Source: Capsulimonadaceae bacterium (GTDB lineage: Bacteria; Armatimonadota; Armatimonadia; Armatimonadales; Capsulimonadaceae). From it: a stretch of 64,000 nt of DNA. Every line of letters begins with the position of its first letter. Position 1 is the first letter of the stretch. This document shows positions 1 through 64,000 of the stretch, in pieces. The notes under the pieces were generated by a model, which did not search any database, was not told the origin of the DNA, and worked only from the letters and a program-made list of their open reading frames with translations. A program made the translations under genes and the position numbers. The stretch is from NCBI GenBank assembly GCA_965215505.1, contig OZ244065.1, positions 3,456,001 through 3,520,000 on the forward strand. The letters run 5' to 3'.

Positions 1-2
1 CG

Positions 3-980
3 CTGGGCCAGCAGGTCTACACGGCCAATCCCGGCGCGGTCACGCCGAACGTCCCCGTCCACCGCTCCGGCTATTATGACGCCTTCTACGCCCAGGACAC
101 CTGGCGCGCGACCTCGCGGTTCACCGTCAACTACGGCCTGCGCTACGACCTCTACAAGCAGGAGGAGAGGATTTTTGACAGCACGCAGACCGTCAAGAAG
201 AACTTCCTGTCGCCGCGCCTGAATGCCTCCTACGCGCTGACGCCGATCACCGTCTTCCGGGCCTCCTACAACAAGCTGTTCCTCCAGCCCCCGCTCGCCC
301 AGGGGTCGGTGGTCGGCGCACCCATCCTGCCCGAAACCTATGACGACTACAACGCCAGCATCGAGCGCCAGGTCGCGCGGGGCCAGACCGTCAAGCTGGC
401 CTACTACTACAAGAACATGCGGAACCAGATCGACACCAACCTGCTGATCCCCGGCACCCAGATCGGCGTCTTCACCTCGGTCAACTTCGAGAAGGGCAGC
501 GCGCACGGCACCGAGCTGTCTTACGCCCTCGCCCCGCGCGGCGGGGTGGGGTTGGGCGCGTACCTCGCCTACGCCAACAGCGTGGACAAGCCGGAAGGCT
601 TGCAGAACACGGGGGCAGCCGTGCCGCCCTACAACGACCACGACACCCTGAACTCGCTCAGCGTGGGCTTCGATTACACGCTCAAGGGGGGCGCGTTTGG
701 GGGGCTGAACGTCTACCACAGCAGCGGCACGCAGTCCAGCATCATCGGGAATTACTACCCCTTGACCTCGTCGGCCGTGCTGGACGGCGGGCACCGGCAG
801 GCGCACACCGAGGTCAACCTGCGCTTGGGCGGCCCGCGCCTTGCGGGGGCGGGCGGCCTGGAGCTTGACGTGCAGAACCTGTTCGACAGCCACAGCCCGT
901 TCAACTTCAACTCGGGCTTCAGCGGCACCCGCTTCGAGCAGGGGCGGCGCGTCCTGCTGACCTTGACCGGCGGCTTTTAG
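3..980 (+). CDS. TonB-dependent receptor, C-terminal part (5' end outside window)
   Basis: Frame open from position 3: YAQDTWR..FTVNYGLRYD, SPRLNASY, VQNLFD, GRRVLLTLTGGF with terminal Phe. Confidence 0.85.
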   Translation: MGQQVYTANPGAVTPNVPVHRSGYYDAFYAQDTWRATSRFTVNYGLRYDLYKQEERIFDSTQTVKKNFLSPRLNASYALTPITVFRASYNKLFLQPPLAQGSVVGAPILPETYDDYNASIERQVARGQTVKLAYYYKNMRNQIDTNLLIPGTQIGVFTSVNFEKGSAHGTELSYALAPRGGVGLGAYLAYANSVDKPEGLQNTGAAVPPYNDHDTLNSLSVGFDYTLKGGAFGGLNVYHSSGTQSSIIGNYYPLTSSAVLDGGHRQAHTEVNLRLGGPRLAGAGGLELDVQNLFDSHSPFNFNSGFSGTRFEQGRRVLLTLTGGF

Positions 981-1123
981 GAGACTAAAAGCCGCCGGCC
1001 CAAGACGGCTGGCCGCGGACAGGGCGGCCATCCGGCGTCGGGGACCTCTCCCTCCCGCGCTCCCCTTTCAAGCGGGGGAGGGCGGGGTCCCCGGCGATCC
1101 ATCAAGAGAAAGACTTAATAACC

Positions 1124-1453
1124 ATGACGACCATTCGGTTCTCTAGCACTCGGCTTCTTATCGTGACGGCCTCCGCCGTCCTGCTCGCCCTGCTGGGGGC
1201 GACTGCCGTTCAGTCCGCCCCGGCCCACTCGGCGGCGGCGCGGCGCGACCGCACGTTCCACCGCTCGGACCGCCGGTTCCATTCCGCCGACCTCCGGTTC
1301 CACGCCGCCGACCGCGCCTTCCACCGGGCGGGGCATCACACGCCCAGCGGCCTCCGGCTGGACCGGGCGGCCCATGCCCTGGACCGGGCGGCGCACGCCT
1401 CCGACCGGGCGGCCCACGCCTCGGACCGCGCCTATCACGCGCACTCGCGGTAG
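1124..1453 (+). CDS. Small secreted His/Arg-rich heptad-repeat protein
   Basis: Signal peptide, then 8 DxxxHxx repeats; co-oriented with neighbours. Confidence 0.75.
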   Translation: MTTIRFSSTRLLIVTASAVLLALLGATAVQSAPAHSAAARRDRTFHRSDRRFHSADLRFHAADRAFHRAGHHTPSGLRLDRAAHALDRAAHASDRAAHASDRAYHAHSR

Positions 1454-1506
1454 GCGAGAGGGCCGCCGGCGCACAGCGTCGGCGGCCCCTCGGGAAAGGA
1501 CCCACC

Positions 1507-2655
1507 ATGTCAACGCGACTCCCGGCCCGCCGCCTTTTTCTGCTCCTCCTGGCGCTCTGCGCCTGCCTCCGGCCCGCGCCAGCCCAGGCCCACCCGCTCC
1601 AGGTCGAGCCGGTCATCATCACGATCCACCCGCAGCAGACGTTCCTCTCGGCCATCATCACCGGCAACATCCAGGACATCACCGTCGGCTGCGACATCAC
1701 GCCCGCCGAGCGGCAGGGCGACGCCTTCACCAAGCCGGCCGAGCAGCGCGTCGAGAAGTACATCAACGGCCACTTCACGATGGCGCTGGATGGCGTCCCG
1801 CTGGCGGGGAAGCTGACCGAGTTCAGCTACCAGGCCCAGATGGACCCGACCAAGTCTCGGTATCATCTGTCCCTGCGCTACGACAAGCCCGCGCAGGCCC
1901 AAAGCGCCGCGCAGGCCAAAGGCAAAGGCGTCCTGACGCTGACCTCGACCTTGTTCGACTATCTGCCAAACTCCAAAGCGATCATCTCCATCAACGGCAT
2001 CCAGAAGACGCTCATGCACGGCGAGGCCACCACCATCGACCCGTCCGCCCTGACCGTCAACCTGCTGCACAACCTCCTCGACTTCTGCCTCCTGGGCATC
2101 AACCACATCTTCACCGGCCCCGACCACATGCTGTTCATCGTCGGCCTCCTGATGGTGTCGTCCTCGCTGCACGGCCTGATCAAGACCTTGACGGGGTTTA
2201 CCATCGCCCACTCGGTCACGCTGGCCCTGTCCGCCCTGTCCATCGTCGTCATCCCGAACCGCATCTGCGACATCTTCATCGCCCTGTCCATCATCTACGT
2301 CGGCGTCGAGAACCTGTTCTACGGGACGCCGCGCGGCGTCAACATCGCGCGGCACCGCTTCTGGATCGCCTCGTCGTTCGGCCTGATCCACGGGTTCGGC
2401 TTCTCGGACACTTTGCGCGAAGTCGGCCTGCCGCAGCAGGGCCTGGCCTGGTGCCTGCTGTCGTTCAACGCGGGCGTCGAGATCGCCCAGGTCATCATCT
2501 GCTGCGGCGTTTTCCCCCTCCTGATGCTGTGGCGCAGGGACGTGGAGAGGCGGGCCAAGTACGGCGGCCTGGGCTGGCCGACCATGATCCGCCTGGCCTC
2601 CGCCTGGGTGGTCTTCGCGGGCGGCTACTGGCTGGTCCAGCGGACGATAGGGTAA
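1507..2655 (+). CDS. HupE/UreJ family membrane protein with N-terminal exported domain
   Basis: GINHIFTGPDHMLF, FTIAHSVTL, FGLIHGFGF, FNAGVEIAQ motifs; RBS AAGGA. Confidence 0.9.
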   Translation: MSTRLPARRLFLLLLALCACLRPAPAQAHPLQVEPVIITIHPQQTFLSAIITGNIQDITVGCDITPAERQGDAFTKPAEQRVEKYINGHFTMALDGVPLAGKLTEFSYQAQMDPTKSRYHLSLRYDKPAQAQSAAQAKGKGVLTLTSTLFDYLPNSKAIISINGIQKTLMHGEATTIDPSALTVNLLHNLLDFCLLGINHIFTGPDHMLFIVGLLMVSSSLHGLIKTLTGFTIAHSVTLALSALSIVVIPNRICDIFIALSIIYVGVENLFYGTPRGVNIARHRFWIASSFGLIHGFGFSDTLREVGLPQQGLAWCLLSFNAGVEIAQVIICCGVFPLLMLWRRDVERRAKYGGLGWPTMIRLASAWVVFAGGYWLVQRTIG

Positions 2656-2689
2656 CGGGTAAAATAACGGAGAGGATGACGGAGGGGCC

Positions 2690-3058
2690 GTGGAAACATT
2701 CGGGACCCGCCTGCGCGCGCTGCGCCTCGCCGCCGGCCTGAGCCTCCACAAGTTCTGCCGGCGGGCGGGCCTTGACGCGGGCAACTACAGCCGCATCGAG
2801 CGCGGCCTGGTCCGCCCGCCGCAGGACCACGCGAAGCTGGAGCCGGTCCGGGGGGTGCTGGGGCTTGCGCCTGAGGGCGACGACTGGAAGTACCTGCTGC
2901 TGCTGGCCGACCTTGAATGGGACGCCCTCCCGCGCCGCCTGCTGGCGGACGCGCGGGTCCGTCCGCTCCTGCCCGCTCTGCTCCAGGACACGGCCGGGGG
3001 GCGGCTGACGGAGCCTCAGTTGGAGTCGCTGGTGGCCTTGACTCTGAGCGACCGGTGA
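2690..3058 (+). CDS. XRE-family helix-turn-helix regulator
   Basis: FGTRLRALR..GLSL...YSRIERG; GTG start after GGAGG. Confidence 0.8.
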   Translation: METFGTRLRALRLAAGLSLHKFCRRAGLDAGNYSRIERGLVRPPQDHAKLEPVRGVLGLAPEGDDWKYLLLLADLEWDALPRRLLADARVRPLLPALLQDTAGGRLTEPQLESLVALTLSDR

Positions 3059-3147
3059 AGCGCCCGCGTGTCGGCGCTTGCGTTCCGTCGCCCTTTTTGG
3101 TATCATAGAAGGCGCGCACTGCCGCGAAAGGAAAAGAGAACTCTTCC

Positions 3148-3948
3148 ATGCATACCACCTGGCTCATCGCCAACGGCACGTTCGGCGAGGCGATCCGCCG
3201 CCGCACGCTGCTCATCTTCCTGCTCGTCGCCGCCTTCGTCATCGTCGCCGGGGCGCTCAACGCCTCCTTCCAGCCCGGCCGGGACACCGTGGTCGTCAAG
3301 ACCGTGGGCCTGGGCGTCATCCTGCTGACCGGCGTCTTCATCTCGGTCATCCTGGGGATCAACCTGCTGCCCACCGAGATCGAGCGGCGGACCGTCTACA
3401 CGATCCTCTCCAAGCCCGTCCACCGCTACCAGTTCGTCTGCGGCAAGTTTTTGGGCGGCCTGATGACCGTGCTGGCGAGCGTCGCCGTCATGTCCTTCGT
3501 CTTCCTGCTGCTGATGGTGGTCAAGGAGCGCGGCTTCAGCCACGAGGTGGCGGATGTCTGCAAGGGCCTGCTGCTGATCGTGTTCGCCATCACCCTGGTC
3601 AACGCCGTCGCCATGTTCTTCTCGGTCTTCCTGTCGCCCTTCGTCAACTTCTTCCTGACCTTCGCCGTCTACCTGCTCGGCAGCGCCTCGTCGGTGACCG
3701 AGGCCCTGGCCGACCCGAGCAGCGACCCGGCCCACCCGAAGAACCCGGTCGTCCTGTTCGTCTTCAAGGTGATCCACGCGGTCATCCCGAACTTCGCCAA
3801 CTACAACGTCCAGAACCCGATCCTGGACCCGCGCCTCCGCATCACCAACGAGCCGTACTTCATCGGCTCCAACATCGGCATCGCCATCGTCTACACCCTG
3901 CTGCTGCTCACCGTCGCCGCCGTCATCTTCGAGCGGCGTGAGGTGTAG
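3148..3948 (+). CDS. ABC-2 type transporter permease
   Basis: Multiple TM helices; EIERRTVYTILSKPVHR..FVCGKFLG; FERREV C-terminus. Confidence 0.85.
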   Translation: MHTTWLIANGTFGEAIRRRTLLIFLLVAAFVIVAGALNASFQPGRDTVVVKTVGLGVILLTGVFISVILGINLLPTEIERRTVYTILSKPVHRYQFVCGKFLGGLMTVLASVAVMSFVFLLLMVVKERGFSHEVADVCKGLLLIVFAITLVNAVAMFFSVFLSPFVNFFLTFAVYLLGSASSVTEALADPSSDPAHPKNPVVLFVFKVIHAVIPNFANYNVQNPILDPRLRITNEPYFIGSNIGIAIVYTLLLLTVAAVIFERREV

Positions 3949-4074
3949 GCGAGCGGAACCTTCCCTTCCGTCCCCTTCCCCGTCCGAAGGACGCTTCTCT
4001 GCCGGGGCTTTCCACAGCCCCGGCCCCCCTGCTTCCAAATGAAGCCCCCGCGCCCTCCCCGCCTCTAACCAACC

Positions 4075-6168
4075 ATGAAAACACACCTTGCCGCGCCGCC
4101 CCCCGCCGCGCTCCTCGCCCTAGTTCTTTCTTCATTCGCCGCCTCCGCCTTCGCCCAGGCACCGACGCCCGCGCCAAGCCCCCTGCCCATCCGGCAGGTG
4201 ACGCTGTTCACGTCGGGCGTCTCCTACATCGAGCGCGGCGGCGCGGTGACCGGCGACGCCACCGTGCCGCTGACCTTCCGCACGGCCCAGATCAACGACA
4301 TCCTGAAGTCCCTGACCCTGCTCGACGCCGACGGCCAGGTGCAGCCCGTCGTCTACGGCGCGCGGGACCCCATCGGGCGAACACTCCAGGCGTTCGCCAT
4401 TGATGTCACCCAGCCGCAGAGCCGGGCCGAGCTGCTGAACCACCTGCGCGGGGCTGACGTCACCGTGACGACCGCCAGGGGGCCGCTGACAGGCCAGGTG
4501 GTGAGCGTCGAGACCAAAAGCGTCACCGGCCCGACCGGCACCACGACGACCGAGACGCTGAACCTGCTCGGCGCGGACGGACTGCAATCGGTCCGGCTGG
4601 ACGACGTTTCCGCCATCAGGCTGCGCGACGCCCGGCTGGACCGCGAGCTGCGCGAGGCCCTGACGACATTAGCCTCGGGCACGGACGACCAGCACCGGTC
4701 GGTGACGCTGCGCTTTTCGGGGCCGGGGCGGCGGGACGTGCGCGTCGGCTACATCGCCGAAGCGCCGCTGTGGCGGATCTCCTACCGGCTGATCCTCGGC
4801 CCCAAGCCGTACCTCCAGGGGTGGGCCTTGGTGGAGAACACGACCGACGAGGACTGGAACGGCATCCGGTTGGGGCTGGTTTCGGGCCGCCCGGTCTCAT
4901 TCATCCAGGACCTCTACCAGCCCCTCTATCTGCCGCGCCCGGTCGTCCAGCCGGACATCGTCGCCTCGCCCACGCCGCAGACGCACGACGGCAGCCTGAC
5001 GGCGGACGCCCTGCCGACAAACGCCCCCCCCGACGCGCCCGCCCCACCGCCGGCGATGCCCATGGTTGGCAGCGTGGTGGACGAGCAGCGGCGCGCGAAG
5101 GTTTCAGGGTCGGTGGGCGCTCTCGGGGCCATCCCCCAGGTCCCCGCCCCGCGCTTCGACGCGAACGCCGCCGCCCGGTCCGTCACCGCCCAGGCGCAGG
5201 GCGCGAATGCCGGGGAGCTGTTCGCCTACAACATCACGACGCCCGTCACCCTGCCGCGCCAGCAGGCGGCCATGATCCCGGTCATCGCCCAGGGCATCAC
5301 GGCGGACAAAGTCTCGCTCTACAACGCCGACACCGACCCGCGCTACCCGCTCAACGCCGTGCGCCTCAAAAACACCACGCGCCTGCACCTGAAGGGCGGC
5401 CCCGTCACCCTCTTCGACGGCGACACCTATGCGGGCGACGCCCTCGTTGAAGACGTCCCCCCCGGCGACTCGCGCCTGATCTCCTATGCCGTAGACCAGT
5501 CCATCGTCGGCGAGCGTCAGGACACCGTCCAGAACCAGACGCTCACGACCATCGCAGTCCATACGGGCATCCTGACCGTCACCGTCCGCCAGCGGTCCGT
5601 GACCAACTACAACTTCAAGAGCCGGTCCGACCAGTCCAAGACGGTCCTGGTGGAACACCCCTTCGACGCCCAGGCCGTCCTGGTCAAGCCGGCCACGGCG
5701 GCCGAGCGGACGGCGACCGTCTACCGCTTCGCCGTGCCGGTCCCCGCCGGCAGGACGGCCACGCTGCAAGTCGTCACCGAGACGCCCGTCGCGTCCACGG
5801 TCGGCCTGTTCGACGGCGACCTGGACCAGATCGCCGTCTACGCCGACCAGGCCGACATCCCCGCCGCCACCCGGACGGCCCTGGCCCGGATCGTCACCGA
5901 GCGCCGCCATGTGCAGAACCTCTCCGGCCAGGCCGCCGCCGCCGACGCCCGCGTCGCCGGGTTCGGCCGGGAGCAGGACCGCATCCGCCGCAACATGGCC
6001 GCCCTGGACCGCACCTCGGCCCTCTACAAGCGCTACGTCGCCGAACTCGACGCCCAGGAGACGCAGATTGACGCCCTGCGGTCTAGCGCCCAGCGCCTCC
6101 GCACCGAGGCGGACGCCGCCCGGACAGCCCTGCGCGCCGAGGCGGACGGGCTGGAGATCGGGGGATGA
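4075..6168 (+). CDS. DUF4139-like secreted protein with C-terminal coiled coil
   Basis: Signal peptide; VTLFTSGV, INDILKSL, LQGWALVENTTDEDW, GELFAY. Confidence 0.75.
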   Translation: MKTHLAAPPPAALLALVLSSFAASAFAQAPTPAPSPLPIRQVTLFTSGVSYIERGGAVTGDATVPLTFRTAQINDILKSLTLLDADGQVQPVVYGARDPIGRTLQAFAIDVTQPQSRAELLNHLRGADVTVTTARGPLTGQVVSVETKSVTGPTGTTTTETLNLLGADGLQSVRLDDVSAIRLRDARLDRELREALTTLASGTDDQHRSVTLRFSGPGRRDVRVGYIAEAPLWRISYRLILGPKPYLQGWALVENTTDEDWNGIRLGLVSGRPVSFIQDLYQPLYLPRPVVQPDIVASPTPQTHDGSLTADALPTNAPPDAPAPPPAMPMVGSVVDEQRRAKVSGSVGALGAIPQVPAPRFDANAAARSVTAQAQGANAGELFAYNITTPVTLPRQQAAMIPVIAQGITADKVSLYNADTDPRYPLNAVRLKNTTRLHLKGGPVTLFDGDTYAGDALVEDVPPGDSRLISYAVDQSIVGERQDTVQNQTLTTIAVHTGILTVTVRQRSVTNYNFKSRSDQSKTVLVEHPFDAQAVLVKPATAAERTATVYRFAVPVPAGRTATLQVVTETPVASTVGLFDGDLDQIAVYADQADIPAATRTALARIVTERRHVQNLSGQAAAADARVAGFGREQDRIRRNMAALDRTSALYKRYVAELDAQETQIDALRSSAQRLRTEADAARTALRAEADGLEIGG

Positions 6169-6202
6169 TGGGGGTTAAGGGCGAGATGAAAGTCCGAGAT
6201 AA

Positions 6203-6337
6203 GACGAGTGATTGAAATCACTCGCTCCGGTTAGGATTTGTCCAAGGGACAAGAGGAGGGACCCGGATGGGACCGGCGTGTCCCTCTTCTGTTCCCTGGA
6301 CAGGTCTGGCAGGAGCGAGTGATTTCAATCACTCGTC
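6203..6337. repeat. Family-A REPIN-like element, copy 1
   Basis: CGAGTGATTGAAATCACTCG ... CGAGTGATTTCAATCACTCG with inner TGTCC/GGACA arms; between convergent genes. Confidence 0.9.
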
Positions 6338-6373
6338 CGCGTCCGGCTCCCCGCGTCGTTGGGGACGGGGGCA

Positions 6374-7039
6374 TCATGCCCGCTCCCCAGGCCGCCGCAG
6401 CAGGTACAGGGCCGGGCCGAGCAGGGGCACGGCGAGGGCCGCCCGGCCTATCCCGTCCTCGGCGGGGACGCCGCGCCGGGCCATGTCGTCGCGCAGCAGG
6501 GCGGGGAAGAGGAGCGTCAGCACCAGCAGATCCACGGTCATCAGGTGGACGAAGGCGCTGCGGCGGAACCAGTAGACGTAGTCCGGCAGGCTGCCCGCGC
6601 CGAAGATGAGCGCCAGCAGGGCGGCCAGGACCAGCGCGGCGGACACGGCGAAAGGCCGCCCGCCGAACCAGCGGACGAGGAGGGAACGCGGGCCGGGGAG
6701 GGGGTCGGGGTAGGGGCGGCGCAGGATGAGGTACGGCAGCAGGGCGAATGACCCCAGCGCCATCATCCCAAGCGCGAAGGGCCACACCCACAGCCACGCC
6801 GGGCCGGGCCGCTGCCCGCGCCCGTCCGGCACCATCAAGGCCCAGTACATCAATGGGACGATGCCGAGGAGCTGGAAGACGCCCCAGACGGCCGGGTTCC
6901 GGGCGGGACCCCGGCCCATCGCCAGGCTCATGAAGGTGACGCCGGGCGGGTCGGAGTGCGGCGCGGCGAAGGCGGCATAGGCGATGTAGGCGGCCAGCAG
7001 GAGGGCGTACCCGAGGCGGCGCAGGAGATCAGGGGGCAT
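6374..7039 (-). CDS. Integral membrane protein (DUF2834-like)
   Basis: Several TM segments; WPFALGMMALGSFALLPYL, FVHLMTVD, VPLLGPALYL. Confidence 0.7.
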   Translation of the reverse strand: MPPDLLRRLGYALLLAAYIAYAAFAAPHSDPPGVTFMSLAMGRGPARNPAVWGVFQLLGIVPLMYWALMVPDGRGQRPGPAWLWVWPFALGMMALGSFALLPYLILRRPYPDPLPGPRSLLVRWFGGRPFAVSAALVLAALLALIFGAGSLPDYVYWFRRSAFVHLMTVDLLVLTLLFPALLRDDMARRGVPAEDGIGRAALAVPLLGPALYLLRRPGERA

Positions 7040-7064
7040 GATCGTAAGTGTACCCCAGCCGCAA

Positions 7065-8828
7065 TCAGTCGCCCCGTTCGGGCGCACCCAGCAGGCCGAC
7101 CGCGCCGTCGAGCGCCGCGCGCCACTTCCAGCCCTGGAGAGTGAAGGTGACGCGCTGGCAGCCGCCGTCCGGATCCATCGCCAGCCAGGCCGTCCATTGG
7201 GCGTCCCCCAGGCGCAGGCGGCGGACCGCCTTGAGCGTGTCAGAGTCGCCGCTCGCCCGCCTGCCCTGGTCGTCCAGCAGCGCGGACAGGGCGCGGAAGT
7301 CGCCGAGGGCGACCAGGTCCGCCTGCTGCGCGCCCGCCGGGAGCTGCAAGGCGGGGTGCCCCGAGGGCGCGCGGAGCCAGTCCGGGTCCGAGCCGAAGGA
7401 GAGCCACCGCGCGCCAGGCTCCCAGCAGGGGCAGAGGGAGTAGCCCTGGGAGGGGGAATATGTCTCCTCCTTCGCCAGCCGGAACAGCCCGCCGTCCTTG
7501 CGGACCGGGTCGCCCTGACGACGCACCCACCCGGTCAGGTCGGCGGCGGCCTTTTGGGGGGCATCGGGGCCGTCCGCCTCGGCGGCGGCCACCGCCCCGA
7601 AGCCCCGGCCGGGCTGCCAGCTCACCCCCGCCCCGCACTGGCCGGTGAAGCGGCGCAGCGAGTCTTGCAGCGGCCCCGCCTGCGCCAGAGTCCGCTCGAA
7701 CTGCGCGCGCTGGTCGGCGTCCAGCGACTCCTCCGCCAGCGCCCGCGCGCGCGCCCACCAGCCGCTCGGGTCGTTGACCAGCAGGGCCGCGCCGGTCGAG
7801 TCGGGCAGCCGCGCCAGGGCCGCGCCGGTCACCGGCTGCGAGTCGCCCTTCAGCCTGCGCCAGAAGGCCCGCCCCGCCTCGGTCGTGGGGCAGGCGATGG
7901 TGTCAAGCTCCAGGCCCTCCCCTTTGTCCGAGAGCGCGCTGACCGTGATGTTCTGCGCGTAGGGCTTGTCCGCCCAGGCGCGCGTGGCCTCGGAGGACGC
8001 GAAGGGGGAGGACGAGGCCAGCGCGCCGGTGTCGGCCCCCGACCACAGGACGGGGGCGGCCGGCATCCGGCCCAGCGCCTTCTTCCAGGCGGGGTTCGAG
8101 GCCAGGGACGGCGTCCGCCCCGTCCAGGCATCCAGGGCCTTCTCCTCGGCCCCGTCCCCGATCCCGACGACGATCCAGCCGCGCACGAAGCCGCCCTTGA
8201 TGGTCAGGGCCGGGCCGTCCGAGGTGGGCGTCGTGGTCCCTTGCAGCGAGACGCCGTCGTGGGAGCTGTCCGTCCACGCCCCGCCCTTCCCCTGGGAGGC
8301 CGCACGGGAGCGCAGGCGCGACAGGCAGCGCGCGAAGGCGGCGTAGTCGCGCACCCGCGCGCAGACCACGATCTGCGGGCGGCGGGCGTCCGCCCGCAGC
8401 ACGGCCACCGCCACCTGGCCGACCCAGGGCGCGACGTCGTCTTCAAAGGAGAGGCCGGCCTCCTTTTCGGCCCGCGCGATGGCCTCCCGGACCGGCGGCT
8501 GTGCGCGCAGGCTCGCGCTCGTCCGCCACCACCAGGGCGTGTCCACGCTGACGATCGCGGCCGTGTCGGCGGGCAGCAGCGCCTCCAGCGGCGGCGACTG
8601 GTGCCACCAGGCATACGCCCCGCCGAGGACGCCCAGCAGCAGCAGCGCCCCCAAGGCCGCCCACAGCCGCCGGCGCGGCGGGCGCCTGGCGGCCTTCGCC
8701 TCGACGGCGGGCGGGTCCGAGACGTTCGGAGCGGGGACGTTCGGGTCCGGGAGGGTCAGCGGCTCGCCGCACCGGCGGCAGAACGCCGCCCCGTCCCGGC
8801 GCTCGGTCTCACAGACGGGGCAAGACAT
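7065..8828 (-). CDS. Zinc-ribbon, single-TM protein with large extracytoplasmic (DUF3352-like) domain
   Basis: CPVC..FCRRCG, TM helix, LLPADT, FEDDVAPWVG. Confidence 0.65.
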   Translation of the reverse strand: MSCPVCETERRDGAAFCRRCGEPLTLPDPNVPAPNVSDPPAVEAKAARRPPRRRLWAALGALLLLGVLGGAYAWWHQSPPLEALLPADTAAIVSVDTPWWWRTSASLRAQPPVREAIARAEKEAGLSFEDDVAPWVGQVAVAVLRADARRPQIVVCARVRDYAAFARCLSRLRSRAASQGKGGAWTDSSHDGVSLQGTTTPTSDGPALTIKGGFVRGWIVVGIGDGAEEKALDAWTGRTPSLASNPAWKKALGRMPAAPVLWSGADTGALASSSPFASSEATRAWADKPYAQNITVSALSDKGEGLELDTIACPTTEAGRAFWRRLKGDSQPVTGAALARLPDSTGAALLVNDPSGWWARARALAEESLDADQRAQFERTLAQAGPLQDSLRRFTGQCGAGVSWQPGRGFGAVAAAEADGPDAPQKAAADLTGWVRRQGDPVRKDGGLFRLAKEETYSPSQGYSLCPCWEPGARWLSFGSDPDWLRAPSGHPALQLPAGAQQADLVALGDFRALSALLDDQGRRASGDSDTLKAVRRLRLGDAQWTAWLAMDPDGGCQRVTFTLQGWKWRAALDGAVGLLGAPERGD

Positions 8829-8868
8829 GGGGGCTACTCCTTCGCGTCAACTCCTTCGCGTCAGCGGT

Positions 8869-9552
8869 TCAGCGCGCACCGGCGGCCTTCCGCCGCCGCA
8901 CCGCCATGGCCCCGCCGCCCAGGGCCAGCAGCAAGCCGAGCGACAGGGCCGGGGACGCCTCGGGAACCGGGGCGGGCGTCACCGTCAGGCCGTTCGCGCC
9001 GGGCGGGGCGGGCTGCGGCGTCAGGCTGCCGTCCGGGTTGACCGAGATGTCCAGGACCGAGCCATCCGGGTTGTTGCTCAGGAGCTGGCTGCCGGAGTTG
9101 TCGAACAGCGTGAAGGCGAACAGGCTGCCCACCGGCGTCGGGTCGGGGCTGGTGAACGTGAGGGCGAAGCTGAGGGTTGTGCCGAACGTGACCCCCTGGA
9201 AAACCTCGTTGATGCCGGGGCTGTTGCTGATCCCCAAGGTCCCCGGCAGCGCCCCCGTCGCGCTCCCGCTGTCCGAGGACGCCCCCACCAGGGTGCCGTT
9301 CGTGGTGAAGCCCGTGACCTGCACGGACGCCGTCGACGTGCCGCTGCCGCCGGGGTTGAACTGGAAGTCCAGCCCGCCGGACGTGGTGTTCAGCGTGCGG
9401 GTGTTCAGGGTGACCAAATAGCGCGTCTGCGCCTGGGCCGCCGCCCCCAGGGTCAGGAGACCCAGCGCGCCGAGGGCCGAAGCCACCAGCGCCGCCGCCG
9501 ATGTCCGGCGGCGTGCCGCAGGCTTATCGGCCGTATGTCGTGATTGCTGCAT
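8869..9552 (-). CDS. PEP-CTERM sorting-domain protein (DFQFNPG type)
   Basis: Signal peptide; C-terminal VPEASPALSLGLLLALGG..RRRK. Confidence 0.85.
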   Translation of the reverse strand: MQQSRHTADKPAARRRTSAAALVASALGALGLLTLGAAAQAQTRYLVTLNTRTLNTTSGGLDFQFNPGGSGTSTASVQVTGFTTNGTLVGASSDSGSATGALPGTLGISNSPGINEVFQGVTFGTTLSFALTFTSPDPTPVGSLFAFTLFDNSGSQLLSNNPDGSVLDISVNPDGSLTPQPAPPGANGLTVTPAPVPEASPALSLGLLLALGGGAMAVRRRKAAGAR

Positions 9553-9564
9553 GGTGCATTCCTT

Positions 9565-11808
9565 TCAGCGCGCGCCGGGGCCGGCGAGGATGCGCGGCGT
9601 ATAGTCGATCTGCGAGCTGCCGGTGTTGGTCAGTTGCAGGAGTACGGAAGTGGTCGCGCCCGCCGCCAGGCTCCCCGTTTGTACCGTGACGTAGGGGCTA
9701 CCCGCCGGGCCGGGCGCGTACTGGGTCGTGCCGGCGGCCCCGACAGCGGCGGCCACCGCCGTCAGGTTGTCCAGGGCCAGCGAGAGCGGGCCGGAGATGG
9801 CAGCGGCCCCGGTGTTGGTGATTGTGACCGTCTGCGAGTAGCGTTTGGTGAAGCGGTTGTAGTAGAAGCCCCCCCGGAACACGCTGACCTGGCTCGTCAC
9901 GTCCGTCGCCACCTGGGCGGGCAGGATGTTGGCCGTGCTGGTGACGGTGCCGGCGGGCGTGTTGTTCGGACCGCTGACCGTGGTGGTGACGATGAACATG
10001 CCGTAGGCGATGTAGGTGTGGCTGACGGTGACGTCGAAGACGCCCGCCGTGGTGGGGTCGGGGATGATGGTGCCGACGACCACCGAGCCGTCGCCCAGGC
10101 TGACGCTGGCGGCGAAGCTCGCGGCGGGCGTCGTGCCGGGCAGGAACTTGGCGACGACCTGCGTCCCGGTGCTGACGTTCTGGGTTCCCGCCACAAGGAA
10201 CTGGCCTTGGATGTTGAAGCCGCCGGCGGTGCCGGGGATCTCGTAGGCCCCCATGGAGGGCCGGGCGGGCAGCACGGGCCGGACCGTGCCCTCGATGTCG
10301 GTCAGCGGGACGCCCGGCCCGTTGGTGCCGACGTGGATGGCGGGTGAGGTGAGCCGCAGGTGTTCGTCGCCGGGGTCGCCGCTGCCGTTCGTGCCGGGGT
10401 TTCGGACGAACTGCGGGTCCATGTTGATGTTGCCTGCCCCGGTGTAGCCGCCCTGCACGTCGCTGTAGGTGACGGTCGGCCCGGCCGTGCCCCCGGCGCT
10501 GATCTCAGCTCCGGCGTCGCCGTAGAAGATGTCGTTGACCAGTCTGGCCGGGCCGGAGAGGAGGCATTCGGACACTGGCGGGGGGCTGCCGCCGAATATC
10601 GTGCCGCCCACGTTGCCGGTGAAGGTGGAGTTGATCAGCGTCAGGGTGCCGCCGTTATCCATCCCGCCGCCGTTATCCGATCCGTTGCCGACGACGAGGC
10701 AGTCGGTGATGGACGCCGTGCCGGAGTTTATGACGCCGCCGCCATATCCGGCGTTAGCGTTGCGTCCGAAAGGTCTGTAATTCACCGACGAGTTGCCGCT
10801 GAGGGTGCAGGCGCTCAAGGTCAGCGTGCCGCCGGTGTTATTGGACAGGCCGCCTCCGTAGATGGAAAAGTTGTTGGCCACGAGGGAGTTGTTGAGGGTC
10901 AGGCTGCCGGTATTGGAGGCGCCCCCCCCATCCCCGAATACCGTGCCGGCAAAAAAGCTTGTCGCGCCGTTGCCGCTGAGGGTGCAGGAGTTCAGGGTGG
11001 CCGTGCCGCTGTTGACGAGGCCGCCGCCGCTGACACTACCGTTGCCGCCGACATTGTTGCCGCTGATGAGGCAGCCCGTGGCCGTGAGCGTCCCACTGTT
11101 GGCGATGCCGCCTCCGCTTGCGGAAGAGCCTGAGTTCCCAGAAACGGTGCAACCGATCATGGTCAGGCTGGCACCGGACCCGTTGTTAATGCCTGCACCG
11201 TCGCCCGTGATAAAGGGGCCGCCCCCGCCTGTGACGGTGCAGCCGGTGAGCGTCAGGGTGGCCGTGTTCAGGATGTCGCCGCCGCCTCCAGGTTCGGGGA
11301 AGGGGATGGAGTAGGGGCTAGGAGAGCCGTTCGTTACGGTCAGGTTGCTGAAGACGACCGTCCCACCCGTGACGCTGAACACGCGCGAGGCGTTCGCGCT
11401 TTGTTGGCCGGAGACAGGGGGCGCGCCGCTGATGACGACCGTGGTGGCGGGCGCGGCCGGCCCGGCGATGGTGAGGCTGCCGGTGACCATCAGCTCGCCC
11501 GCCGTCAGCGTGATGGTGTCGGTGTTGGCCGTGCTGCTGTAGCCGGGGTCTGTGTTGGGGATGGCGAACGTGACCGTCCCGCCCGTCCCCGCCACCTGGG
11601 CGATGGCCGCGCGCAGCGAGCCGGGGGCGGTGTCGTCGGCGGTGCGGGTGACGACGTAGGAGGAGGCGGTGGCGGCGCGCGCCCTGGAAGTGAGGCCGGC
11701 CCACAGGCACAGGCCGAGTAGGGCGCACAGGGCGGCCCGGCCCATCGTAGGGACTGTCGTGAAGAAGGTCGTCGGGACAGTCCTGACGGCAACAGTGGGG
11801 TAGGTCAT
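9565..11808 (-). CDS. Secreted beta-helix / choice-of-anchor-Q-like surface protein, copy 1
   Basis: GSLRAAI N-terminal motif, GGGxxN repeats, DPQF..SPAI..TDIEG..R..MGAYE, PKD-like and DVTSQV C-terminal domains; RBS AGGAGG. Confidence 0.8.
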   Translation of the reverse strand: MTYPTVAVRTVPTTFFTTVPTMGRAALCALLGLCLWAGLTSRARAATASSYVVTRTADDTAPGSLRAAIAQVAGTGGTVTFAIPNTDPGYSSTANTDTITLTAGELMVTGSLTIAGPAAPATTVVISGAPPVSGQQSANASRVFSVTGGTVVFSNLTVTNGSPSPYSIPFPEPGGGGDILNTATLTLTGCTVTGGGGPFITGDGAGINNGSGASLTMIGCTVSGNSGSSASGGGIANSGTLTATGCLISGNNVGGNGSVSGGGLVNSGTATLNSCTLSGNGATSFFAGTVFGDGGGASNTGSLTLNNSLVANNFSIYGGGLSNNTGGTLTLSACTLSGNSSVNYRPFGRNANAGYGGGVINSGTASITDCLVVGNGSDNGGGMDNGGTLTLINSTFTGNVGGTIFGGSPPPVSECLLSGPARLVNDIFYGDAGAEISAGGTAGPTVTYSDVQGGYTGAGNINMDPQFVRNPGTNGSGDPGDEHLRLTSPAIHVGTNGPGVPLTDIEGTVRPVLPARPSMGAYEIPGTAGGFNIQGQFLVAGTQNVSTGTQVVAKFLPGTTPAASFAASVSLGDGSVVVGTIIPDPTTAGVFDVTVSHTYIAYGMFIVTTTVSGPNNTPAGTVTSTANILPAQVATDVTSQVSVFRGGFYYNRFTKRYSQTVTITNTGAAAISGPLSLALDNLTAVAAAVGAAGTTQYAPGPAGSPYVTVQTGSLAAGATTSVLLQLTNTGSSQIDYTPRILAGPGAR

Positions 11809-11887
11809 GGCGTCCTCCTGAGTAGTGGCCGCACTCCTGCGGCCTGGATGTCTGACGGGGATCGGGGAAGAGCCGGGAGGCCGCCGC

Positions 11888-12115
11888 CTAGAGTGTGTTT
11901 TCCAAATGCGAGAGTATTCTGAGAATTTTCCTCGTGAATCTCGCTCTTGACAGTATGCTTGCCCACCAAAACGGGTTCCTGTGACGGTCACAGCGCGCTC
12001 CGGCGAGTTTTCGCGGGGACTCAATGCCTCCGAAGGCGCTCCGGGGCTTGTAGAGCCTCCGAGTTTTGCGAGAAAATCCGCCTCTCACAGAAGCGATTTG
12101 GAAAACACACTCTAG
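11888..12115. mobile_element. MITE, 228 bp, perfect 20-bp terminal inverted repeats, CTAG at both ends
   Basis: CTAGAGTGTGTTTTCCAAAT ... ATTTGGAAAACACACTCTAG; lower GC than flanks; no transposase. Confidence 0.85.
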
Positions 12116-12814
12116 CGCGTCCGCCGCGCGGAGGCGGCGCAGGGCCACGGCCCCGCCGCCCAGGGCCAGCAGCAGGCCCAGAGAAAGGGCCGGGGACGCT
12201 TCGGGCACTCCCGGCATCGTCACCGTCAGCGCCGTCGAGCTGGACACGAGCGTCTGACTCCCGCCGGGGTTGATCATGATGTCCAGGACGGAGCCGTCCG
12301 GGTTGACACCCAGCAGCGTTTTCGTCCCCGAGGCGTCGTACAGCGAGAAGGCGAACGTACTCCCCGCCCCCTTCCCCGTGGGCGCGGTGATCGCCGGGCC
12401 GGAGAAGGTAGTGAAGAAGCTGAGGGTGCTGCCGAAGGTGATGCCCTGGAACACATCGTTGTTGCTGCCGATGTTGGCGAGGGTCAGCGTCCCCGGCAGC
12501 GTGCCCGCGCCGCCGCCGGTGTCCTGGGCCGTCCCGGCCAGTGTGCCGGTCGTGGTGAAGCCGGTGACCTGGAGCAGGGCGTTCTGGGAGTCCGGCCCGC
12601 CGGGGTCGAACGCGAAGTCGAGGTTGCCCGCCGTGCCGGCCAGCGAGGAGGTGTCCAGGGTGATTTTATACTGTTGCGCTTGGGCCGCCGTCCCCAGCGT
12701 CAAGCTGCCCAGCGCGCTGAGGGCCAAAGCCCCCAGCATCAGGGCGGACATGAACGGCGTCGTGCGGCGGGTCGGCGTGCGGCGGCGCGTCTCGCGGCGT
12801 ATCAGGGGTGTCAT
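11888..12814 (-). CDS. PEP-CTERM protein (paralog of 8869-9552) reading through the MITE
   Basis: LDFAFDPGG, VPEASPALSLGLLLALGGG..RRLR, then ~75 MITE-encoded residues. Confidence 0.8.
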   Translation of the reverse strand: MTPLIRRETRRRTPTRRTTPFMSALMLGALALSALGSLTLGTAAQAQQYKITLDTSSLAGTAGNLDFAFDPGGPDSQNALLQVTGFTTTGTLAGTAQDTGGGAGTLPGTLTLANIGSNNDVFQGITFGSTLSFFTTFSGPAITAPTGKGAGSTFAFSLYDASGTKTLLGVNPDGSVLDIMINPGGSQTLVSSSTALTVTMPGVPEASPALSLGLLLALGGGAVALRRLRAADALECVFQIASVRGGFSRKTRRLYKPRSAFGGIESPRKLAGARCDRHRNPFWWASILSRARFTRKILRILSHLENTL

Positions 12815-12861
12815 GCTTGTCTTCCTTCTCTGTCTTCTCTATCTTCCTTCTCTGTCTTCCT

Positions 12862-15093
12862 TCAGCGCACCCCCGGCCCGGCGAGGACGCGGGGGGTGTA
12901 GCCGAACCGGGCGGTGCCGGCGTAGGTGAACTGCACGCTGAGGTAGAGGGTCACGCCTGTCCCGAAGTCGGCGGTGCCGACGTTCTGGTAGGGGCTGCCC
13001 GCCGGGAGCGCGTACTGGGTCGTCCCGGCGGGGTTGACCAGGACGGCACCGGGTGTCAGGCCGTCCATGACCAGCGAGATCGGGCCGGCGATCGGGGGGC
13101 CGTAGTTGTAGAGCGTCACCAGTTGGATGTAGCCCCGGACGGCCCGGCTGTAGACCAGGCCGCCCCGGAGGATGCTGACCTGGGAGGTCACGTCCGCGGC
13201 GGGCTGGATGGCGGCCGTGCTGGTGACGGTGGCGGTGGGGGTGCCGCCCGGCCCGCTGATGACGACCGTGACGGTGAAGCTGCCGGCGATGACGTAGGTG
13301 TGGCCGGCGGTGACGTCGAAGACGCCCGCCGTGGCCGGGTCGGGGATGACCGTCCCCGCGACCGGGGCGGTGCCGTCGCCGAAGCTGACGGCGGCGGTGA
13401 AGCTCGCCCCCGGCGTGCCTCCGGGGGAGAATTTGGCGACGACCTGGGTGCCGGTGTTCTGGTTCGAGCCGCCGGTGACCGTGAAGCCGCCCTGGGCGCT
13501 GAAGCCGCCGGCCGCGCCGGGGACCTCGTAGGCGCCCATGGAGGGAGTGGCGGGGGCGGCGGGCCGGGGCTTGCCCTCGATGTCGGTCAGGGGGACGCCG
13601 GGCGCGTTGGTGCCGGCGTTGACGGCGGGGGAGGTCAGTTTCAGGTGTTCATCGCCGGGGTCGGCCGCCACATTGGAGAAGGCGGGGACGGGGTTGCGGG
13701 CGAACTGGGGGTCGAGGCTGATGTTGCCGGCGCCTGGGTAGCCGCGCAGCACGTCGGTATAGGTGACGGTCGGCCCGGTCGTGCCGGGGGCGGCGATGAT
13801 CTCGCTGAAGACCGCGAGGCCGTTTGGGCTGGCGGTGTCAAAATAGAAGATGTCGTTGACCAGCGTCGCCGGGCCGGACAGCAGGGCGCCCGCGGTGACG
13901 GCGGGCGGGTTGGCGGAGGGGGAGTAGAGGTCGTTGCCGGTGAAGGTGGAGTTGATGATGGTCAGCGTGCCCGCGTTGGACATGCCCGCGACGACGTAGC
14001 TGGAGTTGTCAACGACGAGGCAGTCGCTGATCTGCGCCGTCCCGGCTTTGGTGTTGAGGATGCCGCCGCCGGAGCCGGTGCGGGAGCCTTCGCCCGCGCG
14101 GTTGGTCGTGATGGTACAGGCGCTCAGGGTGAGGTTGCCGTCGGTGTTGTCGAGGCCGCCGCCGTTGTCGGCGCTGTTGGTGCTAACCAGGGTGCTGTTG
14201 AGGGTCAGGAGGGCGCCCGCCCCGCTGTTGAAGGCCCCGCCGCCGCCGACAGCGACGTTGCCCCCGAGGGTGCAGCCGTTCAGCGTGGCCGTGCCCGTGT
14301 TGAGCAGGCCGCCGCCGATCCCGGAGGCCGAGTTGCTGAGCAGAGAACTCCCTGTGGCCGTGAGCGTCCCCGCGTTCGCGATGCCGCCGCCGCTCGCGAA
14401 ATAGGCCACGTTGGCGGAGGCGGTGCAGTTGTTGAGCGTCAGGCTGGCGGTGTTGGCGATCGCGCCGCCGTTCTGGTAGGAAAGGTTGTTGTTCAGCGTG
14501 CAGTTGTTGAGCGTCAGGGCGGCGCTGTTCGAGAGGCCGCCGCCGCCGAATCCGGTCGGAGTGTACGAGAAGTTGTTGTCCACCGCGCAGTTGTTGAGCG
14601 TCAGGCTGGCGCTGTTCATGATGCCCCCGCCGCCGGTCAAGGACTCGCCGTTCGTGATCGTGAGGTTGCTGAAGGCGACCGTGCCCACCGTGACGATGAA
14701 CACGCCGAAATAGGTGTTCGTGGCCTGGGAGGAGGCGGTCGTCACGACGACTGCGGCGGCGGGCGCGACCGGCCCGACGATGTTCAGGCTGCCGGTGACC
14801 ATCAGCTCGCCCGCCGTCAGCGTGATGGTGTCGGTGTTGGCCGTGCTGCTGTAGCCGGGGTCTGTGTTGGGGATGGCGAACGTGACCGTCCCGCCCGTCC
14901 CCGCCACCTGGGCGATGGCCGCGCGCAGCGAGCCGGGGGCGGTGTCGTCGGCGGTGCGGGTGACGACGTAGGAGGAGGCGGTGGCGGCGCGCGCCCTCGG
15001 GGTGAGGCCGGCCCACAGGCACAGGCCGAGCAGGGCGCAGAGCGCGGCCCGGCTCATCGTGGAGATCATCTTCGGGGCGGTGGAACGGGTCAT
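12862..15093 (-). CDS. Secreted beta-helix / choice-of-anchor-Q-like surface protein, copy 2
   Basis: Same architecture as 9565-11808; RBS GAGGAGG. Confidence 0.8.
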   Translation of the reverse strand: MTRSTAPKMISTMSRAALCALLGLCLWAGLTPRARAATASSYVVTRTADDTAPGSLRAAIAQVAGTGGTVTFAIPNTDPGYSSTANTDTITLTAGELMVTGSLNIVGPVAPAAAVVVTTASSQATNTYFGVFIVTVGTVAFSNLTITNGESLTGGGGIMNSASLTLNNCAVDNNFSYTPTGFGGGGLSNSAALTLNNCTLNNNLSYQNGGAIANTASLTLNNCTASANVAYFASGGGIANAGTLTATGSSLLSNSASGIGGGLLNTGTATLNGCTLGGNVAVGGGGAFNSGAGALLTLNSTLVSTNSADNGGGLDNTDGNLTLSACTITTNRAGEGSRTGSGGGILNTKAGTAQISDCLVVDNSSYVVAGMSNAGTLTIINSTFTGNDLYSPSANPPAVTAGALLSGPATLVNDIFYFDTASPNGLAVFSEIIAAPGTTGPTVTYTDVLRGYPGAGNISLDPQFARNPVPAFSNVAADPGDEHLKLTSPAVNAGTNAPGVPLTDIEGKPRPAAPATPSMGAYEVPGAAGGFSAQGGFTVTGGSNQNTGTQVVAKFSPGGTPGASFTAAVSFGDGTAPVAGTVIPDPATAGVFDVTAGHTYVIAGSFTVTVVISGPGGTPTATVTSTAAIQPAADVTSQVSILRGGLVYSRAVRGYIQLVTLYNYGPPIAGPISLVMDGLTPGAVLVNPAGTTQYALPAGSPYQNVGTADFGTGVTLYLSVQFTYAGTARFGYTPRVLAGPGVR

Positions 15094-15188
15094 GTCGTCC
15101 TCCTCGGAACGCCGCAGTCGCACGGCGGGAGCGATGCCCTGGGGCGTCCTCGGTGACTGAAGATCGTAGCTTTGGTACATTTGTTTCC

Positions 15189-15205
15189 TGCATGATCCAT
15201 GCCAA
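15189..15205 (-). promoter_or_regulatory. sigma54 -24/-12 promoter
   Basis: Minus strand TTGGCATGGATCATGCA (GG-N10-GC) with an AT-rich tract upstream. Confidence 0.65.
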
Positions 15206-15338
15206 AGCAGGTATTTTTATATGGAAAATAATATATATTTTCGGGCGACGACGTGGCTGAAACGGGGAGCAGGTTTGCGTCCCGGCGTATGGGCCGGGCG
15301 CGTGTGGGGGAGGCCAATCGGCCCCGGCCTACGGCAGC

Positions 15339-15537
15339 CCCGGCGCTAAACCGCCGGCCTACACAGATGGGCCGCCCACTTTGGGGCTTCGGAAAGAGAA
15401 CGCGGCAGGACGAAGAGGGCGCGGCAAGCGGTGCCCCTACAAACTTGGATGATGCCATCCATAGCCCCGAAGGGGCGGCCCACCGGCGGAGCCAGGAGTA
15501 CCCCAATGAAACCCTAGACCGGCCCTTCAGGGCCGGG
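15339..15537. repeat. Family-B inverted-repeat element enclosing a GTAG-type REP
   Basis: CCCGGCGCTAAACCGCCGGCCTA arm and TAGACCGGCCCTTCAGGGCCGGG arm; inner GGGCGCGGCAAGCGGTGCCCCTAC. Confidence 0.85.
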
Positions 15538-15633
15538 GACTGCGCGGGTCGGGGACTGCGCGCGCCCAGACCAACGCAGCGAGGTGCCTCTCCCGCCAGC
15601 AGTCCGGCAGCGGCAATCGGGTACACTGTCCGC

Positions 15634-18564
15634 ATGATACTCACAAAAAGACTGTTTGCCGCCGCCCTCACCTTGGGCCTCGCCGCGTCTGCGCGGGCGG
15701 ACGTTTCCGGCCTCGCCGCGTTCGCGCCGGTCAACACCGCCGGCCACACCCCGGCGGCGGGCCTGAGCGGCGACGGGGCCGTCCTCACCCTCACCGACGG
15801 CGGCGCGGACGAGGCCTCCAGCGCCTTCGCCGCCCTGCCCCAGCCGGTCGCGGGCTTCCATGCCGCCTTCACCTACCAGGCCGACCGCTTCGGCGGGACG
15901 CCGCCGGGCGGGGCGGACGGGATGGCCTTCCTCCTCCACAATGACCCGCGCGGCGTCAAGGCTTTGGGCGGGGCGGGCGGCGGGGCGGGCTACGCGGCGG
16001 GCGACGGCGGAGTCGCCGTCACCCGGAGTGTGGCCTTCCGGCTGAACCTCTTCGGGGCGTCCGGCATCAGCGTCGGCACGAACGGCGCGGCAGAATCCCC
16101 CGGCGACACCCTGCCCGTGGACCTGCGGGCCGGGCACCCGGTCCGCGTCACCCTGGACTACGACGGCGCGGCGCTGACGGAGACTCTGAAGGACCTGACG
16201 ACCGGCGAGACGTTCACGGGGCAGGACGAGGTAGACGTGGCCGGGGCACTCGGCGGCCCGACCGCCCTGGTCGGCTTCGCCGGGGCCAGCGGCGCGGCGA
16301 CGGCCCGGCAGACCGTCCGTGACTTTTCCTACGAGGCCAGGCCCGCGACGGCGAAATACGTCCCGCCCGCGCCCCCCGCGCCCAAGACGCACAAGACGCT
16401 GGCCTCGTATGTGGACCCGTTCATCGGGACCGACGGCGGCGGGGACACGCTGCCCGGCGCGGGCGCACCCTTCGGCATGACCCTGTTCAGCCCGGACACG
16501 CACGCGCCCTCGGTCGGCTATGGGTGGGGGGATCACCGGATCGAGGGCTTCAGCCTGACACACATGAGCGGGGTGGGGTGCGACGACGAGGGGGACGTGT
16601 TCCTGACGGCCACGACCGGCCCGGTGAAAACGCAGGTGGCGGATTACTCGTCCCCGTTCAGCCACAAGCGCGAGTCGGCGGGGACGGGGTACTACGCGGT
16701 CAACTTGCGCCGCTGGGGCGTGGACGCCGAGCTGACGGCGACCGAGCGAACCGGCCTGGTCCGCTTCACCTTCCCCGCCGGGCAGGCAGGCAACATCTTG
16801 ATCCCCCTCAGCCACACCCTGACACGGGCCGAGCGCGCGGAGATCCATGTCGTGGACGCAGGCACCGTGGAAGGGTCGGTGCGGAGCCAGGCCTTCTGCG
16901 GCGCGGGCCAGTTCTACACCACCTATTTTGTCCTGAAGCTGGACCGGCCCTGCCAAGCGTCCGGCACGTTCACGGGCGACGCGGCGGCGGCGGGCGGCAC
17001 GGGTGCGGCCCAGGACGGCCCGAAAGCGCCCGCCGTCGGCGCTTATCTTAGCTTCCCCACGTCCGAAAAGCCGTTCACCGTCACCGCCCGCGTCGGCATC
17101 TCCTATGTGGACCTGGACGGCGCGCGGCGCAACTTGGCGCAGGAGGTGGGGAGCAAGGGCTTCGACCAGGTGAGAAAGGCGACGGAGGCTTCATGGGAGA
17201 AGGAACTCCATAAGATCGAGGTTTCGGGCGGCACGGCCGACCAGCGGACGGTCTTCTACACCAGCCTGTACCACTGCTTCCTGATGCCCAGCGTCTTCAG
17301 CGACACCGACGGCCGGTATCTCGGCTTCGACAATGTTATCCACAGGACAAGGCCCGGACACCCCATCTACGCCGACTATTCCGGGTGGGACATCTACCGG
17401 ACCGAGGCCCCGCTGCTGACCCTCATCGAGCCGCAGCGGATGCAGGACATGTGCCAGAGCATCAGCCTGATGTACCAGCAAGGGGGGTGGATAGACCGCT
17501 GGCCGCAGGCGAACGTCTACACCAACGTCATGTGCGGCAGCCCCCTGACGACCGTGGCCGCGACCGCCTGGAACGCGGGCCTGCACGGCTTCGACATGGC
17601 CGCCCTTTACCCCGGCATGGTACTCGACGCCACCCGGCCCGCGCCGCCCGGCAAACCATATCAGGGGGAGTCCAATGTGCAGTACATGGACACGTTGGGC
17701 TACATCCCCGACGACAAGGAGGGCTACGGCTCGGTCTCGCAGACCGAGGAAGACTGCCTCGCGTATGCTTCTTTGGCCTCCGTCGCCGCCTCGCTGGGCA
17801 AGACGGCGGACGCCGCCTTTTTCGCCAAGCGCGCCAAACTCTACCGGAACCTGTTCGACCCCGAAACCAGGTTCCTGCGCCCCAGGCTGGCCGACGGGAC
17901 GTGGTATGGTCCGTTCGACCCGGCCAAAGAACACGGCTACGTCGAGGGCACGGGCTGGCACTACCGCTGGCTGGCGATGCAGGACATGGCGGGCCTGATC
18001 GGCCTGTTCGGCGGCGACGGGCCGTTTAACGCCGAGTTGGACAAGTTCTTCGCCTACGCCCACCCCACCTGGACCGGCCAGTTCTATAACCCCTATAACG
18101 AGACGGACTTGCAGGCCCCGTTCCTCTACGACTACTCGGGCGCACCCTGGAAGACGCAGGCCCGAGTCCGCGAATTGCTGGCCGACGCCTACGGCACGAC
18201 GCCGTCTGGCATCCCCGGCAACGACGACTGCGGCACCATGTCCGCGTGGTACGTCTTCGCCGCCCTGGGCCTGTACCCGACCGACCCCGCCCGGCCCGCC
18301 TATGAGCTGTGCGCGCCCCTGTTCCCGCGCGCCGTCGTGCATCTGGACGCGCCGTACCCGATTCGGCAGTTCACCGTGGAAGCCCCAGACGCCTCGGCCA
18401 CGAACCTCTACATGCGCGGCCTGCGCGTCGGCGACAAGGCCTGGGGGAAGCCGTGGCTGACGCACGCCGACATCGCGCGCGGCGGCACGCTGCATTATCA
18501 GCTAGGGCCGGAGCCGGACAAGGGTTGGGGGGCGGGGAAGGGGGAGAGGCCGCCGTCGCTGTGA
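15634..18564 (+). CDS. GH92 alpha-mannosidase with N-terminal legume-lectin-like domain
   Basis: YVDPFIGT, PGAGAPFGM, THMSGVGC, WDIYRT, GNDDCGTMSAW; ADGMAF / VGFAGASG lectin-like motifs. Confidence 0.9.
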   Translation: MILTKRLFAAALTLGLAASARADVSGLAAFAPVNTAGHTPAAGLSGDGAVLTLTDGGADEASSAFAALPQPVAGFHAAFTYQADRFGGTPPGGADGMAFLLHNDPRGVKALGGAGGGAGYAAGDGGVAVTRSVAFRLNLFGASGISVGTNGAAESPGDTLPVDLRAGHPVRVTLDYDGAALTETLKDLTTGETFTGQDEVDVAGALGGPTALVGFAGASGAATARQTVRDFSYEARPATAKYVPPAPPAPKTHKTLASYVDPFIGTDGGGDTLPGAGAPFGMTLFSPDTHAPSVGYGWGDHRIEGFSLTHMSGVGCDDEGDVFLTATTGPVKTQVADYSSPFSHKRESAGTGYYAVNLRRWGVDAELTATERTGLVRFTFPAGQAGNILIPLSHTLTRAERAEIHVVDAGTVEGSVRSQAFCGAGQFYTTYFVLKLDRPCQASGTFTGDAAAAGGTGAAQDGPKAPAVGAYLSFPTSEKPFTVTARVGISYVDLDGARRNLAQEVGSKGFDQVRKATEASWEKELHKIEVSGGTADQRTVFYTSLYHCFLMPSVFSDTDGRYLGFDNVIHRTRPGHPIYADYSGWDIYRTEAPLLTLIEPQRMQDMCQSISLMYQQGGWIDRWPQANVYTNVMCGSPLTTVAATAWNAGLHGFDMAALYPGMVLDATRPAPPGKPYQGESNVQYMDTLGYIPDDKEGYGSVSQTEEDCLAYASLASVAASLGKTADAAFFAKRAKLYRNLFDPETRFLRPRLADGTWYGPFDPAKEHGYVEGTGWHYRWLAMQDMAGLIGLFGGDGPFNAELDKFFAYAHPTWTGQFYNPYNETDLQAPFLYDYSGAPWKTQARVRELLADAYGTTPSGIPGNDDCGTMSAWYVFAALGLYPTDPARPAYELCAPLFPRAVVHLDAPYPIRQFTVEAPDASATNLYMRGLRVGDKAWGKPWLTHADIARGGTLHYQLGPEPDKGWGAGKGERPPSL

Positions 18565-18579
18565 TCCTCCCCCCCGGCC

Positions 18580-19179
18580 TCACAGCCCCCGGCTCATCTG
18601 GAGGCCCATGCCCTGACCGTCGGGCGTGATGAACGGGGCGAGCAGCAGCCCGCGCGGCTGGGACATCTCCAGGCGGGCCGTGCCGAAGCCCAGGGCGGCC
18701 CCCGCCGCCACGTCGCCGACGGTGTGCCGGTGCAGGCGGACGCGCGAGTAGGAGATCAGGGCCGCGCCCAGATACCAGAGCGGGGCCTGGTGCGGGTGCA
18801 GCCCGGCCTCGACGGTGGCGACGGAGAAGGCGGCCGTGGCGTGGCCGCTGGGGAAGCTGTCGTGGGCGTTGGAGTCGGGCCGCTTCTCGCGGACCAGGTT
18901 CTTCAGCCCTTCGGAGAGGATGACGCTCGTGCCCAGGGCGTCCAGGGCGCGCAGGGCGTGGTTTTTGCCGTCGTGGCCGTCCGAGAGCAGGGGCAGGCCG
19001 ACGCCCGCCGCCAGGAAGAGGATGTTGCCCGCCCCCGAGCCGAAGTCGGAGGCCTTGCGGGCGGGCGACTCGGCCCGCGCGGGCGCGGAGAAGGTGAGGG
19101 CGGAGAGCGCCAGCGCGGCGAGGCCCGCCGAGGCCAGGGCGGACGGGCGCCGGGCGTGGAGGCTAGAGGTGTGTGTCAT
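18580..19179 (-). CDS. PAP2-family phosphatase
   Basis: K..VREKRP, SFPSGH, SRVRLHRH..DV. Confidence 0.9.
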   Translation of the reverse strand: MTHTSSLHARRPSALASAGLAALALSALTFSAPARAESPARKASDFGSGAGNILFLAAGVGLPLLSDGHDGKNHALRALDALGTSVILSEGLKNLVREKRPDSNAHDSFPSGHATAAFSVATVEAGLHPHQAPLWYLGAALISYSRVRLHRHTVGDVAAGAALGFGTARLEMSQPRGLLLAPFITPDGQGMGLQMSRGL

Positions 19180-19254
19180 GCGCCCCCGTTCGGCGGGCCG
19201 GGGGCGGATTCCTGCGTCGGGGTATTCAGCGGCGTGTCCGGCGGCGGGGCCGGT

Positions 19255-19710
19255 CTAGGTCGCCGCCGTCGGCTCGACCTTCCCGCCGCGCCCTTCCACC
19301 GTGTTGCGGATAGACTCCAGGGAGGCGATCAGGCCCTCCCGGATCGTCTTGTCGCGGTCGCCGGTCTGCGCGTCCATGCGCTCGGACTGCTCGGGCTTCG
19401 GCTGGAAGTTCAGGTGGACCGTCACCTCGCACTCGTCCTCCACGCCGTCGATCTCCAGCCAGCCGTCGTAGCGGTTCTCGCCATCCGACCCCCACTCCAC
19501 GCGCCCGTTCGGCGCGTCGGTGCGGAAATAGCCGTCGGAGTCATACTTGTGGCCCCCCGCCTCCCCCTGGACGCGGACGCGCCCGCCGGGCAGGGCCTCG
19601 GCTTTGTGGGTGGTGGGCAGGTACTCGGGCAGGCGCGCGACATCGGAGACGAAGGCGAAGACGGCCTCGGGGGAGGCCAGAACGGTCAGGGAATGTTCGT
19701 ATTCGGGCAT
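19255..19710 (-). CDS. SRPBCC (polyketide cyclase-like) protein
   Basis: ASPEAVFAFVSDVARLPEYLP; C-terminal helix. Confidence 0.8.
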   Translation of the reverse strand: MPEYEHSLTVLASPEAVFAFVSDVARLPEYLPTTHKAEALPGGRVRVQGEAGGHKYDSDGYFRTDAPNGRVEWGSDGENRYDGWLEIDGVEDECEVTVHLNFQPKPEQSERMDAQTGDRDKTIREGLIASLESIRNTVEGRGGKVEPTAAT

Positions 19711-19973
19711 GGGGTGGGCCTTTCTAGGGCGGGGAGAACAGGTTTTGGATTGGGAGAACGATAGCCCCTTCTTCCCGGCGGGGGGTGGAGGGTAAACGCG
19801 GGGCGGGCGCGGAAACCCAGATGTGGAGCGTCCAGTCCGTCCGCCCCGGCGCGAGGACGCACCCGGCCCTTCAGGGCCGGGATCTGGTGGGCCGGGACCC
19901 ACACGCCGGGCTAGGCTTTTGCGGCAAGTCTAGTGTATAATATGCCTAGCAAAGAGCAAAGGAAACCCGACCC

Positions 19974-20873
19974 ATGCCCGCAGTCCTGGACCGACCCGCC
20001 GCCGCAGCGGCTTCCGAGACGGCTTCCGAAACGGACGCCCTCACTCCCGCCAATGCCGGCCTGACGCCCGGCCGGAAGGCGCAGTTCGAGCGGGACGGCT
20101 ACCTGGTCCTGCGCGGCCTGTTCTCGCCCGCCGAGGCCGCAGCCTTCCGCGACGCCTTCATGCGGGCCAACGCCGGCGGCCCCGTGCCGGGCCTGTCGGC
20201 CATCGGCGAGGGCGTCGCCAGCCCGTCCGACCCGCTCGCCTTCTACCCGCGCATGATGAACCCGCACCTCCAGCCCGCCCGCGAGGTCGGCGCACTGGCG
20301 CGCGGCTTCCTGCTCGACCCGCGCCTCGAACCCGTCCTGACCGCCCTGCTCGGCGAGGAGCCGCTGGGCGTCCAGACCATGTTCTACTTCAAGCCCGCCG
20401 GGGCGCGCGGCCAGGAATTGCACCAGGACAACTTCTATCTGCGCGTCAAGCCGGGCACCTGCCTGGCTGCCTGGCTCGCCGTGGACGACGTGGACGCCGG
20501 GAACGGCGGCATGAAGGTGGTGCCCGGCTCGCACCATGAGGCCGTCGCCTGCCCGCAGCAGGCCGACCCGGCCGTCTCGTTCACCGCCGACTATGTGCCC
20601 GTGCCCGAGGGCATGGAGGCCGTGCCGTGCGACATGAAGGCGGGGGACGTGCTGTTCTTCAACGGGTCGCTCATCCACGGCTCGACCCCCAACACGTCCG
20701 CCGACCGGTTCCGGTGTTCCCTGATCGCCCACTACGTCCCGCGCCACTCCCAGGAGCTTTCGGATTGGTACAGGTCGCCGCTCACCTTCGGCGGCGAGGC
20801 GGTGGAGATCCCCCTGGCGACCGGCGGCGGCCCGTGCGGCACGGGCCAGGCGGGGGCGATGGCACCGCACTGA
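19974..20873 (+). CDS. Phytanoyl-CoA dioxygenase (PhyH) family protein
   Basis: FERDGYL, HQD, NGGMKVVPGSH, GDVLFF..IHGS. Confidence 0.9.
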   Translation: MPAVLDRPAAAAASETASETDALTPANAGLTPGRKAQFERDGYLVLRGLFSPAEAAAFRDAFMRANAGGPVPGLSAIGEGVASPSDPLAFYPRMMNPHLQPAREVGALARGFLLDPRLEPVLTALLGEEPLGVQTMFYFKPAGARGQELHQDNFYLRVKPGTCLAAWLAVDDVDAGNGGMKVVPGSHHEAVACPQQADPAVSFTADYVPVPEGMEAVPCDMKAGDVLFFNGSLIHGSTPNTSADRFRCSLIAHYVPRHSQELSDWYRSPLTFGGEAVEIPLATGGGPCGTGQAGAMAPH

Positions 20874-21053
20874 CCCGTTGATGCCGGCACAAAAGCGCAC
20901 GAGGCGGGCCACCCCACAGGGGCGGCCCGCCTCCGTATGTTCCCCCCCTCACAACCGCCTGGGAAGCGTGCCGCTGCTTTGGGGCCGTCCCAAAAAATAA
21001 AAACGAAAAGTATATGACCCTACCGACTTTTCATGGAATAATCGTTTCTTCTG

Positions 21054-21062
21054 TGCTATAAT
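21054..21062 (+). promoter_or_regulatory. Extended -10 sigma70 promoter
   Basis: TGcTATAAT in an AT-rich region ~180 nt upstream of the 21241 gene. Confidence 0.5.
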
Positions 21063-21240
21063 CCCTCCATCATCTTCTGACCGCGTGATGGGCACTGCCG
21101 CTCTTCCTCATGCACCCCTGGTGCCCTGCATCGCCGCAGGCTGACCCTTTCTCAGACTGTCACTGCCCAACAACCTTTGAAGCGCTCCGCTTCCGGCATC
21201 CGACGAGGATGACTTGCCCACAAGAAAGATCACACGTCAC

Positions 21241-22044
21241 ATGTTCAAGAAAGTGCTCTCGGCCGCTGCTCTGCTCCTGCTCGCAGGCTCTGCGGCTCAC
21301 GCTCAAACCCTCGTCTTTGACAATCTCTCGAACTTCGAGAACGGCGTCACGGGTGCCACTGGAACTTCGACTGCCTCGACCCCAAACACATTCATGGGTG
21401 ATGGGTACAACCTGCTCAGCGGGACGACGGACATCACCGGGTTCGATGTCGCTCCCGTCAACTTCACGGGCAGCACTTTGACCGGCGTGAAAGGCACGAT
21501 CTACGTCTGGGGCACTGTGAACACAACAGGCACCGTCAGCGCGACTACCCCGGCCTTCAGCAACCTTCTGGCAAGCTACACGTTCACCAGCACGGGCGGT
21601 ACTTTCACTAATGGCAGTTATGAAGTCTTTCAGAGTGGCTCGCCGGGTCCCACCCCAGGCATCACTCTGGCGACACCACTGGCGCTCGCCAGCAACACCA
21701 TCGGAGTGACGATGTCCTACCAGGGCACGACCGATGGGATCAACTACGCTACCATCAACAGCCTGAGCCCACTGATTACTACCGGGACAGCTCCCACGGT
21801 GGGGTCTAATGTGTTCAACGGCTACTACCGGAACGCCAACTCGGAGACCAACGGCAACTTCACCTCAAGCATACGGTCGTTAGGTCTCACCAACCAGAGC
21901 CTGGCGCTGCGGGTCTACGGCGACGTGGCCCCGACCCCCACGCCCGAGGCCTCCACGACCGTCAGCCTCGGCCTGATGCTTGCCCTGGGCATGGGCGGCC
22001 TGGTCGTAGCCGCCAAGCGCAAGAAGGCAAGCGCCAAGGCATAA
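21241..22044 (+). CDS. PEP-CTERM sorting-domain protein
   Basis: Signal peptide; C-terminal TPEASTTVSLGLMLALGMGG..KRKK. Confidence 0.85.
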   Translation: MFKKVLSAAALLLLAGSAAHAQTLVFDNLSNFENGVTGATGTSTASTPNTFMGDGYNLLSGTTDITGFDVAPVNFTGSTLTGVKGTIYVWGTVNTTGTVSATTPAFSNLLASYTFTSTGGTFTNGSYEVFQSGSPGPTPGITLATPLALASNTIGVTMSYQGTTDGINYATINSLSPLITTGTAPTVGSNVFNGYYRNANSETNGNFTSSIRSLGLTNQSLALRVYGDVAPTPTPEASTTVSLGLMLALGMGGLVVAAKRKKASAKA

Positions 22045-22087
22045 GCACGGGCATACGCCTGCGGGGGGAACGCCTCCAAACCATATC

Positions 22088-22118
22088 GGCCCCGCTTCGG
22101 AAGAAGCGGGGCCTTTTT
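22088..22118 (+). terminator. Rho-independent terminator
   Basis: GGCCCCGCTTC-GGAA-GAAGCGGGGCC-TTTTT. Confidence 0.8.
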
Positions 22119-22163
22119 GGCGTGGCTGTGGGTACGGCGCAAGGATGAAGGCGCGGATAGGTC

Positions 22164-22435
22164 GCCCGCTTCGGGACTTCGGATGATGCCGCCGGATAAC
22201 GCTATCCGGGCCGCGTAGAGGCACCGCTTGCCGCGCCCTCTTTGTCTTGCCGCGCTCCCAATGGGGGGCAGGGGATTGAAGAGGGCGGGGGGATTGAAGA
22301 GGGCGGGGGACCCCGCCCCTACGGGGCCCGAATGATGCCTCCCTTGTAGGGGTCGGGTCCCCCGACCCTCTTTCCCCGATCCTCCTTCCGACATCACCCT
22401 TCCCTTCGGCCTGGCCCCTCCGAAGCCCCGGCGGG
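22164..22435. repeat. Degenerate composite of family-B inner arms and GTAG REPs
   Basis: GCCCGCTTCGGGACTTCGGA, GTAGAGGCACCGCTTGCCGCGCCC, GGGCGGGGGACCCCGCCCCTAC, GTAGGGGTCGGGTCCCCCGACCC, TCCGAAGCCCC. Confidence 0.65.
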
Positions 22436-22490
22436 TCCTGCGCCCCGGCGGGTCCTGCGCCCAGACGGGAACGGCCTGACGTCAGTCCTC

Positions 22491-23294
<804 letters not shown>

Positions 23295-23349
23295 GTGTGT
23301 TTCTCCTGGTGTTCTCCTGAACCCACCCCGCGACAAGTCGCGGGGTGGG

Positions 23350-24612
<1,263 letters not shown>

Positions 24613-24754
24613 TTATTGCGAGAAAGGCTAGACAAGAGATGCGATCGGCAGTACCCCCCTCCAGTTTCCCCCAGGCGGCCACGCCCGCCGCGCCGTTCGT
24701 CACCGGGCCGTTCGTCACCGGGCCGTTCGTCACCGGAAAAGGGAGGAGTTCCTG

Positions 24755-25486
24755 ATGCTGCTCCCTCTGTTCCTCGCCCTCTTCTCCCATTCCAAGCCGG
24801 TCACCCACCGGCTCCCTTCCTCCAGTCCTTCTTCCCACCGGCTGTCCGCCCACGCCGGACGCCACAAGGTAGCCCGGCGGGTCGAGACGGCGGTGAAAGG
24901 CGACATCCAGTTTGTGATGATCGCCCCGCCCTCCCAGTTCGGCCACCCGGCCCCGAACGCCGGCCAGCCCACCGCCCCGAACGCCCACCTTTCCCCGCCC
25001 CGGCGGCTGATGCCGCTGACGGCCACGCTGCGGCTGGACACGCGGGCGCTGGAGGAGACGGAGGAGGCGGACCTGATCGCGGCCATCAACAACGAGCGCA
25101 CCCGGCGCGGCCTCGGGCCGCTGGCCGAGGACCCGCTGCTGAACGTCACCGCCCGCACCCACTCGCGCGAGATGTGTTCCCTGGGCTACTTCGACCACGT
25201 CTCGCCCACGTCGGGCAGTCAGACTCCCCTGGACCGCTATCTTGCCGGCCTGCGGGCGTGGGGCGAGGGCAAGCCCGAGGCCGCCCTGGTCGGCGAGAAC
25301 ATCTTCTTCGCCAGCGCCACCGACGCCGTCTACAACGCCTCCTACGCCCACGCCAGCCTGATGAACAGCCCCGGCCACCGCGCGAACATCCTGGAAAAAC
25401 GCTTCACCAAAGTCGGCGTCGGCCTGTACCGTGACAGCCAGGGCCGCTTCTGGGTGACGGAGATGTTCCTGCGCGACATGGAATAG
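24755..25486 (+). CDS. CAP/SCP domain protein
   Basis: INNER..GL..L, HSREM..YFDH, GENI, MNSPGHRANIL. Confidence 0.85.
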   Translation: MLLPLFLALFSHSKPVTHRLPSSSPSSHRLSAHAGRHKVARRVETAVKGDIQFVMIAPPSQFGHPAPNAGQPTAPNAHLSPPRRLMPLTATLRLDTRALEETEEADLIAAINNERTRRGLGPLAEDPLLNVTARTHSREMCSLGYFDHVSPTSGSQTPLDRYLAGLRAWGEGKPEAALVGENIFFASATDAVYNASYAHASLMNSPGHRANILEKRFTKVGVGLYRDSQGRFWVTEMFLRDME

Positions 25487-25579
25487 GGAGGGCAAGAGAA
25501 AACCCCTGGGGATGAACTCGGGGTTCGTTCCCAGGGGCTTTCCGGCCGTCTCAGGCGGGGAGGTCGCGCAGCCGCAGGC

Positions 25580-25771
25580 CTAAAACCTTTTGGTATACTT
25601 GGCGCCGGGGTATCCCCCCGTCGGCGGGTTCGGGGGTAGGGCCGACACGGGGAGCGGCGGGGCCGACGGCGGGGGGGCAAGGAAGAGCTTGTAGCCTACG
25701 ATGATGATGAGGAGCAGCACGACCCCGCCGATGGCGAGCGCCACGGGCATGTTGATCTCTTTGTTGTTCAT
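25580..25771 (-). CDS. Small single-TM Pro-rich protein
   Basis: RBS AAGGA; MNNKEINMPVALAIGGVVLLLIIIVGYK. Confidence 0.65.
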   Translation of the reverse strand: MNNKEINMPVALAIGGVVLLLIIIVGYKLFLAPPPSAPPLPVSALPPNPPTGGYPGAKYTKRF

Positions 25772-25998
25772 GTTTGTTTGTCCTTCGTGTTCTTTTCGTT
25801 CGCGCGCTGTGCCCGCCGGTGCGTGGCACGGACCGGGCGGCGCGGCTATGCGGAGGGAATGATGTTCGGGGGCGTGTCTCCTTTCTATCAGCGCCGCCCC
25901 GCCGGGGCCGGAGGTCCTTGGACACCGGGACTGGAAGGCCCTGGACATTGGTTTGCGAACATGATAACACGAACATTCCGGACCTGTCAACACTGCCC

Positions 25999-26592
25999 AT
26001 GATTTCCCTCCGCCGCGCCACGCCTGGAGACCTGCCCGCGCTGCAAATCCTGATTCCCCAGTCGGTACGTGCCCTCAGCCGGGGCTATTACACTGAAAGG
26101 CAGGTGGAGAGCGCCCTGCGCTACGTCTTCGGGGTAGATACGCAGCTCATCGCCGACGGGACCTACTTCGTCGCCGAGGCGGACGGCGAGGTCGCCGGGT
26201 GCGGCGGGTGGAGCCGGCGGCGGACTTTGTACGGCGGGGACCAAAACAAGGCCGCCGATCAGGAGCCGGGCGCGGACGACCTGCTCGACCCGGCCCGCGA
26301 CCCCGCCCGCATCCGCGCCTTCTTCGTCCACCCGGATCGGGCGCGGCGCGGCGTCGGCACACTCCTCCTGGACGCCTGCATCGGGGCCGCCCGCGGGGCC
26401 GGGTTCGACCGCCTGGAGCTGATGGCGACCCTGCCCGGCGTGGCCCTGTACCGCAGGGCGGGGTTCACCGTGATCGAACACGTCGCGCCGGTCCTACCGG
26501 ACGGCGTCGCCGTCCCGTTCGCCCGCATGGGGCGGGCGCTTGCGGGGCCGGACGAACAAAGGGGTTGCGTTCTGGAACGAACCGTGGAATAA
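25999..26592 (+). CDS. GNAT N-acetyltransferase
   Basis: GCGGWS, IRAFFVHP..ARRGVG, ATLPG..LY...GF. Confidence 0.88.
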   Translation: MISLRRATPGDLPALQILIPQSVRALSRGYYTERQVESALRYVFGVDTQLIADGTYFVAEADGEVAGCGGWSRRRTLYGGDQNKAADQEPGADDLLDPARDPARIRAFFVHPDRARRGVGTLLLDACIGAARGAGFDRLELMATLPGVALYRRAGFTVIEHVAPVLPDGVAVPFARMGRALAGPDEQRGCVLERTVE

Positions 26593-26704
26593 TGCTGTTA
26601 GGAAAGCCGGGCCGGCGACCTCCGTACCGGCTGCTCCGCGATGTGCCTCTCTTTCTCTCACCCTTGCGCCGCGCGCAGACATCGAAAGGACCCGTAGTAC
26701 CCTC

Positions 26705-29347
26705 ATGCAAGTCCCCCCCCGCACCGTTTTCACGAGAGCCGTTTCTTCCAAGGCCGTTTCTTCCAAGGCCGTTTCTTCCAAGGCCGTTTCTTCCAAGGCC
26801 GTTTCTTCCAAGGCCGTTTCTTCCAAGACCGCCGCCCGTGCCGTCGCGGCCCTCGGCCTGGGCCTGCTCGGCCTCCTCGCGTTCGGGACGCCGGGCCGTG
26901 TCGCCGCCGACCCCGCGCCGGCCCCAATTGCTCCGGCCCCGGCCGCGAGCCAGACGTTCCTGGCCCTGCCCGGCCACCTCCCGCCCGCCGTCCTCCAGGC
27001 CCGGCCCGTCGCCGCCCTGGACTCGAGCCGGCCGCTCGCGCTGGCTCTGACCCTGCCGCTGCGGAACCAGGCCGAACTGGACGACCTGCTGCGCGGCCTG
27101 AACGACCCCGCCGACCCGCGCTTCGGGCAGTTCCTGACGCCCCAGCAGTTCGCCGACCGCTTCAGCCCGACCCAGGCCGACTACGACCGGGCGGTCGCCT
27201 ATGCCCGCTCGGTCGGGCTGAACGTCATCGCGACGCACCCGAACCGGACCGTGATCGATGTCGCCGCGCCCGCCGCTCAGGCCGAGCGCGCCTTCGGCCT
27301 GCACCTGCTGGTCTACCGGTCTCAGGCGGACGGCCGCTTCTTCTACGCGCCCGACGCCGAGCCGCGCGTCCCCGCCGGGCTTGCCACCGTCCTGTCGGGC
27401 GTCGTCGGCCTGGACAACGCCGCCCAGTGGCACCCGCACCTGCGCGTCAAGCCGGCCCCCCTCGTTTCGCCGCTGCTGGACCCCTTCGCCTCGCCCTTGG
27501 AGACCGGGTCCGGGCCGGGCGGCGGCCTGGCCCCGTCGGACATCAAAAAGGCCTATAACCTCACCGGCGTCTCGCTGACCGGGTCGGGCCAGACCCTGGC
27601 CCTGTTCGAGCTGGACGGCTACAAGGCCAGCGACATCACCGCCTACGAGTCGAACTTCGGCCTGCCCTCCGTGCCGCTTCAAAACGTCCTGGTGGACGGC
27701 TACTCCGGCGCTTCGGGCAGCGGCGCGGCGGAAGTGACCCTGGACATCGAGCTGCAAGCCGCGCTGGCACCGAACGCCGCCAAGATCCTCGTGTACGAAG
27801 CGCCCAATTCCAGCGCGGGCGTCGTGGACGCCTACAACAAGATCGCCACCGACAACCTCGCCAAGCAGATCAGCACGTCCTGGGGCGAGGCCGAGGCCTC
27901 GGCGGGGGCCAGCATCCGCAACAGCGAGAGCAGCGCCTTCCAGCAGATGGCCGCCCAGGGCCAGTCCATCTTCGCCGCGGCCGGCGACAGCGGCGCGGAC
28001 GACAACGGCTCCTCCTTGAGCGTGGACGACCCCGCCTCCCAGCCCTACATGACCGGGGTGGGCGGCACCTCCCTGACCACGGCGGGCGCGGGCGGCGCGT
28101 ACTCCTCGGAGAAGACCTGGAACGGCGGGTCGGTCTCGAAAGGCGCGGGCGGCGGCGGCATCAGCACCGTCTGGACCATCCCGTCCTATCAGTCCGGCGT
28201 GGCCGGCTCGGCGGCCTCCAAAGGCTCGACGACCATGCGGAACGTCCCCGACGTCTCGCTGGACGCCGACCCGAACACGGGCTACGCCATCTACTTCAGC
28301 GGCGGCTGGACCATCTACGGCGGCACCTCCTGCGCCGCGCCGCTGTGGGCGGCCTTCACCGCCCTGGTGAACCAGCAGCGCGCGACGGGCGGCCAAGCCA
28401 CATTGGGCTTTGCCAACCCGCCCCTTTACGCCGTCGCGACCGGCGCGAACTACGGCCTGGACTTCCACGACATCGCCGACGGCAGCACCAACCTGTTCTA
28501 CCCCGCCGTGACCGGCTATGACGACGCCACGGGGCTTGGCACCTTCAACGGCGCGAACCTGCTGGCCGACCTCAGCGGCGGGGCCGTGACCCCGACCGCC
28601 CCCGCCGCCCCGACCGGGCTGAAGGCGACGGCGGGCAATGCCCAGGCCGCCCTGACCTGGAACGCCAGCGCAGGCGCGGCCAGCTACAGCCTCTACCGCA
28701 GCACGACCAGTGGCACCGAAACCCTGCTGAAGAGCGGCCTGACCGCGACCAATTACACCGACACGGGCCTGACCAACGGCACGGCTTACTTCTACCAGGT
28801 TTCGGCCGTCAACAGTGTCGGGACCAGCGCGAAGTCCGCCGAGGCGACCGCCACGCCGACCGCCGTCGTGGCTCCGACGCAGCTCCTGGGCAACCCCGGA
28901 TTCGAGAACGGCGCGAACGCCGCGCCCTGGACGACCACGGCGGGCGTCATCGACAACTCGGCCAGCGAGCCATCCCACGGCGGCGCGTGGAAGGCCTGGC
29001 TGGACGGCTACGGCGCGTCCCACACCGACACCCTGGCGCAGACGGTGACGCTGCCCTCGGCCCTGACGACGGCCAGCCTGAGCTTCTACCTGCACATCGA
29101 TACCGCCGAGACCAGCAAGACGGCCGCCAGCGACACGCTCAACGTCCAGATCCGCAATTCGTCGGGCACGGTGCTGAAGACCCTGGCGACCTACTCCAAT
29201 CTGAACGCCGCTTCGGGCTACACCCTGAAGACCTTCGACGTGTCCGCCTACAAGGGCCAGACGATCCAGGTGTACCTGGTCGGGGTGGAAAACTCGTCCC
29301 GCCAGACCTCGTTCGTCGTGGACGACTTCGCGCTGAACGTGCAGTAG
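26705..29347 (+). CDS. Secreted S53 (sedolisin/kumamolisin) peptidase with prodomain, FN3 and C-terminal beta domain
   Basis: EVTLDIE, STSWG, AAGDSG, VPDVS, GGTS; APTGLKATAG FN3. Confidence 0.92.
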   Translation: MQVPPRTVFTRAVSSKAVSSKAVSSKAVSSKAVSSKAVSSKTAARAVAALGLGLLGLLAFGTPGRVAADPAPAPIAPAPAASQTFLALPGHLPPAVLQARPVAALDSSRPLALALTLPLRNQAELDDLLRGLNDPADPRFGQFLTPQQFADRFSPTQADYDRAVAYARSVGLNVIATHPNRTVIDVAAPAAQAERAFGLHLLVYRSQADGRFFYAPDAEPRVPAGLATVLSGVVGLDNAAQWHPHLRVKPAPLVSPLLDPFASPLETGSGPGGGLAPSDIKKAYNLTGVSLTGSGQTLALFELDGYKASDITAYESNFGLPSVPLQNVLVDGYSGASGSGAAEVTLDIELQAALAPNAAKILVYEAPNSSAGVVDAYNKIATDNLAKQISTSWGEAEASAGASIRNSESSAFQQMAAQGQSIFAAAGDSGADDNGSSLSVDDPASQPYMTGVGGTSLTTAGAGGAYSSEKTWNGGSVSKGAGGGGISTVWTIPSYQSGVAGSAASKGSTTMRNVPDVSLDADPNTGYAIYFSGGWTIYGGTSCAAPLWAAFTALVNQQRATGGQATLGFANPPLYAVATGANYGLDFHDIADGSTNLFYPAVTGYDDATGLGTFNGANLLADLSGGAVTPTAPAAPTGLKATAGNAQAALTWNASAGAASYSLYRSTTSGTETLLKSGLTATNYTDTGLTNGTAYFYQVSAVNSVGTSAKSAEATATPTAVVAPTQLLGNPGFENGANAAPWTTTAGVIDNSASEPSHGGAWKAWLDGYGASHTDTLAQTVTLPSALTTASLSFYLHIDTAETSKTAASDTLNVQIRNSSGTVLKTLATYSNLNAASGYTLKTFDVSAYKGQTIQVYLVGVENSSRQTSFVVDDFALNVQ
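26738..26827 (+). repeat. Six perfect 15-bp tandem repeats (AVSSK) in the S53 N-terminus
   Basis: GCCGTTTCTTCCAAG x6. Confidence 0.95.
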
Positions 29348-29375
29348 AAGGCAGGCGGAGCAGGCGGAGATGGAG

Positions 29376-29519
29376 CGAGTGATTGAAATCACTCGCTCCG
29401 GTCGGACCTGTCCAGGGGACAGAAGAGCGCCCCGCTCCTTGCCTTTCCGGCTTGTCCCCTTCCTTCCGGCTTGTCCCCTGGACAAATCCCAAGTCAGCGA
29501 GTGATTTCAATCACTCGTC
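29376..29519. repeat. Family-A REPIN-like element, copy 2
   Basis: Same terminal hairpins; GGACCTGTCCAGGGGACAG / TTGTCCCCTGGACAAATCC arms. Confidence 0.9.
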
Positions 29520-29686
29520 CTTGTCTCGGCCTTCTCGTCCCATCTTGATTTGTCGTATCTCGACGGCCCCGGCCCGGAAGAGGATCATCCTCTGCCGGGC
29601 CTTTTCCGCCATCTGTAACCTTCCATATACCCCCCACTTTTAGCCGTCCGCCTATTTTGGTACAATAAAGGCCAGAGGAAGCAGAC

Positions 29687-31984
29687 ATGCCAGACGACCA
29701 GAACAGCCGCCCCGTATCGGGGCAGAATGGAGAAGCCGATCCGCTCCCGGACCTGCCGGGCATCAGCCTGACCCTGCCGCCGCTCAGCCGAGGCCCGGCC
29801 GGGTCCGTCTACAAAGGTTGGGACAACGTCCACCACTGTGCCGTCGTCGTCAAGACGCAGCGCGGGGCGGGCGACACCGTCGCCGCTGACCGCTTCCGGC
29901 GCGAGGCCGCCGTCATGGCCCGCCTGCGCCACCCCAACATCGTCGCCCTGTACCGCTTCCGCGACGGCGACCCCTCCGCGCTCATCATGGAGTATGTGCC
30001 GGGCCGCACCCTGGCCGATCTGGTGGCCGCCGACGGCCCGCTGGACGCCGGGAAGGCGGCGGGGATCATCGAAGGCGTCGCCGCCGCCCTGGACCGCATC
30101 CACCTGGAAGGGATCGTCCACCGGGACGTCAAGCCCTCCAACATCCTGCTGCCCCCGCGCGGCCCCGCCAAGCTGACCGACTTCGGCGTCGCCCACACCG
30201 AAGAGGGCGTTCCCCTGACGGTGGTGGGGGATATCTTAGGCACCATCGAGTACGTCAGCCCCGAGCAGGTCCACGGCGAGACCGCGCCCGATGCCCGCAG
30301 CGACGTCTACTCGCTGGCCGCCGTCGCCTACTTCGCACTGGCCGGGACGCCCCCGTTCCCTGCCACCGACAGCAGCACGCAGGCGCAGCTCTCGGTCATG
30401 CACCGGCAGGTGTTCTCGCCCCCGCCGCCCCTCCAGCGGCCGGGCCTGTCCGCTGAGGTGGAGGCGGCCGTGCTGCGCGGGCTTGCCAAGAAGCCGGACG
30501 CCCGGCCGGCCTCGGCAGGCCAGTTCGCCGCCGGTCTGCGCTCGGCAGTGGAGGCGGGCCTGGGTGCGCCCGAGGCGCAGGCCACGGCCGCCGCCTCGCG
30601 CCGGGCAGGGACTCTAGCGGGCGCGGCGGCGGGGACGGCCCTGCTGCTGCTCGGCGGCCTGGCTGCCTGGAAGTCGGAACAGGCGGGGACCGCCCCCGGC
30701 CACGCCCCGCACCCGTCCGGCTCGTCCGCCCATCCGGCCACTTTGGGCACTTCCGGCACTGTCGCCGCCGCACCGCACACGATGACCCCGCCCGTCCGGG
30801 GCAGCAAGCCAGCCCCGAAAGTGGCCGCGAAGGGCACGCCAGCGCCGGTGCGGGTCGCCGTCGCGGACTCGATCCAGGAGCGCCACACCCCGCGCCATCC
30901 CGAGGCCGCCCCGTCCGTCGCCGCCCCCGCACAGGCCACCGCGCGCCCGGCCCGCAAGGCGGCCGTCACCGAGCGGCCCCGGTTCCGGCGGCACCCGGAA
31001 GTCGTGGCCCGTGCTGACGCGCCCGCGCCGGCCCGGACTCCCGCCAAGCCCGCGCCGCGCGCCGCGCAGGTGGTCCCGAAATTGGCCGCGCCCGCGCCGG
31101 CCCTGCTCTCTGTCTATGCCAGCCAGAACAGCACCGCCGTCCCCGCGCGGGCCGTCCTCGTGGACGGGAAACCCGTGCCCGCCCTGACGACGGGCGGCTG
31201 GGCCAGCCTCCCCGCCGGGCGGCACCTGCTCTCCTATGTGCCCCAGCCCGGCAGCGGTTTCAATGCGAACCCCGGCCTGTGGGTGACACTCGCGCCCGGC
31301 GCGCACGTCACGCGGCGTATCCTGCTGCCCGCCGCGCCCCGCCCGCGCGCCCAAGTGGCCGTCGCCGTCCCAGCCCCCCGCCCGGTCATCGTCGCCGCTG
31401 TCCCGCCCACAGCGCCCGCCCCCGCCGCCTGGTACACTGTCTCCGGCTGGGCCGCGGCTGCCGCGCATGACGGCGGCAAGGCGTCCGTCGTCCGCGCGCC
31501 CGCATCGTGGGTGAAGGTGGACGGTCAGCCCGTGCCCGAACTGGCCCAGGGCGGATGGGCGACCCTGACGGCGGGCAAACACACCGTCACCTTCCAGCCC
31601 GCCGTCGGGCTTGGCGTCGGGCCGAAGACCTGGGACATCGAGCTGGCCCCGGCGGGGCACTTGGAGCAGCAGATCCCCCTGCCCGCGGACTCGTCCAGCG
31701 CCGTGGGCTGGTACACCGTCTCCGGCTGGGGGGCCAAGAACCCGTCCGCCGCCCGGCCCGATGCCAAGCCGGACCTGACCCGCGTGTCCGCCCAGTGGGT
31801 GAAAGTAGACGGCCAGTCCGTCCTGGGCCTCGCGCTCGGCCAGTGGGCCACCCTGCCCGCCGGCAAGCACACCGTCACCCTCCAGCCGACGCCCGGCCTC
31901 GGCCTCGCCGCCAAGACCTGGGACATCGACCTGGAAGCGCAGGGCCACTTGGACCAGAAGATCCCGCTGGACGCCGACAAGTAA
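29687..31984 (+). CDS. Hanks-type Ser/Thr kinase with TM helix, Pro/Ala linker and three PEGA-like repeats
   Basis: RFRREA, HRDVKPSN, DFG, GTIEYVSPEQ, SDVYSL; repeats V.VDG..V..L..G.WA.L.AG.H. Confidence 0.9.
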   Translation: MPDDQNSRPVSGQNGEADPLPDLPGISLTLPPLSRGPAGSVYKGWDNVHHCAVVVKTQRGAGDTVAADRFRREAAVMARLRHPNIVALYRFRDGDPSALIMEYVPGRTLADLVAADGPLDAGKAAGIIEGVAAALDRIHLEGIVHRDVKPSNILLPPRGPAKLTDFGVAHTEEGVPLTVVGDILGTIEYVSPEQVHGETAPDARSDVYSLAAVAYFALAGTPPFPATDSSTQAQLSVMHRQVFSPPPPLQRPGLSAEVEAAVLRGLAKKPDARPASAGQFAAGLRSAVEAGLGAPEAQATAAASRRAGTLAGAAAGTALLLLGGLAAWKSEQAGTAPGHAPHPSGSSAHPATLGTSGTVAAAPHTMTPPVRGSKPAPKVAAKGTPAPVRVAVADSIQERHTPRHPEAAPSVAAPAQATARPARKAAVTERPRFRRHPEVVARADAPAPARTPAKPAPRAAQVVPKLAAPAPALLSVYASQNSTAVPARAVLVDGKPVPALTTGGWASLPAGRHLLSYVPQPGSGFNANPGLWVTLAPGAHVTRRILLPAAPRPRAQVAVAVPAPRPVIVAAVPPTAPAPAAWYTVSGWAAAAAHDGGKASVVRAPASWVKVDGQPVPELAQGGWATLTAGKHTVTFQPAVGLGVGPKTWDIELAPAGHLEQQIPLPADSSSAVGWYTVSGWGAKNPSAARPDAKPDLTRVSAQWVKVDGQSVLGLALGQWATLPAGKHTVTLQPTPGLGLAAKTWDIDLEAQGHLDQKIPLDADK

Positions 31985-32030
31985 GACAAACGGCAGCTCA
32001 AGAGCGCCTGTGGGCGAACGCGCACAGGCA

Positions 32031-32108
32031 GGGCGAACACAAGGTTCGCCCCTACGGGGCAGGACCGGATGTATAGACGGATGTAGGGCGCGAACCTTGT
32101 GTTCGCCC
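32031..32108. repeat. GTAG-type REP pair
   Basis: GGGCGAACACAAGGTTCGCCCCTAC and GTAGGGCGCGAACCTTGTGTTCGCCC. Confidence 0.8.
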
Positions 32109-32147
32109 TTCAATACGATTAGGCGCAAATAAGCCATCACGACAAAC

Positions 32148-32179
32148 GAAAGGGGGCGCGGTGAACCGCGCCCCCTTTC
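32148..32179. terminator. Probable bidirectional terminator
   Basis: AAAGGGGGCGCGG-TGAA-CCGCGCCCCCTTT between convergent genes. Confidence 0.65.
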
Positions 32180-32198
32180 CTGCCGCACCCTCTCCAGA

Positions 32199-32417
32199 TT
32201 AGAACGCATGCGCGATGGCGAACACGGCGTAGGCCGCGCTCGACCCCATCAGCGCCACCACCCCGACCATGTCCCACCGCCGCGCGAACCGCCGGGCCAG
32301 GCTCGTCCGGCGGGCCGCCGGGGTCGTCTTGACCGTGCCCGCCGCCGGGAGGGCAATGCTGTTGCCGTTGATGGTGATGTCGCCGATGGTGGTGCTGTTG
32401 TAGATGGCCTGCTGCAT
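32199..32417 (-). CDS. Small hypothetical protein with C-terminal TM helix
   Basis: GC3-biased ORF, purine-rich RBS. Confidence 0.6.
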   Translation of the reverse strand: MQQAIYNSTTIGDITINGNSIALPAAGTVKTTPAARRTSLARRFARRWDMVGVVALMGSSAAYAVFAIAHAF

Positions 32418-32567
32418 GGTCGTGTCCCCCGTGTCCCGTCCGCTTCAATGTCGTTGATGGGGGTATTATAGACCGGGAACCGGGGGGCGGGTGCGCCGGG
32501 CGTCACACGCCGCCTGTGAACTTTGTCACACGCAGGAACTCCGCCGGACGACGGCGAACCTATCGCC

Positions 32568-33434
32568 ATGACACTTTCCGAAGCCCCAAACGGGCGGCCC
32601 ATCCGTGTAGACCGGCGGTTCAGCGCCGGGTCCGTCTGCGCCAGCGCCCTCCTCCTGCTCGCCCTGTCTCCCCTGCGGCCCGCGCGGGCCGACGCCCCAG
32701 CCGCGCCCCCCACCAAACCGGCGGCCCACTTCCCGGCCCTGGCTCCCGATGCCTCGGGCCGCGTCGGGGCGGGGACGCCCTTGCAGAATGTCCACCGGAT
32801 CGTCTGCCTCGGCGACAGCATCACGCAGTTCGGCGAAGGCCCGAACGGCTACGTCGGCCTGATGCGGGCTTATCTCGCTCAGGCGTACCCACAGAACGGC
32901 TTCGAGGTCGTCAACGCGGGCGTTTCGGGCAACACCTCGAACGACGAACTGGGCCGCTTCGACCGGGACGTGCTGCAAAAGAAGCCCGACCTGCTCACCG
33001 TCAGCGTCGGCGTCAACGACGTCTGGCACGGCTTCAATTCCAAGTCCCCGCAGGGCGGCGGGCCGGGCGGCGTCGCGCTCCCCGTCTACCGCGCCAACGT
33101 CGAGAAGATGGTGACGGAGGCTCAGGCGCGGGGCATCGAGGTCGTCCTGCTGTCCCCCACCGTCATCGGCGAGGACCTGAACGACCCGCGCAACGCCCTA
33201 GCGACGGGCTACCTCGCGGCCCTGCGGGACATCGCCCGCCGCCACAAGTGCCTGTTCATAGACATGCGCGGCCCCTTCCAGACGTATCTCGACCTGTACC
33301 GCACCACCGGCCACACCGACAACCTGCTGACCGGGGACGGCGTCCACATGAACGACTGGGGCAACCGCCTGATGGCCGCGACCATCCTGTCCGCCCTGCT
33401 GGCCCCCGCCCCCAAGGGCGTGACGCTGTTATAG
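32568..33434 (+). CDS. Secreted SGNH/GDSL hydrolase
   Basis: GDSIT, NAGVSG, GVND, DGVH; N-terminus overlaps a family-B arm (32577-32630). Confidence 0.9.
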   Translation: MTLSEAPNGRPIRVDRRFSAGSVCASALLLLALSPLRPARADAPAAPPTKPAAHFPALAPDASGRVGAGTPLQNVHRIVCLGDSITQFGEGPNGYVGLMRAYLAQAYPQNGFEVVNAGVSGNTSNDELGRFDRDVLQKKPDLLTVSVGVNDVWHGFNSKSPQGGGPGGVALPVYRANVEKMVTEAQARGIEVVLLSPTVIGEDLNDPRNALATGYLAALRDIARRHKCLFIDMRGPFQTYLDLYRTTGHTDNLLTGDGVHMNDWGNRLMAATILSALLAPAPKGVTLL

Positions 33435-33451
33435 AATAAGGAGACTCGGCC

Positions 33452-34450
33452 ATGTCACAGGACGTAATCACAGACGCAGCGAAGACGATGAAGGCGATGA
33501 TGCTGCCCCGGTTCGGGGGCTTTGATCAGTTCCGCCTGGAAGACGTCGCACGGCCCGCGCCGGGACCCGGCGAAGTTCTCGTCCGGATCGCCGGGACGAG
33601 CGTAAACCCGGTTGATGCCAAAGCCCGCGCCGGGGAACTGCTGCCGATGTTCCCGGCAGAGCGCCTGCCGCTGCTGCTCGGCTTCGACGCGAGCGGCGTC
33701 GTGGAAGAGGTGGGGGCGGGCGTCACGGACTGGCGGCCCGGAGATGCGGTCTACGGCTTCCCTGGGGCGGACCCCGGCACCACCATGCAGTTCAGCCGTG
33801 GCACTTTCGCGGAGTATGTCTGCCTCCGCACGGATGAAGTCGCCGCCGCCCCCCGGTCCATCCCGCTCGCCGAGGCGGGGGCGATCCCCCTGGCGGCGAT
33901 GACGGCCTGGCACGGCCTGATGACGCAGGGCGAGATGCAGCGCGGCCAGCGCGTGCTGATCCAGGGGGGATCGGGCGGGGTCGGCCATTTCGCCGTCCAG
34001 TTCGCGCACCGACTCGGCGCGACCGTGTACGCGACCGCCTCGGGCCGGAACACGGAGTTCCTGCGGGAGCTGGGGGCGGACGTGGCGATCGACTACGGCA
34101 CGGATCAGCTTGAAGAGCTTGCGGGCCAAATGGACCTGGTGTTCGACCTCGCACTCGGCAAGACCGAGGCGGCTTCCTGGGCCGCCCTGAAACCGGACGG
34201 GATGCTCGTCCTGGCGGCGGGGATGCCGGACCTCGCCCTGGCGCGTTCCCCCGGCCAGCGCGCCCGCTTCGCCATGGCACAGTCAACCCCCGAGGACCTG
34301 GGGCGCGTAGCCCAGATGCTGGACGACGGTCAGCTCCGCCTCACCCTCTCCGGGCGCTTCCCACTGGAGCAGGTCGGCGAGGCGCAGGCACAATTGGAGC
34401 GTGGCGGTTCCAGAGGCAAAGTGCTGGTGACCGTCTCCCAGGAGGCATGA
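33452..34450 (+). CDS. NADP-dependent MDR / quinone oxidoreductase family protein
   Basis: SVNPVD, GFDASGVV, GGSGGVG, RGKVLV. Confidence 0.9.
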   Translation: MSQDVITDAAKTMKAMMLPRFGGFDQFRLEDVARPAPGPGEVLVRIAGTSVNPVDAKARAGELLPMFPAERLPLLLGFDASGVVEEVGAGVTDWRPGDAVYGFPGADPGTTMQFSRGTFAEYVCLRTDEVAAAPRSIPLAEAGAIPLAAMTAWHGLMTQGEMQRGQRVLIQGGSGGVGHFAVQFAHRLGATVYATASGRNTEFLRELGADVAIDYGTDQLEELAGQMDLVFDLALGKTEAASWAALKPDGMLVLAAGMPDLALARSPGQRARFAMAQSTPEDLGRVAQMLDDGQLRLTLSGRFPLEQVGEAQAQLERGGSRGKVLVTVSQEA

Positions 34451-34641
34451 GGCACGCGCAGATGCGTGGCTTCTGCCGCTCGGCGTTGAGGAAAGCTACC
34501 CCCGTCCCCCCGCTTGCGCGTCGGACAATTCCTCTTGCGAGGAGGGCCGGTTGCCCGGAAGGGTAGCCGTCGTCATTATAGCATATCGGTCAGGTGATGG
34601 CAGGCTCCATGCCAGAGGGCGGAGGGCTGAGATGAGATCGG

Positions 34642-34773
34642 GACGAGTGATTAAAATCACTCGCTCCTGTCGGACCTGTCCAGGGGACAGAAGAAGGAGA
34701 GGGCGCTGCCGTCCATGTCGCTCCCCTTGTCCCCTGGACAAATCCGGCGGCAGCGAGTGATTTCAATCACTCG
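34642..34773. repeat. Family-A REPIN-like element, copy 3
   Basis: Left loop TAAA variant; spacer identical to copy 4. Confidence 0.9.
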
Positions 34774-34854
34774 GCCTGTCTCGGCCCCGCTTGGCCTGTC
34801 CGTTTCAGCCAGCCTCGACCACTGGCCCGTAGCTTCACCCAATGAGCCGTTGAA

Positions 34855-36264
34855 ATGCAACCCAGACCCCGCCCCCGATGGCCCCTACTTCTCACCCTGC
34901 CCCTCTGCCTCGCCGCGCCCCTGCTGACGCCCCGCGACGCCCGTGCGGACGCCATTGACGACTTCGTCCAGGCCCAGATGGCGAAGCAGCACGTCCCCGG
35001 CGTCGCCGTCGGCGTGGTGGTGAAAGGGAAGTTCGTCAAGGAGAAGGGCTACGGGCAAGCCGATGTCGAGCGGAACGTGCCGGTCACGACGGACACGGTC
35101 TTCGAGATCGGCTCCGTCACCAAGCAGTTCACCGCGACGGCCATCATGATGCTGGTGGACCAGGGCAAGATCAGCCTGGACGACAAGATCAGCCGCTACC
35201 GGGACGGCCTGCCCGAAGCATGGCGGGCGGTGACGATCCGGCAGCTTCTGTCCCACACCTCAGGCATCCCCGATTATGAAGCCATCATGGGCTACAGCTC
35301 CTATCGTAATATCATGACCGCCGATCAGGTCATCGCGCTGGCCGCCGGCAAGCCCATGGACTTCGCGCCGGGCACGCGCTGGAACTACAGCAACACGGGC
35401 TACTTCCTGCTGACTTTGGCACTGGAAAAGATCACAAAGCAGCCCTATATCCAGTTCATCCAGGCCCGCATCCTCTCGCCGCTGGGCATGACCCACACCC
35501 GGTCCAGCGAGCCGCGCGACATCATCCCATTGCGGGCGGCGGGGTACGCTTACGAGGACGGGCATCTGGAGAACCGCGACGCGATCCAGCCGACGGCGAC
35601 CGGCGGCGCGGCCATGCTGGTCTCCACACTAGGGGACATGGCGAAATGGGGGGCCGAAATCCTGACGCCCACTCTGCTGCACGAGAAGGACTACGACCTA
35701 ATGTGGGCCGACACGCCGCTCGCCGACGGCACCCCGAGCGGCTACGGCTTCGGCTGGTTCGTCAGCCCCAAGCACGGACACCGCGCCCTGGAACACTCGG
35801 GCGGCACGGCGGGCTTCACCTGCGACATGCTCTGGCTCCTGGACGACCGGGCGGTCGTCATGGTCCTGACCAACGGCTACCAGTCCACGGCCCGCCCGAC
35901 GCCGATCCTGGACTTCTGCGCCGACGCCTTCGTCCCCGGCCTGGCCTACCGGCCCATCCCCGACGCCAACCCGAAAGTCACCGCCGCCGTCAAGGATCTG
36001 GACGCCCACCGCACCGACCCGGACGTCTACGCCGCCCCCCTGACCGCCGCCTTCGCCGCCGCCCTCCGGCCCACCTGGGCGCAGGACCGCGCCTTCTTCC
36101 GCGCCCTCGGCCCGGCGCGCTCCGTCACCCTGGTCGGGCGCACCGGCACTGATGCCCGCCCCCAGTACCGCTACCGGGTGCGCTACGCCGATGCCACCTG
36201 GCTCCTCCTGGTCACGACGGACGGCGCGGGCAAGATCGCCGGCATTCAGGCGGACGAGGAGTAG
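34855..36264 (+). CDS. Secreted serine hydrolase (beta-lactamase class C-like)
   Basis: SVTK, LLSHTSG, YSN, HSG. Confidence 0.9.
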   Translation: MQPRPRPRWPLLLTLPLCLAAPLLTPRDARADAIDDFVQAQMAKQHVPGVAVGVVVKGKFVKEKGYGQADVERNVPVTTDTVFEIGSVTKQFTATAIMMLVDQGKISLDDKISRYRDGLPEAWRAVTIRQLLSHTSGIPDYEAIMGYSSYRNIMTADQVIALAAGKPMDFAPGTRWNYSNTGYFLLTLALEKITKQPYIQFIQARILSPLGMTHTRSSEPRDIIPLRAAGYAYEDGHLENRDAIQPTATGGAAMLVSTLGDMAKWGAEILTPTLLHEKDYDLMWADTPLADGTPSGYGFGWFVSPKHGHRALEHSGGTAGFTCDMLWLLDDRAVVMVLTNGYQSTARPTPILDFCADAFVPGLAYRPIPDANPKVTAAVKDLDAHRTDPDVYAAPLTAAFAAALRPTWAQDRAFFRALGPARSVTLVGRTGTDARPQYRYRVRYADATWLLLVTTDGAGKIAGIQADEE

Positions 36265-36271
36265 CGGGCCG

Positions 36272-36550
36272 ATGTCAAAGACGAACAGCGGGCTGCTCCT
36301 CATCGTCGCAGGCGTCGCCATGAACGTGGCCGGGCAGATGCTCGGCTCCGTGCAACTCCCCCTGCCCTGGGCACTCGCCTATCCGCTGACGGGGCTGCTG
36401 GTGTTTGCCTCGCTGGTCGTGGGCCTGTTCGGCGTCTTCCGCCTGTTCGTCGGCCAGTTCAGCCCGGAGAAGCGGGTCAAACCGGAAGAAGATCGCCCGC
36501 CCGCCGAAGGAGTCTGGCCGCCCGCGCCCAAGCCGCCGGGCGCGGCCTGA
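36272..36550 (+). CDS. Small two-TM membrane protein
   Basis: Two hydrophobic helices; C-terminal EGVWPPAP. Confidence 0.65.
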   Translation: MSKTNSGLLLIVAGVAMNVAGQMLGSVQLPLPWALAYPLTGLLVFASLVVGLFGVFRLFVGQFSPEKRVKPEEDRPPAEGVWPPAPKPPGAA

Positions 36551-36555
36551 GAGCC

Positions 36556-36610
36556 ACCGGCCATGAATGGCCGGCCTACTCCTGAGTGAAAACCCCTCCG
36601 GGGTTGGGGA
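36556..36610. repeat. Family-D repeat arm
   Basis: ACCGGCCATGAATGGCCGGCCTACTC..AACCCCTCCGGGGTT; near match to reverse complement of 60252-60308. Confidence 0.8.
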
Positions 36611-36965
36611 CTCGCTCGTCCTGTTCAAAGACCACGTCCGCGAGCTGCACGAGCTGACCCCCGCCGTGCAGTCCGCCTTGTTCCAGGAGGTCATGGCGGC
36701 GACGAACGCCCTCGTCAAAACCTGGAACCCCTGGAAGATGAACCACGCCTGCTACGGCAACGCCGAGGCGCACGTCCACTGGCACCTGTTCCCCCGCTAC
36801 GAGAGCCTGCCCGACCACCGCAACAACCCCTGGCTCCACGCCGCCGAGTTCGGGGACCATCGGATAGACGCCCAGGCGGCGCGGGAACTGGCGCGGCGGG
36901 TGCGTGAAAACCTGGCGGCAACGGTGAGGGGCGGGGAGAGAGAGGGGAGGCAGGACGAGACGTAG
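36567..36965 (+). CDS. HIT-family protein, apparently N-terminally truncated (possible pseudogene)
   Basis: KDHVREL, KMN..CYGN..AHVHWHLFPRY; first ~15 codons are repeat-derived. Confidence 0.7.
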   Translation: MAGLLLSENPSGVGDSLVLFKDHVRELHELTPAVQSALFQEVMAATNALVKTWNPWKMNHACYGNAEAHVHWHLFPRYESLPDHRNNPWLHAAEFGDHRIDAQAARELARRVRENLAATVRGGEREGRQDET

Positions 36966-36974
36966 ACGAGTGAA

Positions 36975-37108
36975 GACGAGTGATTGAAATCACTCGCTCC
37001 TGTCGGACCTGTCCAGGGGACAGAAGAAGGAGAGGGCGCTGCCGTCCATGTCGCTCCCCTTGTCCCCTGGACAGGTCCGGCGGCAGCGAGTGATTTCAAT
37101 CACTCGTC
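36975..37108. repeat. Family-A REPIN-like element, copy 4
   Basis: Near-identical to copy 3; between convergent genes. Confidence 0.9.
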
Positions 37109-37148
37109 TGCTTTCCCTTCCCCTCTACCGGCCCGGACGGTGGGCGGC

Positions 37149-38039
37149 CTACTGCTGGCCGACCCAGTCCGGCTGGACGACCTCGTTCCAGCGGGCGCGG
37201 ATGGCCTCCACCTGGGCGGGCGGCAGCGGGCCGGCGTCCAGCAGGCGGGCGTTCGCGCCCCAGCGGTCCGGGTTCTGCGTCCCGACGATGGCCGTCGCGA
37301 CGGCGGGCTGGGCCAGGGTGAAGCGCAGGGCGACTCCCACGGCGTCCGGCCCGCCCAGGAAGTCGTAGGCGAGGGACTGGAGGCGCTTGAAGTACGGGTA
37401 GGCGTACTCGCTCTCGGGCATGGTCTCCTTGGTCCAGGCGGCGTTCGCGATGGGCCGCTTGGCGATGACGCCCATGCCCCGCTCCAGGGCCAGCGGCAGG
37501 GTCAGGGTGATGGTCTGCTGGTCGGCGATGTTCACCGAGGTCTGGAGCGTGTCGAAGGCTCCGCACTCGACCGCATAGCGGGCCGCCTCGCGGTCCCCGC
37601 TGTAGCCGATCAGGCGGGTCTTGCCGGCGTCCCGCGCCTCCAACAAGACGGCGATCACGTCCCCCTGCCGCAGCTTGTCCTCATCGCATGAGTGGAGCTG
37701 GATCAGGTCGATGCGGTCGGTCCCCAGCCGCTGGAGGCTACGGTCGATGCTGGCCCGCAGCATGTCCGGGTCCCAATCCTCGCCGGGCAGGCCGGAGGTG
37801 TGGCCGCACTTGGTGAACAGGTGGAAGGCGTCCCGGCGGTGCCCAACGGCTTGCCCGATCAGCTCCTCGCTGCCCGCGTAGCACTCCCCCGTGTCGATGA
37901 CGTTCAGCCCGGCATCCAGGGCGCTCCCCAGCAGGCGCTCCACCGTCTCCAGTGCGGCGTTCTGAAAGCCGATCTCGGCCCCGCCGAAGCCGAGCGCGCT
38001 GACCTCCAGCCCGGTTTTTCCTAATGGTCGTCGTTCCAT
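37149..38039 (-). CDS. Aldo/keto reductase
   Basis: [37 protein letters not shown]. Confidence 0.92.
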
Positions 38040-38677
38040 GCGTGTCTCCCGTCGTGAATAGGTAGTGCAGGCTTTGTACCCAAGGTGGGGGGAACCCACC
38101 GCACCTCCAGCCAATAGCGGCGCGGGTCAAAATACGCCTTCCGCCGCGCGGCGGGCTGGAGGGCGACCCAGTTGGCGAACCGGGTCGGCACCTGCACCTG
38201 GGCGGCATTAATGACGGCCCCGCCGCGCCCCGCCAGGTGTGCGGGCAGGTGTACGGGGAAGACGGCCCAGCCGGGACGGGACGGGCCGCCGTCCATCGGG
38301 CCGTAGGGGTTCGGCAGGGGCGGGTCGTCCGGCATCGCGAGGCCGGGGGGCAGGGAGGCGTGGTCGGTCGGCAGGCGCGAGTGCGGCCACAGAGTCAGAT
38401 GCGGGAAGTGGACGGGGTCCGCCTGCATGGCCGCGAGGTCGTGCGCGCCGGTGTCGAACAGGATGGAATTCGCGTGGGTGTGGATGCCCGTGTGCCCGAT
38501 GTCCACACGCAGGGCGCGCGCGATGACGAGCCGCCCCGGCGTCTGCGCGGCCGCTGGCCTGAGTGCCGACGTGAACAGGAGCAGGCACGGGAGGGAGAGG
38601 CAAAGCAGGAGCGGGCCGGGGGCGCGGCGTTTGTGCCGCGCCCCGCCGGGGAAGAACAAGACCGATGTTTTACGCAC
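38021..38677 (-). CDS. Hypothetical exported protein
   Basis: Signal-like [17 protein letters not shown]; start uncertain; overlaps the AKR start. Confidence 0.45.
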
Positions 38678-38693
38678 GTTAGGGACCCCTTCA

Positions 38694-39239
38694 ATGGCCG
38701 TTGACCGGACCGACACACAAAGACTTGACGCCGAAAAACCCCCGCAGGTCCAGGCACCGGACTCGGAATCGCAGTTCATCCTCCAGAAAGTCCAGCCCGG
38801 CCTGCTCGGCCTGATGGACGGCTCGGTTTCCACCTTGGCCCCGATCTTCGCGGCGGCGGGCCTGACGCACAGCTCGCACAGCGCCTTCTTCGTCGGCCTG
38901 GCCGCCTCGGTGGGCGCGGGGATCAGCATGGGTCTGGCGGAAGCCCTGTCGGACGACGGCGAGGTGACGGGCCGGGGCAAGCCGATCACGCGCGGCCTGA
39001 TCACGGGCCTTGCGACCACCTTGGGCGGGATGCTGCACACGCTGCCTTTTTTGATCCTGCACCTCGCCGTCGCCCTGCACCTGGCCTACGGGGTCGTCGT
39101 GGTGGAGCTGTTCGCCATCGCCTACATCCGCTTCCACTTCATGAAAAGCCCGCTGGTCCAGACCGTCGTCCAGGTCATCGTCGGCGGCGGCATCGTCTTC
39201 GCCATCGGCCTGTGGCTGGGTAAGATCGGGGCGGGGTAG
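38694..39239 (+). CDS. VIT1/CCC1-family membrane protein (MbfA C-terminal-like)
   Basis: [37 protein letters not shown]. Confidence 0.85.
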
Positions 39240-39243
39240 CGCC

Positions 39244-39774
39244 TCAAGGATGGGCGGCAGGCCGGGGCCGCGCGGCCGCCGCTTTGACCATCGCGGCGAT
39301 GCGCGGGTAGTCGCGGTTCGTCCCGAGCGGCATCGCAGGCATGCCTTCCAGCATCGCCCCCCACATTACCACCGTTTTCCCTTGCTTGTCGCGGTAGCGG
39401 ATGTCCGCGCCTTTGGACAGAAGCGCGCTGACTATGTCCGAGTCGCCGCGCAGGACGGCGAGTTCCAGCACGGACCAGCGCGGGTTCATGTCATCCATGT
39501 GCCCCCAGTCCGGCGTCTTGATCTTGTGCGTCACGCCAAGGTAGTAGATCTGGGCCTTCTGCGAGAGGCCGAAGGCGGGGAGTAGCGCGTTCGGATCCGC
39601 GCCTTCCTCCAAGAGGCGCGTGACGTCGGGGAGGTCGTTCGTTTTCACCGCGTGTACCAGGTCGTTATCACGCTGCCGCGCCCGCCCGTCGTCCGGCCAC
39701 AGCCGCCAGGTGACGACGCCAAGGATGGCGATAATCAGGAACGCGGCGGCGTACTGCTTTGCGGTGCGGGTCAT
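39244..39774 (-). CDS. Membrane-anchored ankyrin-repeat protein
   Basis: LLEEGADPN, LLSKGADI...D..GKT. Confidence 0.75.
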   Translation of the reverse strand: MTRTAKQYAAAFLIIAILGVVTWRLWPDDGRARQRDNDLVHAVKTNDLPDVTRLLEEGADPNALLPAFGLSQKAQIYYLGVTHKIKTPDWGHMDDMNPRWSVLELAVLRGDSDIVSALLSKGADIRYRDKQGKTVVMWGAMLEGMPAMPLGTNRDYPRIAAMVKAAAARPRPAAHP

Positions 39775-39805
39775 TCCCGTGCCTTCTCCTGCCACTGGCG
39801 ACGCG

Positions 39806-40513
39806 CTATGCCTTGCGCGCCCTCGCGCGGGCGGGCTTCGGGGCGGGCTTGCGGGCGGGGTGAACCGGGGCGGGCGCGGGGGTCGGCATGCTCAGGGACG
39901 GGACGGCGGCCCCGAAGGTCCGCAGGAGGCTGCCGACGACGGCCATGTCCGGGTAGCCGTCCGCCCGCACCACATACACCGTGTCCCCCGAGTGGATGGC
40001 GGCGGCGAAGCCGCGCGGCTGGTCAAAGCCGACGGTCACGACCTGACTCCCCTGGGTGATGTAGAGCAGGCGGTGGCCGCCCTCGGCCTCGAACGGGGCC
40101 TCGTAGAAGGCCAGGAAGTCGGTCGGCGCGGCCCCGGCCGCGTCGGCGGCGGGTTTGAACGAGACGACGTGCAGGTGGTGGATGTCTCTGAGCAGCGCGG
40201 TGAGCTGCCCGTCGCCCAGGAGGGCGAGGAACGGGTTGGAGGCCACCGCGTCCGCCACCGACCCTTTTTTGGGCGTGGCCGCGCCCGCCAGCAGGCCCTT
40301 GACCATGCCGAGCAGGTCCGAGTCCTTACCGTCCATTTCCATCTGCACGGCGGCACCGGGCGGGAGGGGGATGGGCAGGGGGGTGGAAGGGGCGGCACGG
40401 TCGGCGGTCATTCGCTTCCCGTCCCCGGTCTGCCCCAGCGAAGTCGGGAACTGGGCGCGGGCGGGCACGGCGAGGGAGAGTGAGAGGAGCAGCAGGGCGG
40501 GCATGGTTCGCAT
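39806..40513 (-). CDS. Hypothetical secreted protein
   Basis: Signal peptide (ARA-Q); RBS AAGGA. Confidence 0.65.
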   Translation of the reverse strand: MRTMPALLLLSLSLAVPARAQFPTSLGQTGDGKRMTADRAAPSTPLPIPLPPGAAVQMEMDGKDSDLLGMVKGLLAGAATPKKGSVADAVASNPFLALLGDGQLTALLRDIHHLHVVSFKPAADAAGAAPTDFLAFYEAPFEAEGGHRLLYITQGSQVVTVGFDQPRGFAAAIHSGDTVYVVRADGYPDMAVVGSLLRTFGAAVPSLSMPTPAPAPVHPARKPAPKPARARARKA

Positions 40514-40560
40514 GGTGGTTTCCTTTGGGATGCGGATGGGATGCCGACGAGAAAGAGCCG

Positions 40561-40726
40561 CCCGGCGCTAAACCGCCGGTCTATACGGATGGGCCGCCCG
40601 CTTCGGGGCTTCGGACAGCATGATGCCCGGAGGGGGGATTAAAGAGGGCGGGGGAACCCCGCCCCTACGCGGCCCGGATGATGCCGCCAATGACAGCGTC
40701 CCTGTAGGGGCCGGGTTTCCCGGCCC
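40561..40726. repeat. Family-B arm followed by a GTAG REP pair
   Basis: CCCGGCGCTAAACCGCCGGTCTA..GCTTCGGGGC; REPs at 40646-40668 and 40704-40726. Confidence 0.8.
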
Positions 40727-40880
40727 TCCTTCCGGCATTGTCTTTCCCCGGCTTTGTCCCCTCTTCCACTTCCCCTCCCGAATCTCCTGCCGGAACCTTT
40801 CCATTCTCGGAGCGTCCGTGATATAATAAAACCATCACCAGACGGGCGGGCAGGGAGCCGCCCGCCTTAGAGGAGCTTCT

Positions 40881-41528
40881 ATGAACAGCGACGGCATACA
40901 GAACATCATCGCGGGCGACACGGGCCAGGCCGAAAATATCAGGGCCGAAGACGGCGCGCTGACGCGCCGGCAGGTGCTGACGACGGCGGCCCGGACGGCG
41001 GGCGCGGGCCTGCTCCTGCTGCTGCCGATGGCCCGCGAGGCGGCCCACGCCGACCCGGCGGCACCTGCCCCGGCAGCACCTGCGGCCCCCGCAGCCCCGG
41101 CCACCCCGGCGGCCCCCGCGACCCCGGACCCCAAGGCCCCGGTCACCCCGGCGGCTCCCCCGGACACCTCCACCTGGACTTCGCTCGGCAAGGCCACGCT
41201 GTTCGTCAAGGGCCAGCCGCAGCGGACGGAACTGCCGAACGGCGACGTGCTGTATGTGACGCGGCTGACGGCGGACACGTTTGACGTCGTCTCGGCCAAA
41301 TGCACCCACCGGGGCTGCGAGGTCGGCTACAACAAGGACGCCAGCCAGTTCGTCTGCCCCTGCCACGGGGCGGTCTTCGCCACCAGCGGCAAGAACGTCC
41401 ACGGCACGACGCGCCGCCCCGACGAGCTGCTCCCCGCCCTGCCGTCCGTGCCGTCCGTCCAGAAGAAGGGCGAGGTGCTGGCGAACCTCAAGGCCGTCCC
41501 CGCCCCCGCGCTGATTCCGGGGCATTAA
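40881..41528 (+). CDS. Tat-exported Rieske (2Fe-2S) protein
   Basis: TRRQVL signal; CTHRGC and CPCHG. Confidence 0.9.
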   Translation: MNSDGIQNIIAGDTGQAENIRAEDGALTRRQVLTTAARTAGAGLLLLLPMAREAAHADPAAPAPAAPAAPAAPATPAAPATPDPKAPVTPAAPPDTSTWTSLGKATLFVKGQPQRTELPNGDVLYVTRLTADTFDVVSAKCTHRGCEVGYNKDASQFVCPCHGAVFATSGKNVHGTTRRPDELLPALPSVPSVQKKGEVLANLKAVPAPALIPGH

Positions 41529-41595
41529 TCGGGGCATTAGATTGGGCATTAGTCACTGACGGTTCGCGTCAGTCGAGGCCGCCGGGACGGGGTGG

Positions 41596-41751
41596 GACGA
41601 GTGATTGAAATCACTCGCTTCGCTCTGGACCTGTCCAGGGGACAGAAGAGGGGGCAGGAGGGGCGAGGCAGAGGAGGCCGGTCCTGTCCCTCTGCTCCGC
41701 TCCCTTGTCCCCTGGACAAATCCGGCGGCAGCGAGTGATTTCAATCACTCG
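41596..41751. repeat. Family-A REPIN-like element, copy 5
   Basis: Same terminal and inner arms; between convergent genes. Confidence 0.9.
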
Positions 41752-41798
41752 GCCCACCCCCGCACTCGGCCTACCACGGCCCGTCTTGGTGGGTCAGG

Positions 41799-42617
41799 TC
41801 AACGCGGCGGCAGGTGGCGGCGGCGCAGGGCGCTGACGATGGCCGGGTCGGTGACGACGTAGGCGGGGAAGGTGCCCCAGGGGCGGCTGACGACCCAGGG
41901 GAAGGGGCACACGTCGGAGATGCCGATGAAGACGTCTATGTGGTTGCCGTGGACCCCGTAGCCGTCATCGGCGGCGAAGAAGTACCCGTCGTGGCGGACC
42001 CGCTTGCCGTCCGGCAGGGTCAAGAGGCAGCCCCGCGCGCTCGGGATGTAGAGGACGGTGCCGATGGGGATCTGCGCCTCGTCCACGGCGATGGTCCGGT
42101 AGGGCACCAGGTCGTAGTCGTCCACGCCTTCGCCGTAGGGGGTGTCGGACGGCTCGAAGCGGACGTAGGGGGCCTGCGTCATGGTCGGCCAGTAAGGCTT
42201 GCAGTCGGTCAGCTTGTGCGGACCGATGCCCGCGAAGGTGTAGACCCTGCCGTCCATCCGCACGGCACCCTCGACGGCGGCCCGGCAGAACGACTCGGGC
42301 GGCAGATGCAGGCCGCTCGGCTTCGGCCCGAGCGGCTTTTCGTCCGTGTCCAGGAGGGGGATGCCCGCCGCAGACTGGTAGCTCGGGGTCCAGTACCAGG
42401 TCGCCCACAGCGTCTCCGGGTTTGCCAGGGTGCGCGGCGCGGGCAGGTCGAACCCCTCCTGCGCCTGGAGCCGCTGCCGGTCACGGGCCGCGCGGAAGGC
42501 CCGGAGGCCGAAGGCGGCCCCGACGGTAACCAGGAGGCTCAGGGCCAGCAGGCCCGCCGTCCGCCACTGTGTTCTCTGCCGGGGCGACTGTGGCCGGATT
42601 GATCTTCGTGCGGTCAT
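41799..42617 (-). CDS. 3D-domain (MltA-like) protein with N-terminal anchor
   Basis: RTIAVD..IPIGTVLYI, AADDG..V.GNHIDVFIG. Confidence 0.8.
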   Translation of the reverse strand: MTARRSIRPQSPRQRTQWRTAGLLALSLLVTVGAAFGLRAFRAARDRQRLQAQEGFDLPAPRTLANPETLWATWYWTPSYQSAAGIPLLDTDEKPLGPKPSGLHLPPESFCRAAVEGAVRMDGRVYTFAGIGPHKLTDCKPYWPTMTQAPYVRFEPSDTPYGEGVDDYDLVPYRTIAVDEAQIPIGTVLYIPSARGCLLTLPDGKRVRHDGYFFAADDGYGVHGNHIDVFIGISDVCPFPWVVSRPWGTFPAYVVTDPAIVSALRRRHLPPR

Positions 42618-42818
42618 CTGGAGAGGATATACCCGTTCCTGGAGGACCCCCACCCCCCGCCCCTGCCCTTCACCCCGCTACGGAGGCCCTGCGACTAGGG
42701 GCCGCAAGCGGGAGAGGGAAGCATGAGGGAAAGAAGCCGAACGATTCCCGTTCCTCCTCTGCCTCCAAATCTGACTCCCCTCTCCCGCTTGCGGGGGAGG
42801 GGCGGGGGGTGGGGGGTC

Positions 42819-43547
42819 CTACCGCCCCCACGGCACCAGGAACGGCGTCCCGCTCGCCTCGTAGGCCGCGTACTCCTCCCCATACCTTTCGCGCAGGCGG
42901 GTGGCCTCGTGGCGGGAGGCGGGCCAGGTGTAGAGGGTGATGAGGACGTTAAACAGCAGCAGCCGGGCGGTCATCCGGGGCATCAGCCAGAAGATGGGCA
43001 GTATCCAGAAGTTCAGGGCGTGCCGGCTCTGGCGGAACGGCCCGCCCGTCTTCAAGCGGCCCGCGTCGTCCGCCCCCGGCCCCTGCGCTTCGGGCGCGTC
43101 GGGGACATCGGCCTCACCCCGCAGCAGGGCGGCCAGGCTGTGGAAGCCGGCGAACCGGCGGAACTCGATCTGCCGGACGCCGCCCACCATCTGCCCCAGG
43201 GCGAACGCCTGCCCCAGCCGCAGCAGGCCCGCGACCGGGCCGGAGGCGCGGTACAGCTCGCGGTCGGGCAGCCGAGCCGCGTAAGCCCCCAATGCGCCGA
43301 AGGAGAGCAGGGCGAAGGCCTGATAGAACAGGCGGTACAGGCCGTTCCGCCGACGCTCCCCCAGCAGCCGGGCGGCGGCCTCCTTCGCCGGACGGCACGC
43401 CAGCAGGCTGTGCCCTCCCAAAAACAGCGCGGTCGCCGCCGCCAGTCGCCAGAGCGATTTCCCCAAACGTCTTCTCCAAACGTCTTCTCTTGCCAGGCCG
43501 CTTCTCACGGCACGGCTTTGATCGCCTTCACCGCCTCTTTTACCCAT
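42819..43547 (-). CDS. NnrU / isoprenylcysteine methyltransferase-like membrane protein
   Basis: HSLLA, YRLFY, GPFR.SRH, E..L..RYG..Y..Y...TPFLVP; start uncertain. Confidence 0.65.
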   Translation of the reverse strand: MGKRGGEGDQSRAVRSGLAREDVWRRRLGKSLWRLAAATALFLGGHSLLACRPAKEAAARLLGERRRNGLYRLFYQAFALLSFGALGAYAARLPDRELYRASGPVAGLLRLGQAFALGQMVGGVRQIEFRRFAGFHSLAALLRGEADVPDAPEAQGPGADDAGRLKTGGPFRQSRHALNFWILPIFWLMPRMTARLLLFNVLITLYTWPASRHEATRLRERYGEEYAAYEASGTPFLVPWGR

Positions 43548-44741
43548 TCCAGGTTCACATCGCCCTGCTCGATGCTCGGCGGGATGGCGTAGCCTTCCGT
43601 CCAGCCGTTCCAGGTGTCTATGGACAGGCCATCGGTCTGGTAGCGCAGGGCGAGGGCCTCCTGACGCTGCCGCCAGGACGCACTGAAGCCGTAGACGGGC
43701 AGGCCGGGGAAGACGAGGTGGGCGTCATAGCCGGGCAGGACCGGCGCGATCAGCGGGATGCCGGAGTCGGCCCAGTGCCGCAGGACCGACTCGGCGTGCT
43801 GCCGGCGCTCCTCCTCGGTGATCGCGCCCTGGTCGGCCTTGTAGGTGACACCCTGGGCGGTGATGTTGTACGGGTTGATCGCCAGGACGCTGGCCTGATG
43901 CCGCAGCGCCTCGGGGTCCGGCCCGGCCTCGGGGCCGTAGGCGGAGAGGGGCACCGGGTCGAGGAGGAAGCCGACATCATACCCCGTCTCCTGCTTCAGA
44001 CGGGCGGCGGCGGTGCCGAAACCCTGGGCGAAAGTTTCGGGAGCGATTGCGCCGCCGTGGATGGTTTCGAGGAGCCACAGGGCGTGGCGGGGCCGTCCGT
44101 CCCGGTCGGTGACGCGCAGCCAGTTCGGCTCGTCCCCGAAGTTTTTGAGCAGCCACCCGGCCCGCTGGGCCAGCGGGTCAAGGTTTGCGGGGAAGTCGGC
44201 ATAGAACGGGAAGCGCGGGCCGACCTCCAGCATGGGCGCGACCAGCAGCCCGTGCGCCCGCGCCAGGGCGAAGAAGTGGCGGGCCAGCGCGACCTGCTCC
44301 GCCTCGGCGTAGGGTCCGGGTTTGGTGTCGCCCGGCCAGCGCGTCCGGGAGAAGAGCCAGGCGGGCGCGGAGGAGTCCGTCTCGCCGTCGTGCCCCCAGT
44401 AGGAGAGCTTGACCGTGTTCAGCCCCGCCGAGGCCAGGAGCGCCAGTTGCCCGTCCATGTCGCCGTCCCCGGCCGGCGGCTTGACCGCCGCCGCCGGGTG
44501 CCGGGTGTAGAGAGCCGGGGTTGGGCGGCCCCGCGAAGAACAGGGCGCTCAGGAGGCGCTCGCCGTGGTGCAGGGGGTTCGCGATGCGGCCCCAGACGGG
44601 CTTTGCTACGGGCGGCGGAACAGGAGCCGGAGCGGCGACGGCGGGCCGCAGGCCGAGCATCAGGCCGAGCATCAGGAGAGTACAGGCCAGGGCGAGTGCG
44701 AGGCGTCGGGTGCGAGAGGCGCGGGGGGTTCGTTTTGACAT
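43505..44741 (-). pseudogene. Secreted glycoside-hydrolase-like (GH99/DUF5010-like) gene split by a frameshift near 44517
   Basis: Signal-peptide ORF and downstream ORF (SYWG, PGYDA, TWNGWTEG..IPPS) join if one base is removed from a G4 run. Confidence 0.55.
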
Positions 44742-44960
44742 TTTTTCATCGCATGATTTCTGCGGTCTTCCCGCTCCCCCTGCCGACAGTTCGTTTTCGC
44801 AGATTTCGTTGTTGTGATCGCACGGCCTCTTCCGCCGTGTGCGCGGATGGCATTTCAGTTGTCTACCATTATACCCGATGGGAATGGATATTTGGCCGTC
44901 CGCCCGGTGGGAAGCGTCCAGGTGCGAGGCGGTGCGCTTGCCACGGGGCCGGGTGGAGTC

Positions 44961-45896
44961 CTATCTGAACCGCGCCAACGCTTCCCCGGCGGCTTTCTTC
45001 ACAGGGTCGGTCCCGTAAGCCGCCGCCTGCTGAAACGCCGCCTTCACCTGCTGGGCGTCGGCGACCTTCAGGCGGGCCTTGGCGCCGAGGTTCTGCCAGC
45101 CGTAGCCGTAGTAGTAGTTCGTCAGCGGCGAGTCCGGGCATAGCCGCCGGGCCGCGTCGAACTCCCCCATCGCCTTGTCGTACTGTGAGCCGGAGAAGGT
45201 GGCGCACAGGCCCAGCGCGACGTGCGCCGCCGCCTGGAGGTCCGCCGCAGGGGTTCCGGGGGGCAGGGCGAGGCTCATGCCGGGGCGGTCCGACTCGGGC
45301 ACCCGGATCACCGCCTTGCGGTAGATGACGGCGGCCTCCGCCCCCTGGCCGGTCTGACTGAGCAGCAGGGCGTACTTCATCCAGGCGACCTCCGCCCCCC
45401 CGCCGGGGCAGACGCGGATGTCCGGGTTGAACTGCCCATGGAGGGGGATGTCGTTCTGGATGGGGGTGGTGAAGGGCGGCCCGTAGATGCCGCCCCGGTA
45501 GGCGGCGATGGCCTCCGCGCCCCGCCCCTGGCCGGTCAGCGCCTCGGCGAGTTCATAGTAAGTGCTTGGCGACGGGCAGGTGTCAAGGCTCTCCCGGAAG
45601 GCGGCCTCGGCGGCGGTGTAGTCGCCGTCGCGGAGGGCCTTCGCCCCGGCGTGTTCCAGTTCGTTGATCTTCGCGAGGACTGCGGCGGAGTGTGCCTTCT
45701 GCTCAGGCGTGAGGGAGGAGCGGTGTATGTCATGGCTGGCCCGGAAGAAGTAATCTAGAGCCGCCCGCAATGCTTGCGGCGAAGGGGTGCTTGGTGTCGG
45801 ACTTGCCTGAGCAGTACCTGTTTGGGCTGTGTTCGTTTGAGCCACACACGGCGAGGCTGTGATGGTCAGTGCGAGAAGAAGAATGGCTGGTTTCAT
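44961..45896 (-). CDS. Secreted TPR-like protein
   Basis: Signal peptide; LAEAL..QGR..EAIAAYR, NYYYGYGW. Confidence 0.75.
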   Translation of the reverse strand: MKPAILLLALTITASPCVAQTNTAQTGTAQASPTPSTPSPQALRAALDYFFRASHDIHRSSLTPEQKAHSAAVLAKINELEHAGAKALRDGDYTAAEAAFRESLDTCPSPSTYYELAEALTGQGRGAEAIAAYRGGIYGPPFTTPIQNDIPLHGQFNPDIRVCPGGGAEVAWMKYALLLSQTGQGAEAAVIYRKAVIRVPESDRPGMSLALPPGTPAADLQAAAHVALGLCATFSGSQYDKAMGEFDAARRLCPDSPLTNYYYGYGWQNLGAKARLKVADAQQVKAAFQQAAAYGTDPVKKAAGEALARFR

Positions 45897-45932
45897 CGGC
45901 TTGGGTTCCTAAACGAAGTCGCTCCCGGCCCG

Positions 45933-46718
45933 TCACGCCGGCTTGTTGAGGCGGTTCAGCGTCTTCCGGGCGGCCTCCTTGACATCCGCCCGGCCCATCA
46001 GGATCGCCTTCTTCAGCGACGCTTTGGCCTGCTGCCCGCTGCCGAACTCCAGGCGCTCCTTCGGGTTCAGCTTCTCCCAGCCGAAGCCGTAGTAGTAGTT
46101 CGCCAGGTCCGCGTCCGGCGCGAGCCGCAGCGCCTTGCTGAACTCGGCCATCATCTCCTTGTATTGGCCCTCCCCCGCCCAATCGTCCCCCGCGTCGTAC
46201 ATCACGCCCTGGGCGATGTGGAGGGCCACCGCCAGCGCGACCGGCTCCGGTGTGTCGGGCGCGAAGTGGCTGTTCGCCCGCAGGAGGTCCTTCTCGGGGA
46301 ATTGAGCTATCGCCTGGTTGTAGACGGTGGCGGCCTGTCCCCATTGGCCCGACTTGAGCAGCAGCAGGGCATAGGGGAAAAGAACGCGCGGGTATTGAGC
46401 CTGCTCATCCACCACCATCACGCGGTAGGCATGGAGAGCTTCCTGGTTTTTCCCCTGCGCGTCCAGCGCCGCCGCCAGCACTTCTTCGCCCACATCGCTG
46501 TCGTGACCTCGGGACAGCGCCTCCCGTGCCTCCGTCTCTGCCTGGGCGTAACGGCCCGCGTGCAGCGAGGCGGCGGCATCGTGAACCACTTGTGCGGTCT
46601 TCTCCAGGAACGCCTGCCGTTCGGGCGTGATCTGTACGGGGTTGGCAGGCTGGGCCAGGGCGGCGGGAGCGGCGCTCAGGCAGAAGGCCAGAGCCGCATA
46701 GAGTGTTTGTATTTTCAT
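45933..46718 (-). CDS. Secreted TPR-like protein, paralog of 44961-45896
   Basis: Shared YALLL..GQ and M.EF..A.RL.PD..L.NYYYG.GW. Confidence 0.75.
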   Translation of the reverse strand: MKIQTLYAALAFCLSAAPAALAQPANPVQITPERQAFLEKTAQVVHDAAASLHAGRYAQAETEAREALSRGHDSDVGEEVLAAALDAQGKNQEALHAYRVMVVDEQAQYPRVLFPYALLLLKSGQWGQAATVYNQAIAQFPEKDLLRANSHFAPDTPEPVALAVALHIAQGVMYDAGDDWAGEGQYKEMMAEFSKALRLAPDADLANYYYGFGWEKLNPKERLEFGSGQQAKASLKKAILMGRADVKEAARKTLNRLNKPA

Positions 46719-47032
46719 GGTGTGTCTCTGATCTCTCCCATGGGCGGCGAAGAAGGCGGCGGGGGACGACGATGTCCAGTACCACGACTATAGCACAGAC
46801 ACCGAAAAAGCGCAAGGAGGGCGGCGACAGGACGGCCCCCCCGCCCCCAATTCTGGGGGTGCATGAGAAGGAGGGAGAGCCGGGGGAGAGGGGGGCGCGG
46901 ATCTAGGAAAGAGGGCGCGGATCTAGGAAAGAGGGCGCGGCAAGACAAGAGGGCGCGGCAAGACAAGAGGGCGCGGCAAGCGGCGCCCCTACGAGGCTTG
47001 GACAATGCATCCGGAGCCGCAGCGGGGGAGGG

Positions 47033-49036
47033 TCAGAAGCCTTTGTTCACGTCCATGCGGAAGGTGCCGGTCAGGGTGCTGGGCGTGTCCTTGGTTTTGC
47101 GGGACCAGTTCGTCACCTCGCCGTTGAAGGCGATCGAGTCGGCGTCGTCCATTTTGCAGGTGAAGGTCATCTTGAAGGTCTGGCCGGGGACCGTCGTGCC
47201 GTCCACGCGCAGCTCGGGGCGGCCGAGCATCAGGGCGATGCTCTCGTGGGGCGTGATGTCGCCTTTGAAGCCGGCCAGCCAGCGTTCCAGGCCGGAACGG
47301 TCCGCGCGGTCGTCCGTGTGTTCGTACTGGAGGTTCCAGGCGAGGGTGCGGGTCAGAGCGCCGTCGGCCTCGTAGTGCGACAGGACGGAGTCATGGACCG
47401 AGCCGTCGGGCTGCTCCGACTGGTTGAGGTAGTGGTAGCCCAGGGTGACGTGATGCAGGTGCATCCCGACCGTGTAGTCGCGGACGTCGGCGAGGCGGCC
47501 TCCTAATGTCTGCGTGCGGGACTTGTAATAAAGGCTGTAGTGCAGCCAGTCGCCCGGCGCGATGCTGGCGACGCGGACGGCGCGGCTGACGAGGGTGGAG
47601 CGGGCCTTGTCCCAGCCCGATTCCGCCCCGGCGTACTGCAAAGTGACGTGGGCGTCCGGCAGGTCCGACTCGAAACACAGGGCGCGCGTGTCGCTCTGCA
47701 TCTTCCCCTGGGACACGGCCTGGGCGAGACTGATGACCGCCTTGGAATTCCGCAGGCCGCGCAGGCGCAGGGCGTCCAGGGTGGCCGTCATGTCCCGCTT
47801 CTCACCCCGATCCGCTCCCCCGCTTGATGCCCCGGCGGCGGCGCTCTGGGCGTTGACGCCGTCCCAGTGCCCTGCCAGCGTCAGGCCCTTCGACGCGCGC
47901 CAGTCCATCTCCAGATGCTCGGTCGTCCGGGCCGTCCGGCTGCCGTCCTTGGCGGTCGCGCCGGCCTGGAGGAACGAGGCTTTCAGCCCCAGACCCTTCA
48001 CCTGCCGGTCGATGTCCACGCCCATCGCCTGGTCGGTCGCCTTCGCGCCCGCTTTATCGCCGCCGTCCAGGAGGCTGTTCGAGCCGAAGTGTGCGGCGAC
48101 GTGCGTCCCTTTGATCTGGTCGGCGAAGGCGTAGGCGAGGTGCTGCTCGGCCCGGCCCTTCGTGTCCCCGATCAGGCTGGCTTCGGCGGAAAGTGTCAGC
48201 CCCTTGCCGCCGTCCATCCCGAGCTTCAGGTGGTCCGTGGTGGTCGTCAGGGCCTGTGCGTCGCCCTGGGTCGGTCTGGCGTTCAGGGCGTCCCGGCTGG
48301 CCTCGAACTGGAATCCGTGGCCGAAGGTGCGGCCCAGGGACAAGGTCTGCTGGGTGGTTTTGAGGTGGGTGACGGCGTTGTCGTTCTCCTTGAAGGCCGC
48401 GCCGAGGGTGCCGTGGGCGTCCGCGCGGGTCAGCCCGAAGCCGAGATCGTTCTGCCCGCGCAGGGCGGCGAGCTGCCCCGCCACGGCGGCCGTCAGGTCT
48501 GAGGCCAGGCCCAGGGAGGGGGCCGCGCCTTTGAGCGCGTCGGCCGCGCCGAAGTCTTTGCCGACGGACTGGTAGTGGGCGTCCAGCTTCCAGCCCTTGT
48601 TTTCAAACGCCAAAGCCTGCGAGACGACCGAGGAGGCTTTGGCTTTGCCGTCGCCGCCCGGCCCGTTCGCGAGGTACATCAGGCCGTTCAGGTGGAGGGC
48701 GTCGTGGCCGAAGGCGAGGGCGTTGGAAAAGCCGTAGGTGGCGGCGCGGGGCGCGGCGGCCGTCTTCGTGTCGGCGGCGGGCGAGGCGGCGGCGAGGTTG
48801 TAGAGGAAAGAGACGCCGCTGCCGTGGCCGAACTGGACGTTCACCGGGAGCAGAAGGGGGGCGGTCGGGGCAGAGGCCGTGGTAAAGCTATGGGCCAGGG
48901 GGACGGCGGGGCCGTCCGCGTGGGCGGGGGCGGCGGCCAGGCAGAGCCAGCCGAGGGCGACCCCGAGCCGTCGGGGTGTTTTCGTGGTGCTGCTGGTTTT
49001 TCCCCTGCTTGAAAGAGCCATAGGTTTCCGGGCCAT
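47033..49036 (-). CDS. Hypothetical exported beta-rich protein, possibly an outer-membrane barrel
   Basis: Signal peptide AHA-D; amphipathic beta-like segments; terminal Phe; start uncertain. Confidence 0.6.
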   Translation of the reverse strand: MARKPMALSSRGKTSSTTKTPRRLGVALGWLCLAAAPAHADGPAVPLAHSFTTASAPTAPLLLPVNVQFGHGSGVSFLYNLAAASPAADTKTAAAPRAATYGFSNALAFGHDALHLNGLMYLANGPGGDGKAKASSVVSQALAFENKGWKLDAHYQSVGKDFGAADALKGAAPSLGLASDLTAAVAGQLAALRGQNDLGFGLTRADAHGTLGAAFKENDNAVTHLKTTQQTLSLGRTFGHGFQFEASRDALNARPTQGDAQALTTTTDHLKLGMDGGKGLTLSAEASLIGDTKGRAEQHLAYAFADQIKGTHVAAHFGSNSLLDGGDKAGAKATDQAMGVDIDRQVKGLGLKASFLQAGATAKDGSRTARTTEHLEMDWRASKGLTLAGHWDGVNAQSAAAGASSGGADRGEKRDMTATLDALRLRGLRNSKAVISLAQAVSQGKMQSDTRALCFESDLPDAHVTLQYAGAESGWDKARSTLVSRAVRVASIAPGDWLHYSLYYKSRTQTLGGRLADVRDYTVGMHLHHVTLGYHYLNQSEQPDGSVHDSVLSHYEADGALTRTLAWNLQYEHTDDRADRSGLERWLAGFKGDITPHESIALMLGRPELRVDGTTVPGQTFKMTFTCKMDDADSIAFNGEVTNWSRKTKDTPSTLTGTFRMDVNKGF

Positions 49037-49173
49037 TCCCCATTCTCGGCGGCGAAGCACTCTTACTGTACCCGATTCATACGAAATCGGTCCTACGAAA
49101 TCGGGTGCGTTGGCTATGGAGACAAGAAGGGCGTGGGAAAGTTTCAGGAGTTTTGGGGTGTCCCGTCATGTGC

Positions 49174-49236
49174 CCACGACGGGACCGGACCACGACGGGA
49201 CCGGACCACGACGGGACCGGACCACGACGGGACCGG
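49174..49236. repeat. 16-bp tandem repeat, ~4 copies
   Basis: CCACGACGGGACCGGA. Confidence 0.9.
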
Positions 49237-49259
49237 CGCGTTGATTAGGCCCGCAAGAA

Positions 49260-49470
49260 CCCGGCCCTGAAGGGCCGGTCTAAGGTTTCATTGGGGTATT
49301 CCCGGCTCCGCCGGTGGGCCGCCCCTTCGGGGCTGAGGACAGGAGGGCAGAAAAGAGGTCACGGCGGGGGAAAGAGGTCGCGGCAAGCGGCGCCCTACGA
49401 GGCCTGAACGATGCCGTCCGAAGCCCCGAAGGGGCGGCCCATCCGTGTAGACCGGCGGTTCAACGCCGGG
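49260..49470. repeat. Family-B element enclosing a GTAG REP
   Basis: CCCGGCCCTGAAGGGCCGGTCTA..GCCCCTTCGGGGC / GCCCCGAAGGGGC..GTAGACCGGCGGTTCAACGCCGGG. Confidence 0.88.
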
Positions 49471-50151
49471 TCATCGGGACTTTTCTGCCTTCTTCCGCCT
49501 GCCGGCGATCACGCCCCCCAGGCCCAAGGCCAGGAGCAGGGAGAAAGAGACCGTCGTGGACGCCTCGGGGACGGGGGCACCCACCTGAACGCTGAACGCG
49601 CCCTGAGTGGCGGTCTGGTTGGTGTAGGGCTGGCTGTTGAAACTGTTGAGGTGCGGACCCGTCTCGCCGATGGAGTTAAAGCTCCATGCGCCCGCCTCGT
49701 TACCCGTCTCCACCTCGTACAGAAAGTAGGAGGCCCCGGCCGTCAGCAGCGGATGGCTTGTCGAGGTGATGAGGAGACTGGAGGAGGACACCCCGAATAT
49801 CGGGAGGTTTGTGATCGTAAAGCTTTCCAGAATCGCGCCCGGCACCCCGCCGGAAGCATTCGCCAGGAACAGATGGGCGTCGTTGGTCCCGCTGTAATGC
49901 TGGAGCGCGATGTTGATGGTGCTGAGATTGCCGCTGGCGGAGGCGGTGAAGCCCTCGCCCTGGCTGTCGGTGCCGTTAGAGGCGGCGAGAGGGTTTGTCG
50001 GGCCATACGATAAATAGGCGGAGGTGCCGAACGTGTTACCCGGCCCGAAGTTGCTGAACACCGTGGTCTGGGCGAGGGCGGCTGGGGCGGACAGGGCGAG
50101 GGCCAGGCCTGCCAGTGCCAGCCCGAGGCCGGCCTTGTGGAGAGTGGACAT
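49471..50151 (-). CDS. PEP-CTERM sorting-domain protein
   Basis: Signal peptide; VPEASTTVSFSLLLALGLGG..RRKK; RBS AAGGA. Confidence 0.85.
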   Translation of the reverse strand: MSTLHKAGLGLALAGLALALSAPAALAQTTVFSNFGPGNTFGTSAYLSYGPTNPLAASNGTDSQGEGFTASASGNLSTINIALQHYSGTNDAHLFLANASGGVPGAILESFTITNLPIFGVSSSSLLITSTSHPLLTAGASYFLYEVETGNEAGAWSFNSIGETGPHLNSFNSQPYTNQTATQGAFSVQVGAPVPEASTTVSFSLLLALGLGGVIAGRRKKAEKSR

Positions 50152-50240
50152 GTTGACATTTCCTTTCGGACGAAGAGGAACCGAGTCAAGGCGGGATCGC
50201 CTGCGGCGGGGGGAGTGCGGGACGCCACACAATACTCCCA

Positions 50241-50257
50241 TGCACAAACCATGCCAA
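50241..50257 (-). promoter_or_regulatory. sigma54 -24/-12 promoter
   Basis: Minus strand TTGGCATGGTTTGTGCA (GG-N10-GC). Confidence 0.65.
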
Positions 50258-50453
50258 ACAGGCATTTTGGCGGGGCGGCGTGAATAGGACCTTCCGCGTG
50301 TAATGGGGGGGGCGCGGAAAAACAGAAAACTTTTTTGGGAACATAACTGACATTTTTATCGTCTGTTGTGGGGAGACGGGAACTTTACTGTCCGAATAAA
50401 CGCTATTTTTTGCGTTCTTGCGCCATTTTAGGGACAAATCAATGTGCAACTTG

Positions 50454-51299
50454 ATGGACACGCGCGACACACCGGTCATGGATGCTCCCGCCCCGACTCC
50501 CCCGTCCCCTGTCCCGCGCCAGGCCAAACGGCCGGGCGCGATGACGAGTGAGACCGACATCCACGTCCTGCTCCGCCACCACGCCGAGACGCGGTGCGGG
50601 CGCAGCCGGGAGGCGATCATCGCCCACTACCAGGGGCTGGTGCGGTCGCTGGCCGTGCGCTTCCTGTCCCGCTCCGAGTCGCTGGACGATCTGGTTCAGG
50701 TCGGCTCCATCGGCCTGATCCGGGCGGTGGACCGCTACGACCCCGCGCGCGGCCTGCCGTTCCCGGCCTACGCCGCGCCGTCGATCCTGGGGGAGATCAA
50801 GCACCACTTCCGGGACCGGACTTGGTCGGTGAAGGTGCCGCGCTCGCTCCAGGAGCGCCTGCTGGCCGCCCGGAAGGCGGACGCCGCGCTGACCGCGCGC
50901 CTGGGCCGGAGGCCGACGGTGGCGGAGGTCGCGGGGGAGCTGAACCTGGCCGAGGAGGACGTCCTGGAGGCGATGGAGACGGGCCGCAAGACGCGCGCCG
51001 ACTCGCTGGACCGGCCCCTGGAGGGGGAGGGGGGCGAGGACGGGCTGACCCTGATGGACCAGGTGGGGTCGTGGGACTCGGACATGCACGCCTGGGAGGC
51101 GTACACGGACCTGGTCCGGGCGGTGTCGTGCCTGAACCCGCGCGAGCAGGAGATCCTGCGCCTGCGCTTCTGGGAGGACCAGTCGCAGACGCAGGTGGCG
51201 GAGCAGCTGGGCCTGTCGCAGATGCACGTCTCGCGCCTCCAGGCCCGCGCCCTGTGCCGGCTGAAGGGGATACTGGCCGACGAGGCGGGGCGGTGGTGA
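50454..51299 (+). CDS. SigB/SigF-type RNA polymerase sigma factor
   Basis: DDLVQVG.IGLIRAVDRYDP, I.GEIKHHFRD.TW.VKVPR, SQMHVSRL; start uncertain. Confidence 0.9.
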   Translation: MDTRDTPVMDAPAPTPPSPVPRQAKRPGAMTSETDIHVLLRHHAETRCGRSREAIIAHYQGLVRSLAVRFLSRSESLDDLVQVGSIGLIRAVDRYDPARGLPFPAYAAPSILGEIKHHFRDRTWSVKVPRSLQERLLAARKADAALTARLGRRPTVAEVAGELNLAEEDVLEAMETGRKTRADSLDRPLEGEGGEDGLTLMDQVGSWDSDMHAWEAYTDLVRAVSCLNPREQEILRLRFWEDQSQTQVAEQLGLSQMHVSRLQARALCRLKGILADEAGRW

Positions 51300-51326
51300 A
51301 CCGTCTCCTACGGGTTGACGGTGAAG

Positions 51327-51455
51327 GGGCGTGATGAATCACGCCCTTCTTTCTGCCCCCCTTCCGGCATGGGAGAACAGGGCGCAGAGGGGAGAACAGG
51401 GCGCGATGAATCGCGCCCCTACGCAAGAAGGGCGCACACGCAGGTGCGCCCCTAC
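51327..51455. repeat. Cluster of three GTAG-type REPs
   Basis: GGGCGTGATGAATCACGCCC, GGGCGCGATGAATCGCGCCCCTAC, GGGCGCACACGCAGGTGCGCCCCTAC. Confidence 0.75.
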
Positions 51456-52492
51456 CGCGTCAAAGTCACCTTAGACAGCCCGCGCGGGCTGTCGGGGTCC
51501 AGGCCCTTCTTCAGAGACAGGTAGTAGGTGAAGAGCTGGCCGGCGATGATGTAGACCAGCGGGCTGACCCACTCGGCGACGGCGGGGATGCGGACGGCGG
51601 TCTCGCTGCCGGCGAGGAAGGCGGCGTCGTGGGCGAAGCAGATCAGGGCCGGATGCTGGGCGCGCAGGGTCTCGGCCAGCTTCGCCATCGGGGCGAAGGC
51701 TTTGCCGTCGGGGGCGAACAGGAGGCAGGGGAAGCCGGAGACGACCTGGGTGATCGGGCCGTGCTGGAAGTCGGCGGCGGAGTAGGCCTGGGCGGACAGG
51801 GCGCAGGTCTCGGTCAGCTTCAGGGCAAGCTCGGCGGCCGTCGCGTGGTTGTAGCCCCGGCCCAGGATGATGCACTGGTCCATGTCGGCATACTTGTCCA
51901 CGAGGTGCCGGATGGCGTCGTCGGACCCCAGGGCCTGCTCCATCGAGTCGGCGGCCCGGCGCAGGTGTTCCAGCCGCTCCGGGTGGGACTCGTCCAGGGC
52001 CGTCGAGAGCAGGGCCAGCAGGGCGAGCGACCCGGTGTAGGTCTTGGTGGCGGCGACGCTTAACTCTTCGCCGGTGCCGATGGAGAGCGGGAACTCGGCG
52101 GCCTGGGCCAGAACCGAGCTGGGGTCGTTGGTGATGGAGGCGGTCAGCGCGCCGGACTCGCGCGCCCTTTTGACCACCTCCAGGACGTCCGGCGCGGCCC
52201 CCGACTGCGAGATTCCCAGCACCAGCGCGTTCTCGCCCAGACGCGGCAAAGCCCCGTAGAGCGTGAAGACGGAGGGCGCGGCCAGGGCGACCGGGATGCC
52301 GTGCTGGATCTCCAGGACGTACTTGCCGTAGAGGGCGGCGTTGTCCGAGGTCCCGCGCGCGGCGACATAGGCGAAGGCGATCTGGCGGCGCTTGATCTCG
52401 GCGGCCAGGGCCTCGACGTGGTGGAACTGTTCGCCGATGATGTTCCGGACGACTTCGGGCTGCTGCCGGATCTCGTCGAGCATGTGCGACAT
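51452..52492 (-). CDS. Double-SIS-domain sugar-phosphate isomerase/deaminase (GlmS C-terminal-like)
   Basis: EIRQQP, ARGTS, ISQSG, VAATKTY, ELALKLTE, DSPRGLSKVT. Confidence 0.9.
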   Translation of the reverse strand: MSHMLDEIRQQPEVVRNIIGEQFHHVEALAAEIKRRQIAFAYVAARGTSDNAALYGKYVLEIQHGIPVALAAPSVFTLYGALPRLGENALVLGISQSGAAPDVLEVVKRARESGALTASITNDPSSVLAQAAEFPLSIGTGEELSVAATKTYTGSLALLALLSTALDESHPERLEHLRRAADSMEQALGSDDAIRHLVDKYADMDQCIILGRGYNHATAAELALKLTETCALSAQAYSAADFQHGPITQVVSGFPCLLFAPDGKAFAPMAKLAETLRAQHPALICFAHDAAFLAGSETAVRIPAVAEWVSPLVYIIAGQLFTYYLSLKKGLDPDSPRGLSKVTLTR

Positions 52493-52503
52493 GGCATTAC
52501 CTC

Positions 52504-53418
52504 TCAGTTTGGGGTGGTGGCGGCGGCGTGGCGCGGGAGACGCGCCCGCAGGGCGTCCAGCAGGGCGGGTGGGGCGGGGCGGCCTTCGTAGACGATGCCC
52601 AGGGGGACGTGGGGCTTGGCGATCCCGTGGAAGTCCGAGCCGCCGGTCACCAGCAGGCCCAGCCCGGCGGCGAGGGCCAGGAAGCGCTCGGTGTCGGCGG
52701 GGGTGTGCTGGGAGTAGTACGCCTCGATGCCGTCCAGCCCGTCGCCTTGGGCGAGACTCGTCACCCGGCCCGCCAGGGCAGCCTCGTCCAGAGGGACCAG
52801 GCCGGGGTGGGCCATGACGGCGACGCCTCCAGCCGCATGGATGAGGGCAATGGCGTCATGCGGGGTCAGGACCTCTTTGGGCAGATAGAGCGGCTTGCCG
52901 GTGGACAGATACTTCTCGAATGCCTCGGCGACGGTCCCGACGATGCCCTTCTTGATGAGGGCGCGGGCGAAGTGGGGCCGGGCGATCACCTGGGCGTCCT
53001 CGCCGGCCTCGGCCCGGACGTCGTCCATGGTGACGGGCAGGCCGAGTTCGGACATCTTTTCGGCCATCTGCGCGTTGCGGGCGGCCCGGCTCCGGCGCAG
53101 CTCGATCAAGGTGTCGGCCAGCGCGGCGTCTTCGGGGTCGAAGCCGTAGCCCAGCAGGTGAAAGCGCCCGCCGTCATCTTCCACGGACAGCTCGACGCCC
53201 GGCAGGAGGTCCAGGCCGACTTCCCGCGCCGCCGCCCGCGCCTCGGCCAAGCCGCCCAAGGTGTCGTGGTCGGTGACGGCCAGGGCGGTCAGGCCCAGGC
53301 CGTGCGCCTTTTCCACCAGTTCGGTCGGCGAGAGGCTGCCGTCCGAGGCGGTCGTGTGGGCGTGGAGGTCGATGCCGGCGTCCGGCCCGGTGCCAAGCGT
53401 GTTTGGCGGCGTAGTCAT
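52504..53418 (-). CDS. PHP-domain phosphoesterase (YciV-like)
   Basis: DLHAHT..SDG, TDHD, RPH, AHP, GGSDFHG. Confidence 0.92.
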   Translation of the reverse strand: MTTPPNTLGTGPDAGIDLHAHTTASDGSLSPTELVEKAHGLGLTALAVTDHDTLGGLAEARAAAREVGLDLLPGVELSVEDDGGRFHLLGYGFDPEDAALADTLIELRRSRAARNAQMAEKMSELGLPVTMDDVRAEAGEDAQVIARPHFARALIKKGIVGTVAEAFEKYLSTGKPLYLPKEVLTPHDAIALIHAAGGVAVMAHPGLVPLDEAALAGRVTSLAQGDGLDGIEAYYSQHTPADTERFLALAAGLGLLVTGGSDFHGIAKPHVPLGIVYEGRPAPPALLDALRARLPRHAAATTPN

Positions 53419-53424
53419 GCCGCC

Positions 53425-53453
53425 ATTATAGCCGCTCGGGGAAATGAAGTCAA
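53425..53453 (-). promoter_or_regulatory. sigma70 promoter, leaderless
   Basis: TTGACT-17-TATAAT, 6 nt before the ATG. Confidence 0.75.
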
Positions 53454-53618
53454 GAAAGCGGGCCTACGCGGCCGGCGTGAACCCACCCCGGCGCAAGCGC
53501 CGACCCTCCCGCCCCTGCTCGCAGGGCCTCGGCAGCGGGTACAACGGGAGGGTGGGGTGGGAAGGTGGTTGGGGGGTTTGGTGAGATGATTGGGGGGTGG
53601 GGCGGTTAAGGGGTGGGT

Positions 53619-54133
53619 TCACGCCAGCCGCCCCAGCACTTCCTCCCAGCGGGCGCTATCGAAGCGCACCTGCCAGGCGAAGGGCCGGCCCTTGCGGTCG
53701 TAATAGACGGCCATCGCCGACTTCGCCACATGGCGCGGCTCGGTCGCCAGCAGTTCCCCGCAAGGCCCGCGTCCCGCACATAGGCGACCGCGTGCTTGCC
53801 GCTCATGCGCCAGGCCCGCCCGCCCTCGCCGGTGAAGTAGGCGGCAGGAGTCTCGGCCACGGCGCGGGCCGGGGCGGGTGCCTTGGCCGGGGCCTTGAGG
53901 GGCGGCTTGGGCGTCGCGGGCGGCTTGACGGCCACGGGCGGCTTGGCGGGCGGGGCCGCCTTCACGGGGGCGGGCGCTTTGACGGCGGCGGGCGCTTTGA
54001 CGGCGGCGGGGCGCTTGGCGGGCGCGGGGGCCGGCATGTCGGAAAAGAGGTCAAGGACGGCGGGCCTCTCGGCGGTCTTGATCTCGGCGGTCTTGATCTC
54101 GGCGGTCGTCTTGGCGGGCGGCGTCTTTCTCAT
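53619..54133 (-). CDS. Hypothetical Pro/Ala/Lys-rich protein with a probable frameshift near 53757
   Basis: ATGA overlap with upstream gene; one extra base gives ..GELLATEPRH..AVYYDRKGRPFAWQVRFD..LA*. Confidence 0.55.
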
Positions 54134-54612
54134 GGGCGGTGTCCTCGGAAGCGGGTTTGCCGATTCGCGTTCGGCTTCGGGTTCGTTTTGGCATTTTTCG
54201 GCGCGCGCAGCAGGGCGGGCAGGTCGGCGGCGGGGAAGGCCAGCCAGATCTGCACCCCCGCCCACTCGGGCCGCAGGGAGTAGGACGCTTCCGCCCCGGC
54301 CTCCGCCGTGACCGAATCCCCCGTGACGACGGGGCCGCCGGGGAGGGCGGCCAGCCGCGTCCGCAGATACCGGCACAGGTCGGGCGCGTCCGGCCCGACG
54401 ACGCGGAACCGGGCGGAGACGGCGCGGGCGGGCGGCGTCGCCAGGGCGGTCTTCTTCTGGGCGGCAAGCTCCGCGCGCCAGGCCCGCTCGAACAGCCGCG
54501 CCCGGTCATTGCCCCGGCCCGCCGCGAGGGGGACGTCGAAGCGCAGCTCGCAGGTGGCGTCCGGCGGCCGGGAGGCGTCTGAGGCTAGGGTCTGGTCCAG
54601 GGTGTCCGGCAT
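54130..54612 (-). CDS. Hypothetical protein
   Basis: GC3-biased ORF directly behind a consensus promoter. Confidence 0.65.
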   Translation of the reverse strand: MPDTLDQTLASDASRPPDATCELRFDVPLAAGRGNDRARLFERAWRAELAAQKKTALATPPARAVSARFRVVGPDAPDLCRYLRTRLAALPGGPVVTGDSVTAEAGAEASYSLRPEWAGVQIWLAFPAADLPALLRAPKNAKTNPKPNANRQTRFRGHRP

Positions 54613-54618
54613 GGCACC

Positions 54619-54648
54619 ATTATAGCAAACAAATGTTTGCCCTGTCAA
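54619..54648 (-). promoter_or_regulatory. Consensus sigma70 promoter with palindromic operator in the spacer
   Basis: TTGACA-18-TATAAT; GCAAACA-TT-TGTTTGC at 54625-54640. Confidence 0.75.
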
Positions 54649-54741
54649 GCGGGAGTTTCGGGGCGTTTTGGGGGGTGGCGGCGGGGGCATGAGCGAGGGC
54701 GGCGGGGGGGGGCAGGACGACGAGAGGTGAGGACGAGTGAG

Positions 54742-54907
54742 GACGAGTGAATGAATTCACTCGCTGCCGCCGGACCTGTCCAGGGGACAGAGGAAAGAGT
54801 GGACAAGAAGGCGCGAGGGGACAAGCAACGGCAGCCCACCCCTGCCTGACCCGCTTCACTGTCCCCTGGACAGGTCCGAGAGGAGCGAGTGATTTCAATC
54901 ACTCGTC
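54742..54907. repeat. Family-A REPIN-like element, copy 6 (downstream of tnpA)
   Basis: Left CGAGTGAATGAATTCACTCG, right CGAGTGATTTCAATCACTCG. Confidence 0.9.
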
Positions 54908-54947
54908 CTTACCCGCTCGTCCTTACCCGCTCGTCCTCACCCGCTGC

Positions 54948-55373
54948 TCACCTCTCGTCGTCCTCCGGCGAGGGTTCCCACTCCTTCCACAGATCGCCCG
55001 CCGCATGGTGGCTCTCCTGATTCTGGACATAGGCCCGCACGCGCGGGACGTCGGCAGGGCTGACGGTGGTTCCGTCGTAGCCCTCCTGCCACTTCAGGAA
55101 CAGCGTCACGGGGAGGAGGCCGTTCGCATAGCGGGCGGAGACGCCTTTGGCCTGTTTCACCGCCTGCGCCGGGGCGAGCGTACTCGGCATCTCCAGGAGC
55201 AGATGCACATGGTCGGGCATCCCGCCCAGGGCGAGTACGGTACACCCCATCTGGCGGCACTCGTGATGGATGCAGCCGTAAACCAGCGGCTTCCACTCCG
55301 GGACTAATACGTCTTCACGCCTCTTCGTGGCCCAAACGAAGTGTGAATAGAGTTGCGTCCTGCTTCGCGGCAT
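54948..55373 (-). CDS. tnpA: IS200/IS605-family HUH (Y1) transposase, candidate REP-associated (RAYT-like)
   Basis: HFVWATKRR, GGMPDHVHLL (HUH), KGVS, WQEGY, YVQNQESHH; RBS AAGGAGG; no tnpB. Confidence 0.92.
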   Translation of the reverse strand: MPRSRTQLYSHFVWATKRREDVLVPEWKPLVYGCIHHECRQMGCTVLALGGMPDHVHLLLEMPSTLAPAQAVKQAKGVSARYANGLLPVTLFLKWQEGYDGTTVSPADVPRVRAYVQNQESHHAAGDLWKEWEPSPEDDER

Positions 55374-55428
55374 TTGTTCCCCCTCCTTAGGAGTCAAGCC
55401 AGGTCAAGCGATGTCAGGCGGGCATCAG

Positions 55429-55551
55429 GACGAGTGAATGAATTCACTCGCTATGTGCGGACCTGTCCAGGGGACAGAAGACCCGTCCCCGACCACCTAT
55501 TCCCTTGTCCCCTGGACAAATCCTGCGTCAGCGAGTGAATTCATTCACTCG
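55429..55551. repeat. Family-A REPIN-like element, copy 7 (upstream of tnpA)
   Basis: Both ends carry the CGAGTGAATGAATTCACTCG variant. Confidence 0.9.
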
Positions 55552-55600
55552 TTCGTTCCCTTGCTCGTTCATTCCCTTGCCGGTTCATTCCCCTCCCCTC

Positions 55601-57409
55601 TCACCGCACCCGCACCGTGACCACCATTGGCGGGGCGGATGCGGGGAAGGTGAGGGTGCGCGTCACCGTCCGGCCCCGCGCGTCCGTCACGGTGACGCGG
55701 TAGTCGCCGTAGAAGACGCGGCAGGTCAGGGACCCGCGCGCGTCGGCCTTCCCCGTGTCATCTGTCCACCACTGTTTGTGGATCAGGCCCAGCAGGCGCG
55801 TGTAAGCGGGCTTGGGGGTCATGTCCTTCCGCACCAGGCCCGCCGGGGCACCCTGCCAGGCGTTCCGGTCGCTGAAGTCCCACCAGGTGATCGCGCGGAC
55901 GGACGGGTGGCTGAACAGGACGCTGTAGAACTGCGCGACATAGTCGGCCTGCTTCGCCTCGCCTGCGGGCGTCGTGTCCCAGCCGGTCAGGGTGGCGTTG
56001 GTCGGGTTGTCCCGGCGCGGGCCGCTGAGGACGGTGGTTTCGGTGAAGTGGAGGGGGCGGCCGAACTGGGCGAAGGTCTGGCAGACGGCCCAGACCTTGG
56101 TGAGCGGCCACTCGCCGGTGTGCATGTGCGACTGGAGGCCGACGACGTCGGGCAGCTTGCCGTCCTTCTGGAGCTTGGTGAGCAGGGCGACGTTGCTCTC
56201 GCCGGTGTCGTAGTCGTTGTAGAGGAACGTCTCCGGCAGGCCCCGCCCCGCGTCGCGCGCCCAGCCCAGGGCGGTTTCGACGACGGGGGCGGGTCCGTCG
56301 CGCTTGATCCAGTTGGCCTCGCCGTTCGGGGGCGTGTGGCCCGCCGCGCCGTTGGCCTCATTCAGCACGTCCCAGACGTGGATGGTGTCTTTGTACCGGG
56401 GGACCAGGTCAAGAACGCGGGCGTGGAGCAGGGGGATGGCGGCCTCCGGGTCGGTCGGTGCCCAGCCGGGCCAGACCTCGTGCCAGACCAGCGGGTGGCC
56501 CTTGACGACGACGCCATGGGCGACGCTCCACGTTGCCAGCGTTTGCAGGCGGGCGTAGTCGGGTTTGCCCTGGGCGCTTTCAAACGCGCCCCAGTAGAAG
56601 GGCAGGGTGGCGTAGTTGAGCAGGCCGGTGAACTCGGCCTGGTACGCGCGCTGGGCCGGCGAGGCATCGGCGGGGTCCAGGCCGAAGAAGTTGCAGCCGA
56701 ACAGGAAGGCGTGGCGCGTCTGGGCCAGATGGATGGATACGCCCGGCACGGGTTTCCCCTGGGCGTCCACGACCCGGACGGTCAGTGTCCCCTTGCGGTA
56801 CTTCTCGATGCGCGCCTTGATGGCGGCGGGCTGGAGGGCGGCCTGGGCGGCGGCGATGGCGGGGTCCAGGCCCTCGTCGGTGACACTGATCTGCATCAGG
56901 TCCACGGTCCCCGCCGACTGGCCCATCTGGAGGTGGGCGTTCAGGCCGTAGCCGGGGGCGACGCCGCTGATGGAATAGGTCTGCCACTGCGGGGTCAGGG
57001 TGAAGGTCTGCACGGCGGCCGGGTCATAGGGGGGGCCGTTGCGCTCGACGGTGGCGCGCAGCGGGTTGCGGGTGGCCGAGCGCGCCCAGAAGGTCAGGCG
57101 GACGCGGTGGCCTTCGGGGATGACGGCGGGGATGTCTCGGGTGATCTGGACGAGGTAGAACGGGTCGGACGGCGTCTTGACGGTGACGCGCAGCAGGGGC
57201 GGGTCGCCGTCGGTGAGCGGGACGGTCGAGAGCGCGGCGTCGCCGGGGCGGGGGGCGCTGAGGGACCATTCGCCCGGCGCGAGCAGGTCCCCCGAAGCGG
57301 GCGGGGCGGCGGGCGCGGCGTAGGCGGGGAGTGTGCGGGAGAAGAACGGGAGGAGCAGGAGGAGAAGGCTGAGAAGGCGGTGGGCGGGCAGGCGGGACGG
57401 CGGTGTCAT
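55601..57409 (-). CDS. GH10 endo-1,4-beta-xylanase with N-terminal CBM4/9-like domain
   Basis: KGHPLVW, WDVLNE, YNDY, GLQSH, HFTE, TWWD. Confidence 0.9.
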   Translation of the reverse strand: MTPPSRLPAHRLLSLLLLLLPFFSRTLPAYAAPAAPPASGDLLAPGEWSLSAPRPGDAALSTVPLTDGDPPLLRVTVKTPSDPFYLVQITRDIPAVIPEGHRVRLTFWARSATRNPLRATVERNGPPYDPAAVQTFTLTPQWQTYSISGVAPGYGLNAHLQMGQSAGTVDLMQISVTDEGLDPAIAAAQAALQPAAIKARIEKYRKGTLTVRVVDAQGKPVPGVSIHLAQTRHAFLFGCNFFGLDPADASPAQRAYQAEFTGLLNYATLPFYWGAFESAQGKPDYARLQTLATWSVAHGVVVKGHPLVWHEVWPGWAPTDPEAAIPLLHARVLDLVPRYKDTIHVWDVLNEANGAAGHTPPNGEANWIKRDGPAPVVETALGWARDAGRGLPETFLYNDYDTGESNVALLTKLQKDGKLPDVVGLQSHMHTGEWPLTKVWAVCQTFAQFGRPLHFTETTVLSGPRRDNPTNATLTGWDTTPAGEAKQADYVAQFYSVLFSHPSVRAITWWDFSDRNAWQGAPAGLVRKDMTPKPAYTRLLGLIHKQWWTDDTGKADARGSLTCRVFYGDYRVTVTDARGRTVTRTLTFPASAPPMVVTVRVR

Positions 57410-57498
57410 GGGAAAGTCTCCGGGGGAATGAGATTCGCGTGAAGGGCGGCATGACGCGGTCATGTCGCCTGATGCTCGGTGCGGCGGCTGCATCGGAG

Positions 57499-57670
57499 CG
57501 CCACGGGTTGAAACCCGAGGCTGACAAAAGCCCACTGTCGAAGCGACGTTAAGACAAAGACGCAGAGCGGAGACGCAGGGCAGAACGGAGCGACTGCACC
57601 CGACTGGCTGCCCGGAGGGCAGACCTGGAAGGCGGCGGGCTTTTTGCGCCTCGGGTTTCAGCCCGTGGTG
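57499..57670. repeat. Family-E inverted-repeat element
   Basis: CCACGGGTTGAAACCCGAGG..AAAAGCCC / GGGCTTTT..CCTCGGGTTTCAGCCCGTGG. Confidence 0.75.
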
Positions 57671-57857
57671 TTCTGAGGCGATGGGTCTTCTTCCGCCTCC
57701 ATCCGCTGCCGGTACTTCTCTACGCCCGCCATGACCGCGTCCAGAAAGGCAAGATCATTGCGGAAACTGCCCATGACCGAGGCGAGCGGGTGCGGCTCGG
57801 TAGAGGGGGCCGCCCGACATCATTCTCCGTGTCCTTGTCGCCGGTTTGTGCTGCCAT
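57658..57857 (-). CDS. Small hypothetical protein, probably frameshifted
   Basis: RBS GGAG + MAAQTGDKD.. joins ..EPHPLASVMGSFRNDLAFLDAVMAGVEKYRQR with one added base. Confidence 0.4.
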
Positions 57858-57903
57858 GCTGTCTCCACAAGGCGTTGCCCCGTGCGTCCCGGCGCGGGCG
57901 TGT

Positions 57904-58242
57904 CCCGGCCCTGAAGGGCCGGTCTAAGGTTTCATTGGGGTATTCCCGGTTTCGCCGGTGGGCCGCCCCTTCGGGGCTTCGGATGTTGCTGCCGGACAAT
58001 GCTGGCCGGGCTTCGTAGGGGCGGGGTCCCCCCGCCCTCTTTGTCCTTCGCCTTTTTTGTCCTGTCGCGCCCTCGACGGGGGGCGGACAAGGAGAGGAAG
58101 GGGAAGAAGGAGGGCGGGGGGACACCGCCCCTACGCGGTCCGAATGATCCGAATGATGCCATCCGAAGCCCCGAAGCGGGCGGCCCACCGGTGGAGCCGG
58201 GAATACCCCAATGAAACCTTAGACCGGCCCTTCAGGGCCGGG
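57904..58242. repeat. Family-B element (two ~80-bp arms) enclosing a GTAG REP doublet
   Basis: Arms 57904-57983 and 58162-58242; GTAGGGGCGGGG.. at 58015 and ..GCCCCTAC ending 58134. Confidence 0.9.
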
Positions 58243-58327
58243 TCTGATCCGGCCGGTGGCTTAACGCCGGGTCGCATTGCCGCTACTATACCACATCCCG
58301 CCCGCTTTACGTCCGGAACAAGACGCG

Positions 58328-58357
58328 GAAAGGGCCTGCCGCGCGGCAGGCCCTTTC
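58328..58357 (-). terminator. Intrinsic terminator
   Basis: GAAAGGGCCTGCC-GCGC-GGCAGGCCCTTTC downstream of the 58387-58980 gene. Confidence 0.65.
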
Positions 58358-58386
58358 GTGTCGTCGTCCTTCGGCATCGGGCGGCG

Positions 58387-58980
58387 TCAGCGGCGGTCGG
58401 CGTGGTCCTGGCTGTCGCGGCGCTGGTCGCGGCGCTGGTCCGGGCGGCTGTTCCAGTCGTGGCGCTGGCCGTCGCCGTTCCGGTCGTCGCGGCGGGCGTC
58501 GCCGTTCCAGCCGCCCTGGCCCCGGTCGCGGTTGTCCTGGGGGCGGTTTTCATAAGACCTGTCGCCGCCGCGCCACTGGCCGCCGTCGCTGCTGTAGCTG
58601 CCGCCACCGTTGTAGTAGCCGGCCCCATTGCCGTTGTCGTAGGTCCGGTGGTAACGCTGGCCGCCGTTGCGGCCGTCGTAGTTGCGGCCGTCGTAGTTGC
58701 CGCCGCCATAGTAGCCGCCGTTGTAGTAGCCGTTGTCCGACGACTGCCGCTGGCGGACGTTCTCGTACTGGCTGCCGGCGATGACCGCGCCCGCCGCGCC
58801 CAGGACGGTGGCGGTGTTGTTGTGGGTGAGCAGGCCGTAGCCCGCCACGGCGGCCCCGGCGATGGCGAGGTTCCGCAGGTTGTTCTTGTCGCCCTGCTGG
58901 TCGGCCAGGACGGGCGCGGAGACGGTGGCGGCCAGGGTCGCGAGCAGTCCCAGAGTGGTATATTTGGTGGTGCGTGTCAT
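58387..58980 (-). CDS. Secreted glycine-zipper-like protein with G/Y/N/D/R-rich tail
   Basis: Signal peptide; LAIAGAAVAGYGLL..TVLGAAGA; low-complexity tail. Confidence 0.75.
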   Translation of the reverse strand: MTRTTKYTTLGLLATLAATVSAPVLADQQGDKNNLRNLAIAGAAVAGYGLLTHNNTATVLGAAGAVIAGSQYENVRQRQSSDNGYYNGGYYGGGNYDGRNYDGRNGGQRYHRTYDNGNGAGYYNGGGSYSSDGGQWRGGDRSYENRPQDNRDRGQGGWNGDARRDDRNGDGQRHDWNSRPDQRRDQRRDSQDHADRR

Positions 58981-59088
58981 TTCAGTAGGCCCTTCTTATG
59001 TGTCTCCCGCCGCGAACCGGGGGGAAGTCGGTGTTATCTGCAAGACGGCAGGCCGATTAGGATTGTTCCCGGCCTCCGTTGCCGGCCT

Positions 59089-60015
59089 CTAGGGATACCG
59101 GGCCAGCAGCCGCCGCGCCTGCGCCGCCGTGGCCGCATCGCCATGCGCGCTGACCTCCGACCATTCGCGCCGCGCATCCGCCTTCTGGCCGTCGGCGTAG
59201 AGGGCGATGCCCAGGTGCAGGCGCGCGGCGGCATCATTCGGGTCACGGGCGAGGACGGCGCGGAAGGCGGCGACCGCTTCGCGCAGGCGGCCCGCGCGGG
59301 CCAGGGCGAGGGCTGTCGCCGTAGGGGCGCCGCTTGCCGCGCCCTCCCCCCTTGCCGCGCCCTCCGTATTCCCCGGCGCGGCGGGAGGGGAGGGCGCAGG
59401 GGGAACAGGGGCATGGCGGGACAAAGAGGGCGCGGCAAGCGGCGCCCCTACGGCAGGGACGGGCAGGGCGCGGAGGGCCTGGGCGGCTTCGGCGAAGTCC
59501 GGCTTCAGGCGCAGGGCCTCGCGGTACTGGGCGGCGGCCTCGCGTCGGCGGCCGGCGTCGGCCAGGGCACCGGCGAGGTTGAAATGCAGGCGCGGGTCGG
59601 CGGGGTCGAGCGCGAGGGCCAGCCGGTACTCGGCGAGGGCGGAGGCGCTCTCGCCCCGGTCTTCCAGCAGGCCCGCCAGGGCGTTGTGCGCGGGGGCGTC
59701 GTTTGGGCGCAGGGCGACCGTCCTCCGGTACTCGGCCAGTGCTTCGCCCATCTGCCCCGCCGCCTCCAGGACGCCGGCCAGGGCGGAGTGCGCGGCGGCG
59801 TCGGCGGGGCGGAGGCGGACGGCGGCCCGGTACTCGCGGGCGGCGACGAGCGGCAGGCCCGCGCGCAGGGCGGTCTGCCCGGCCTGGAGGTGGGCGAGGA
59901 AGGGGTCGGGCGGGGCCTTCGCCTCGGACGCGCTCTGCGCCAACACGGGGGCGGCGAGCAGCAGGAGCAGGGCAGGAGAGAACAGGCGCAGGAAGAGCGG
60001 GGCGGGGCGTGTCAT
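59089..60015 (-). CDS. Secreted TPR protein with a REP-derived linker
   Basis: AHSALA, AHNALA, LHFNLA, ARLHLG TPR units. Confidence 0.85.
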   Translation of the reverse strand: MTRPAPLFLRLFSPALLLLLAAPVLAQSASEAKAPPDPFLAHLQAGQTALRAGLPLVAAREYRAAVRLRPADAAAHSALAGVLEAAGQMGEALAEYRRTVALRPNDAPAHNALAGLLEDRGESASALAEYRLALALDPADPRLHFNLAGALADAGRRREAAAQYREALRLKPDFAEAAQALRALPVPAVGAPLAAPSLSRHAPVPPAPSPPAAPGNTEGAARGEGAASGAPTATALALARAGRLREAVAAFRAVLARDPNDAAARLHLGIALYADGQKADARREWSEVSAHGDAATAAQARRLLARYP

Positions 60016-60050
60016 GGGGTCATCATACCCCGGCGGGGCGCTGGAGAGGC

Positions 60051-60308
60051 ACCGGCCATGAATGGCCGGCCTACTCTTGCATCTAAGTCGCTCCGCGACT
60101 GAAGACAGGGCGGACAGGAAGGGCGAACACAGGAAGGGCGAACACAGGAAGGGCGAACACAGGAAGGGCGAACACAGGAAGGGCGAACACAGGAAGGGCG
60201 AACACAGGAAGGGCGAACACAAGGTTCGCCCCTACGACCTGTGCGTCTGCAATCTCCAACCCCGGAGGGGTTTCCACTCGAGGAGTAGACCGGCCATTCA
60301 TGGCCGGT
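60051..60308. repeat. Family-D element enclosing an amplified GTAG REP half-arm array
   Basis: ACCGGCCATGAATGGCCGGCCTAC / GTAGACCGGCCATTCATGGCCGGT; GGGCGAACACAGGAA x6 at 60121-60210. Confidence 0.88.
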
Positions 60309-60353
60309 GCCCCGGATGCAGGAATCGCGCCCGTGCGCGTCGAAACAGGGGGC

Positions 60354-61055
60354 ATGAACACGAAGGCAATCTACACACTTTTCGCGCTCCTCACGCCGTC
60401 ACTGCTGACGGCCCCGGCCCTGTGCGCCCCGGCCAAGCCGCCCGCCGCGCCGAAAGTCACGGCCCCCAAAGTCACGGCCCCGCGCGTCGTGCCCTCGCCG
60501 AGCGGGGCGGTCCCCGGCCCGTGGCGGGAGGGGGACATCGGCAAGGTGGGGGTGCGCGGCGCGGCCCGCGAGGCGGCGGGGACGTGGACGGTCGCGGGGT
60601 CCGGCGAGGACATTTTCGGGGCCGCCGACTCGTTCCACTTCGTCTGGCGGCCCTGGCACGGCGACGGCCGGATCACGGCCCGCGTGGTCCGCTACCAGCG
60701 CCGGGACATGTGGACCAAGGTCGGGGTCATGGCGCGCGCCACGGCCGCGGCGGGGTCGAAGTTCGCCGACGTTCTGGTGACGCCGGACAAGGGGGCGGAG
60801 ATGCAGTGGCGGACCGAGGCGGGGGGCGAGACGCAGACCACCGACCAGGTGCCTTCGCCGGCCCCGTTCTGGGTGCGCCTGGTGCGGAAGGGCGACACCC
60901 TGACGGGCTACGCCTCCCAGGACGGCCGCCACTGGCAGCCACGCGGCAAGGCGACGGTGGCGCTCGGGGAGGACATCCTGCTGGGCCTGTGCGTGACCAG
61001 CCACCGCAACGACGCGGCGACCGAGGCCGTGGTGGACTCGGTGGAGGTGGAGTAG
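60354..61055 (+). CDS. Secreted ConA-like beta-sandwich protein (DUF1349-like)
   Basis: GSGEDIFG..DSFHFV, WTKVGVMAR, WVRLVRKG, GLCVTSH. Confidence 0.7.
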   Translation: MNTKAIYTLFALLTPSLLTAPALCAPAKPPAAPKVTAPKVTAPRVVPSPSGAVPGPWREGDIGKVGVRGAAREAAGTWTVAGSGEDIFGAADSFHFVWRPWHGDGRITARVVRYQRRDMWTKVGVMARATAAAGSKFADVLVTPDKGAEMQWRTEAGGETQTTDQVPSPAPFWVRLVRKGDTLTGYASQDGRHWQPRGKATVALGEDILLGLCVTSHRNDAATEAVVDSVEVE

Positions 61056-61127
61056 TCCTCTCCCCTCTGATCCTCTGCCGTTCTGATCCTCTCCCGCCGC
61101 GCTCGCGCGGCGGGAGAGGACTTCAGA

Positions 61128-61817
61128 TCACGCCGCCCGCTCCAGCCTCCCCGCCTTGACCTCTTCCTCTTGACCGTTTCCTTCCCCACGCGTTTCTCCC
61201 TCGGCCCCCCGGTTGCGGACGGTCAGCACGAGCTGCGTCCCCTCCGGGCCGGTGCAGAGGACCACGCTGTCCGCCAACGCCAGCATCAGGCGGAAGCCCA
61301 TGCCAAGGCCCGCGTCCGGGCGGCCTTCGCCCGCGCCCAGCAGGGCGTCGGGGGCGAGGCCGGCCCCGCAGTCGGAGACGAGGACGGTGACGCCCTCGTC
61401 GGCGGCCCAGACCTGGGCGATGCCGCCCTGGGAGTGGCGGACGGCGTTGCCGGCGGCCTCGGAGACGCAGGAGCAGAGGGCATCCAGGCGGCCATCAGAA
61501 AAGCCCCGGCGGGCGGCGATCAGGCGGAGGTTCTGGCGGAACTGTGAGACGTCCGCGCCGTCCAGCAGCGGCAGGCTCCACAGGCGCTCGCCGCGCAGGA
61601 GGCCGGGGACGTCGGCGGGTTCGCAGAGCCGCAGGCGGCCCCCGGTCACCGCCGCCAAAGTCTGCCGGTGGAAGGCCAGGGCGCGCGCCGTCTCCGCCCG
61701 GCATTCGGCCAGCGCGCGCGCGTGGGAGCGCCGCGCCCGGAGGAGGGCGGCCGTCAGCGCGGCCACGGCGGCGAGGCTCAGGGCGGGCACGAGCAGCAGG
61801 AATGTCGGGCTGGGCAT
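61128..61817 (-). CDS. Membrane-anchored RsbW/RsbT-like ATP-binding protein
   Basis: N-terminal TM; SEAAGNAVRH, VSDCGAG, GLGMG, GT. Confidence 0.75.
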   Translation of the reverse strand: MPSPTFLLLVPALSLAAVAALTAALLRARRSHARALAECRAETARALAFHRQTLAAVTGGRLRLCEPADVPGLLRGERLWSLPLLDGADVSQFRQNLRLIAARRGFSDGRLDALCSCVSEAAGNAVRHSQGGIAQVWAADEGVTVLVSDCGAGLAPDALLGAGEGRPDAGLGMGFRLMLALADSVVLCTGPEGTQLVLTVRNRGAEGETRGEGNGQEEEVKAGRLERAA

Positions 61818-61975
61818 GGGGGGCGTTTCCGGGCGTCATTCTCGGGCGTTTGGCACGCGAAATGGATGTGCGAACGGGTGCGCGTCGTTTGTCGTACTTA
61901 CTGTCGTATGTACAGACAACGCTATGCCCGGATTGTTCCACAAGAAGCGTGTTTTTTGAGAGGATCTGTGCCGCC

Positions 61976-64000
61976 ATGTCAGTAACACGCCCGTTTGGCC
62001 GCCTGCTGCTCCCGGCCGCCTGCCTCGCCGCCGTCTGCGCCGCCATTTTCAGCCGCCCCGGCCCACTCCACTCCGCCCCGGTGACTGTGGCGGGAGTGGG
62101 CGCGGCCCCGGTCCGCGCAGGCGCGGCGATGCCCACGGTTCCTCCGGCGCGCACGGTGGAAGGGGTCGCCGTCTCGGCAGGGGGGAAGCCGCTGGCCCAC
62201 GCGACTCTGTACCTGTTCGGCCTGCCGCCGGGCGAGACCGACAGGATCAAATTGGGCGACCAGAGTACGGTGGTCACGGACGGCAAGGGCCGCTTCGTGT
62301 GGCAGGTCCCCGCTGCGCTGCCGCCGCTGAGTGACTACGTCGGCGTCCGCCCGATCCCCTGCTATGCGCTGGCCGCCGACCGGGGCGACACGCGGTTCCG
62401 GCTGGCCGTCCGGTCGGACTGGCACGGGGCCAATACGGCGCGGGCGGCGCGGGACCTGCTGGAACGGGCGGTTCGGCCCTGCGTCACGAAATGGGTGTTG
62501 GGCGGGCCGCATCCCGTCCTGTCGGTGGTCGCGCCGGACACCGCCGGCGTCACACTGACCGTGCGCGGGCCGGACGGGCTGCCGGTGCGCGGGCGGGCGG
62601 TCCGGGTGGTCCCGGCGGAGCAGCAGCGGACGGACTATGATGGGTCCATCGTGTACACGGGCCGGACGGACGCCGGGGGGCGGCTGCGCCTCCGGCTGTT
62701 CCCCGGACTGTTGCGCTTCCAGGTCGTCGCCCCGAGCGTCGGCTTCGGCGCGACCGGCGCGTTCGACCTGCGGCCGGGCCGGTCCGCCGCGCCCGCGCTG
62801 CCCCCGCTCGCGCCGTTCGCCCGGCTCTCCGGGCGGATGGATGCCGCCCTGGCCGGGCCGGGCGCGGTGGTCCACGGGGAGGTAGACAATGCCGGCGGGG
62901 CCATCTGGTACGACCCGCGTGCCGCCGTGGACGCCGGAGGGAGGTGGACGCTTGGGGACGTGCTGCCGGGACGCTGCCGGCTGGTCCTGGAAGGCGGGCG
63001 CGGCGCGAGCGAGCCGGTGGCGGTGACGGTCGCGCCCGGCGAACGGCTCGGCGGCCTCACGGTCGGCCCGTCGGTGCCGGTCCCCCCGGTGGCTCCGGCG
63101 GCGGCGCTTTCTTCCCCGGACAAGCCCACGGCGCGGGGCCGGGTCACGGACACGGCAGGCCGGCCGGTGGCGGGGGCGGACGTGTACGCCGACTTCTCGT
63201 ACTTCGGGATCAACGGCGGCACACAGGGCGTGTTCGCCGCCCAGTCGGACGCGGAAGGCCGGTATGTCATCCCCGACCTGAACGGTGGCCGAGAGCTGAC
63301 CCAGGTGGATGTCCGTCTCGTGGCGCACCGGCCCGGCTTTCCCCCTGCCGTCGGGGACGTGCGGGCCGACAAGGACCAGGCTTCGGGCCGGTGGCCGGAC
63401 GTGTCCGCCGACCTCACCCTCCCGGCCCTGCACGCCGGGCTGACGGTGCGCGTGCTGCGAGGCGGCCGGCCGCTCGCGGACGTCCCGGTGAGCCTCCTCC
63501 GGGACCAGGGGAACCGGGACCAGTTTTTCTCCCTGTCCCCCCCTCCGCTCCTGGCCTACGACCCGACGGGCCAGGGGAGGACGGGGCAAGCCCTCCGCGC
63601 CCTGCTCGCCCCCCGCGCGCAGACCGGGCCGGACGGGGTGGCCCACTTCGCGGACCTGACGCCCGGCCTGTGGGCCGTGGCGGTGAACCGGCCCGACGGC
63701 TTGTGGCAGGCCCCCCCGACCCCGTTCAATCTGAGTACGGGCCTCATCGTGCGGGCGGGCGAAGACCTGTCCTACACGGTCAGCGTCCGCCCGCCGCCCG
63801 GCCCGGCCGTCCTGCGCGTTCTGGCCCCGGACGGGCTGGCCCCGGCCGGCTCCTCCGTGTCCCTGAGCGCGGTGACGGCGCCGTTCTGGGGATACAGCAG
63901 CGCCCCGGCCACGACCGACGGCGCGGGGGACGAGCGCGCCGCCCTCCCCGCGCCCGGCCTGGTGCGGGTGACGGCGGACCTCCAGAGCGCGGGCCTCCCC
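61976..64000 (+). CDS. Large secreted protein with repeated carboxypeptidase-regulatory-like domains (runs off window)
   Basis: MSVTRPFGRLLLPAACLAAV..; repeats G.P..A.V, TD..GRF/Y, GRVTDTAGRPVAGADV; not in the supplied ORF track, consistent with no stop before the window end. Confidence 0.75.
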   Translation, partial: MSVTRPFGRLLLPAACLAAVCAAIFSRPGPLHSAPVTVAGVGAAPVRAGAAMPTVPPARTVEGVAVSAGGKPLAHATLYLFGLPPGETDRIKLGDQSTVVTDGKGRFVWQVPAALPPLSDYVGVRPIPCYALAADRGDTRFRLAVRSDWHGANTARAARDLLERAVRPCVTKWVLGGPHPVLSVVAPDTAGVTLTVRGPDGLPVRGRAVRVVPAEQQRTDYDGSIVYTGRTDAGGRLRLRLFPGLLRFQVVAPSVGFGATGAFDLRPGRSAAPALPPLAPFARLSGRMDAALAGPGAVVHGEVDNAGGAIWYDPRAAVDAGGRWTLGDVLPGRCRLVLEGGRGASEPVAVTVAPGERLGGLTVGPSVPVPPVAPAAALSSPDKPTARGRVTDTAGRPVAGADVYADFSYFGINGGTQGVFAAQSDAEGRYVIPDLNGGRELTQVDVRLVAHRPGFPPAVGDVRADKDQASGRWPDVSADLTLPALHAGLTVRVLRGGRPLADVPVSLLRDQGNRDQFFSLSPPPLLAYDPTGQGRTGQALRALLAPRAQTGPDGVAHFADLTPGLWAVAVNRPDGLWQAPPTPFNLSTGLIVRAGEDLSYTVSVRPPPGPAVLRVLAPDGLAPAGSSVSLSAVTAPFWGYSSAPATTDGAGDERAALPAPGLVRVTADLQSAGLP

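Follow-up and report, generated by a model that had tools for sequence, protein, structure and literature searches.

The hairpins that recur along the genome of a Capsulimonadaceae bacterium (GCA_965215505.1) are best explained, with a probability of about 0.7, as REP/REPIN-type repeats that a Y1 (IS200-like) enzyme binds, cuts, and moves or copies as doublets. Small Y1 genes reside between matching hairpins, which makes mobile repeats tied to an IS200-like subclass the most likely identity of these short palindromes, which are mostly extragenic and present in high copy. The window analyzed comprises 64,000 nt (contig OZ244065.1, positions 3,456,001-3,520,000, forward strand) and contains the following features.

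6205-6335: family A doublet (CGAGTGAT-TGAA), 131 bp, between convergent genes
15339-15537: family B doublet; variant arm (CCCGGCGC-TAAA) at 15339-15361, B arm at 15515-15537
19862-19881, minus strand: single family B hairpin without CT foot
29376-29517: family A doublet, 142 bp
32608-32630, minus strand: single B-variant hairpin (CCCGGCGC-TGAA-CCGCCGGT-CTA)
34644-34773: family A doublet, 130 bp; near-identical copy at 36977-37106
36556-36578, plus strand: single family D hairpin (ACCGGCCA-TGAA-TGGCCGGC-CTAC)
36977-37106: family A doublet, 130 bp; near-copy of 34644-34773
40561-40583, plus strand: single B-variant hairpin, TAAA loop; near copies at 15339 and 32608
41598-41751: family A doublet, 154 bp
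49260-49282, plus strand: family B hairpin, followed by inner GCCCC-TTC-GGGGC hairpins; inverted arms at 49301-49455
51399-51422, plus strand: single family G hairpin (GGGCGCGA-TGAA-TCGCGCCC-CTAC), a GTAG-tagged REP type
54744-54905: family A doublet adjoining the 3' end of the Y1 gene
54948-55397, minus strand: Y1 (HUH) transposase gene (L004), 149 aa, with HVH, WQ and YVQNQESHH; subclass-1.2-like
55431-55551: family A doublet adjoining the 5' end of the Y1 gene
57501-57668: family E doublet (CCACGGGT-TGAA-ACCCGAGG), conserved A.A mismatch, right arm degenerate
57904-58242: family B doublet, 339 bp; 65-nt arms 95% complementary
60051-60308: family D doublet, 258 bp; centre a 15-nt tandem array plus a GGGCGAAC-ACAAG-GTTCGCCC-CTAC REP

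A sequence-only reading of this DNA had proposed four repeat families with one structural code. All of the outer hairpins that it quoted are in the window (family A, 15 matches at ≤2 mismatches; B, 6; D, 3; E, 2; shuffled sequences, 0 each), as are its five inner hairpins (CTGTCC-AGG-GGACAG, GCCCC-TTC-GGGGC, AACCCC-TCC-GGGGTT, AGTCGC-TCC-GCGACT and CTGCCC-GGA-GGGCAG). Neither outcome that this reading had named as refuting it was obtained: spacing, loop and foot are kept in larger samples (a genome-wide pattern search and genome G032), and a link to Y1 genes exists. The number of families rises from four to at least ten. Defining a hairpin as an 8-nt stem with ≤1 mismatch and a T[GA]AA(A) loop, 5-nt TGAAA loops included, we found 698 in the 6.18-Mb genome, 573 of them accounted for by ten stem families. 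Perfect hairpins with an 8-bp stem and a 4-nt loop number 769 genome-wide; the loop is TGAA/TTCA in 293 and TAAA/TTTA in 31. In a set of 32 hairpin types, of which 20 come from this genome and 12 from relatives, every one of the 8 stem positions varies with compensation, and 94.5% of cells are paired compared to 38-44% when the partner arm is slid, the former value being inflated because the types were preselected for ≤1 mismatch. Family hairpins fall inside crudely predicted coding sequence in 108 of 573 cases, on a coding map that spans 77% of the genome.

The hairpins are arranged in half-elements of ~55 nt, each consisting of an outer hairpin (8 stem positions, T[GA]AA loop, CT foot facing inward), a 5-20-nt spacer and, in most arms, an inner hairpin whose stem is usually GTCC...GGAC. 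Two inverted half-elements form a doublet of 117-350 bp. Neighbour pairs genome-wide are overwhelmingly oriented with feet inward (191 '+-', against 10 outward '-+', 13 '++' and 5 '--'), and inverted halves also enclose small Y1 genes, so in its layout the doublet is a 'hairpin - Y1 gene - hairpin' unit without the gene. A hairpin lies on the inner side of 187/198 outer hairpins in family A, 34/40 in A2, 44/54 in E, 39/47 in D, 34/49 in B, 25/34 in H and 8/9 in F; in these families hairpins on the outer side are far rarer, from 1/49 (B) up to 10/54 (E). Family G is single, with no excess of inner hairpins (27 inner vs. 20 outer, n = 78), and its single hairpins show no significant orientation bias relative to the replication arms (one arm: 20 '+', 12 '-'; other arm: 15 '+', 21 '-').

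Several details of the proposed code hold for part of the families. The TRAA loop is common to the 698 hairpins but is not universal, as the same genome has GTAG-tagged REPs with other loops, and families with 8-bp stems and CTAC feet have non-TGAA loops. Eight-nucleotide stems describe the general plan, but families E, C and H and the B variants have 6-7 bp plus conserved mismatches. Inner loops of 3 nt, as claimed, are seen in families A, A2, B, D and E, whereas F, H and I have inner loops of 4 nt. The foot reads CTAC (GTAG on the other strand) in families G, D and B, CTAG in A2 and C, CT[GC][CA] in A and CTT in H, I and F; AG/CT is the sole general part of the tag (557 of 698 hairpins). Partial copies of the 5' stem arm occur in tandem, and the 5-7 nt directly after CT are hypervariable.

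A PF01797 profile search recovered six loci in the genome, of which four form one clade whose members have diverged (38-42% identical) yet retain HUH, the tyrosine and open reading frames. Each is flanked by its own stem family: F at L002, C at L003, A at L004 (in the window) and A2 at L005. A degenerate fifth copy (X3), which has lost HUH, lies between family D hairpins. Convergent hairpin pairs of the same family spaced 594-808 bp apart enclose a Y1 gene of this clade in 5/5 cases, and a 993-bp family B pair contains an unrelated secreted-protein gene. The suggested pairing of families with tnpA paralogs is borne out for four intact genes and one degenerate copy, but families B, E, G, H and I (224 hairpins) are without a cognate Y1 gene in this genome. 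As an association the link between hairpins and HUH enzymes holds, each of the five Y1 paralogs having its own stem family; that the enzymes read, cleave and mobilize the hairpins is inferred. The suggestion that one HUH clade reads the geometry, possibly with paralog-specific stems, is partly supported by these associations, but the TGAA loop also occurs with class-2 RAYT-like genes: X1 and X2 belong to this other Y1 class, which is accompanied by TGAA-loop family G and by GTAG-tagged REPs with 3-6-nt loops. The REPs flanking X1 and X2 have loops other than TGAA and share their GGGCG stem type with family G.

The clade proteins contain DH[VI]H, WQ and Y---Q--HH and pass the IS200 model NF033573 (76.6 and 78.5 bits, cut-off 55). 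Their best solved (PDB) relatives are IS200-family TnpAs, with no TnpA-REP chain among the solved relatives at E ≤ 0.01. They do not fit the RAYT/TnpA-REP class (Y---NP): the tyrosine motif is Y---Q--HH, and the REP_Tyr_transpos model NF047646 gives scores of 21.4 and 28.1 bits (cut-off 80). By signature (motifs, ~148 aa, low identity between copies, compared with Table 1 of PMC6006769), the clade is TnpA-Y1 subclass 1.2-like.

Of 61 genomes sampled within the order, 51 contain clade members, and a search of 19 other genomes of the same genus gave 3-12 matches in every one. Armatimonadota, Chloroflexota and Gemmatimonadota commonly have members of the clade, and its tree also includes cyanobacterial loci. 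Homologues in other Armatimonadota have the same flanking geometry with different stems. In a 400-kb sample of G032 there are 61 hairpins in several stem families, 44 with a CT foot, and neighbour pairs are again '+-' (21) or '--' (5), with zero '-+' or '++'; the hairpin beside the G032 Y1 gene occurs 61 times in that genome and 35 times in G034. Across 80 homologous loci elsewhere the flanking hairpins are of the T[GA]AA type in 21 and the GNAG type in 40, with none detected in 19, and hairpin type tracks the protein tree with only 2 changes needed. Most loci of the wider clade have only the GNAG-loop hairpin AGTCCGC-GNAG-GCGGACT, identical to the inner hairpin that family F has at L002; what the enzymes recognize in common may therefore be the inner rather than the outer hairpin. 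Across genomes the best conserved part is the inner GTCC...GGAC stem, which recurs beneath different outer stems elsewhere (inner hairpin in 46 of 60 outer hairpins).

Evidence for copying comes from doublets 34644-34773 and 36977-37106, which match at all but 3 positions within unrelated flanks; more doublet pairs combine related centres with unrelated flanks. Near-copies of whole doublets are alike up to the outer hairpin edges and no further, and no target duplication was seen at the ends of related copies. Since the conserved CT lies inside these edges, it is not simply the element's end. The family A hairpin has 162 exact matches here but only 0-1 per genome in 12 others of the same genus, a contrast that suggests recent expansion. 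For 45 of 67 family A doublet centres, however, a second copy is absent, suggesting either that most doublets are old or that the unit is often the half-element instead of the doublet. For none of 190 doublets could an empty paralogous site be found, and the orthologous intergenic regions of relatives, too diverged for this purpose, gave no exact empty site. The Y1 gene of the window is present, with 1-2 letters different, in contigs of four public runs (four studies); these contigs are broken at repeats and gave no clean presence/absence junction.

The mechanism that we propose is drawn from solved or assayed relatives, IS608 and ISDra2 TnpA and TnpA-REP (Corneloup 2021). At a single-stranded DNA stage each strand would fold into hairpins, and the IS200-like Y1 would bind them strand-specifically via unpaired loop bases and stem mismatches, with the conserved inner hairpin as a possible common anchor. 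The invariant AG at the 5' foot would act as a guide selecting the CT dinucleotide for tyrosine cleavage, and cutting and rejoining would move the doublet or make a copy of it, with no duplication of the target. Because of their paralog-specific stems, the families would stay separate.

In an alternative arrangement, the subclass-1.2-like Y1 would read only the inner GTCC...GGAC hairpin and the outer TGAA hairpin would be either a canonical REP read by X1/X2 or a host-selected end structure. The 40 of 80 wider-clade loci with only the family F inner type, the varied outer stems above inner GTCC stems, the canonical CTAC (GTAG) tag of families G, D and B, and the single family G hairpins with their X1/X2-type stem and no inner-hairpin excess would all fit. 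We nevertheless consider it unlikely, as the outer stems track the adjacent 1.2-like paralog and not X1/X2, whose own REPs have other loops, and copies end at the outer hairpin edges.

It is also rather improbable that the hairpins no longer move and are retained mainly for a host function, for example as two-way transcription terminators or stabilizers of mRNA 3' ends, their link to Y1 being historical. They are extragenic, most doublet centres are unique and one Y1 copy is degenerate; moreover, in three genomes of the same genus the orthologous intergenic regions lack the family A doublet placed at 6205-6335 between convergent genes and have plain terminator-like hairpins or another REP instead. 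Such a function would not account for near-identical doublets at unrelated sites, for the excess of family A over 12 same-genus genomes or for four Y1 genes with HUH, tyrosine and reading frames intact, and doublets extend well beyond convergent pairs (40 convergent, 76 tandem, 30 divergent). Ordinary MITEs, moved by a DDE transposase whose full-length IS has the same ends, would likewise have terminal inverted repeats, small size and many copies. Such elements are a very poor candidate here, however, given copy ends at which no target duplication was seen, same-family ends at 594-808 bp between which only Y1 genes were found, and a 993-bp family B pair with an unrelated gene inside.

REP/REPIN repeats with their RAYTs are a textbook case of a domesticated transposase living with non-autonomous repeats, and REPINs were reportedly described in Pseudomonas by Bertels and Rainey in 2011. 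To our knowledge, work on such systems has been confined almost entirely to Proteobacteria and class-2 enzymes. Like those repeats, the hairpins described here are short extragenic palindromes that number in the hundreds and lie mainly in inverted pairs; in both systems a Y1 gene present as a single copy sits amid hairpins of its own family, one genome has several such families and paralogs, and the AG at the 5' foot is invariant. The present hairpins differ in an IS200-like (Y---Q--HH) rather than class-2 (Y---NP) enzyme, a GTAG tag confined to G, D and B, a second, inner hairpin in most arms, and mostly unique doublet centres. Among the REPtron relatives covered in Corneloup et al. 2021 (PMC8266576) are E. 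coli TnpA-REP with BIMEs and group 3 of Stenotrophomonas and Marinomonas; the 8-bp perfect stem and 3-4-nt loop of group 3 REPs resemble those seen here, and SELEX in Marinomonas is described there as showing strong selection at the last two GTAG positions only, with cleavage at CT. According to the same source, IS200/IS605 elements act on single strands and use a 4-nt guide located 5' of the hairpin. IS608 and ISDra2 resemble the present system in a Y1/HUH enzyme of the same fold family, end hairpins and absent target duplication, whereas here the ends are symmetric inverted repeats, the 594-808-bp units have no tnpB and leave no room for one, the gene copies are diverged paralogs rather than near-identical, and gene-less doublets far outnumber genes. 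GTAG REP families, as summarized in Di Nocera et al. 2013 (PMC3733652), have 6-9-bp stems, short loops and dimers 20-100 bp apart with tags inside ('TT' type). Stems, loops, tag-inside dimers and several families per genome are similar here, and G, D and B match the tag; most families, however, keep only AG, and the associated gene is neither RAYT nor TIRYT.

In the subclass listing of Quentin, Siguier, Chandler and Fichant 2018 (PMC6006769), TnpA-Y1 subclass 1.2 appears without REPs or IS features, as proteins of ~148 aa in low copy number with ~36% identity between copies in one genome and with cyanobacterial members. The clade here is similar in motifs (DH[IV]H, WQ, Y---Q--HH), length, low copy number and identity (38-42%), but unlike the subclass as described, its genes are flanked by hairpins amplified genome-wide. 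A tentative, wider possibility is that Y1 enzymes of this type constitute a third, unrecognized REP-mobilizing lineage across at least four phyla that uses a two-part single-stranded DNA address. The conserved inner GTCC...GGAC hairpin would anchor the enzyme; Armatimonadota would add an outer hairpin with a stem private to each paralog, in which the fixed TGAA loop, 8-position spacing and AG/CT foot would set the cut and the element end. The partial 5'-arm copies and the hypervariable nucleotides after CT would then be scars of cleavage and rejoining.

What is new is a probable REP-like lifestyle with an IS200-like subclass listed without repeats. The phylum has been little studied, and its genomes can have as many as a dozen paralogs, with numerous stem families on one plan. 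Canonical GTAG REPs and class-2 RAYT-like genes coexist with the TGAA system in one genome. The matched series of enzymes and hairpins could be used to learn how Y1 enzymes discriminate among hairpins by loop, foot, stem mismatches and inner hairpin.

All of the outer hairpins quoted from the window in the sequence-only reading are present, where zero are expected by chance, and the quoted inner hairpins are readable in the sequence. Each outer hairpin has an eight-position stem, a T[GA]AA(A) loop and a CT foot, and families are defined by the stem. The window holds 15 matches to family A (at ≤2 mismatches), 6 to B, 3 to D and 2 to E, including one variant with a different loop:

40561-40583 (window): B-variant hairpin with a TAAA loop; near copies at 15339 and 32608

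The genome (G000) is a single 6.18-Mb contig with 66.5% G+C. Its perfect hairpins of 8-bp stem and 4-nt loop number 769; of these, 293 have TGAA/TTCA loops and 31 TAAA/TTTA loops. Hairpins were identified by scripted complementarity searches, because a 24-position covariance model is too information-poor for genome-wide E-values. At ≤1 stem mismatch and with 5-nt TGAAA loops included, there are 698 hairpins genome-wide, 557 of them with CT directly 3' of the stem. The four families originally proposed (A, B, D and E) are real, but four is too low a count; ten stem families account for 573 of the 698 hairpins, the others being A2 (stem CGAGTGGT, TGAAA loop), C (stem CCATGCCA and variants), F, G, H and I. 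Comparison of 32 hairpin types reveals compensated changes at all eight stem positions; families E and C have a conserved mismatch at position 3, and family H, as well as I, has an unpaired C.C beside the loop. The family hairpins are extragenic: a crude coding map, spanning 77% of the genome, contains 108 of the 573. A single megabase (G000:C1 3.0-4.0 Mb), within which the window lies (3.456-3.520 Mb), contains 231 of the 573; cumulative GC skew peaks inside it at 3.30 Mb, probably marking the replication terminus. Single hairpins show no clear replication-strand bias.

Neighboring hairpins are arranged as doublets, i.e., two inverted half-elements with feet inward, each comprising an outer hairpin, a spacer and an inner hairpin. 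Genome-wide, 191 neighbor pairs are feet-inward versus 10 feet-outward, 13 ‘++’ and 5 ‘--’, and there are 190 doublets of 117-350 bp. A second hairpin is present on the inner side in most arms (A, 187/198; A2, 34/40; E, 44/54; D, 39/47; B, 34/49; H, 25/34; F, 8/9) and is far rarer on the outer side of the outer hairpin. The 3-nt inner loop, proposed as a fixed feature, holds for A, A2, E, D and B but not for F, H and I, in which the loop has 4 nt (CTKC). From the outside in, a family A half-element reads RGA, outer hairpin, CT, 5-7 highly variable bases and GGAYYTGTCC-ARG-GGACAR.

In family A, the stretch of 5-7 nt that separates the CT foot from the inner hairpin is far more variable than its surroundings, even between doublets with centers that are 91-96% alike. 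Many family A and G hairpins are preceded on the 5' side by tandem partial copies that combine a purine-rich spacer with the initial 7 nt of the 5' stem arm, and a 15-nt array of about 7 copies inside a D doublet is the same feature for a GGGCGAAC-ACAAG REP. In 22 of the 190 doublets the outer flanks are mutually complementary (at least 12 of 20 positions), compared to 0.85% in a shuffled-partner control; the flank sequence differs from copy to copy. Examples are:

54734-54763 and 60100-60215 (window): tandem partial stem-arm copies, also found genome-wide
G000:C1:845865-845998 and 1600800-1600962: doublets with complementary outer flanks

The Pfam Y1_Tnp model identifies six loci in G000. Two are classic IS200/IS605 types (L001 and the broken L006-8), while L002, L003, L004 and L005 form one clade with a mutual identity of 38-42%; the window protein (L004) is 28% identical to L001. 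The clade genes, a degenerate relative (X3) and their flanking hairpins are:

Window 54948-55397, minus strand: L004, Y1 gene and clade member, flanked by family A
L002: Y1 gene, flanked by family F
L003: Y1 gene, flanked by family C
L005: Y1 gene, flanked by family A2
G000:C1:5328943-5329449, minus strand: X3, Y1-clade relative with QMD in place of HUH and an open frame, between family D hairpins

Same-family convergent pairs at a spacing of 594-808 bp number five, and each encloses one of L002-L005 or X3. The L005 unit (594 bp) consists of the gene between single inverted hairpins, with inverted repeats of about 45 nt. The proposal that one clade of HUH enzymes reads the hairpin geometry is partly supported, as an association: the Y1 genes are paired with their own stem families. 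No cognate Y1 gene was found in G000 for families B, E, G, H and I, and a clade profile run over all six-frame ORFs returned nothing beyond X3, the four intact genes and the pair of IS200/IS605-type loci. The sole other same-family pair within 1 kb, a family B pair at 993 bp, surrounds a gene for an unrelated secreted protein and was rejected as a cognate locus. In a broken IS200/IS605-type tnpA (G000:C1:2785554-2786185, minus strand), a tandem repeat multiplies the HVLLQV stretch at the HUH motif.

Against NCBIfam models, the clade proteins score above the threshold for IS200 (76.6 and 78.5 bits, cut-off 55) and below that for RAYT (21-28 bits, cut-off 80), and their best solved relatives are IS200-family TnpAs. 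Their motifs, DH[VI]H, WQ and Y---Q--HH, are the subclass 1.2 signature given by Quentin et al. 2018 (PMC6006769, Table 1), where this subclass is characterized by a length of about 148 aa, low copy number, about 36% identity between copies, the entry ‘REP: no’, and a distribution mostly in Cyanobacteria and Bacteroidetes. Based on motifs, length and copy pattern, the clade proteins appear to be of the subclass 1.2 type. We found no paper in the open-access literature that ties subclass 1.2 to REP-like repeats.

Scanning a single genome of each species recovered 408 relatives. The best 80, which were retained, come from Armatimonadota, Chloroflexota, Gemmatimonadota, some cyanobacteria and others. 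Close to the Y1 gene there is an enrichment of perfect 7-bp hairpins, with about 265 in 54 kb searched at ≤350 nt from the gene and about 83 in 140 kb at >500 nt (the counts are approximate, after subtracting runs of N). Among these best 80 of 408 loci, 21, mostly in Armatimonadota, have class I hairpins (T[GA]AA-type, CT foot) and 40 have class II hairpins (AGTCCGC-GNAG-GCGGACT); flanking hairpins of either class were undetected at 19. The class label changes just twice on an 81-protein tree (quick search, four loci with stops or X dropped, root on a long outgroup branch). At L002 the family F inner hairpin equals the class II hairpin, and elsewhere inner GTCC...GGAC stems occur under many different outer stems, with an inner hairpin accompanying 46 of 60 outer hairpins.

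Clade members are present in 51 of 61 genomes sampled from the order, and each of the 19 further genomes searched in the genus gave 3-12 matches. Exact family A hairpins number 162 in G000, whereas 12 other genomes drawn from the genus have 0-1 each; G021, a further genus member, has diverged family-A-like doublets. The Y1-adjacent hairpin of another Armatimonadota genome, G032, has 61 copies in that genome, 35 in G034, 4 in G035, 8 in G036 and zero in G033. A stem-unbiased survey of 400 kb of G032 recovered several stem families, with neighbor pairs feet-inward or same-strand only. The hairpin GGGCGCGA-T[GA]AA-TCGCGCCC-CTAC has the same stem and foot in G000 and in the G032 sample (L097-L116), although these Armatimonadota are distantly related. 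The small noncoding repeats of Deinococcus, an initial reading of the sequence, were dropped as the nearest relatives pointed to Armatimonadota.

Whole doublets have been copied. Of 67 family A doublet centers, 45 are unique and 22 have a relative elsewhere; in the latter the likeness spans the whole doublet and ends exactly at the outer hairpin edges, with no target duplication seen at the ends. The clearest pair (window 34644-34773 and 36977-37106) differs at 3 of 130 nt, its flanks are unrelated, and further related pairs were found. Joined 45-nt flanks of all 190 doublets gave zero junction-spanning BLAST matches, i.e., no empty sites, within G000. The region around window 6205-6335 was located in 22 of 23 other same-genus genomes; the corresponding intergenic DNA in G011, G012 and G021 is unalignable and carries other hairpins, so no exact empty-site junction is readable there. 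The same convergent gene pair (window 6120-6420; loci L090-L092) encloses four different contents in four same-genus genomes: G000 has an A doublet, G011 a double-foot GTAG REP, and G021 and G012 plain terminator-like hairpins. Contigs from four public runs (four studies) over window 53500-61000 break at repeats, with the listed joints running from repeat copy to repeat copy, and no clean excision form was readable in them. The 22 public runs listed include no RNA data.

A universal TGAA loop was not borne out. A survey of all 8-bp-stem hairpins with any loop uncovered further high-copy families with GGGC-type stems, non-TGAA loops and a CTAC foot, which equals the canonical GTAG tag of REPs; smaller families of this kind are also present. 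These REPs flank two class-2 RAYT-like genes, X1 (motifs NHLH, WQRSYYD and YITHSP) and the truncated X2, and in one case lie inside the gene:

GGGCGAAC-ACAAG: REP hairpin, 76 copies
GGGCGGGG-GGA: REP hairpin, 73 copies
G000:C1:2469221-2469823, minus strand: X1, class-2 RAYT-like gene, flanked by GGGCGGGG-GGA-CCCCGCCC-CTAC REPs

Within X1, one in-frame REP separates the HUH motif from the Tyr motif, and the 5' end of the gene bears a double-foot REP. The X1/X2 system resembles subclass 2.4 of Quentin et al. 2018 (PMC6006769), a subclass described as having intragenic as well as double-foot REPs. Family G (GGGCGCGA-TGAA-...-CTAC) is mostly single, has no excess of inner hairpins and looks like part of this class-2 RAYT-like REP system. 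In G000, then, the 8-position stem with CT foot is general and the TGAA loop is not.

TnpA-REP is described as binding the REP strand only; in Marinomonas the final two GTAG bases are the most important ones, picking the CT that is cut, and in group 3 REPs the loop bases are read (PMC8266576). By analogy, the Y1 enzyme may bind the folded single strand, and the invariant AG foot would guide it to CT, followed by cutting and rejoining. The conserved CT is inside the copied unit, not at its end. Overall, the structural observation of the sequence-only reading is confirmed and extended, and its interpretation is supported as an association and refined. The system is of the REP/REPIN type and thus not categorically new; it is a new variant in three respects, namely the subclass of the enzyme, an arm with two hairpins and the large number of families that follow one plan.

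What the first reader, a model, noticed from the sequence alone, without database searches (positions are those of the whole stretch)
54742..55551. Stand-alone IS200-like HUH transposase bracketed by a dispersed REPIN-like family
Seen: the 141-aa TnpA has intact HUH and Tyr motifs and no TnpB. Each flank holds a complete element: CGAGTGAW-TGAA-WTCACTCG hairpin, GGACCTGTCCAGGGGACAG, variable spacer, then the inverted arm. Five more intergenic copies start at 6203, 29376, 34642, 36975 and 41596, giving 7 in 64 kb. Known: RAYT/TnpA(REP) enzymes are flanked by their REPs and are thought to spread REPINs. This protein has IS200-type motifs (WQEGY, Y..NQ..HH), and the repeats lack a fixed GTAG. Inference: a domesticated transposase-repeat system that I do not recognise as described.
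Basis: partly seen in the sequence, partly recalled or inferred. Interest (0 to 1): 0.85.

Follow-up and report, generated by a model that had tools for sequence, protein, structure and literature searches.

The report
IS200-like transposase with own REPIN-like repeats
A single-copy gene for a small IS200-type DNA-cutting enzyme sits between copies of a two-hairpin palindromic repeat that occurs about a hundred times in the same genome, so it looks like a second, so far undescribed branch of the bacterial REP/RAYT "tamed transposase plus its repeats" arrangement.

Summary
The 141-aa Y1/HUH TnpA (window 54948-55373, minus strand) has no tnpB. It is bracketed by two complete inverted doublets, and five more lie in the window. 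Genome-wide there are 228 arms, forming 105 head-to-head doublets, mostly extragenic. The gene is single copy. Three diverged paralogues (41-42% identity) each carry their own hairpin family (25, 5 and 29 doublets). A fifth copy with tnpB is an ordinary IS605.

By sequence the protein is IS200-type, not RAYT: NCBIfam IS200 76.6 bits against RAYT 21.4 bits, and only IS200/IS605 structures are hit. Its motifs (DHVH, WQ, Y..NQ..HH) match "subclass 1.2" of Quentin et al. 2018, which that paper lists as having no REP.

Homologues occur in 38 of 41 related genomes. 80 of 109 loci across several phyla have matching inverted two-hairpin flanks, against 3 of 109 controls. The cognate hairpin is dispersed 111, 89 and 129 times in three other genomes.

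One paralogue lineage is syntenic, with dN/dS about 0.1. This copy's module, however, is missing at the orthologous site in two relatives.

Verdict: a REPIN/RAYT-like system built on an IS200-like TnpA, which is a new variant of a known kind. Cutting and mobilisation are inferred, not shown.

The parts
54948..55373 (-). tnpA (P1): 141-aa Y1/HUH transposase-like gene, IS200-type (Quentin subclass 1.2 by motifs), single copy, no tnpB
   Evidence: HUH is H55/H57; the Tyr motif is Y115..Q119..H123.
54744..54905 (.). Left flanking doublet. Outer hairpin hp1 is CGAGTGAATGAATTCACTCG. It is followed by CT, a linker and the inner hairpin hp2 (CTGTCC-AGG-GGACAG), then a spacer and the inverted arm.
55431..55551 (.). 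Right flanking doublet: an arm of type CC..G plus an inverted arm of type TT..A.
   Evidence: The ssDNA fold is -44.7 kcal/mol, z -11.4.
54731..54743 (+). Extra tandem copy of the outer half-site (GGACGAGTGA) just outside the left doublet.
   Evidence: 32 of 152 outer flanks genome-wide carry such a copy, against 1.4% of random 42-mers.
54906..54947 (+). Three tandem 14-nt units (TCCTTACCCGCTCG-like) between the left doublet and the tnpA stop codon. They are degenerate half-site repeats.
   Evidence: read directly from the sequence.
6205..6335 (.). Solo F1 doublet.
29376..29517 (.). Solo F1 doublet.
34644..34773 (.). Solo F1 doublet. Its spacer is identical to that of the doublet at 36977.
36977..37106 (.). 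Solo F1 doublet. As ssDNA it folds into one long hairpin (-61.6 kcal/mol, z -13.9). A single arm folds into two small hairpins.
41598..41751 (.). Solo F1 doublet.

Best explanation
P1 is a single-copy Y1 (HUH-tyrosine) single-strand DNA endonuclease/transposase of the IS200 branch (Quentin subclass 1.2 by motifs). Together with a cognate family of about 105 non-autonomous palindromic doublets it forms a REPIN/RAYT-like ('REPtron-like') system.

Each arm of a doublet has this order:
- a conserved 5' (A)GGA;
- a perfect 8-bp hairpin with a TGAA loop (hp1);
- an invariant CT;
- a variable linker of about 6 nt;
- a 6-bp hairpin with an AGG loop (hp2).
Two slightly different arms face each other across a variable spacer.

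Inferred mechanism, by analogy with IS608/ISDra2 TnpA and E. coli TnpA(REP): on transiently single-stranded DNA the enzyme, probably a dimer, recognises the folded hairpin(s) of its own family. It cuts and rejoins next to them without making target duplications. This spreads or maintains the doublets while the gene itself stays single copy.

The same design recurs with different stems for three paralogues in this genome and for homologues in several phyla. Each TnpA lineage therefore appears to be paired with its own hairpin 'address'.

Shown: the anatomy, copy numbers, specificity of association, extragenic location, conservation of the hairpins, and synteny plus purifying selection in one paralogue lineage.

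Inferred: binding, cleavage sites, mobilisation and any benefit to the host.
For: Protein
- Pfam Y1_Tnp 86.2 bits.
- NCBIfam IS200 76.6 bits (cut-off 55), against REP_Tyr_transpos 21.4 bits (cut-off 80).
- A profile of 25 homologues hits only IS200/IS605 TnpA structures (2ec2, 2f4f, 2fyx, 2xm3, 2a6m, 2vhg; E 4e-23 to 2e-19).
- Invariant residues H55, H57, Y115, Q119, H123.
- In a tree of 127 rows, the 12 tnpB-type IS200 TnpAs and the 2 RAYTs each sit on one side of a branch (SH-aLRT 100 and 99), apart from the 113 rows of this family.

Copy number
- One copy at 100% identity. The others are 41, 42, 42 and 30% identical. The 30% copy is followed by an OrfB_IS605 gene.

Repeats
- 228 arms and 105 doublets of 129-238 bp.
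- 86 of 105 have no overlap with crudely predicted CDS, against 20% of random windows.
- No target duplication in 76 doublets examined.
- Hairpin columns are 97-100% invariant in 216 arms, while linker columns vary.
- In 12 pairs of doublets with related spacers, hairpin columns differ at 23 of 745 positions and the rest at 386 of 1257.
- The two hp2 variants are compensatory: CC..G 120, TT..A 76, other 20.

Specific pairing of gene and repeat
- Paralogues P2, P3 and P4 are each flanked by their own two-hairpin arms, with 25, 5 and 29 doublets genome-wide.
- 80 of 109 homologue loci have inverted flanks scoring 16 or more, against 3 of 109 mismatched controls.
- By phylum: Armatimonadota 25 of 26, Chloroflexota 10 of 19, Planctomycetota 7 of 11, Gemmatimonadota 4 of 4, Cyanobacteriota 4 of 6, Bacteroidota 1 of 6.
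- The hairpin flanking the homologue in G013 occurs at 111 sites there, 89 in G016, and 0 in G000, G008 and G006.
- The arm of a Chloroflexia homologue occurs 129 times in its genome and 0 times in four others.
- The F1 hp2 16-mer is multicopy (10-51) in 6 of 40 other genomes, among them the two with the closest TnpA (G003 38, G005 23).

Housekeeping-like behaviour
- Homologues are present in 38 of 41 genomes of the order, as 1-11 diverged copies.
- The P2 lineage has the same neighbour gene (82-92% aa identity) in six related loci, two of them with identical tnpA.
- Its dN/dS is 0.055-0.157 in the 11 of 21 pairs where dS was computable.
- 1 of 72,556 plasmid records has a protein match at E<=1e-15.

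Dimer
- The homodimer model has ipSAE 0.80; the best of 3 controls is 0.00. That mark was reached by 20 of 30 solved homodimers and 1 of 23 single chains. The runs agree in at least 95% of contacts, and pLDDT is 80.
- IS200/IS605 TnpA dimers are solved, so this shows likeness and may come from memory.
Against: - No biochemical or population evidence here that P1 binds, cuts or moves the arms.
- Spacers are mostly unrelated. 87 of 105 doublets have a spacer with no recognisable relative. There are 88 distinct linkers in 181 arms. The two arms of a doublet do not share their linker. Simple copy-and-paste of whole doublets does not explain the family. The copied unit (arm or doublet) is open.
- This tnpA is not shown to be vertically inherited. 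There is no syntenic orthologue. The module is absent between the same neighbour genes in G008 and G005, so it has moved or been lost at least once.
- Contigs of four public runs from four studies gave no empty site for any doublet. They break at the repeats.
- No replichore orientation bias of the kind known for IS608-type insertion: AB 12/20, BA 22/17.
- 29 of 109 homologue loci, and 5 of 6 in Bacteroidota, lack detectable inverted flanks.
- The gene caller used for 'extragenic' is my own crude one.
Confidence: 0.72

Rival explanations
1. An ordinary autonomous IS of the IS200 family (arm-tnpA-arm) together with its MITE-like deletion derivatives. On this view it is selfish, recently acquired and still able to move itself, not domesticated.
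For: - tnpA lies between inverted arms. P2 has exactly one arm on each side, as an IS and its MITEs would.
- The P1 module is absent at the orthologous X-GH10 junction in G008 and G005.
- The nearest homologues are only 51-53% identical and not syntenic.
- The family is spread patchily over many phyla.
- F1 doublets are concentrated around the gene: 63 of 105 lie in 2.5-4.0 Mb, with a peak at 3.4-3.6 Mb and the gene at 3.51 Mb. This fits a young local burst.
Against: - No second copy of any of the four genes in 6.18 Mb.
- The true IS605 of the same genome (P5 with tnpB) and its relatives form a separate, fully supported group. They are found in only 13 of 41 genomes, against 38 of 41 for this family.
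- The P2 lineage is syntenic across six related loci (two with identical tnpA) and under purifying selection.
- The ends are inverted repeats, which characterised IS200/IS605 ends are not (established knowledge, recalled).
- Spacers and linkers are far more diverged than the hairpins, which does not fit a young MITE burst.
Confidence: 0.17
2. The doublets are host structural elements, such as transcription terminators, RNA-stabilising hairpins or protein-binding sites, that spread or persist independently. The Y1 genes merely insert into them, so the repeats are targets rather than cargo.
For: - Hairpins are conserved in place while spacers drift.
- Doublets fold into very stable long hairpins and lie between genes.
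- Some ISs are known to target REPs; one example appeared in a search listing only (PMC8450116).
- An unrelated transposase-like ORF pair sits inside one F1 doublet.
Against: - Each of four paralogues, and homologues in at least five phyla, sit next to a different hairpin family that matches on both flanks. Even under this reading each enzyme must recognise its own family.
- No other IS ends lie between the arms and the gene.
- Families are abundant only in genomes that hold the cognate gene, in the cases tested.
- There is no strong enrichment between convergent genes: 16 of 86, against 260 of 1649 background gaps of at least 150 nt.
Confidence: 0.06

Closest known systems
REPIN-RAYT / REPtron systems (TnpA(REP) with REP/BIME; Nunvar 2010, Bertels & Rainey 2011, Ton-Hoang 2012, Messing 2012)
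   Same: - A single-copy Y1 HUH gene is flanked by members of its own extragenic palindromic repeat family.
- The repeats occur as inverted pairs with a spacer, built from two slightly different arm types, like the y/z REPs of E. coli.
- Several gene/repeat pairs sit in one genome, each with its own family.
- There are no target duplications.
- A CT stands next to the hairpin. CT is the cleavage dinucleotide of E. coli TnpA(REP) (PMC3479197, passages read).
   Different: - The protein fails the RAYT model (21.4 bits against a cut-off of 80).
- It has Y..NQ..HH instead of Y...NP.
- No RAYT structure was hit.
- It is modelled as a dimer, whereas TnpA(REP) is a monomer.
- The repeats have no GTAG.
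- Each arm has two hairpins.
- Spacers are mostly unrelated between copies.
- The same genome also holds a canonical class-2 RAYT-like gene with GTAG/CTAC 'double-foot' REPs, so the two systems coexist.
TnpA(Y1) subclass 1.2 of Quentin, Siguier, Chandler & Fichant 2018 (PMC6006769)
   Same: - The motifs DH[IV]H, WQ and Y...Q..HH.
- A length of about 148 aa.
- A conserved acidic C-terminal tail.
- Low copy number, with about 36% identity between copies in one genome (here 38-42%).
- No IS properties.
(Section 15 and Table 1 read.)
   Different: [quoted passage not shown]
- Here most loci have two-hairpin inverted flanks, and dispersed families of up to about 230 arms.
- The family is rich in Armatimonadota, Chloroflexota, Planctomycetota and Gemmatimonadota.
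- In my sample Bacteroidota loci mostly lack flanks (1 of 6), which may explain their 'no'.
- Membership rests on motifs. Their HMMs and supplements were not available.
'IS200 Group 3' of Bertels, Gallie & Rainey 2017 (PMC5581495)
   Same: It is described as RAYT-like: no duplicates, several copies per replicon, none on plasmids, and highly abundant flanking 16-mers (section 23 read). All four traits hold here.
   Different: - Only summary statistics are given in the text I read. No repeat structure, taxa or sequences are given there.
- Whether the group is the same family cannot be told, because the sequences are in supplements that I could not see.
[quoted passage not shown]
IS200/IS605 insertion sequences (IS608, ISDra2) and their MITE/PATE derivatives
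   Same: - The same catalytic fold family and motifs, passing the curated IS200 cut-off.
- Hairpin-dependent ssDNA chemistry is expected, and a dimer is predicted.
- No target duplication.
   Different: - Single copy, no tnpB, and a separate clade from the tnpB-linked TnpAs of the same genomes.
- Inverted two-hairpin arms instead of unlike left and right ends.
- No replichore orientation bias.
- One lineage is syntenic and under purifying selection.

Membership tests
IS200/IS605 TnpA (Pfam PF01797, NCBIfam NF033573) | Scores above the curated cut-offs; has the HUH motif and a catalytic Tyr followed by Q (Y...Q). | tested here: met
   86.2 bits against 23. 76.6 bits against 55. H55, H57, Y115 and Q119 are invariant in 25 homologues. 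Only IS200/IS605 structures are hit.
IS200/IS605 TnpA (as an insertion sequence) | Multicopy, with near-identical copies in a genome; often tnpB alongside. | tested here: not met
   One copy at 100%; the others are at most 42% identical. There is no tnpB next to it. The genome's true IS605 (P5 with OrfB_IS605) groups apart.
IS200/IS605 TnpA (as an insertion sequence) | Unlike subterminal hairpins at the left and right ends on one strand, plus insertion orientation tied to the replication direction. | tested here: not met
   The flanks are inverted copies of one two-hairpin arm. Doublet orientation against replichore is AB 12/20 and BA 22/17. That these features define IS608-type elements is recalled, not taken from a call.
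RAYT / TnpA(REP) (NCBIfam NF047646; Quentin class 2) | Sequence membership: model score of at least 80 bits and the Y...NP motif. | tested here: not met
   21.4 bits. The motif is YVQNQESHH. E. coli rayT and the genome's own class-2 gene did not match the family HMM at E<=1e-3 and group apart.
RAYT / TnpA(REP) | Single-copy gene flanked by its own dispersed REP/REPIN family. | tested here: met
RAYT / TnpA(REP) | REP carries a 5' GT[AG]G tetranucleotide at the hairpin foot. | tested here: not met
   The 5' flank of hp1 is (A)GGA: at positions -3, -2 and -1 the conserved base is present in 121, 132 and 135 of 152 flanks. There is no GTAG.
RAYT / TnpA(REP) | Monomeric enzyme (Messing 2012). | tested here: inconclusive
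   The homodimer model scores 0.80 against a best control of 0.00. It is a model only, and may reflect solved IS200 dimers.
REPIN (Bertels & Rainey 2011) | Two inverted REPs separated by a short spacer; abundant and extragenic. | tested here: met
   105 doublets, median 149 bp. 86 of 105 lie outside predicted CDS.
REPIN (Bertels & Rainey 2011) | The whole doublet replicates as one unit. | tested here: inconclusive
   18 of 105 doublets fall into 8 clusters with related spacers, some at distant loci. 87 have unrelated spacers.
Quentin 2018 TnpA(Y1) subclass 1.2 | Motifs DH[IV]H, WQ and Y...Q..HH; about 148 aa; low copy number with about 36% identity between copies. | tested here: met
   DHVH, WQEGY, YVQNQESHH and 141 aa. 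The consensus of 25 homologues is YVxNQKxHH. Copies are 41-42% identical. The paper's criteria were read.
Quentin 2018 TnpA(Y1) subclass 1.2 | Assignment with the authors' own HMM/MCL procedure. | not testable with these tools
Bertels 2017 'IS200 Group 3' | Sequence membership in that MCL group. | not testable with these tools
   The group's sequences are only in supplements. The behavioural traits match.

The most novel reading that the evidence does not exclude
The IS200-like 'subclass 1.2' TnpAs are a second domesticated Y1 lineage, either independently tamed or basal, and they span several phyla. Each gene is locked to its own two-hairpin 'address'. Up to 11 orthogonal enzyme/hairpin pairs coexist in one genome. 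The hairpins, but not the spacers, are kept intact at a hundred or more loci by selection or by enzyme-driven homogenisation. That would point to a REPIN-like replicator whose copied or repaired unit is the arm rather than the whole doublet, and possibly to a host function in structuring intergenic DNA.
Probability: 0.4. Interest if true: 0.75.

Novelty: new variant of a known kind. Interest (0 to 1): 0.62.

Why it matters
In the texts I read, REPIN/RAYT systems are tied to class-2 (Y...NP) RAYTs, mostly of Proteobacteria. The IS200-like subclass 1.2 was recorded there as having no repeats.

Here the same way of life appears on the IS200 side of the family tree: a single-copy gene with its own dispersed palindromic doublets and several orthogonal pairs per genome. 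It occurs in Armatimonadota, Chloroflexota and other little-studied phyla, next to a canonical GTAG REP system in the same genome.

This gives three things:
1. A natural test of whether domestication of Y1 transposases happened once or repeatedly.
2. A set of naturally orthogonal small ssDNA nuclease/hairpin pairs whose recognition code could be read from covariation, since the stems differ while the loop and flanks stay fixed.
3. A case where hairpins are conserved but spacers are not, which challenges the simple 'whole REPIN is copied' model.

Tried and rejected
- Public runs. One search listed 22 runs, 9 of them holding at least half of the words. No RNA holder was listed, so nothing can be said on expression.
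- Laying Logan contigs of 4 runs from 4 studies on window 36500-56499. The locus is present at 90-99+% likeness; one X4 contig bridges 54916-55529 with 2 differences. The contigs break at the repeats. The listed joints (15 of 229 shown) join different copies across other spacers. No empty site or excision product could be read.
- Replichore orientation bias: none.
- Gene-context bias (convergent or divergent neighbours): weak.
- Target-site duplications: none.
- Idea that the two arms of a doublet share their linker (inverted duplication or intra-element conversion): rejected. Mean identity is 0.38, against 0.46 for shuffled partners.
- Terminus effect as the cause of F1 clustering: not supported by family F2, which has 15 of 59 arms in 2.5-4.0 Mb, about as expected. 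Family F4 has 27 of 68 there. Clustering near the gene and clustering near the terminus cannot be separated for F1.
- Rfam: no family at the gathering score in the window.
- Plasmid collection: no DNA match to the module.
- Fuzzy-regex genome scan timed out and was replaced by a numpy scan.
- A first regex for linkers was wrong and was corrected.
- Structure prediction, fold search and the large protein searches were not run. The sequence hits to solved IS200 TnpAs made them unnecessary.
Full report
**1. What is there**

The window is G000:C1:3456001-3520000 of a single-contig genome of 6,177,771 bp with 66.5% G+C. A 141-aa ORF lies on the minus strand at 54948-55373 (149 aa if read from an upstream TTG). 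It carries the motifs MPDHVHLL, WQEGY and YVQNQESHH.

It matches Pfam Y1_Tnp at 86.2 bits. It passes the NCBIfam IS200/IS605 model (76.6 bits, cut-off 55). It fails the REP-associated tyrosine transposase model (21.4 bits, cut-off 80).

Its neighbours are a GH10-domain gene (55601-57535, minus) and a 160-aa ORF without a Pfam family. There is no tnpB.

On each side of the gene lies a complete palindromic doublet, at 54744-54905 and 55431-55551. Five more lie at 6205-6335, 29376-29517, 34644-34773, 36977-37106 and 41598-41751.
- The arm motif matches 14 times against 0.10 expected.
- The hairpin motif matches 14 times against 0.00 expected.

**2. Anatomy of the repeat**

A profile built from the 14 window arms finds 228 arms in the genome (115 plus, 113 minus). 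210 of them form 105 head-to-head doublets of 129-238 bp (median 149), and 18 are unpaired.

An alignment of the 216 arms scoring at least 40 bits gives this consensus:

(A)GGA - CGAGTGAwTGAAwTCACTCG - CT - about 6 variable nt - GGA(CC/TT)TGTCC-AGG-GGACA(G/A) - purine-rich tail

- The outer hairpin is hp1: an 8-bp stem with a TGAA loop.
- The inner hairpin is hp2: a 6-bp stem with an AGG loop.
- The CT directly after hp1 is present in 215-216 of 216 arms.
- The hairpin columns are 97-100% invariant. The linker is not: there are 88 different linkers in 181 parsed arms.

hp2 comes in two versions that keep the stem: CC..G in 120 arms, TT..A in 76, and other combinations in 20. With only two haplotypes this is weak evidence for structure.

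Most doublets combine one arm of each version: 71 do so, 9 are CC+CC and none is TT+TT. This resembles the y/z REP pairs of E. coli.

As single-stranded DNA, a single arm folds into the two small hairpins. A whole doublet folds into one long hairpin (-61.6 kcal/mol, z -13.9; 0 of 200 shuffles fold as well).

In 76 doublets there is no target-site duplication.

With my own crude GC3-based gene caller (coding fraction 0.76), 86 of 105 doublets do not touch a predicted CDS. The figure for random 130-nt windows is 20%. Gene-orientation context is close to background.

**3. One gene, one family, four times over**

The genome has five Y1 genes. P1 is the query itself at 100%. P2, P3 and P4 are 41, 42 and 42% identical to it, and P5 is 30% identical.

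P5 is followed by an OrfB_IS605 gene and is an ordinary IS605.

P2, P3 and P4 are Y1_Tnp proteins with the same motifs as P1. Each is flanked by two-hairpin arms with different stems:
- P2 by CGAGTGGTT-GAA-AACCACTCG.
- P3 by CCCGGAT-TGAA-ATCCGGG.
- P4 by CCATGTGTT-AAA-ACACACGG.

Profiles seeded from those flanks find 59, 19 and 68 arms, forming 25, 5 and 29 head-to-head doublets. P2 sits exactly between the two arms of one wide pair.

No RAYT-model match in the genome reaches the cut-off.

**4. Relatives**

In 41 genomes of the same order, counting this one, 38 have homologues at E<=1e-5. Each has 1-11 diverged matches. The best non-self match is 53% identical (G005, with an in-frame TGA), and the next is 51% (G003).

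Of these, 589 were confirmed. The best 80 come from records labelled Armatimonadota, Chloroflexota, Cyanobacteria, Gemmatimonadota (Longimicrobium), Planctomycetota, Bacteroidota and others.

I scored the best ungapped inverted match between the 350 nt upstream and the 350 nt downstream of each gene, for 109 loci with enough flank.
- The median score is 30, against 9 for flanks paired across different loci.
- 80 of 109 score 16 or more, against 3 of 109 controls.
- 71 exceed the highest control score of 20.

By label:

| Group | Loci with inverted flanks |
|---|---|
| Relatives in the window's order | 27 of 32 |
| Armatimonadota | 25 of 26 |
| Chloroflexota | 10 of 19 |
| Planctomycetota | 7 of 11 |
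| Cyanobacteriota | 4 of 6 |
| Gemmatimonadota | 4 of 4 |
| Bacteroidota | 1 of 6 |

The arms share a grammar across phyla. A hairpin with a (T)GAA(A) or TAAA loop is followed by CT(A/G) or TCT, a linker that is often A/G-rich, and a second GC-rich hairpin.

The flanking hairpins are dispersed in other genomes too.
- The hp1 next to the G013 homologue occurs at 111 sites there, 89 in G016, and none in G000, G008 or G006. The sites come in pairs 110-135 bp apart.
- The arm of a Chloroflexia homologue occurs 129 times in its genome, again in pairs, and not in four other genomes.
- A Capsulimonadaceae hairpin is rare, at 0-13 copies. Not every lineage has expanded.
- The F1 hp2 16-mer is present 109 times in G000 and 10-51 times in six other genomes of the genus, among them G003 and G005. 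It is present 1-2 times in three further genomes and absent from the 31 others searched.

**5. IS200 or RAYT?**

A profile of 25 homologues hits only IS200/IS605 TnpA structures (Sulfolobus 2ec2/2f4f, Deinococcus 2fyx/2xm3, IS608 2a6m/2vhg; E 4e-23 to 2e-19). No RAYT structure is hit at E<=0.01.

E. coli rayT (fetched) and the genome's own class-2 RAYT-like gene do not match the family HMM at E<=1e-3.

In a quick maximum-likelihood tree of 127 rows, the 12 tnpB-type TnpAs from these genomes sit on one side of a branch (SH-aLRT 100). So do the two RAYTs (99). The 113 rows of this family form the rest. P1 groups with the G005 and G003 genes (97). The RAYT branches are very long, so the root and the order of events are not established.

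The motifs, the length and the low, diverged copy number fit 'subclass 1.2' of Quentin et al. 2018. In that paper's Table 1 the subclass has DH[IV]H, WQ, YIKNQKEHH, a median of 148 aa, 1.7 copies per genome at 36% identity, REP 'no', and a distribution in Cyanobacteria and Bacteroidetes (PMC6006769; sections 12 and 15 read).

Bertels et al. 2017 describe an 'IS200 Group 3' with no duplicates, none on plasmids and highly abundant flanking 16-mers. They call it RAYT-like (PMC5581495; sections 21, 23, 24 read). Whether it is the same family I cannot tell, because its sequences are in supplements.

Five full-text searches found no description of these repeats or of a REP association for subclass 1.2.

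A homodimer model scores ipSAE 0.80, against 0.00 for the best of 3 controls. The mark was reached by 20 of 30 solved homodimers and by 1 of 23 single chains. The runs agree in at least 95% of contacts, and pLDDT is 80. Because IS200/IS605 TnpA dimers are solved, this shows likeness to them and may come from memory. E. coli TnpA(REP) is a monomer (PMC3479197, passages).

**6. Domesticated or mobile?**

*For housekeeping-like behaviour*
- There are no duplicates.
- The family is present in 38 of 41 related genomes, against 13 of 41 for the true IS605 TnpA.
- 1 of 72,556 plasmid records has a protein match at E<=1e-15. That collection is poor in these phyla.
- The P2 lineage is next to the same gene (82-92% aa identity) in six related loci. 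Two of the loci have identical tnpA.
- P2 keeps its hairpin with compensatory stem changes: CGAGTGGTT, CGAGTAGTT, CGAGGAGTT.
- Its dN/dS is 0.055-0.157 in the 11 of 21 pairs where dS could be computed.

*Against, for P1 itself*
- There is no synteny with its nearest homologues.
- In G008 and G005 the orthologous GH10 gene (64-65% aa identity) is followed after 34 and 16 nt by the same conserved motif that precedes the 160-aa gene in the window (54612-54650).
- Those two genes are therefore adjacent there. In G000 about 950 bp of doublet-tnpA-doublet lie between them.
- In G011, the closest relative (82%), a doublet of another family lies there and the contig ends after 445 nt.
- So the P1 module was inserted, or was lost twice.

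F1 doublets are concentrated around the gene and the terminus. 63 of 105 lie in 2.5-4.0 Mb, and 21 lie in 3.4-3.6 Mb. The gene is at 3.51 Mb and the GC-skew maximum is at about 3.3 Mb. F2 is not concentrated there.

**7. What does not fit**

Spacers are mostly unrelated. 87 of 105 doublets have no partner with a similar spacer. 18 fall into 8 small clusters, some at distant loci, so whole doublets are sometimes copied.

In the 12 pairs within those clusters, hairpin columns differ at 23 of 745 positions (3%). All other columns differ at 386 of 1257 positions (31%, gaps and a few flank bases included).

The two arms of one doublet do not share a linker.

The hairpins are therefore either under selection in place or repeatedly homogenised. 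The unit that is copied, arm or doublet, is open.

Tandem copies of the outer half-site stand just outside hp1 in 32 of 152 flanks, against 1.4% of random 42-mers. They also stand next to homologues elsewhere. I have no explanation for them.

**8. Conclusion**

The best-supported reading is a REPIN/RAYT-like system on an IS200-like (subclass 1.2) TnpA. The system works like RAYT/REPIN, but the protein is not a member of the RAYT family and the repeats are not GTAG REPs. Binding, cutting and mobilisation are inferred from the family's known chemistry.

It is a new variant of a known kind. The protein class and a statistical hint of its repeats were already in print. The repeats themselves, their two-hairpin doublet form, their pairing with each gene lineage and their spread across phyla were not found in print.

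Noticed in passing
window about 40650, 46880-46990, 49380-49420, 51398-51422; G000:C1 about 2469260-2469900 (minus): A second, canonical REP system is present in the same genome. Hairpins ending in CCCCTACG occur in the window. Examples are GGGCGCGATGAATCGCGCCCCTACG at 51398 and GGGCGCGGCAAGCGGCGCCCCTACG at about 46960 and 49400. CCCCTACG occurs 572 times genome-wide. A class-2 RAYT-like gene (NF047646 33.7 bits, below the cut-off; it starts MAYNPERHH) is preceded by a GTAG...CTAC 'double-foot' REP, as in Quentin's subclass 2.4.
   Followed up: partly
window 54731-54743, 54906-54947, 55552-55595, 46880-46960; loci L008, L015, L039, L090, L096: Tandem repeats of the outer half of the hairpin (half-stem, with or without the loop) lie directly outside many elements, and are then followed by the complete hairpin. 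In F1, 32 of 152 outer flanks have one, against 1.4% of random sequence. The cause is unknown. It could be slippage, or aborted or iterated strand transfer.
   Followed up: partly
G000:C1:2624816-2625923 (outside the window): One F1 doublet is split by about 1 kb that encodes two overlapping ORFs. By eye they look like a frameshifted DDE transposase of the IS5/IS4 kind. There is no Y1 match. This was not tested with Pfam.
   Followed up: partly
whole genome; window lies at 3.456-3.520 Mb: F1 doublets are strongly clustered: 63 of 105 lie in 2.5-4.0 Mb, and 21 lie in 3.4-3.6 Mb. This is around both the tnpA gene (3.51 Mb) and the GC-skew terminus (about 3.3 Mb). Family F2 is not clustered, either there or near its own gene at 5.99 Mb.
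   Followed up: partly
window 54612-54650: The motif CATTATAGCAAACAAATGTTTGCCCTGTCAAG lies upstream of the 160-aa ORF and contains the palindrome GCAAACA-AA-TGTTTGC. It is conserved almost letter for letter in G008 and G005, although the surrounding intergenic DNA is not. It may be a promoter or operator.
   Followed up: no
L006 (G005:C24:26493-26909): The closest homologue of P1 (53% identity) is reported with one in-frame TGA. It may be a pseudogene, or the hit may have been read beyond the stop. Its flanks keep the same hp2 (CCTGTCCAGGGGACAG) but have a different hp1.
   Followed up: no
G000:C1 about 4020930-4021030 (upstream of paralogue P3): Six tandem copies of a 20-nt unit (GGCGTGGTGTCGGGGGCGCG) lie just outside the P3 doublet.
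   Followed up: no
window 53479-53511 and 42664-42775: Depth spikes and many loose ends appear in all four laid runs, so further repeated elements of unknown family lie here.
   Followed up: no
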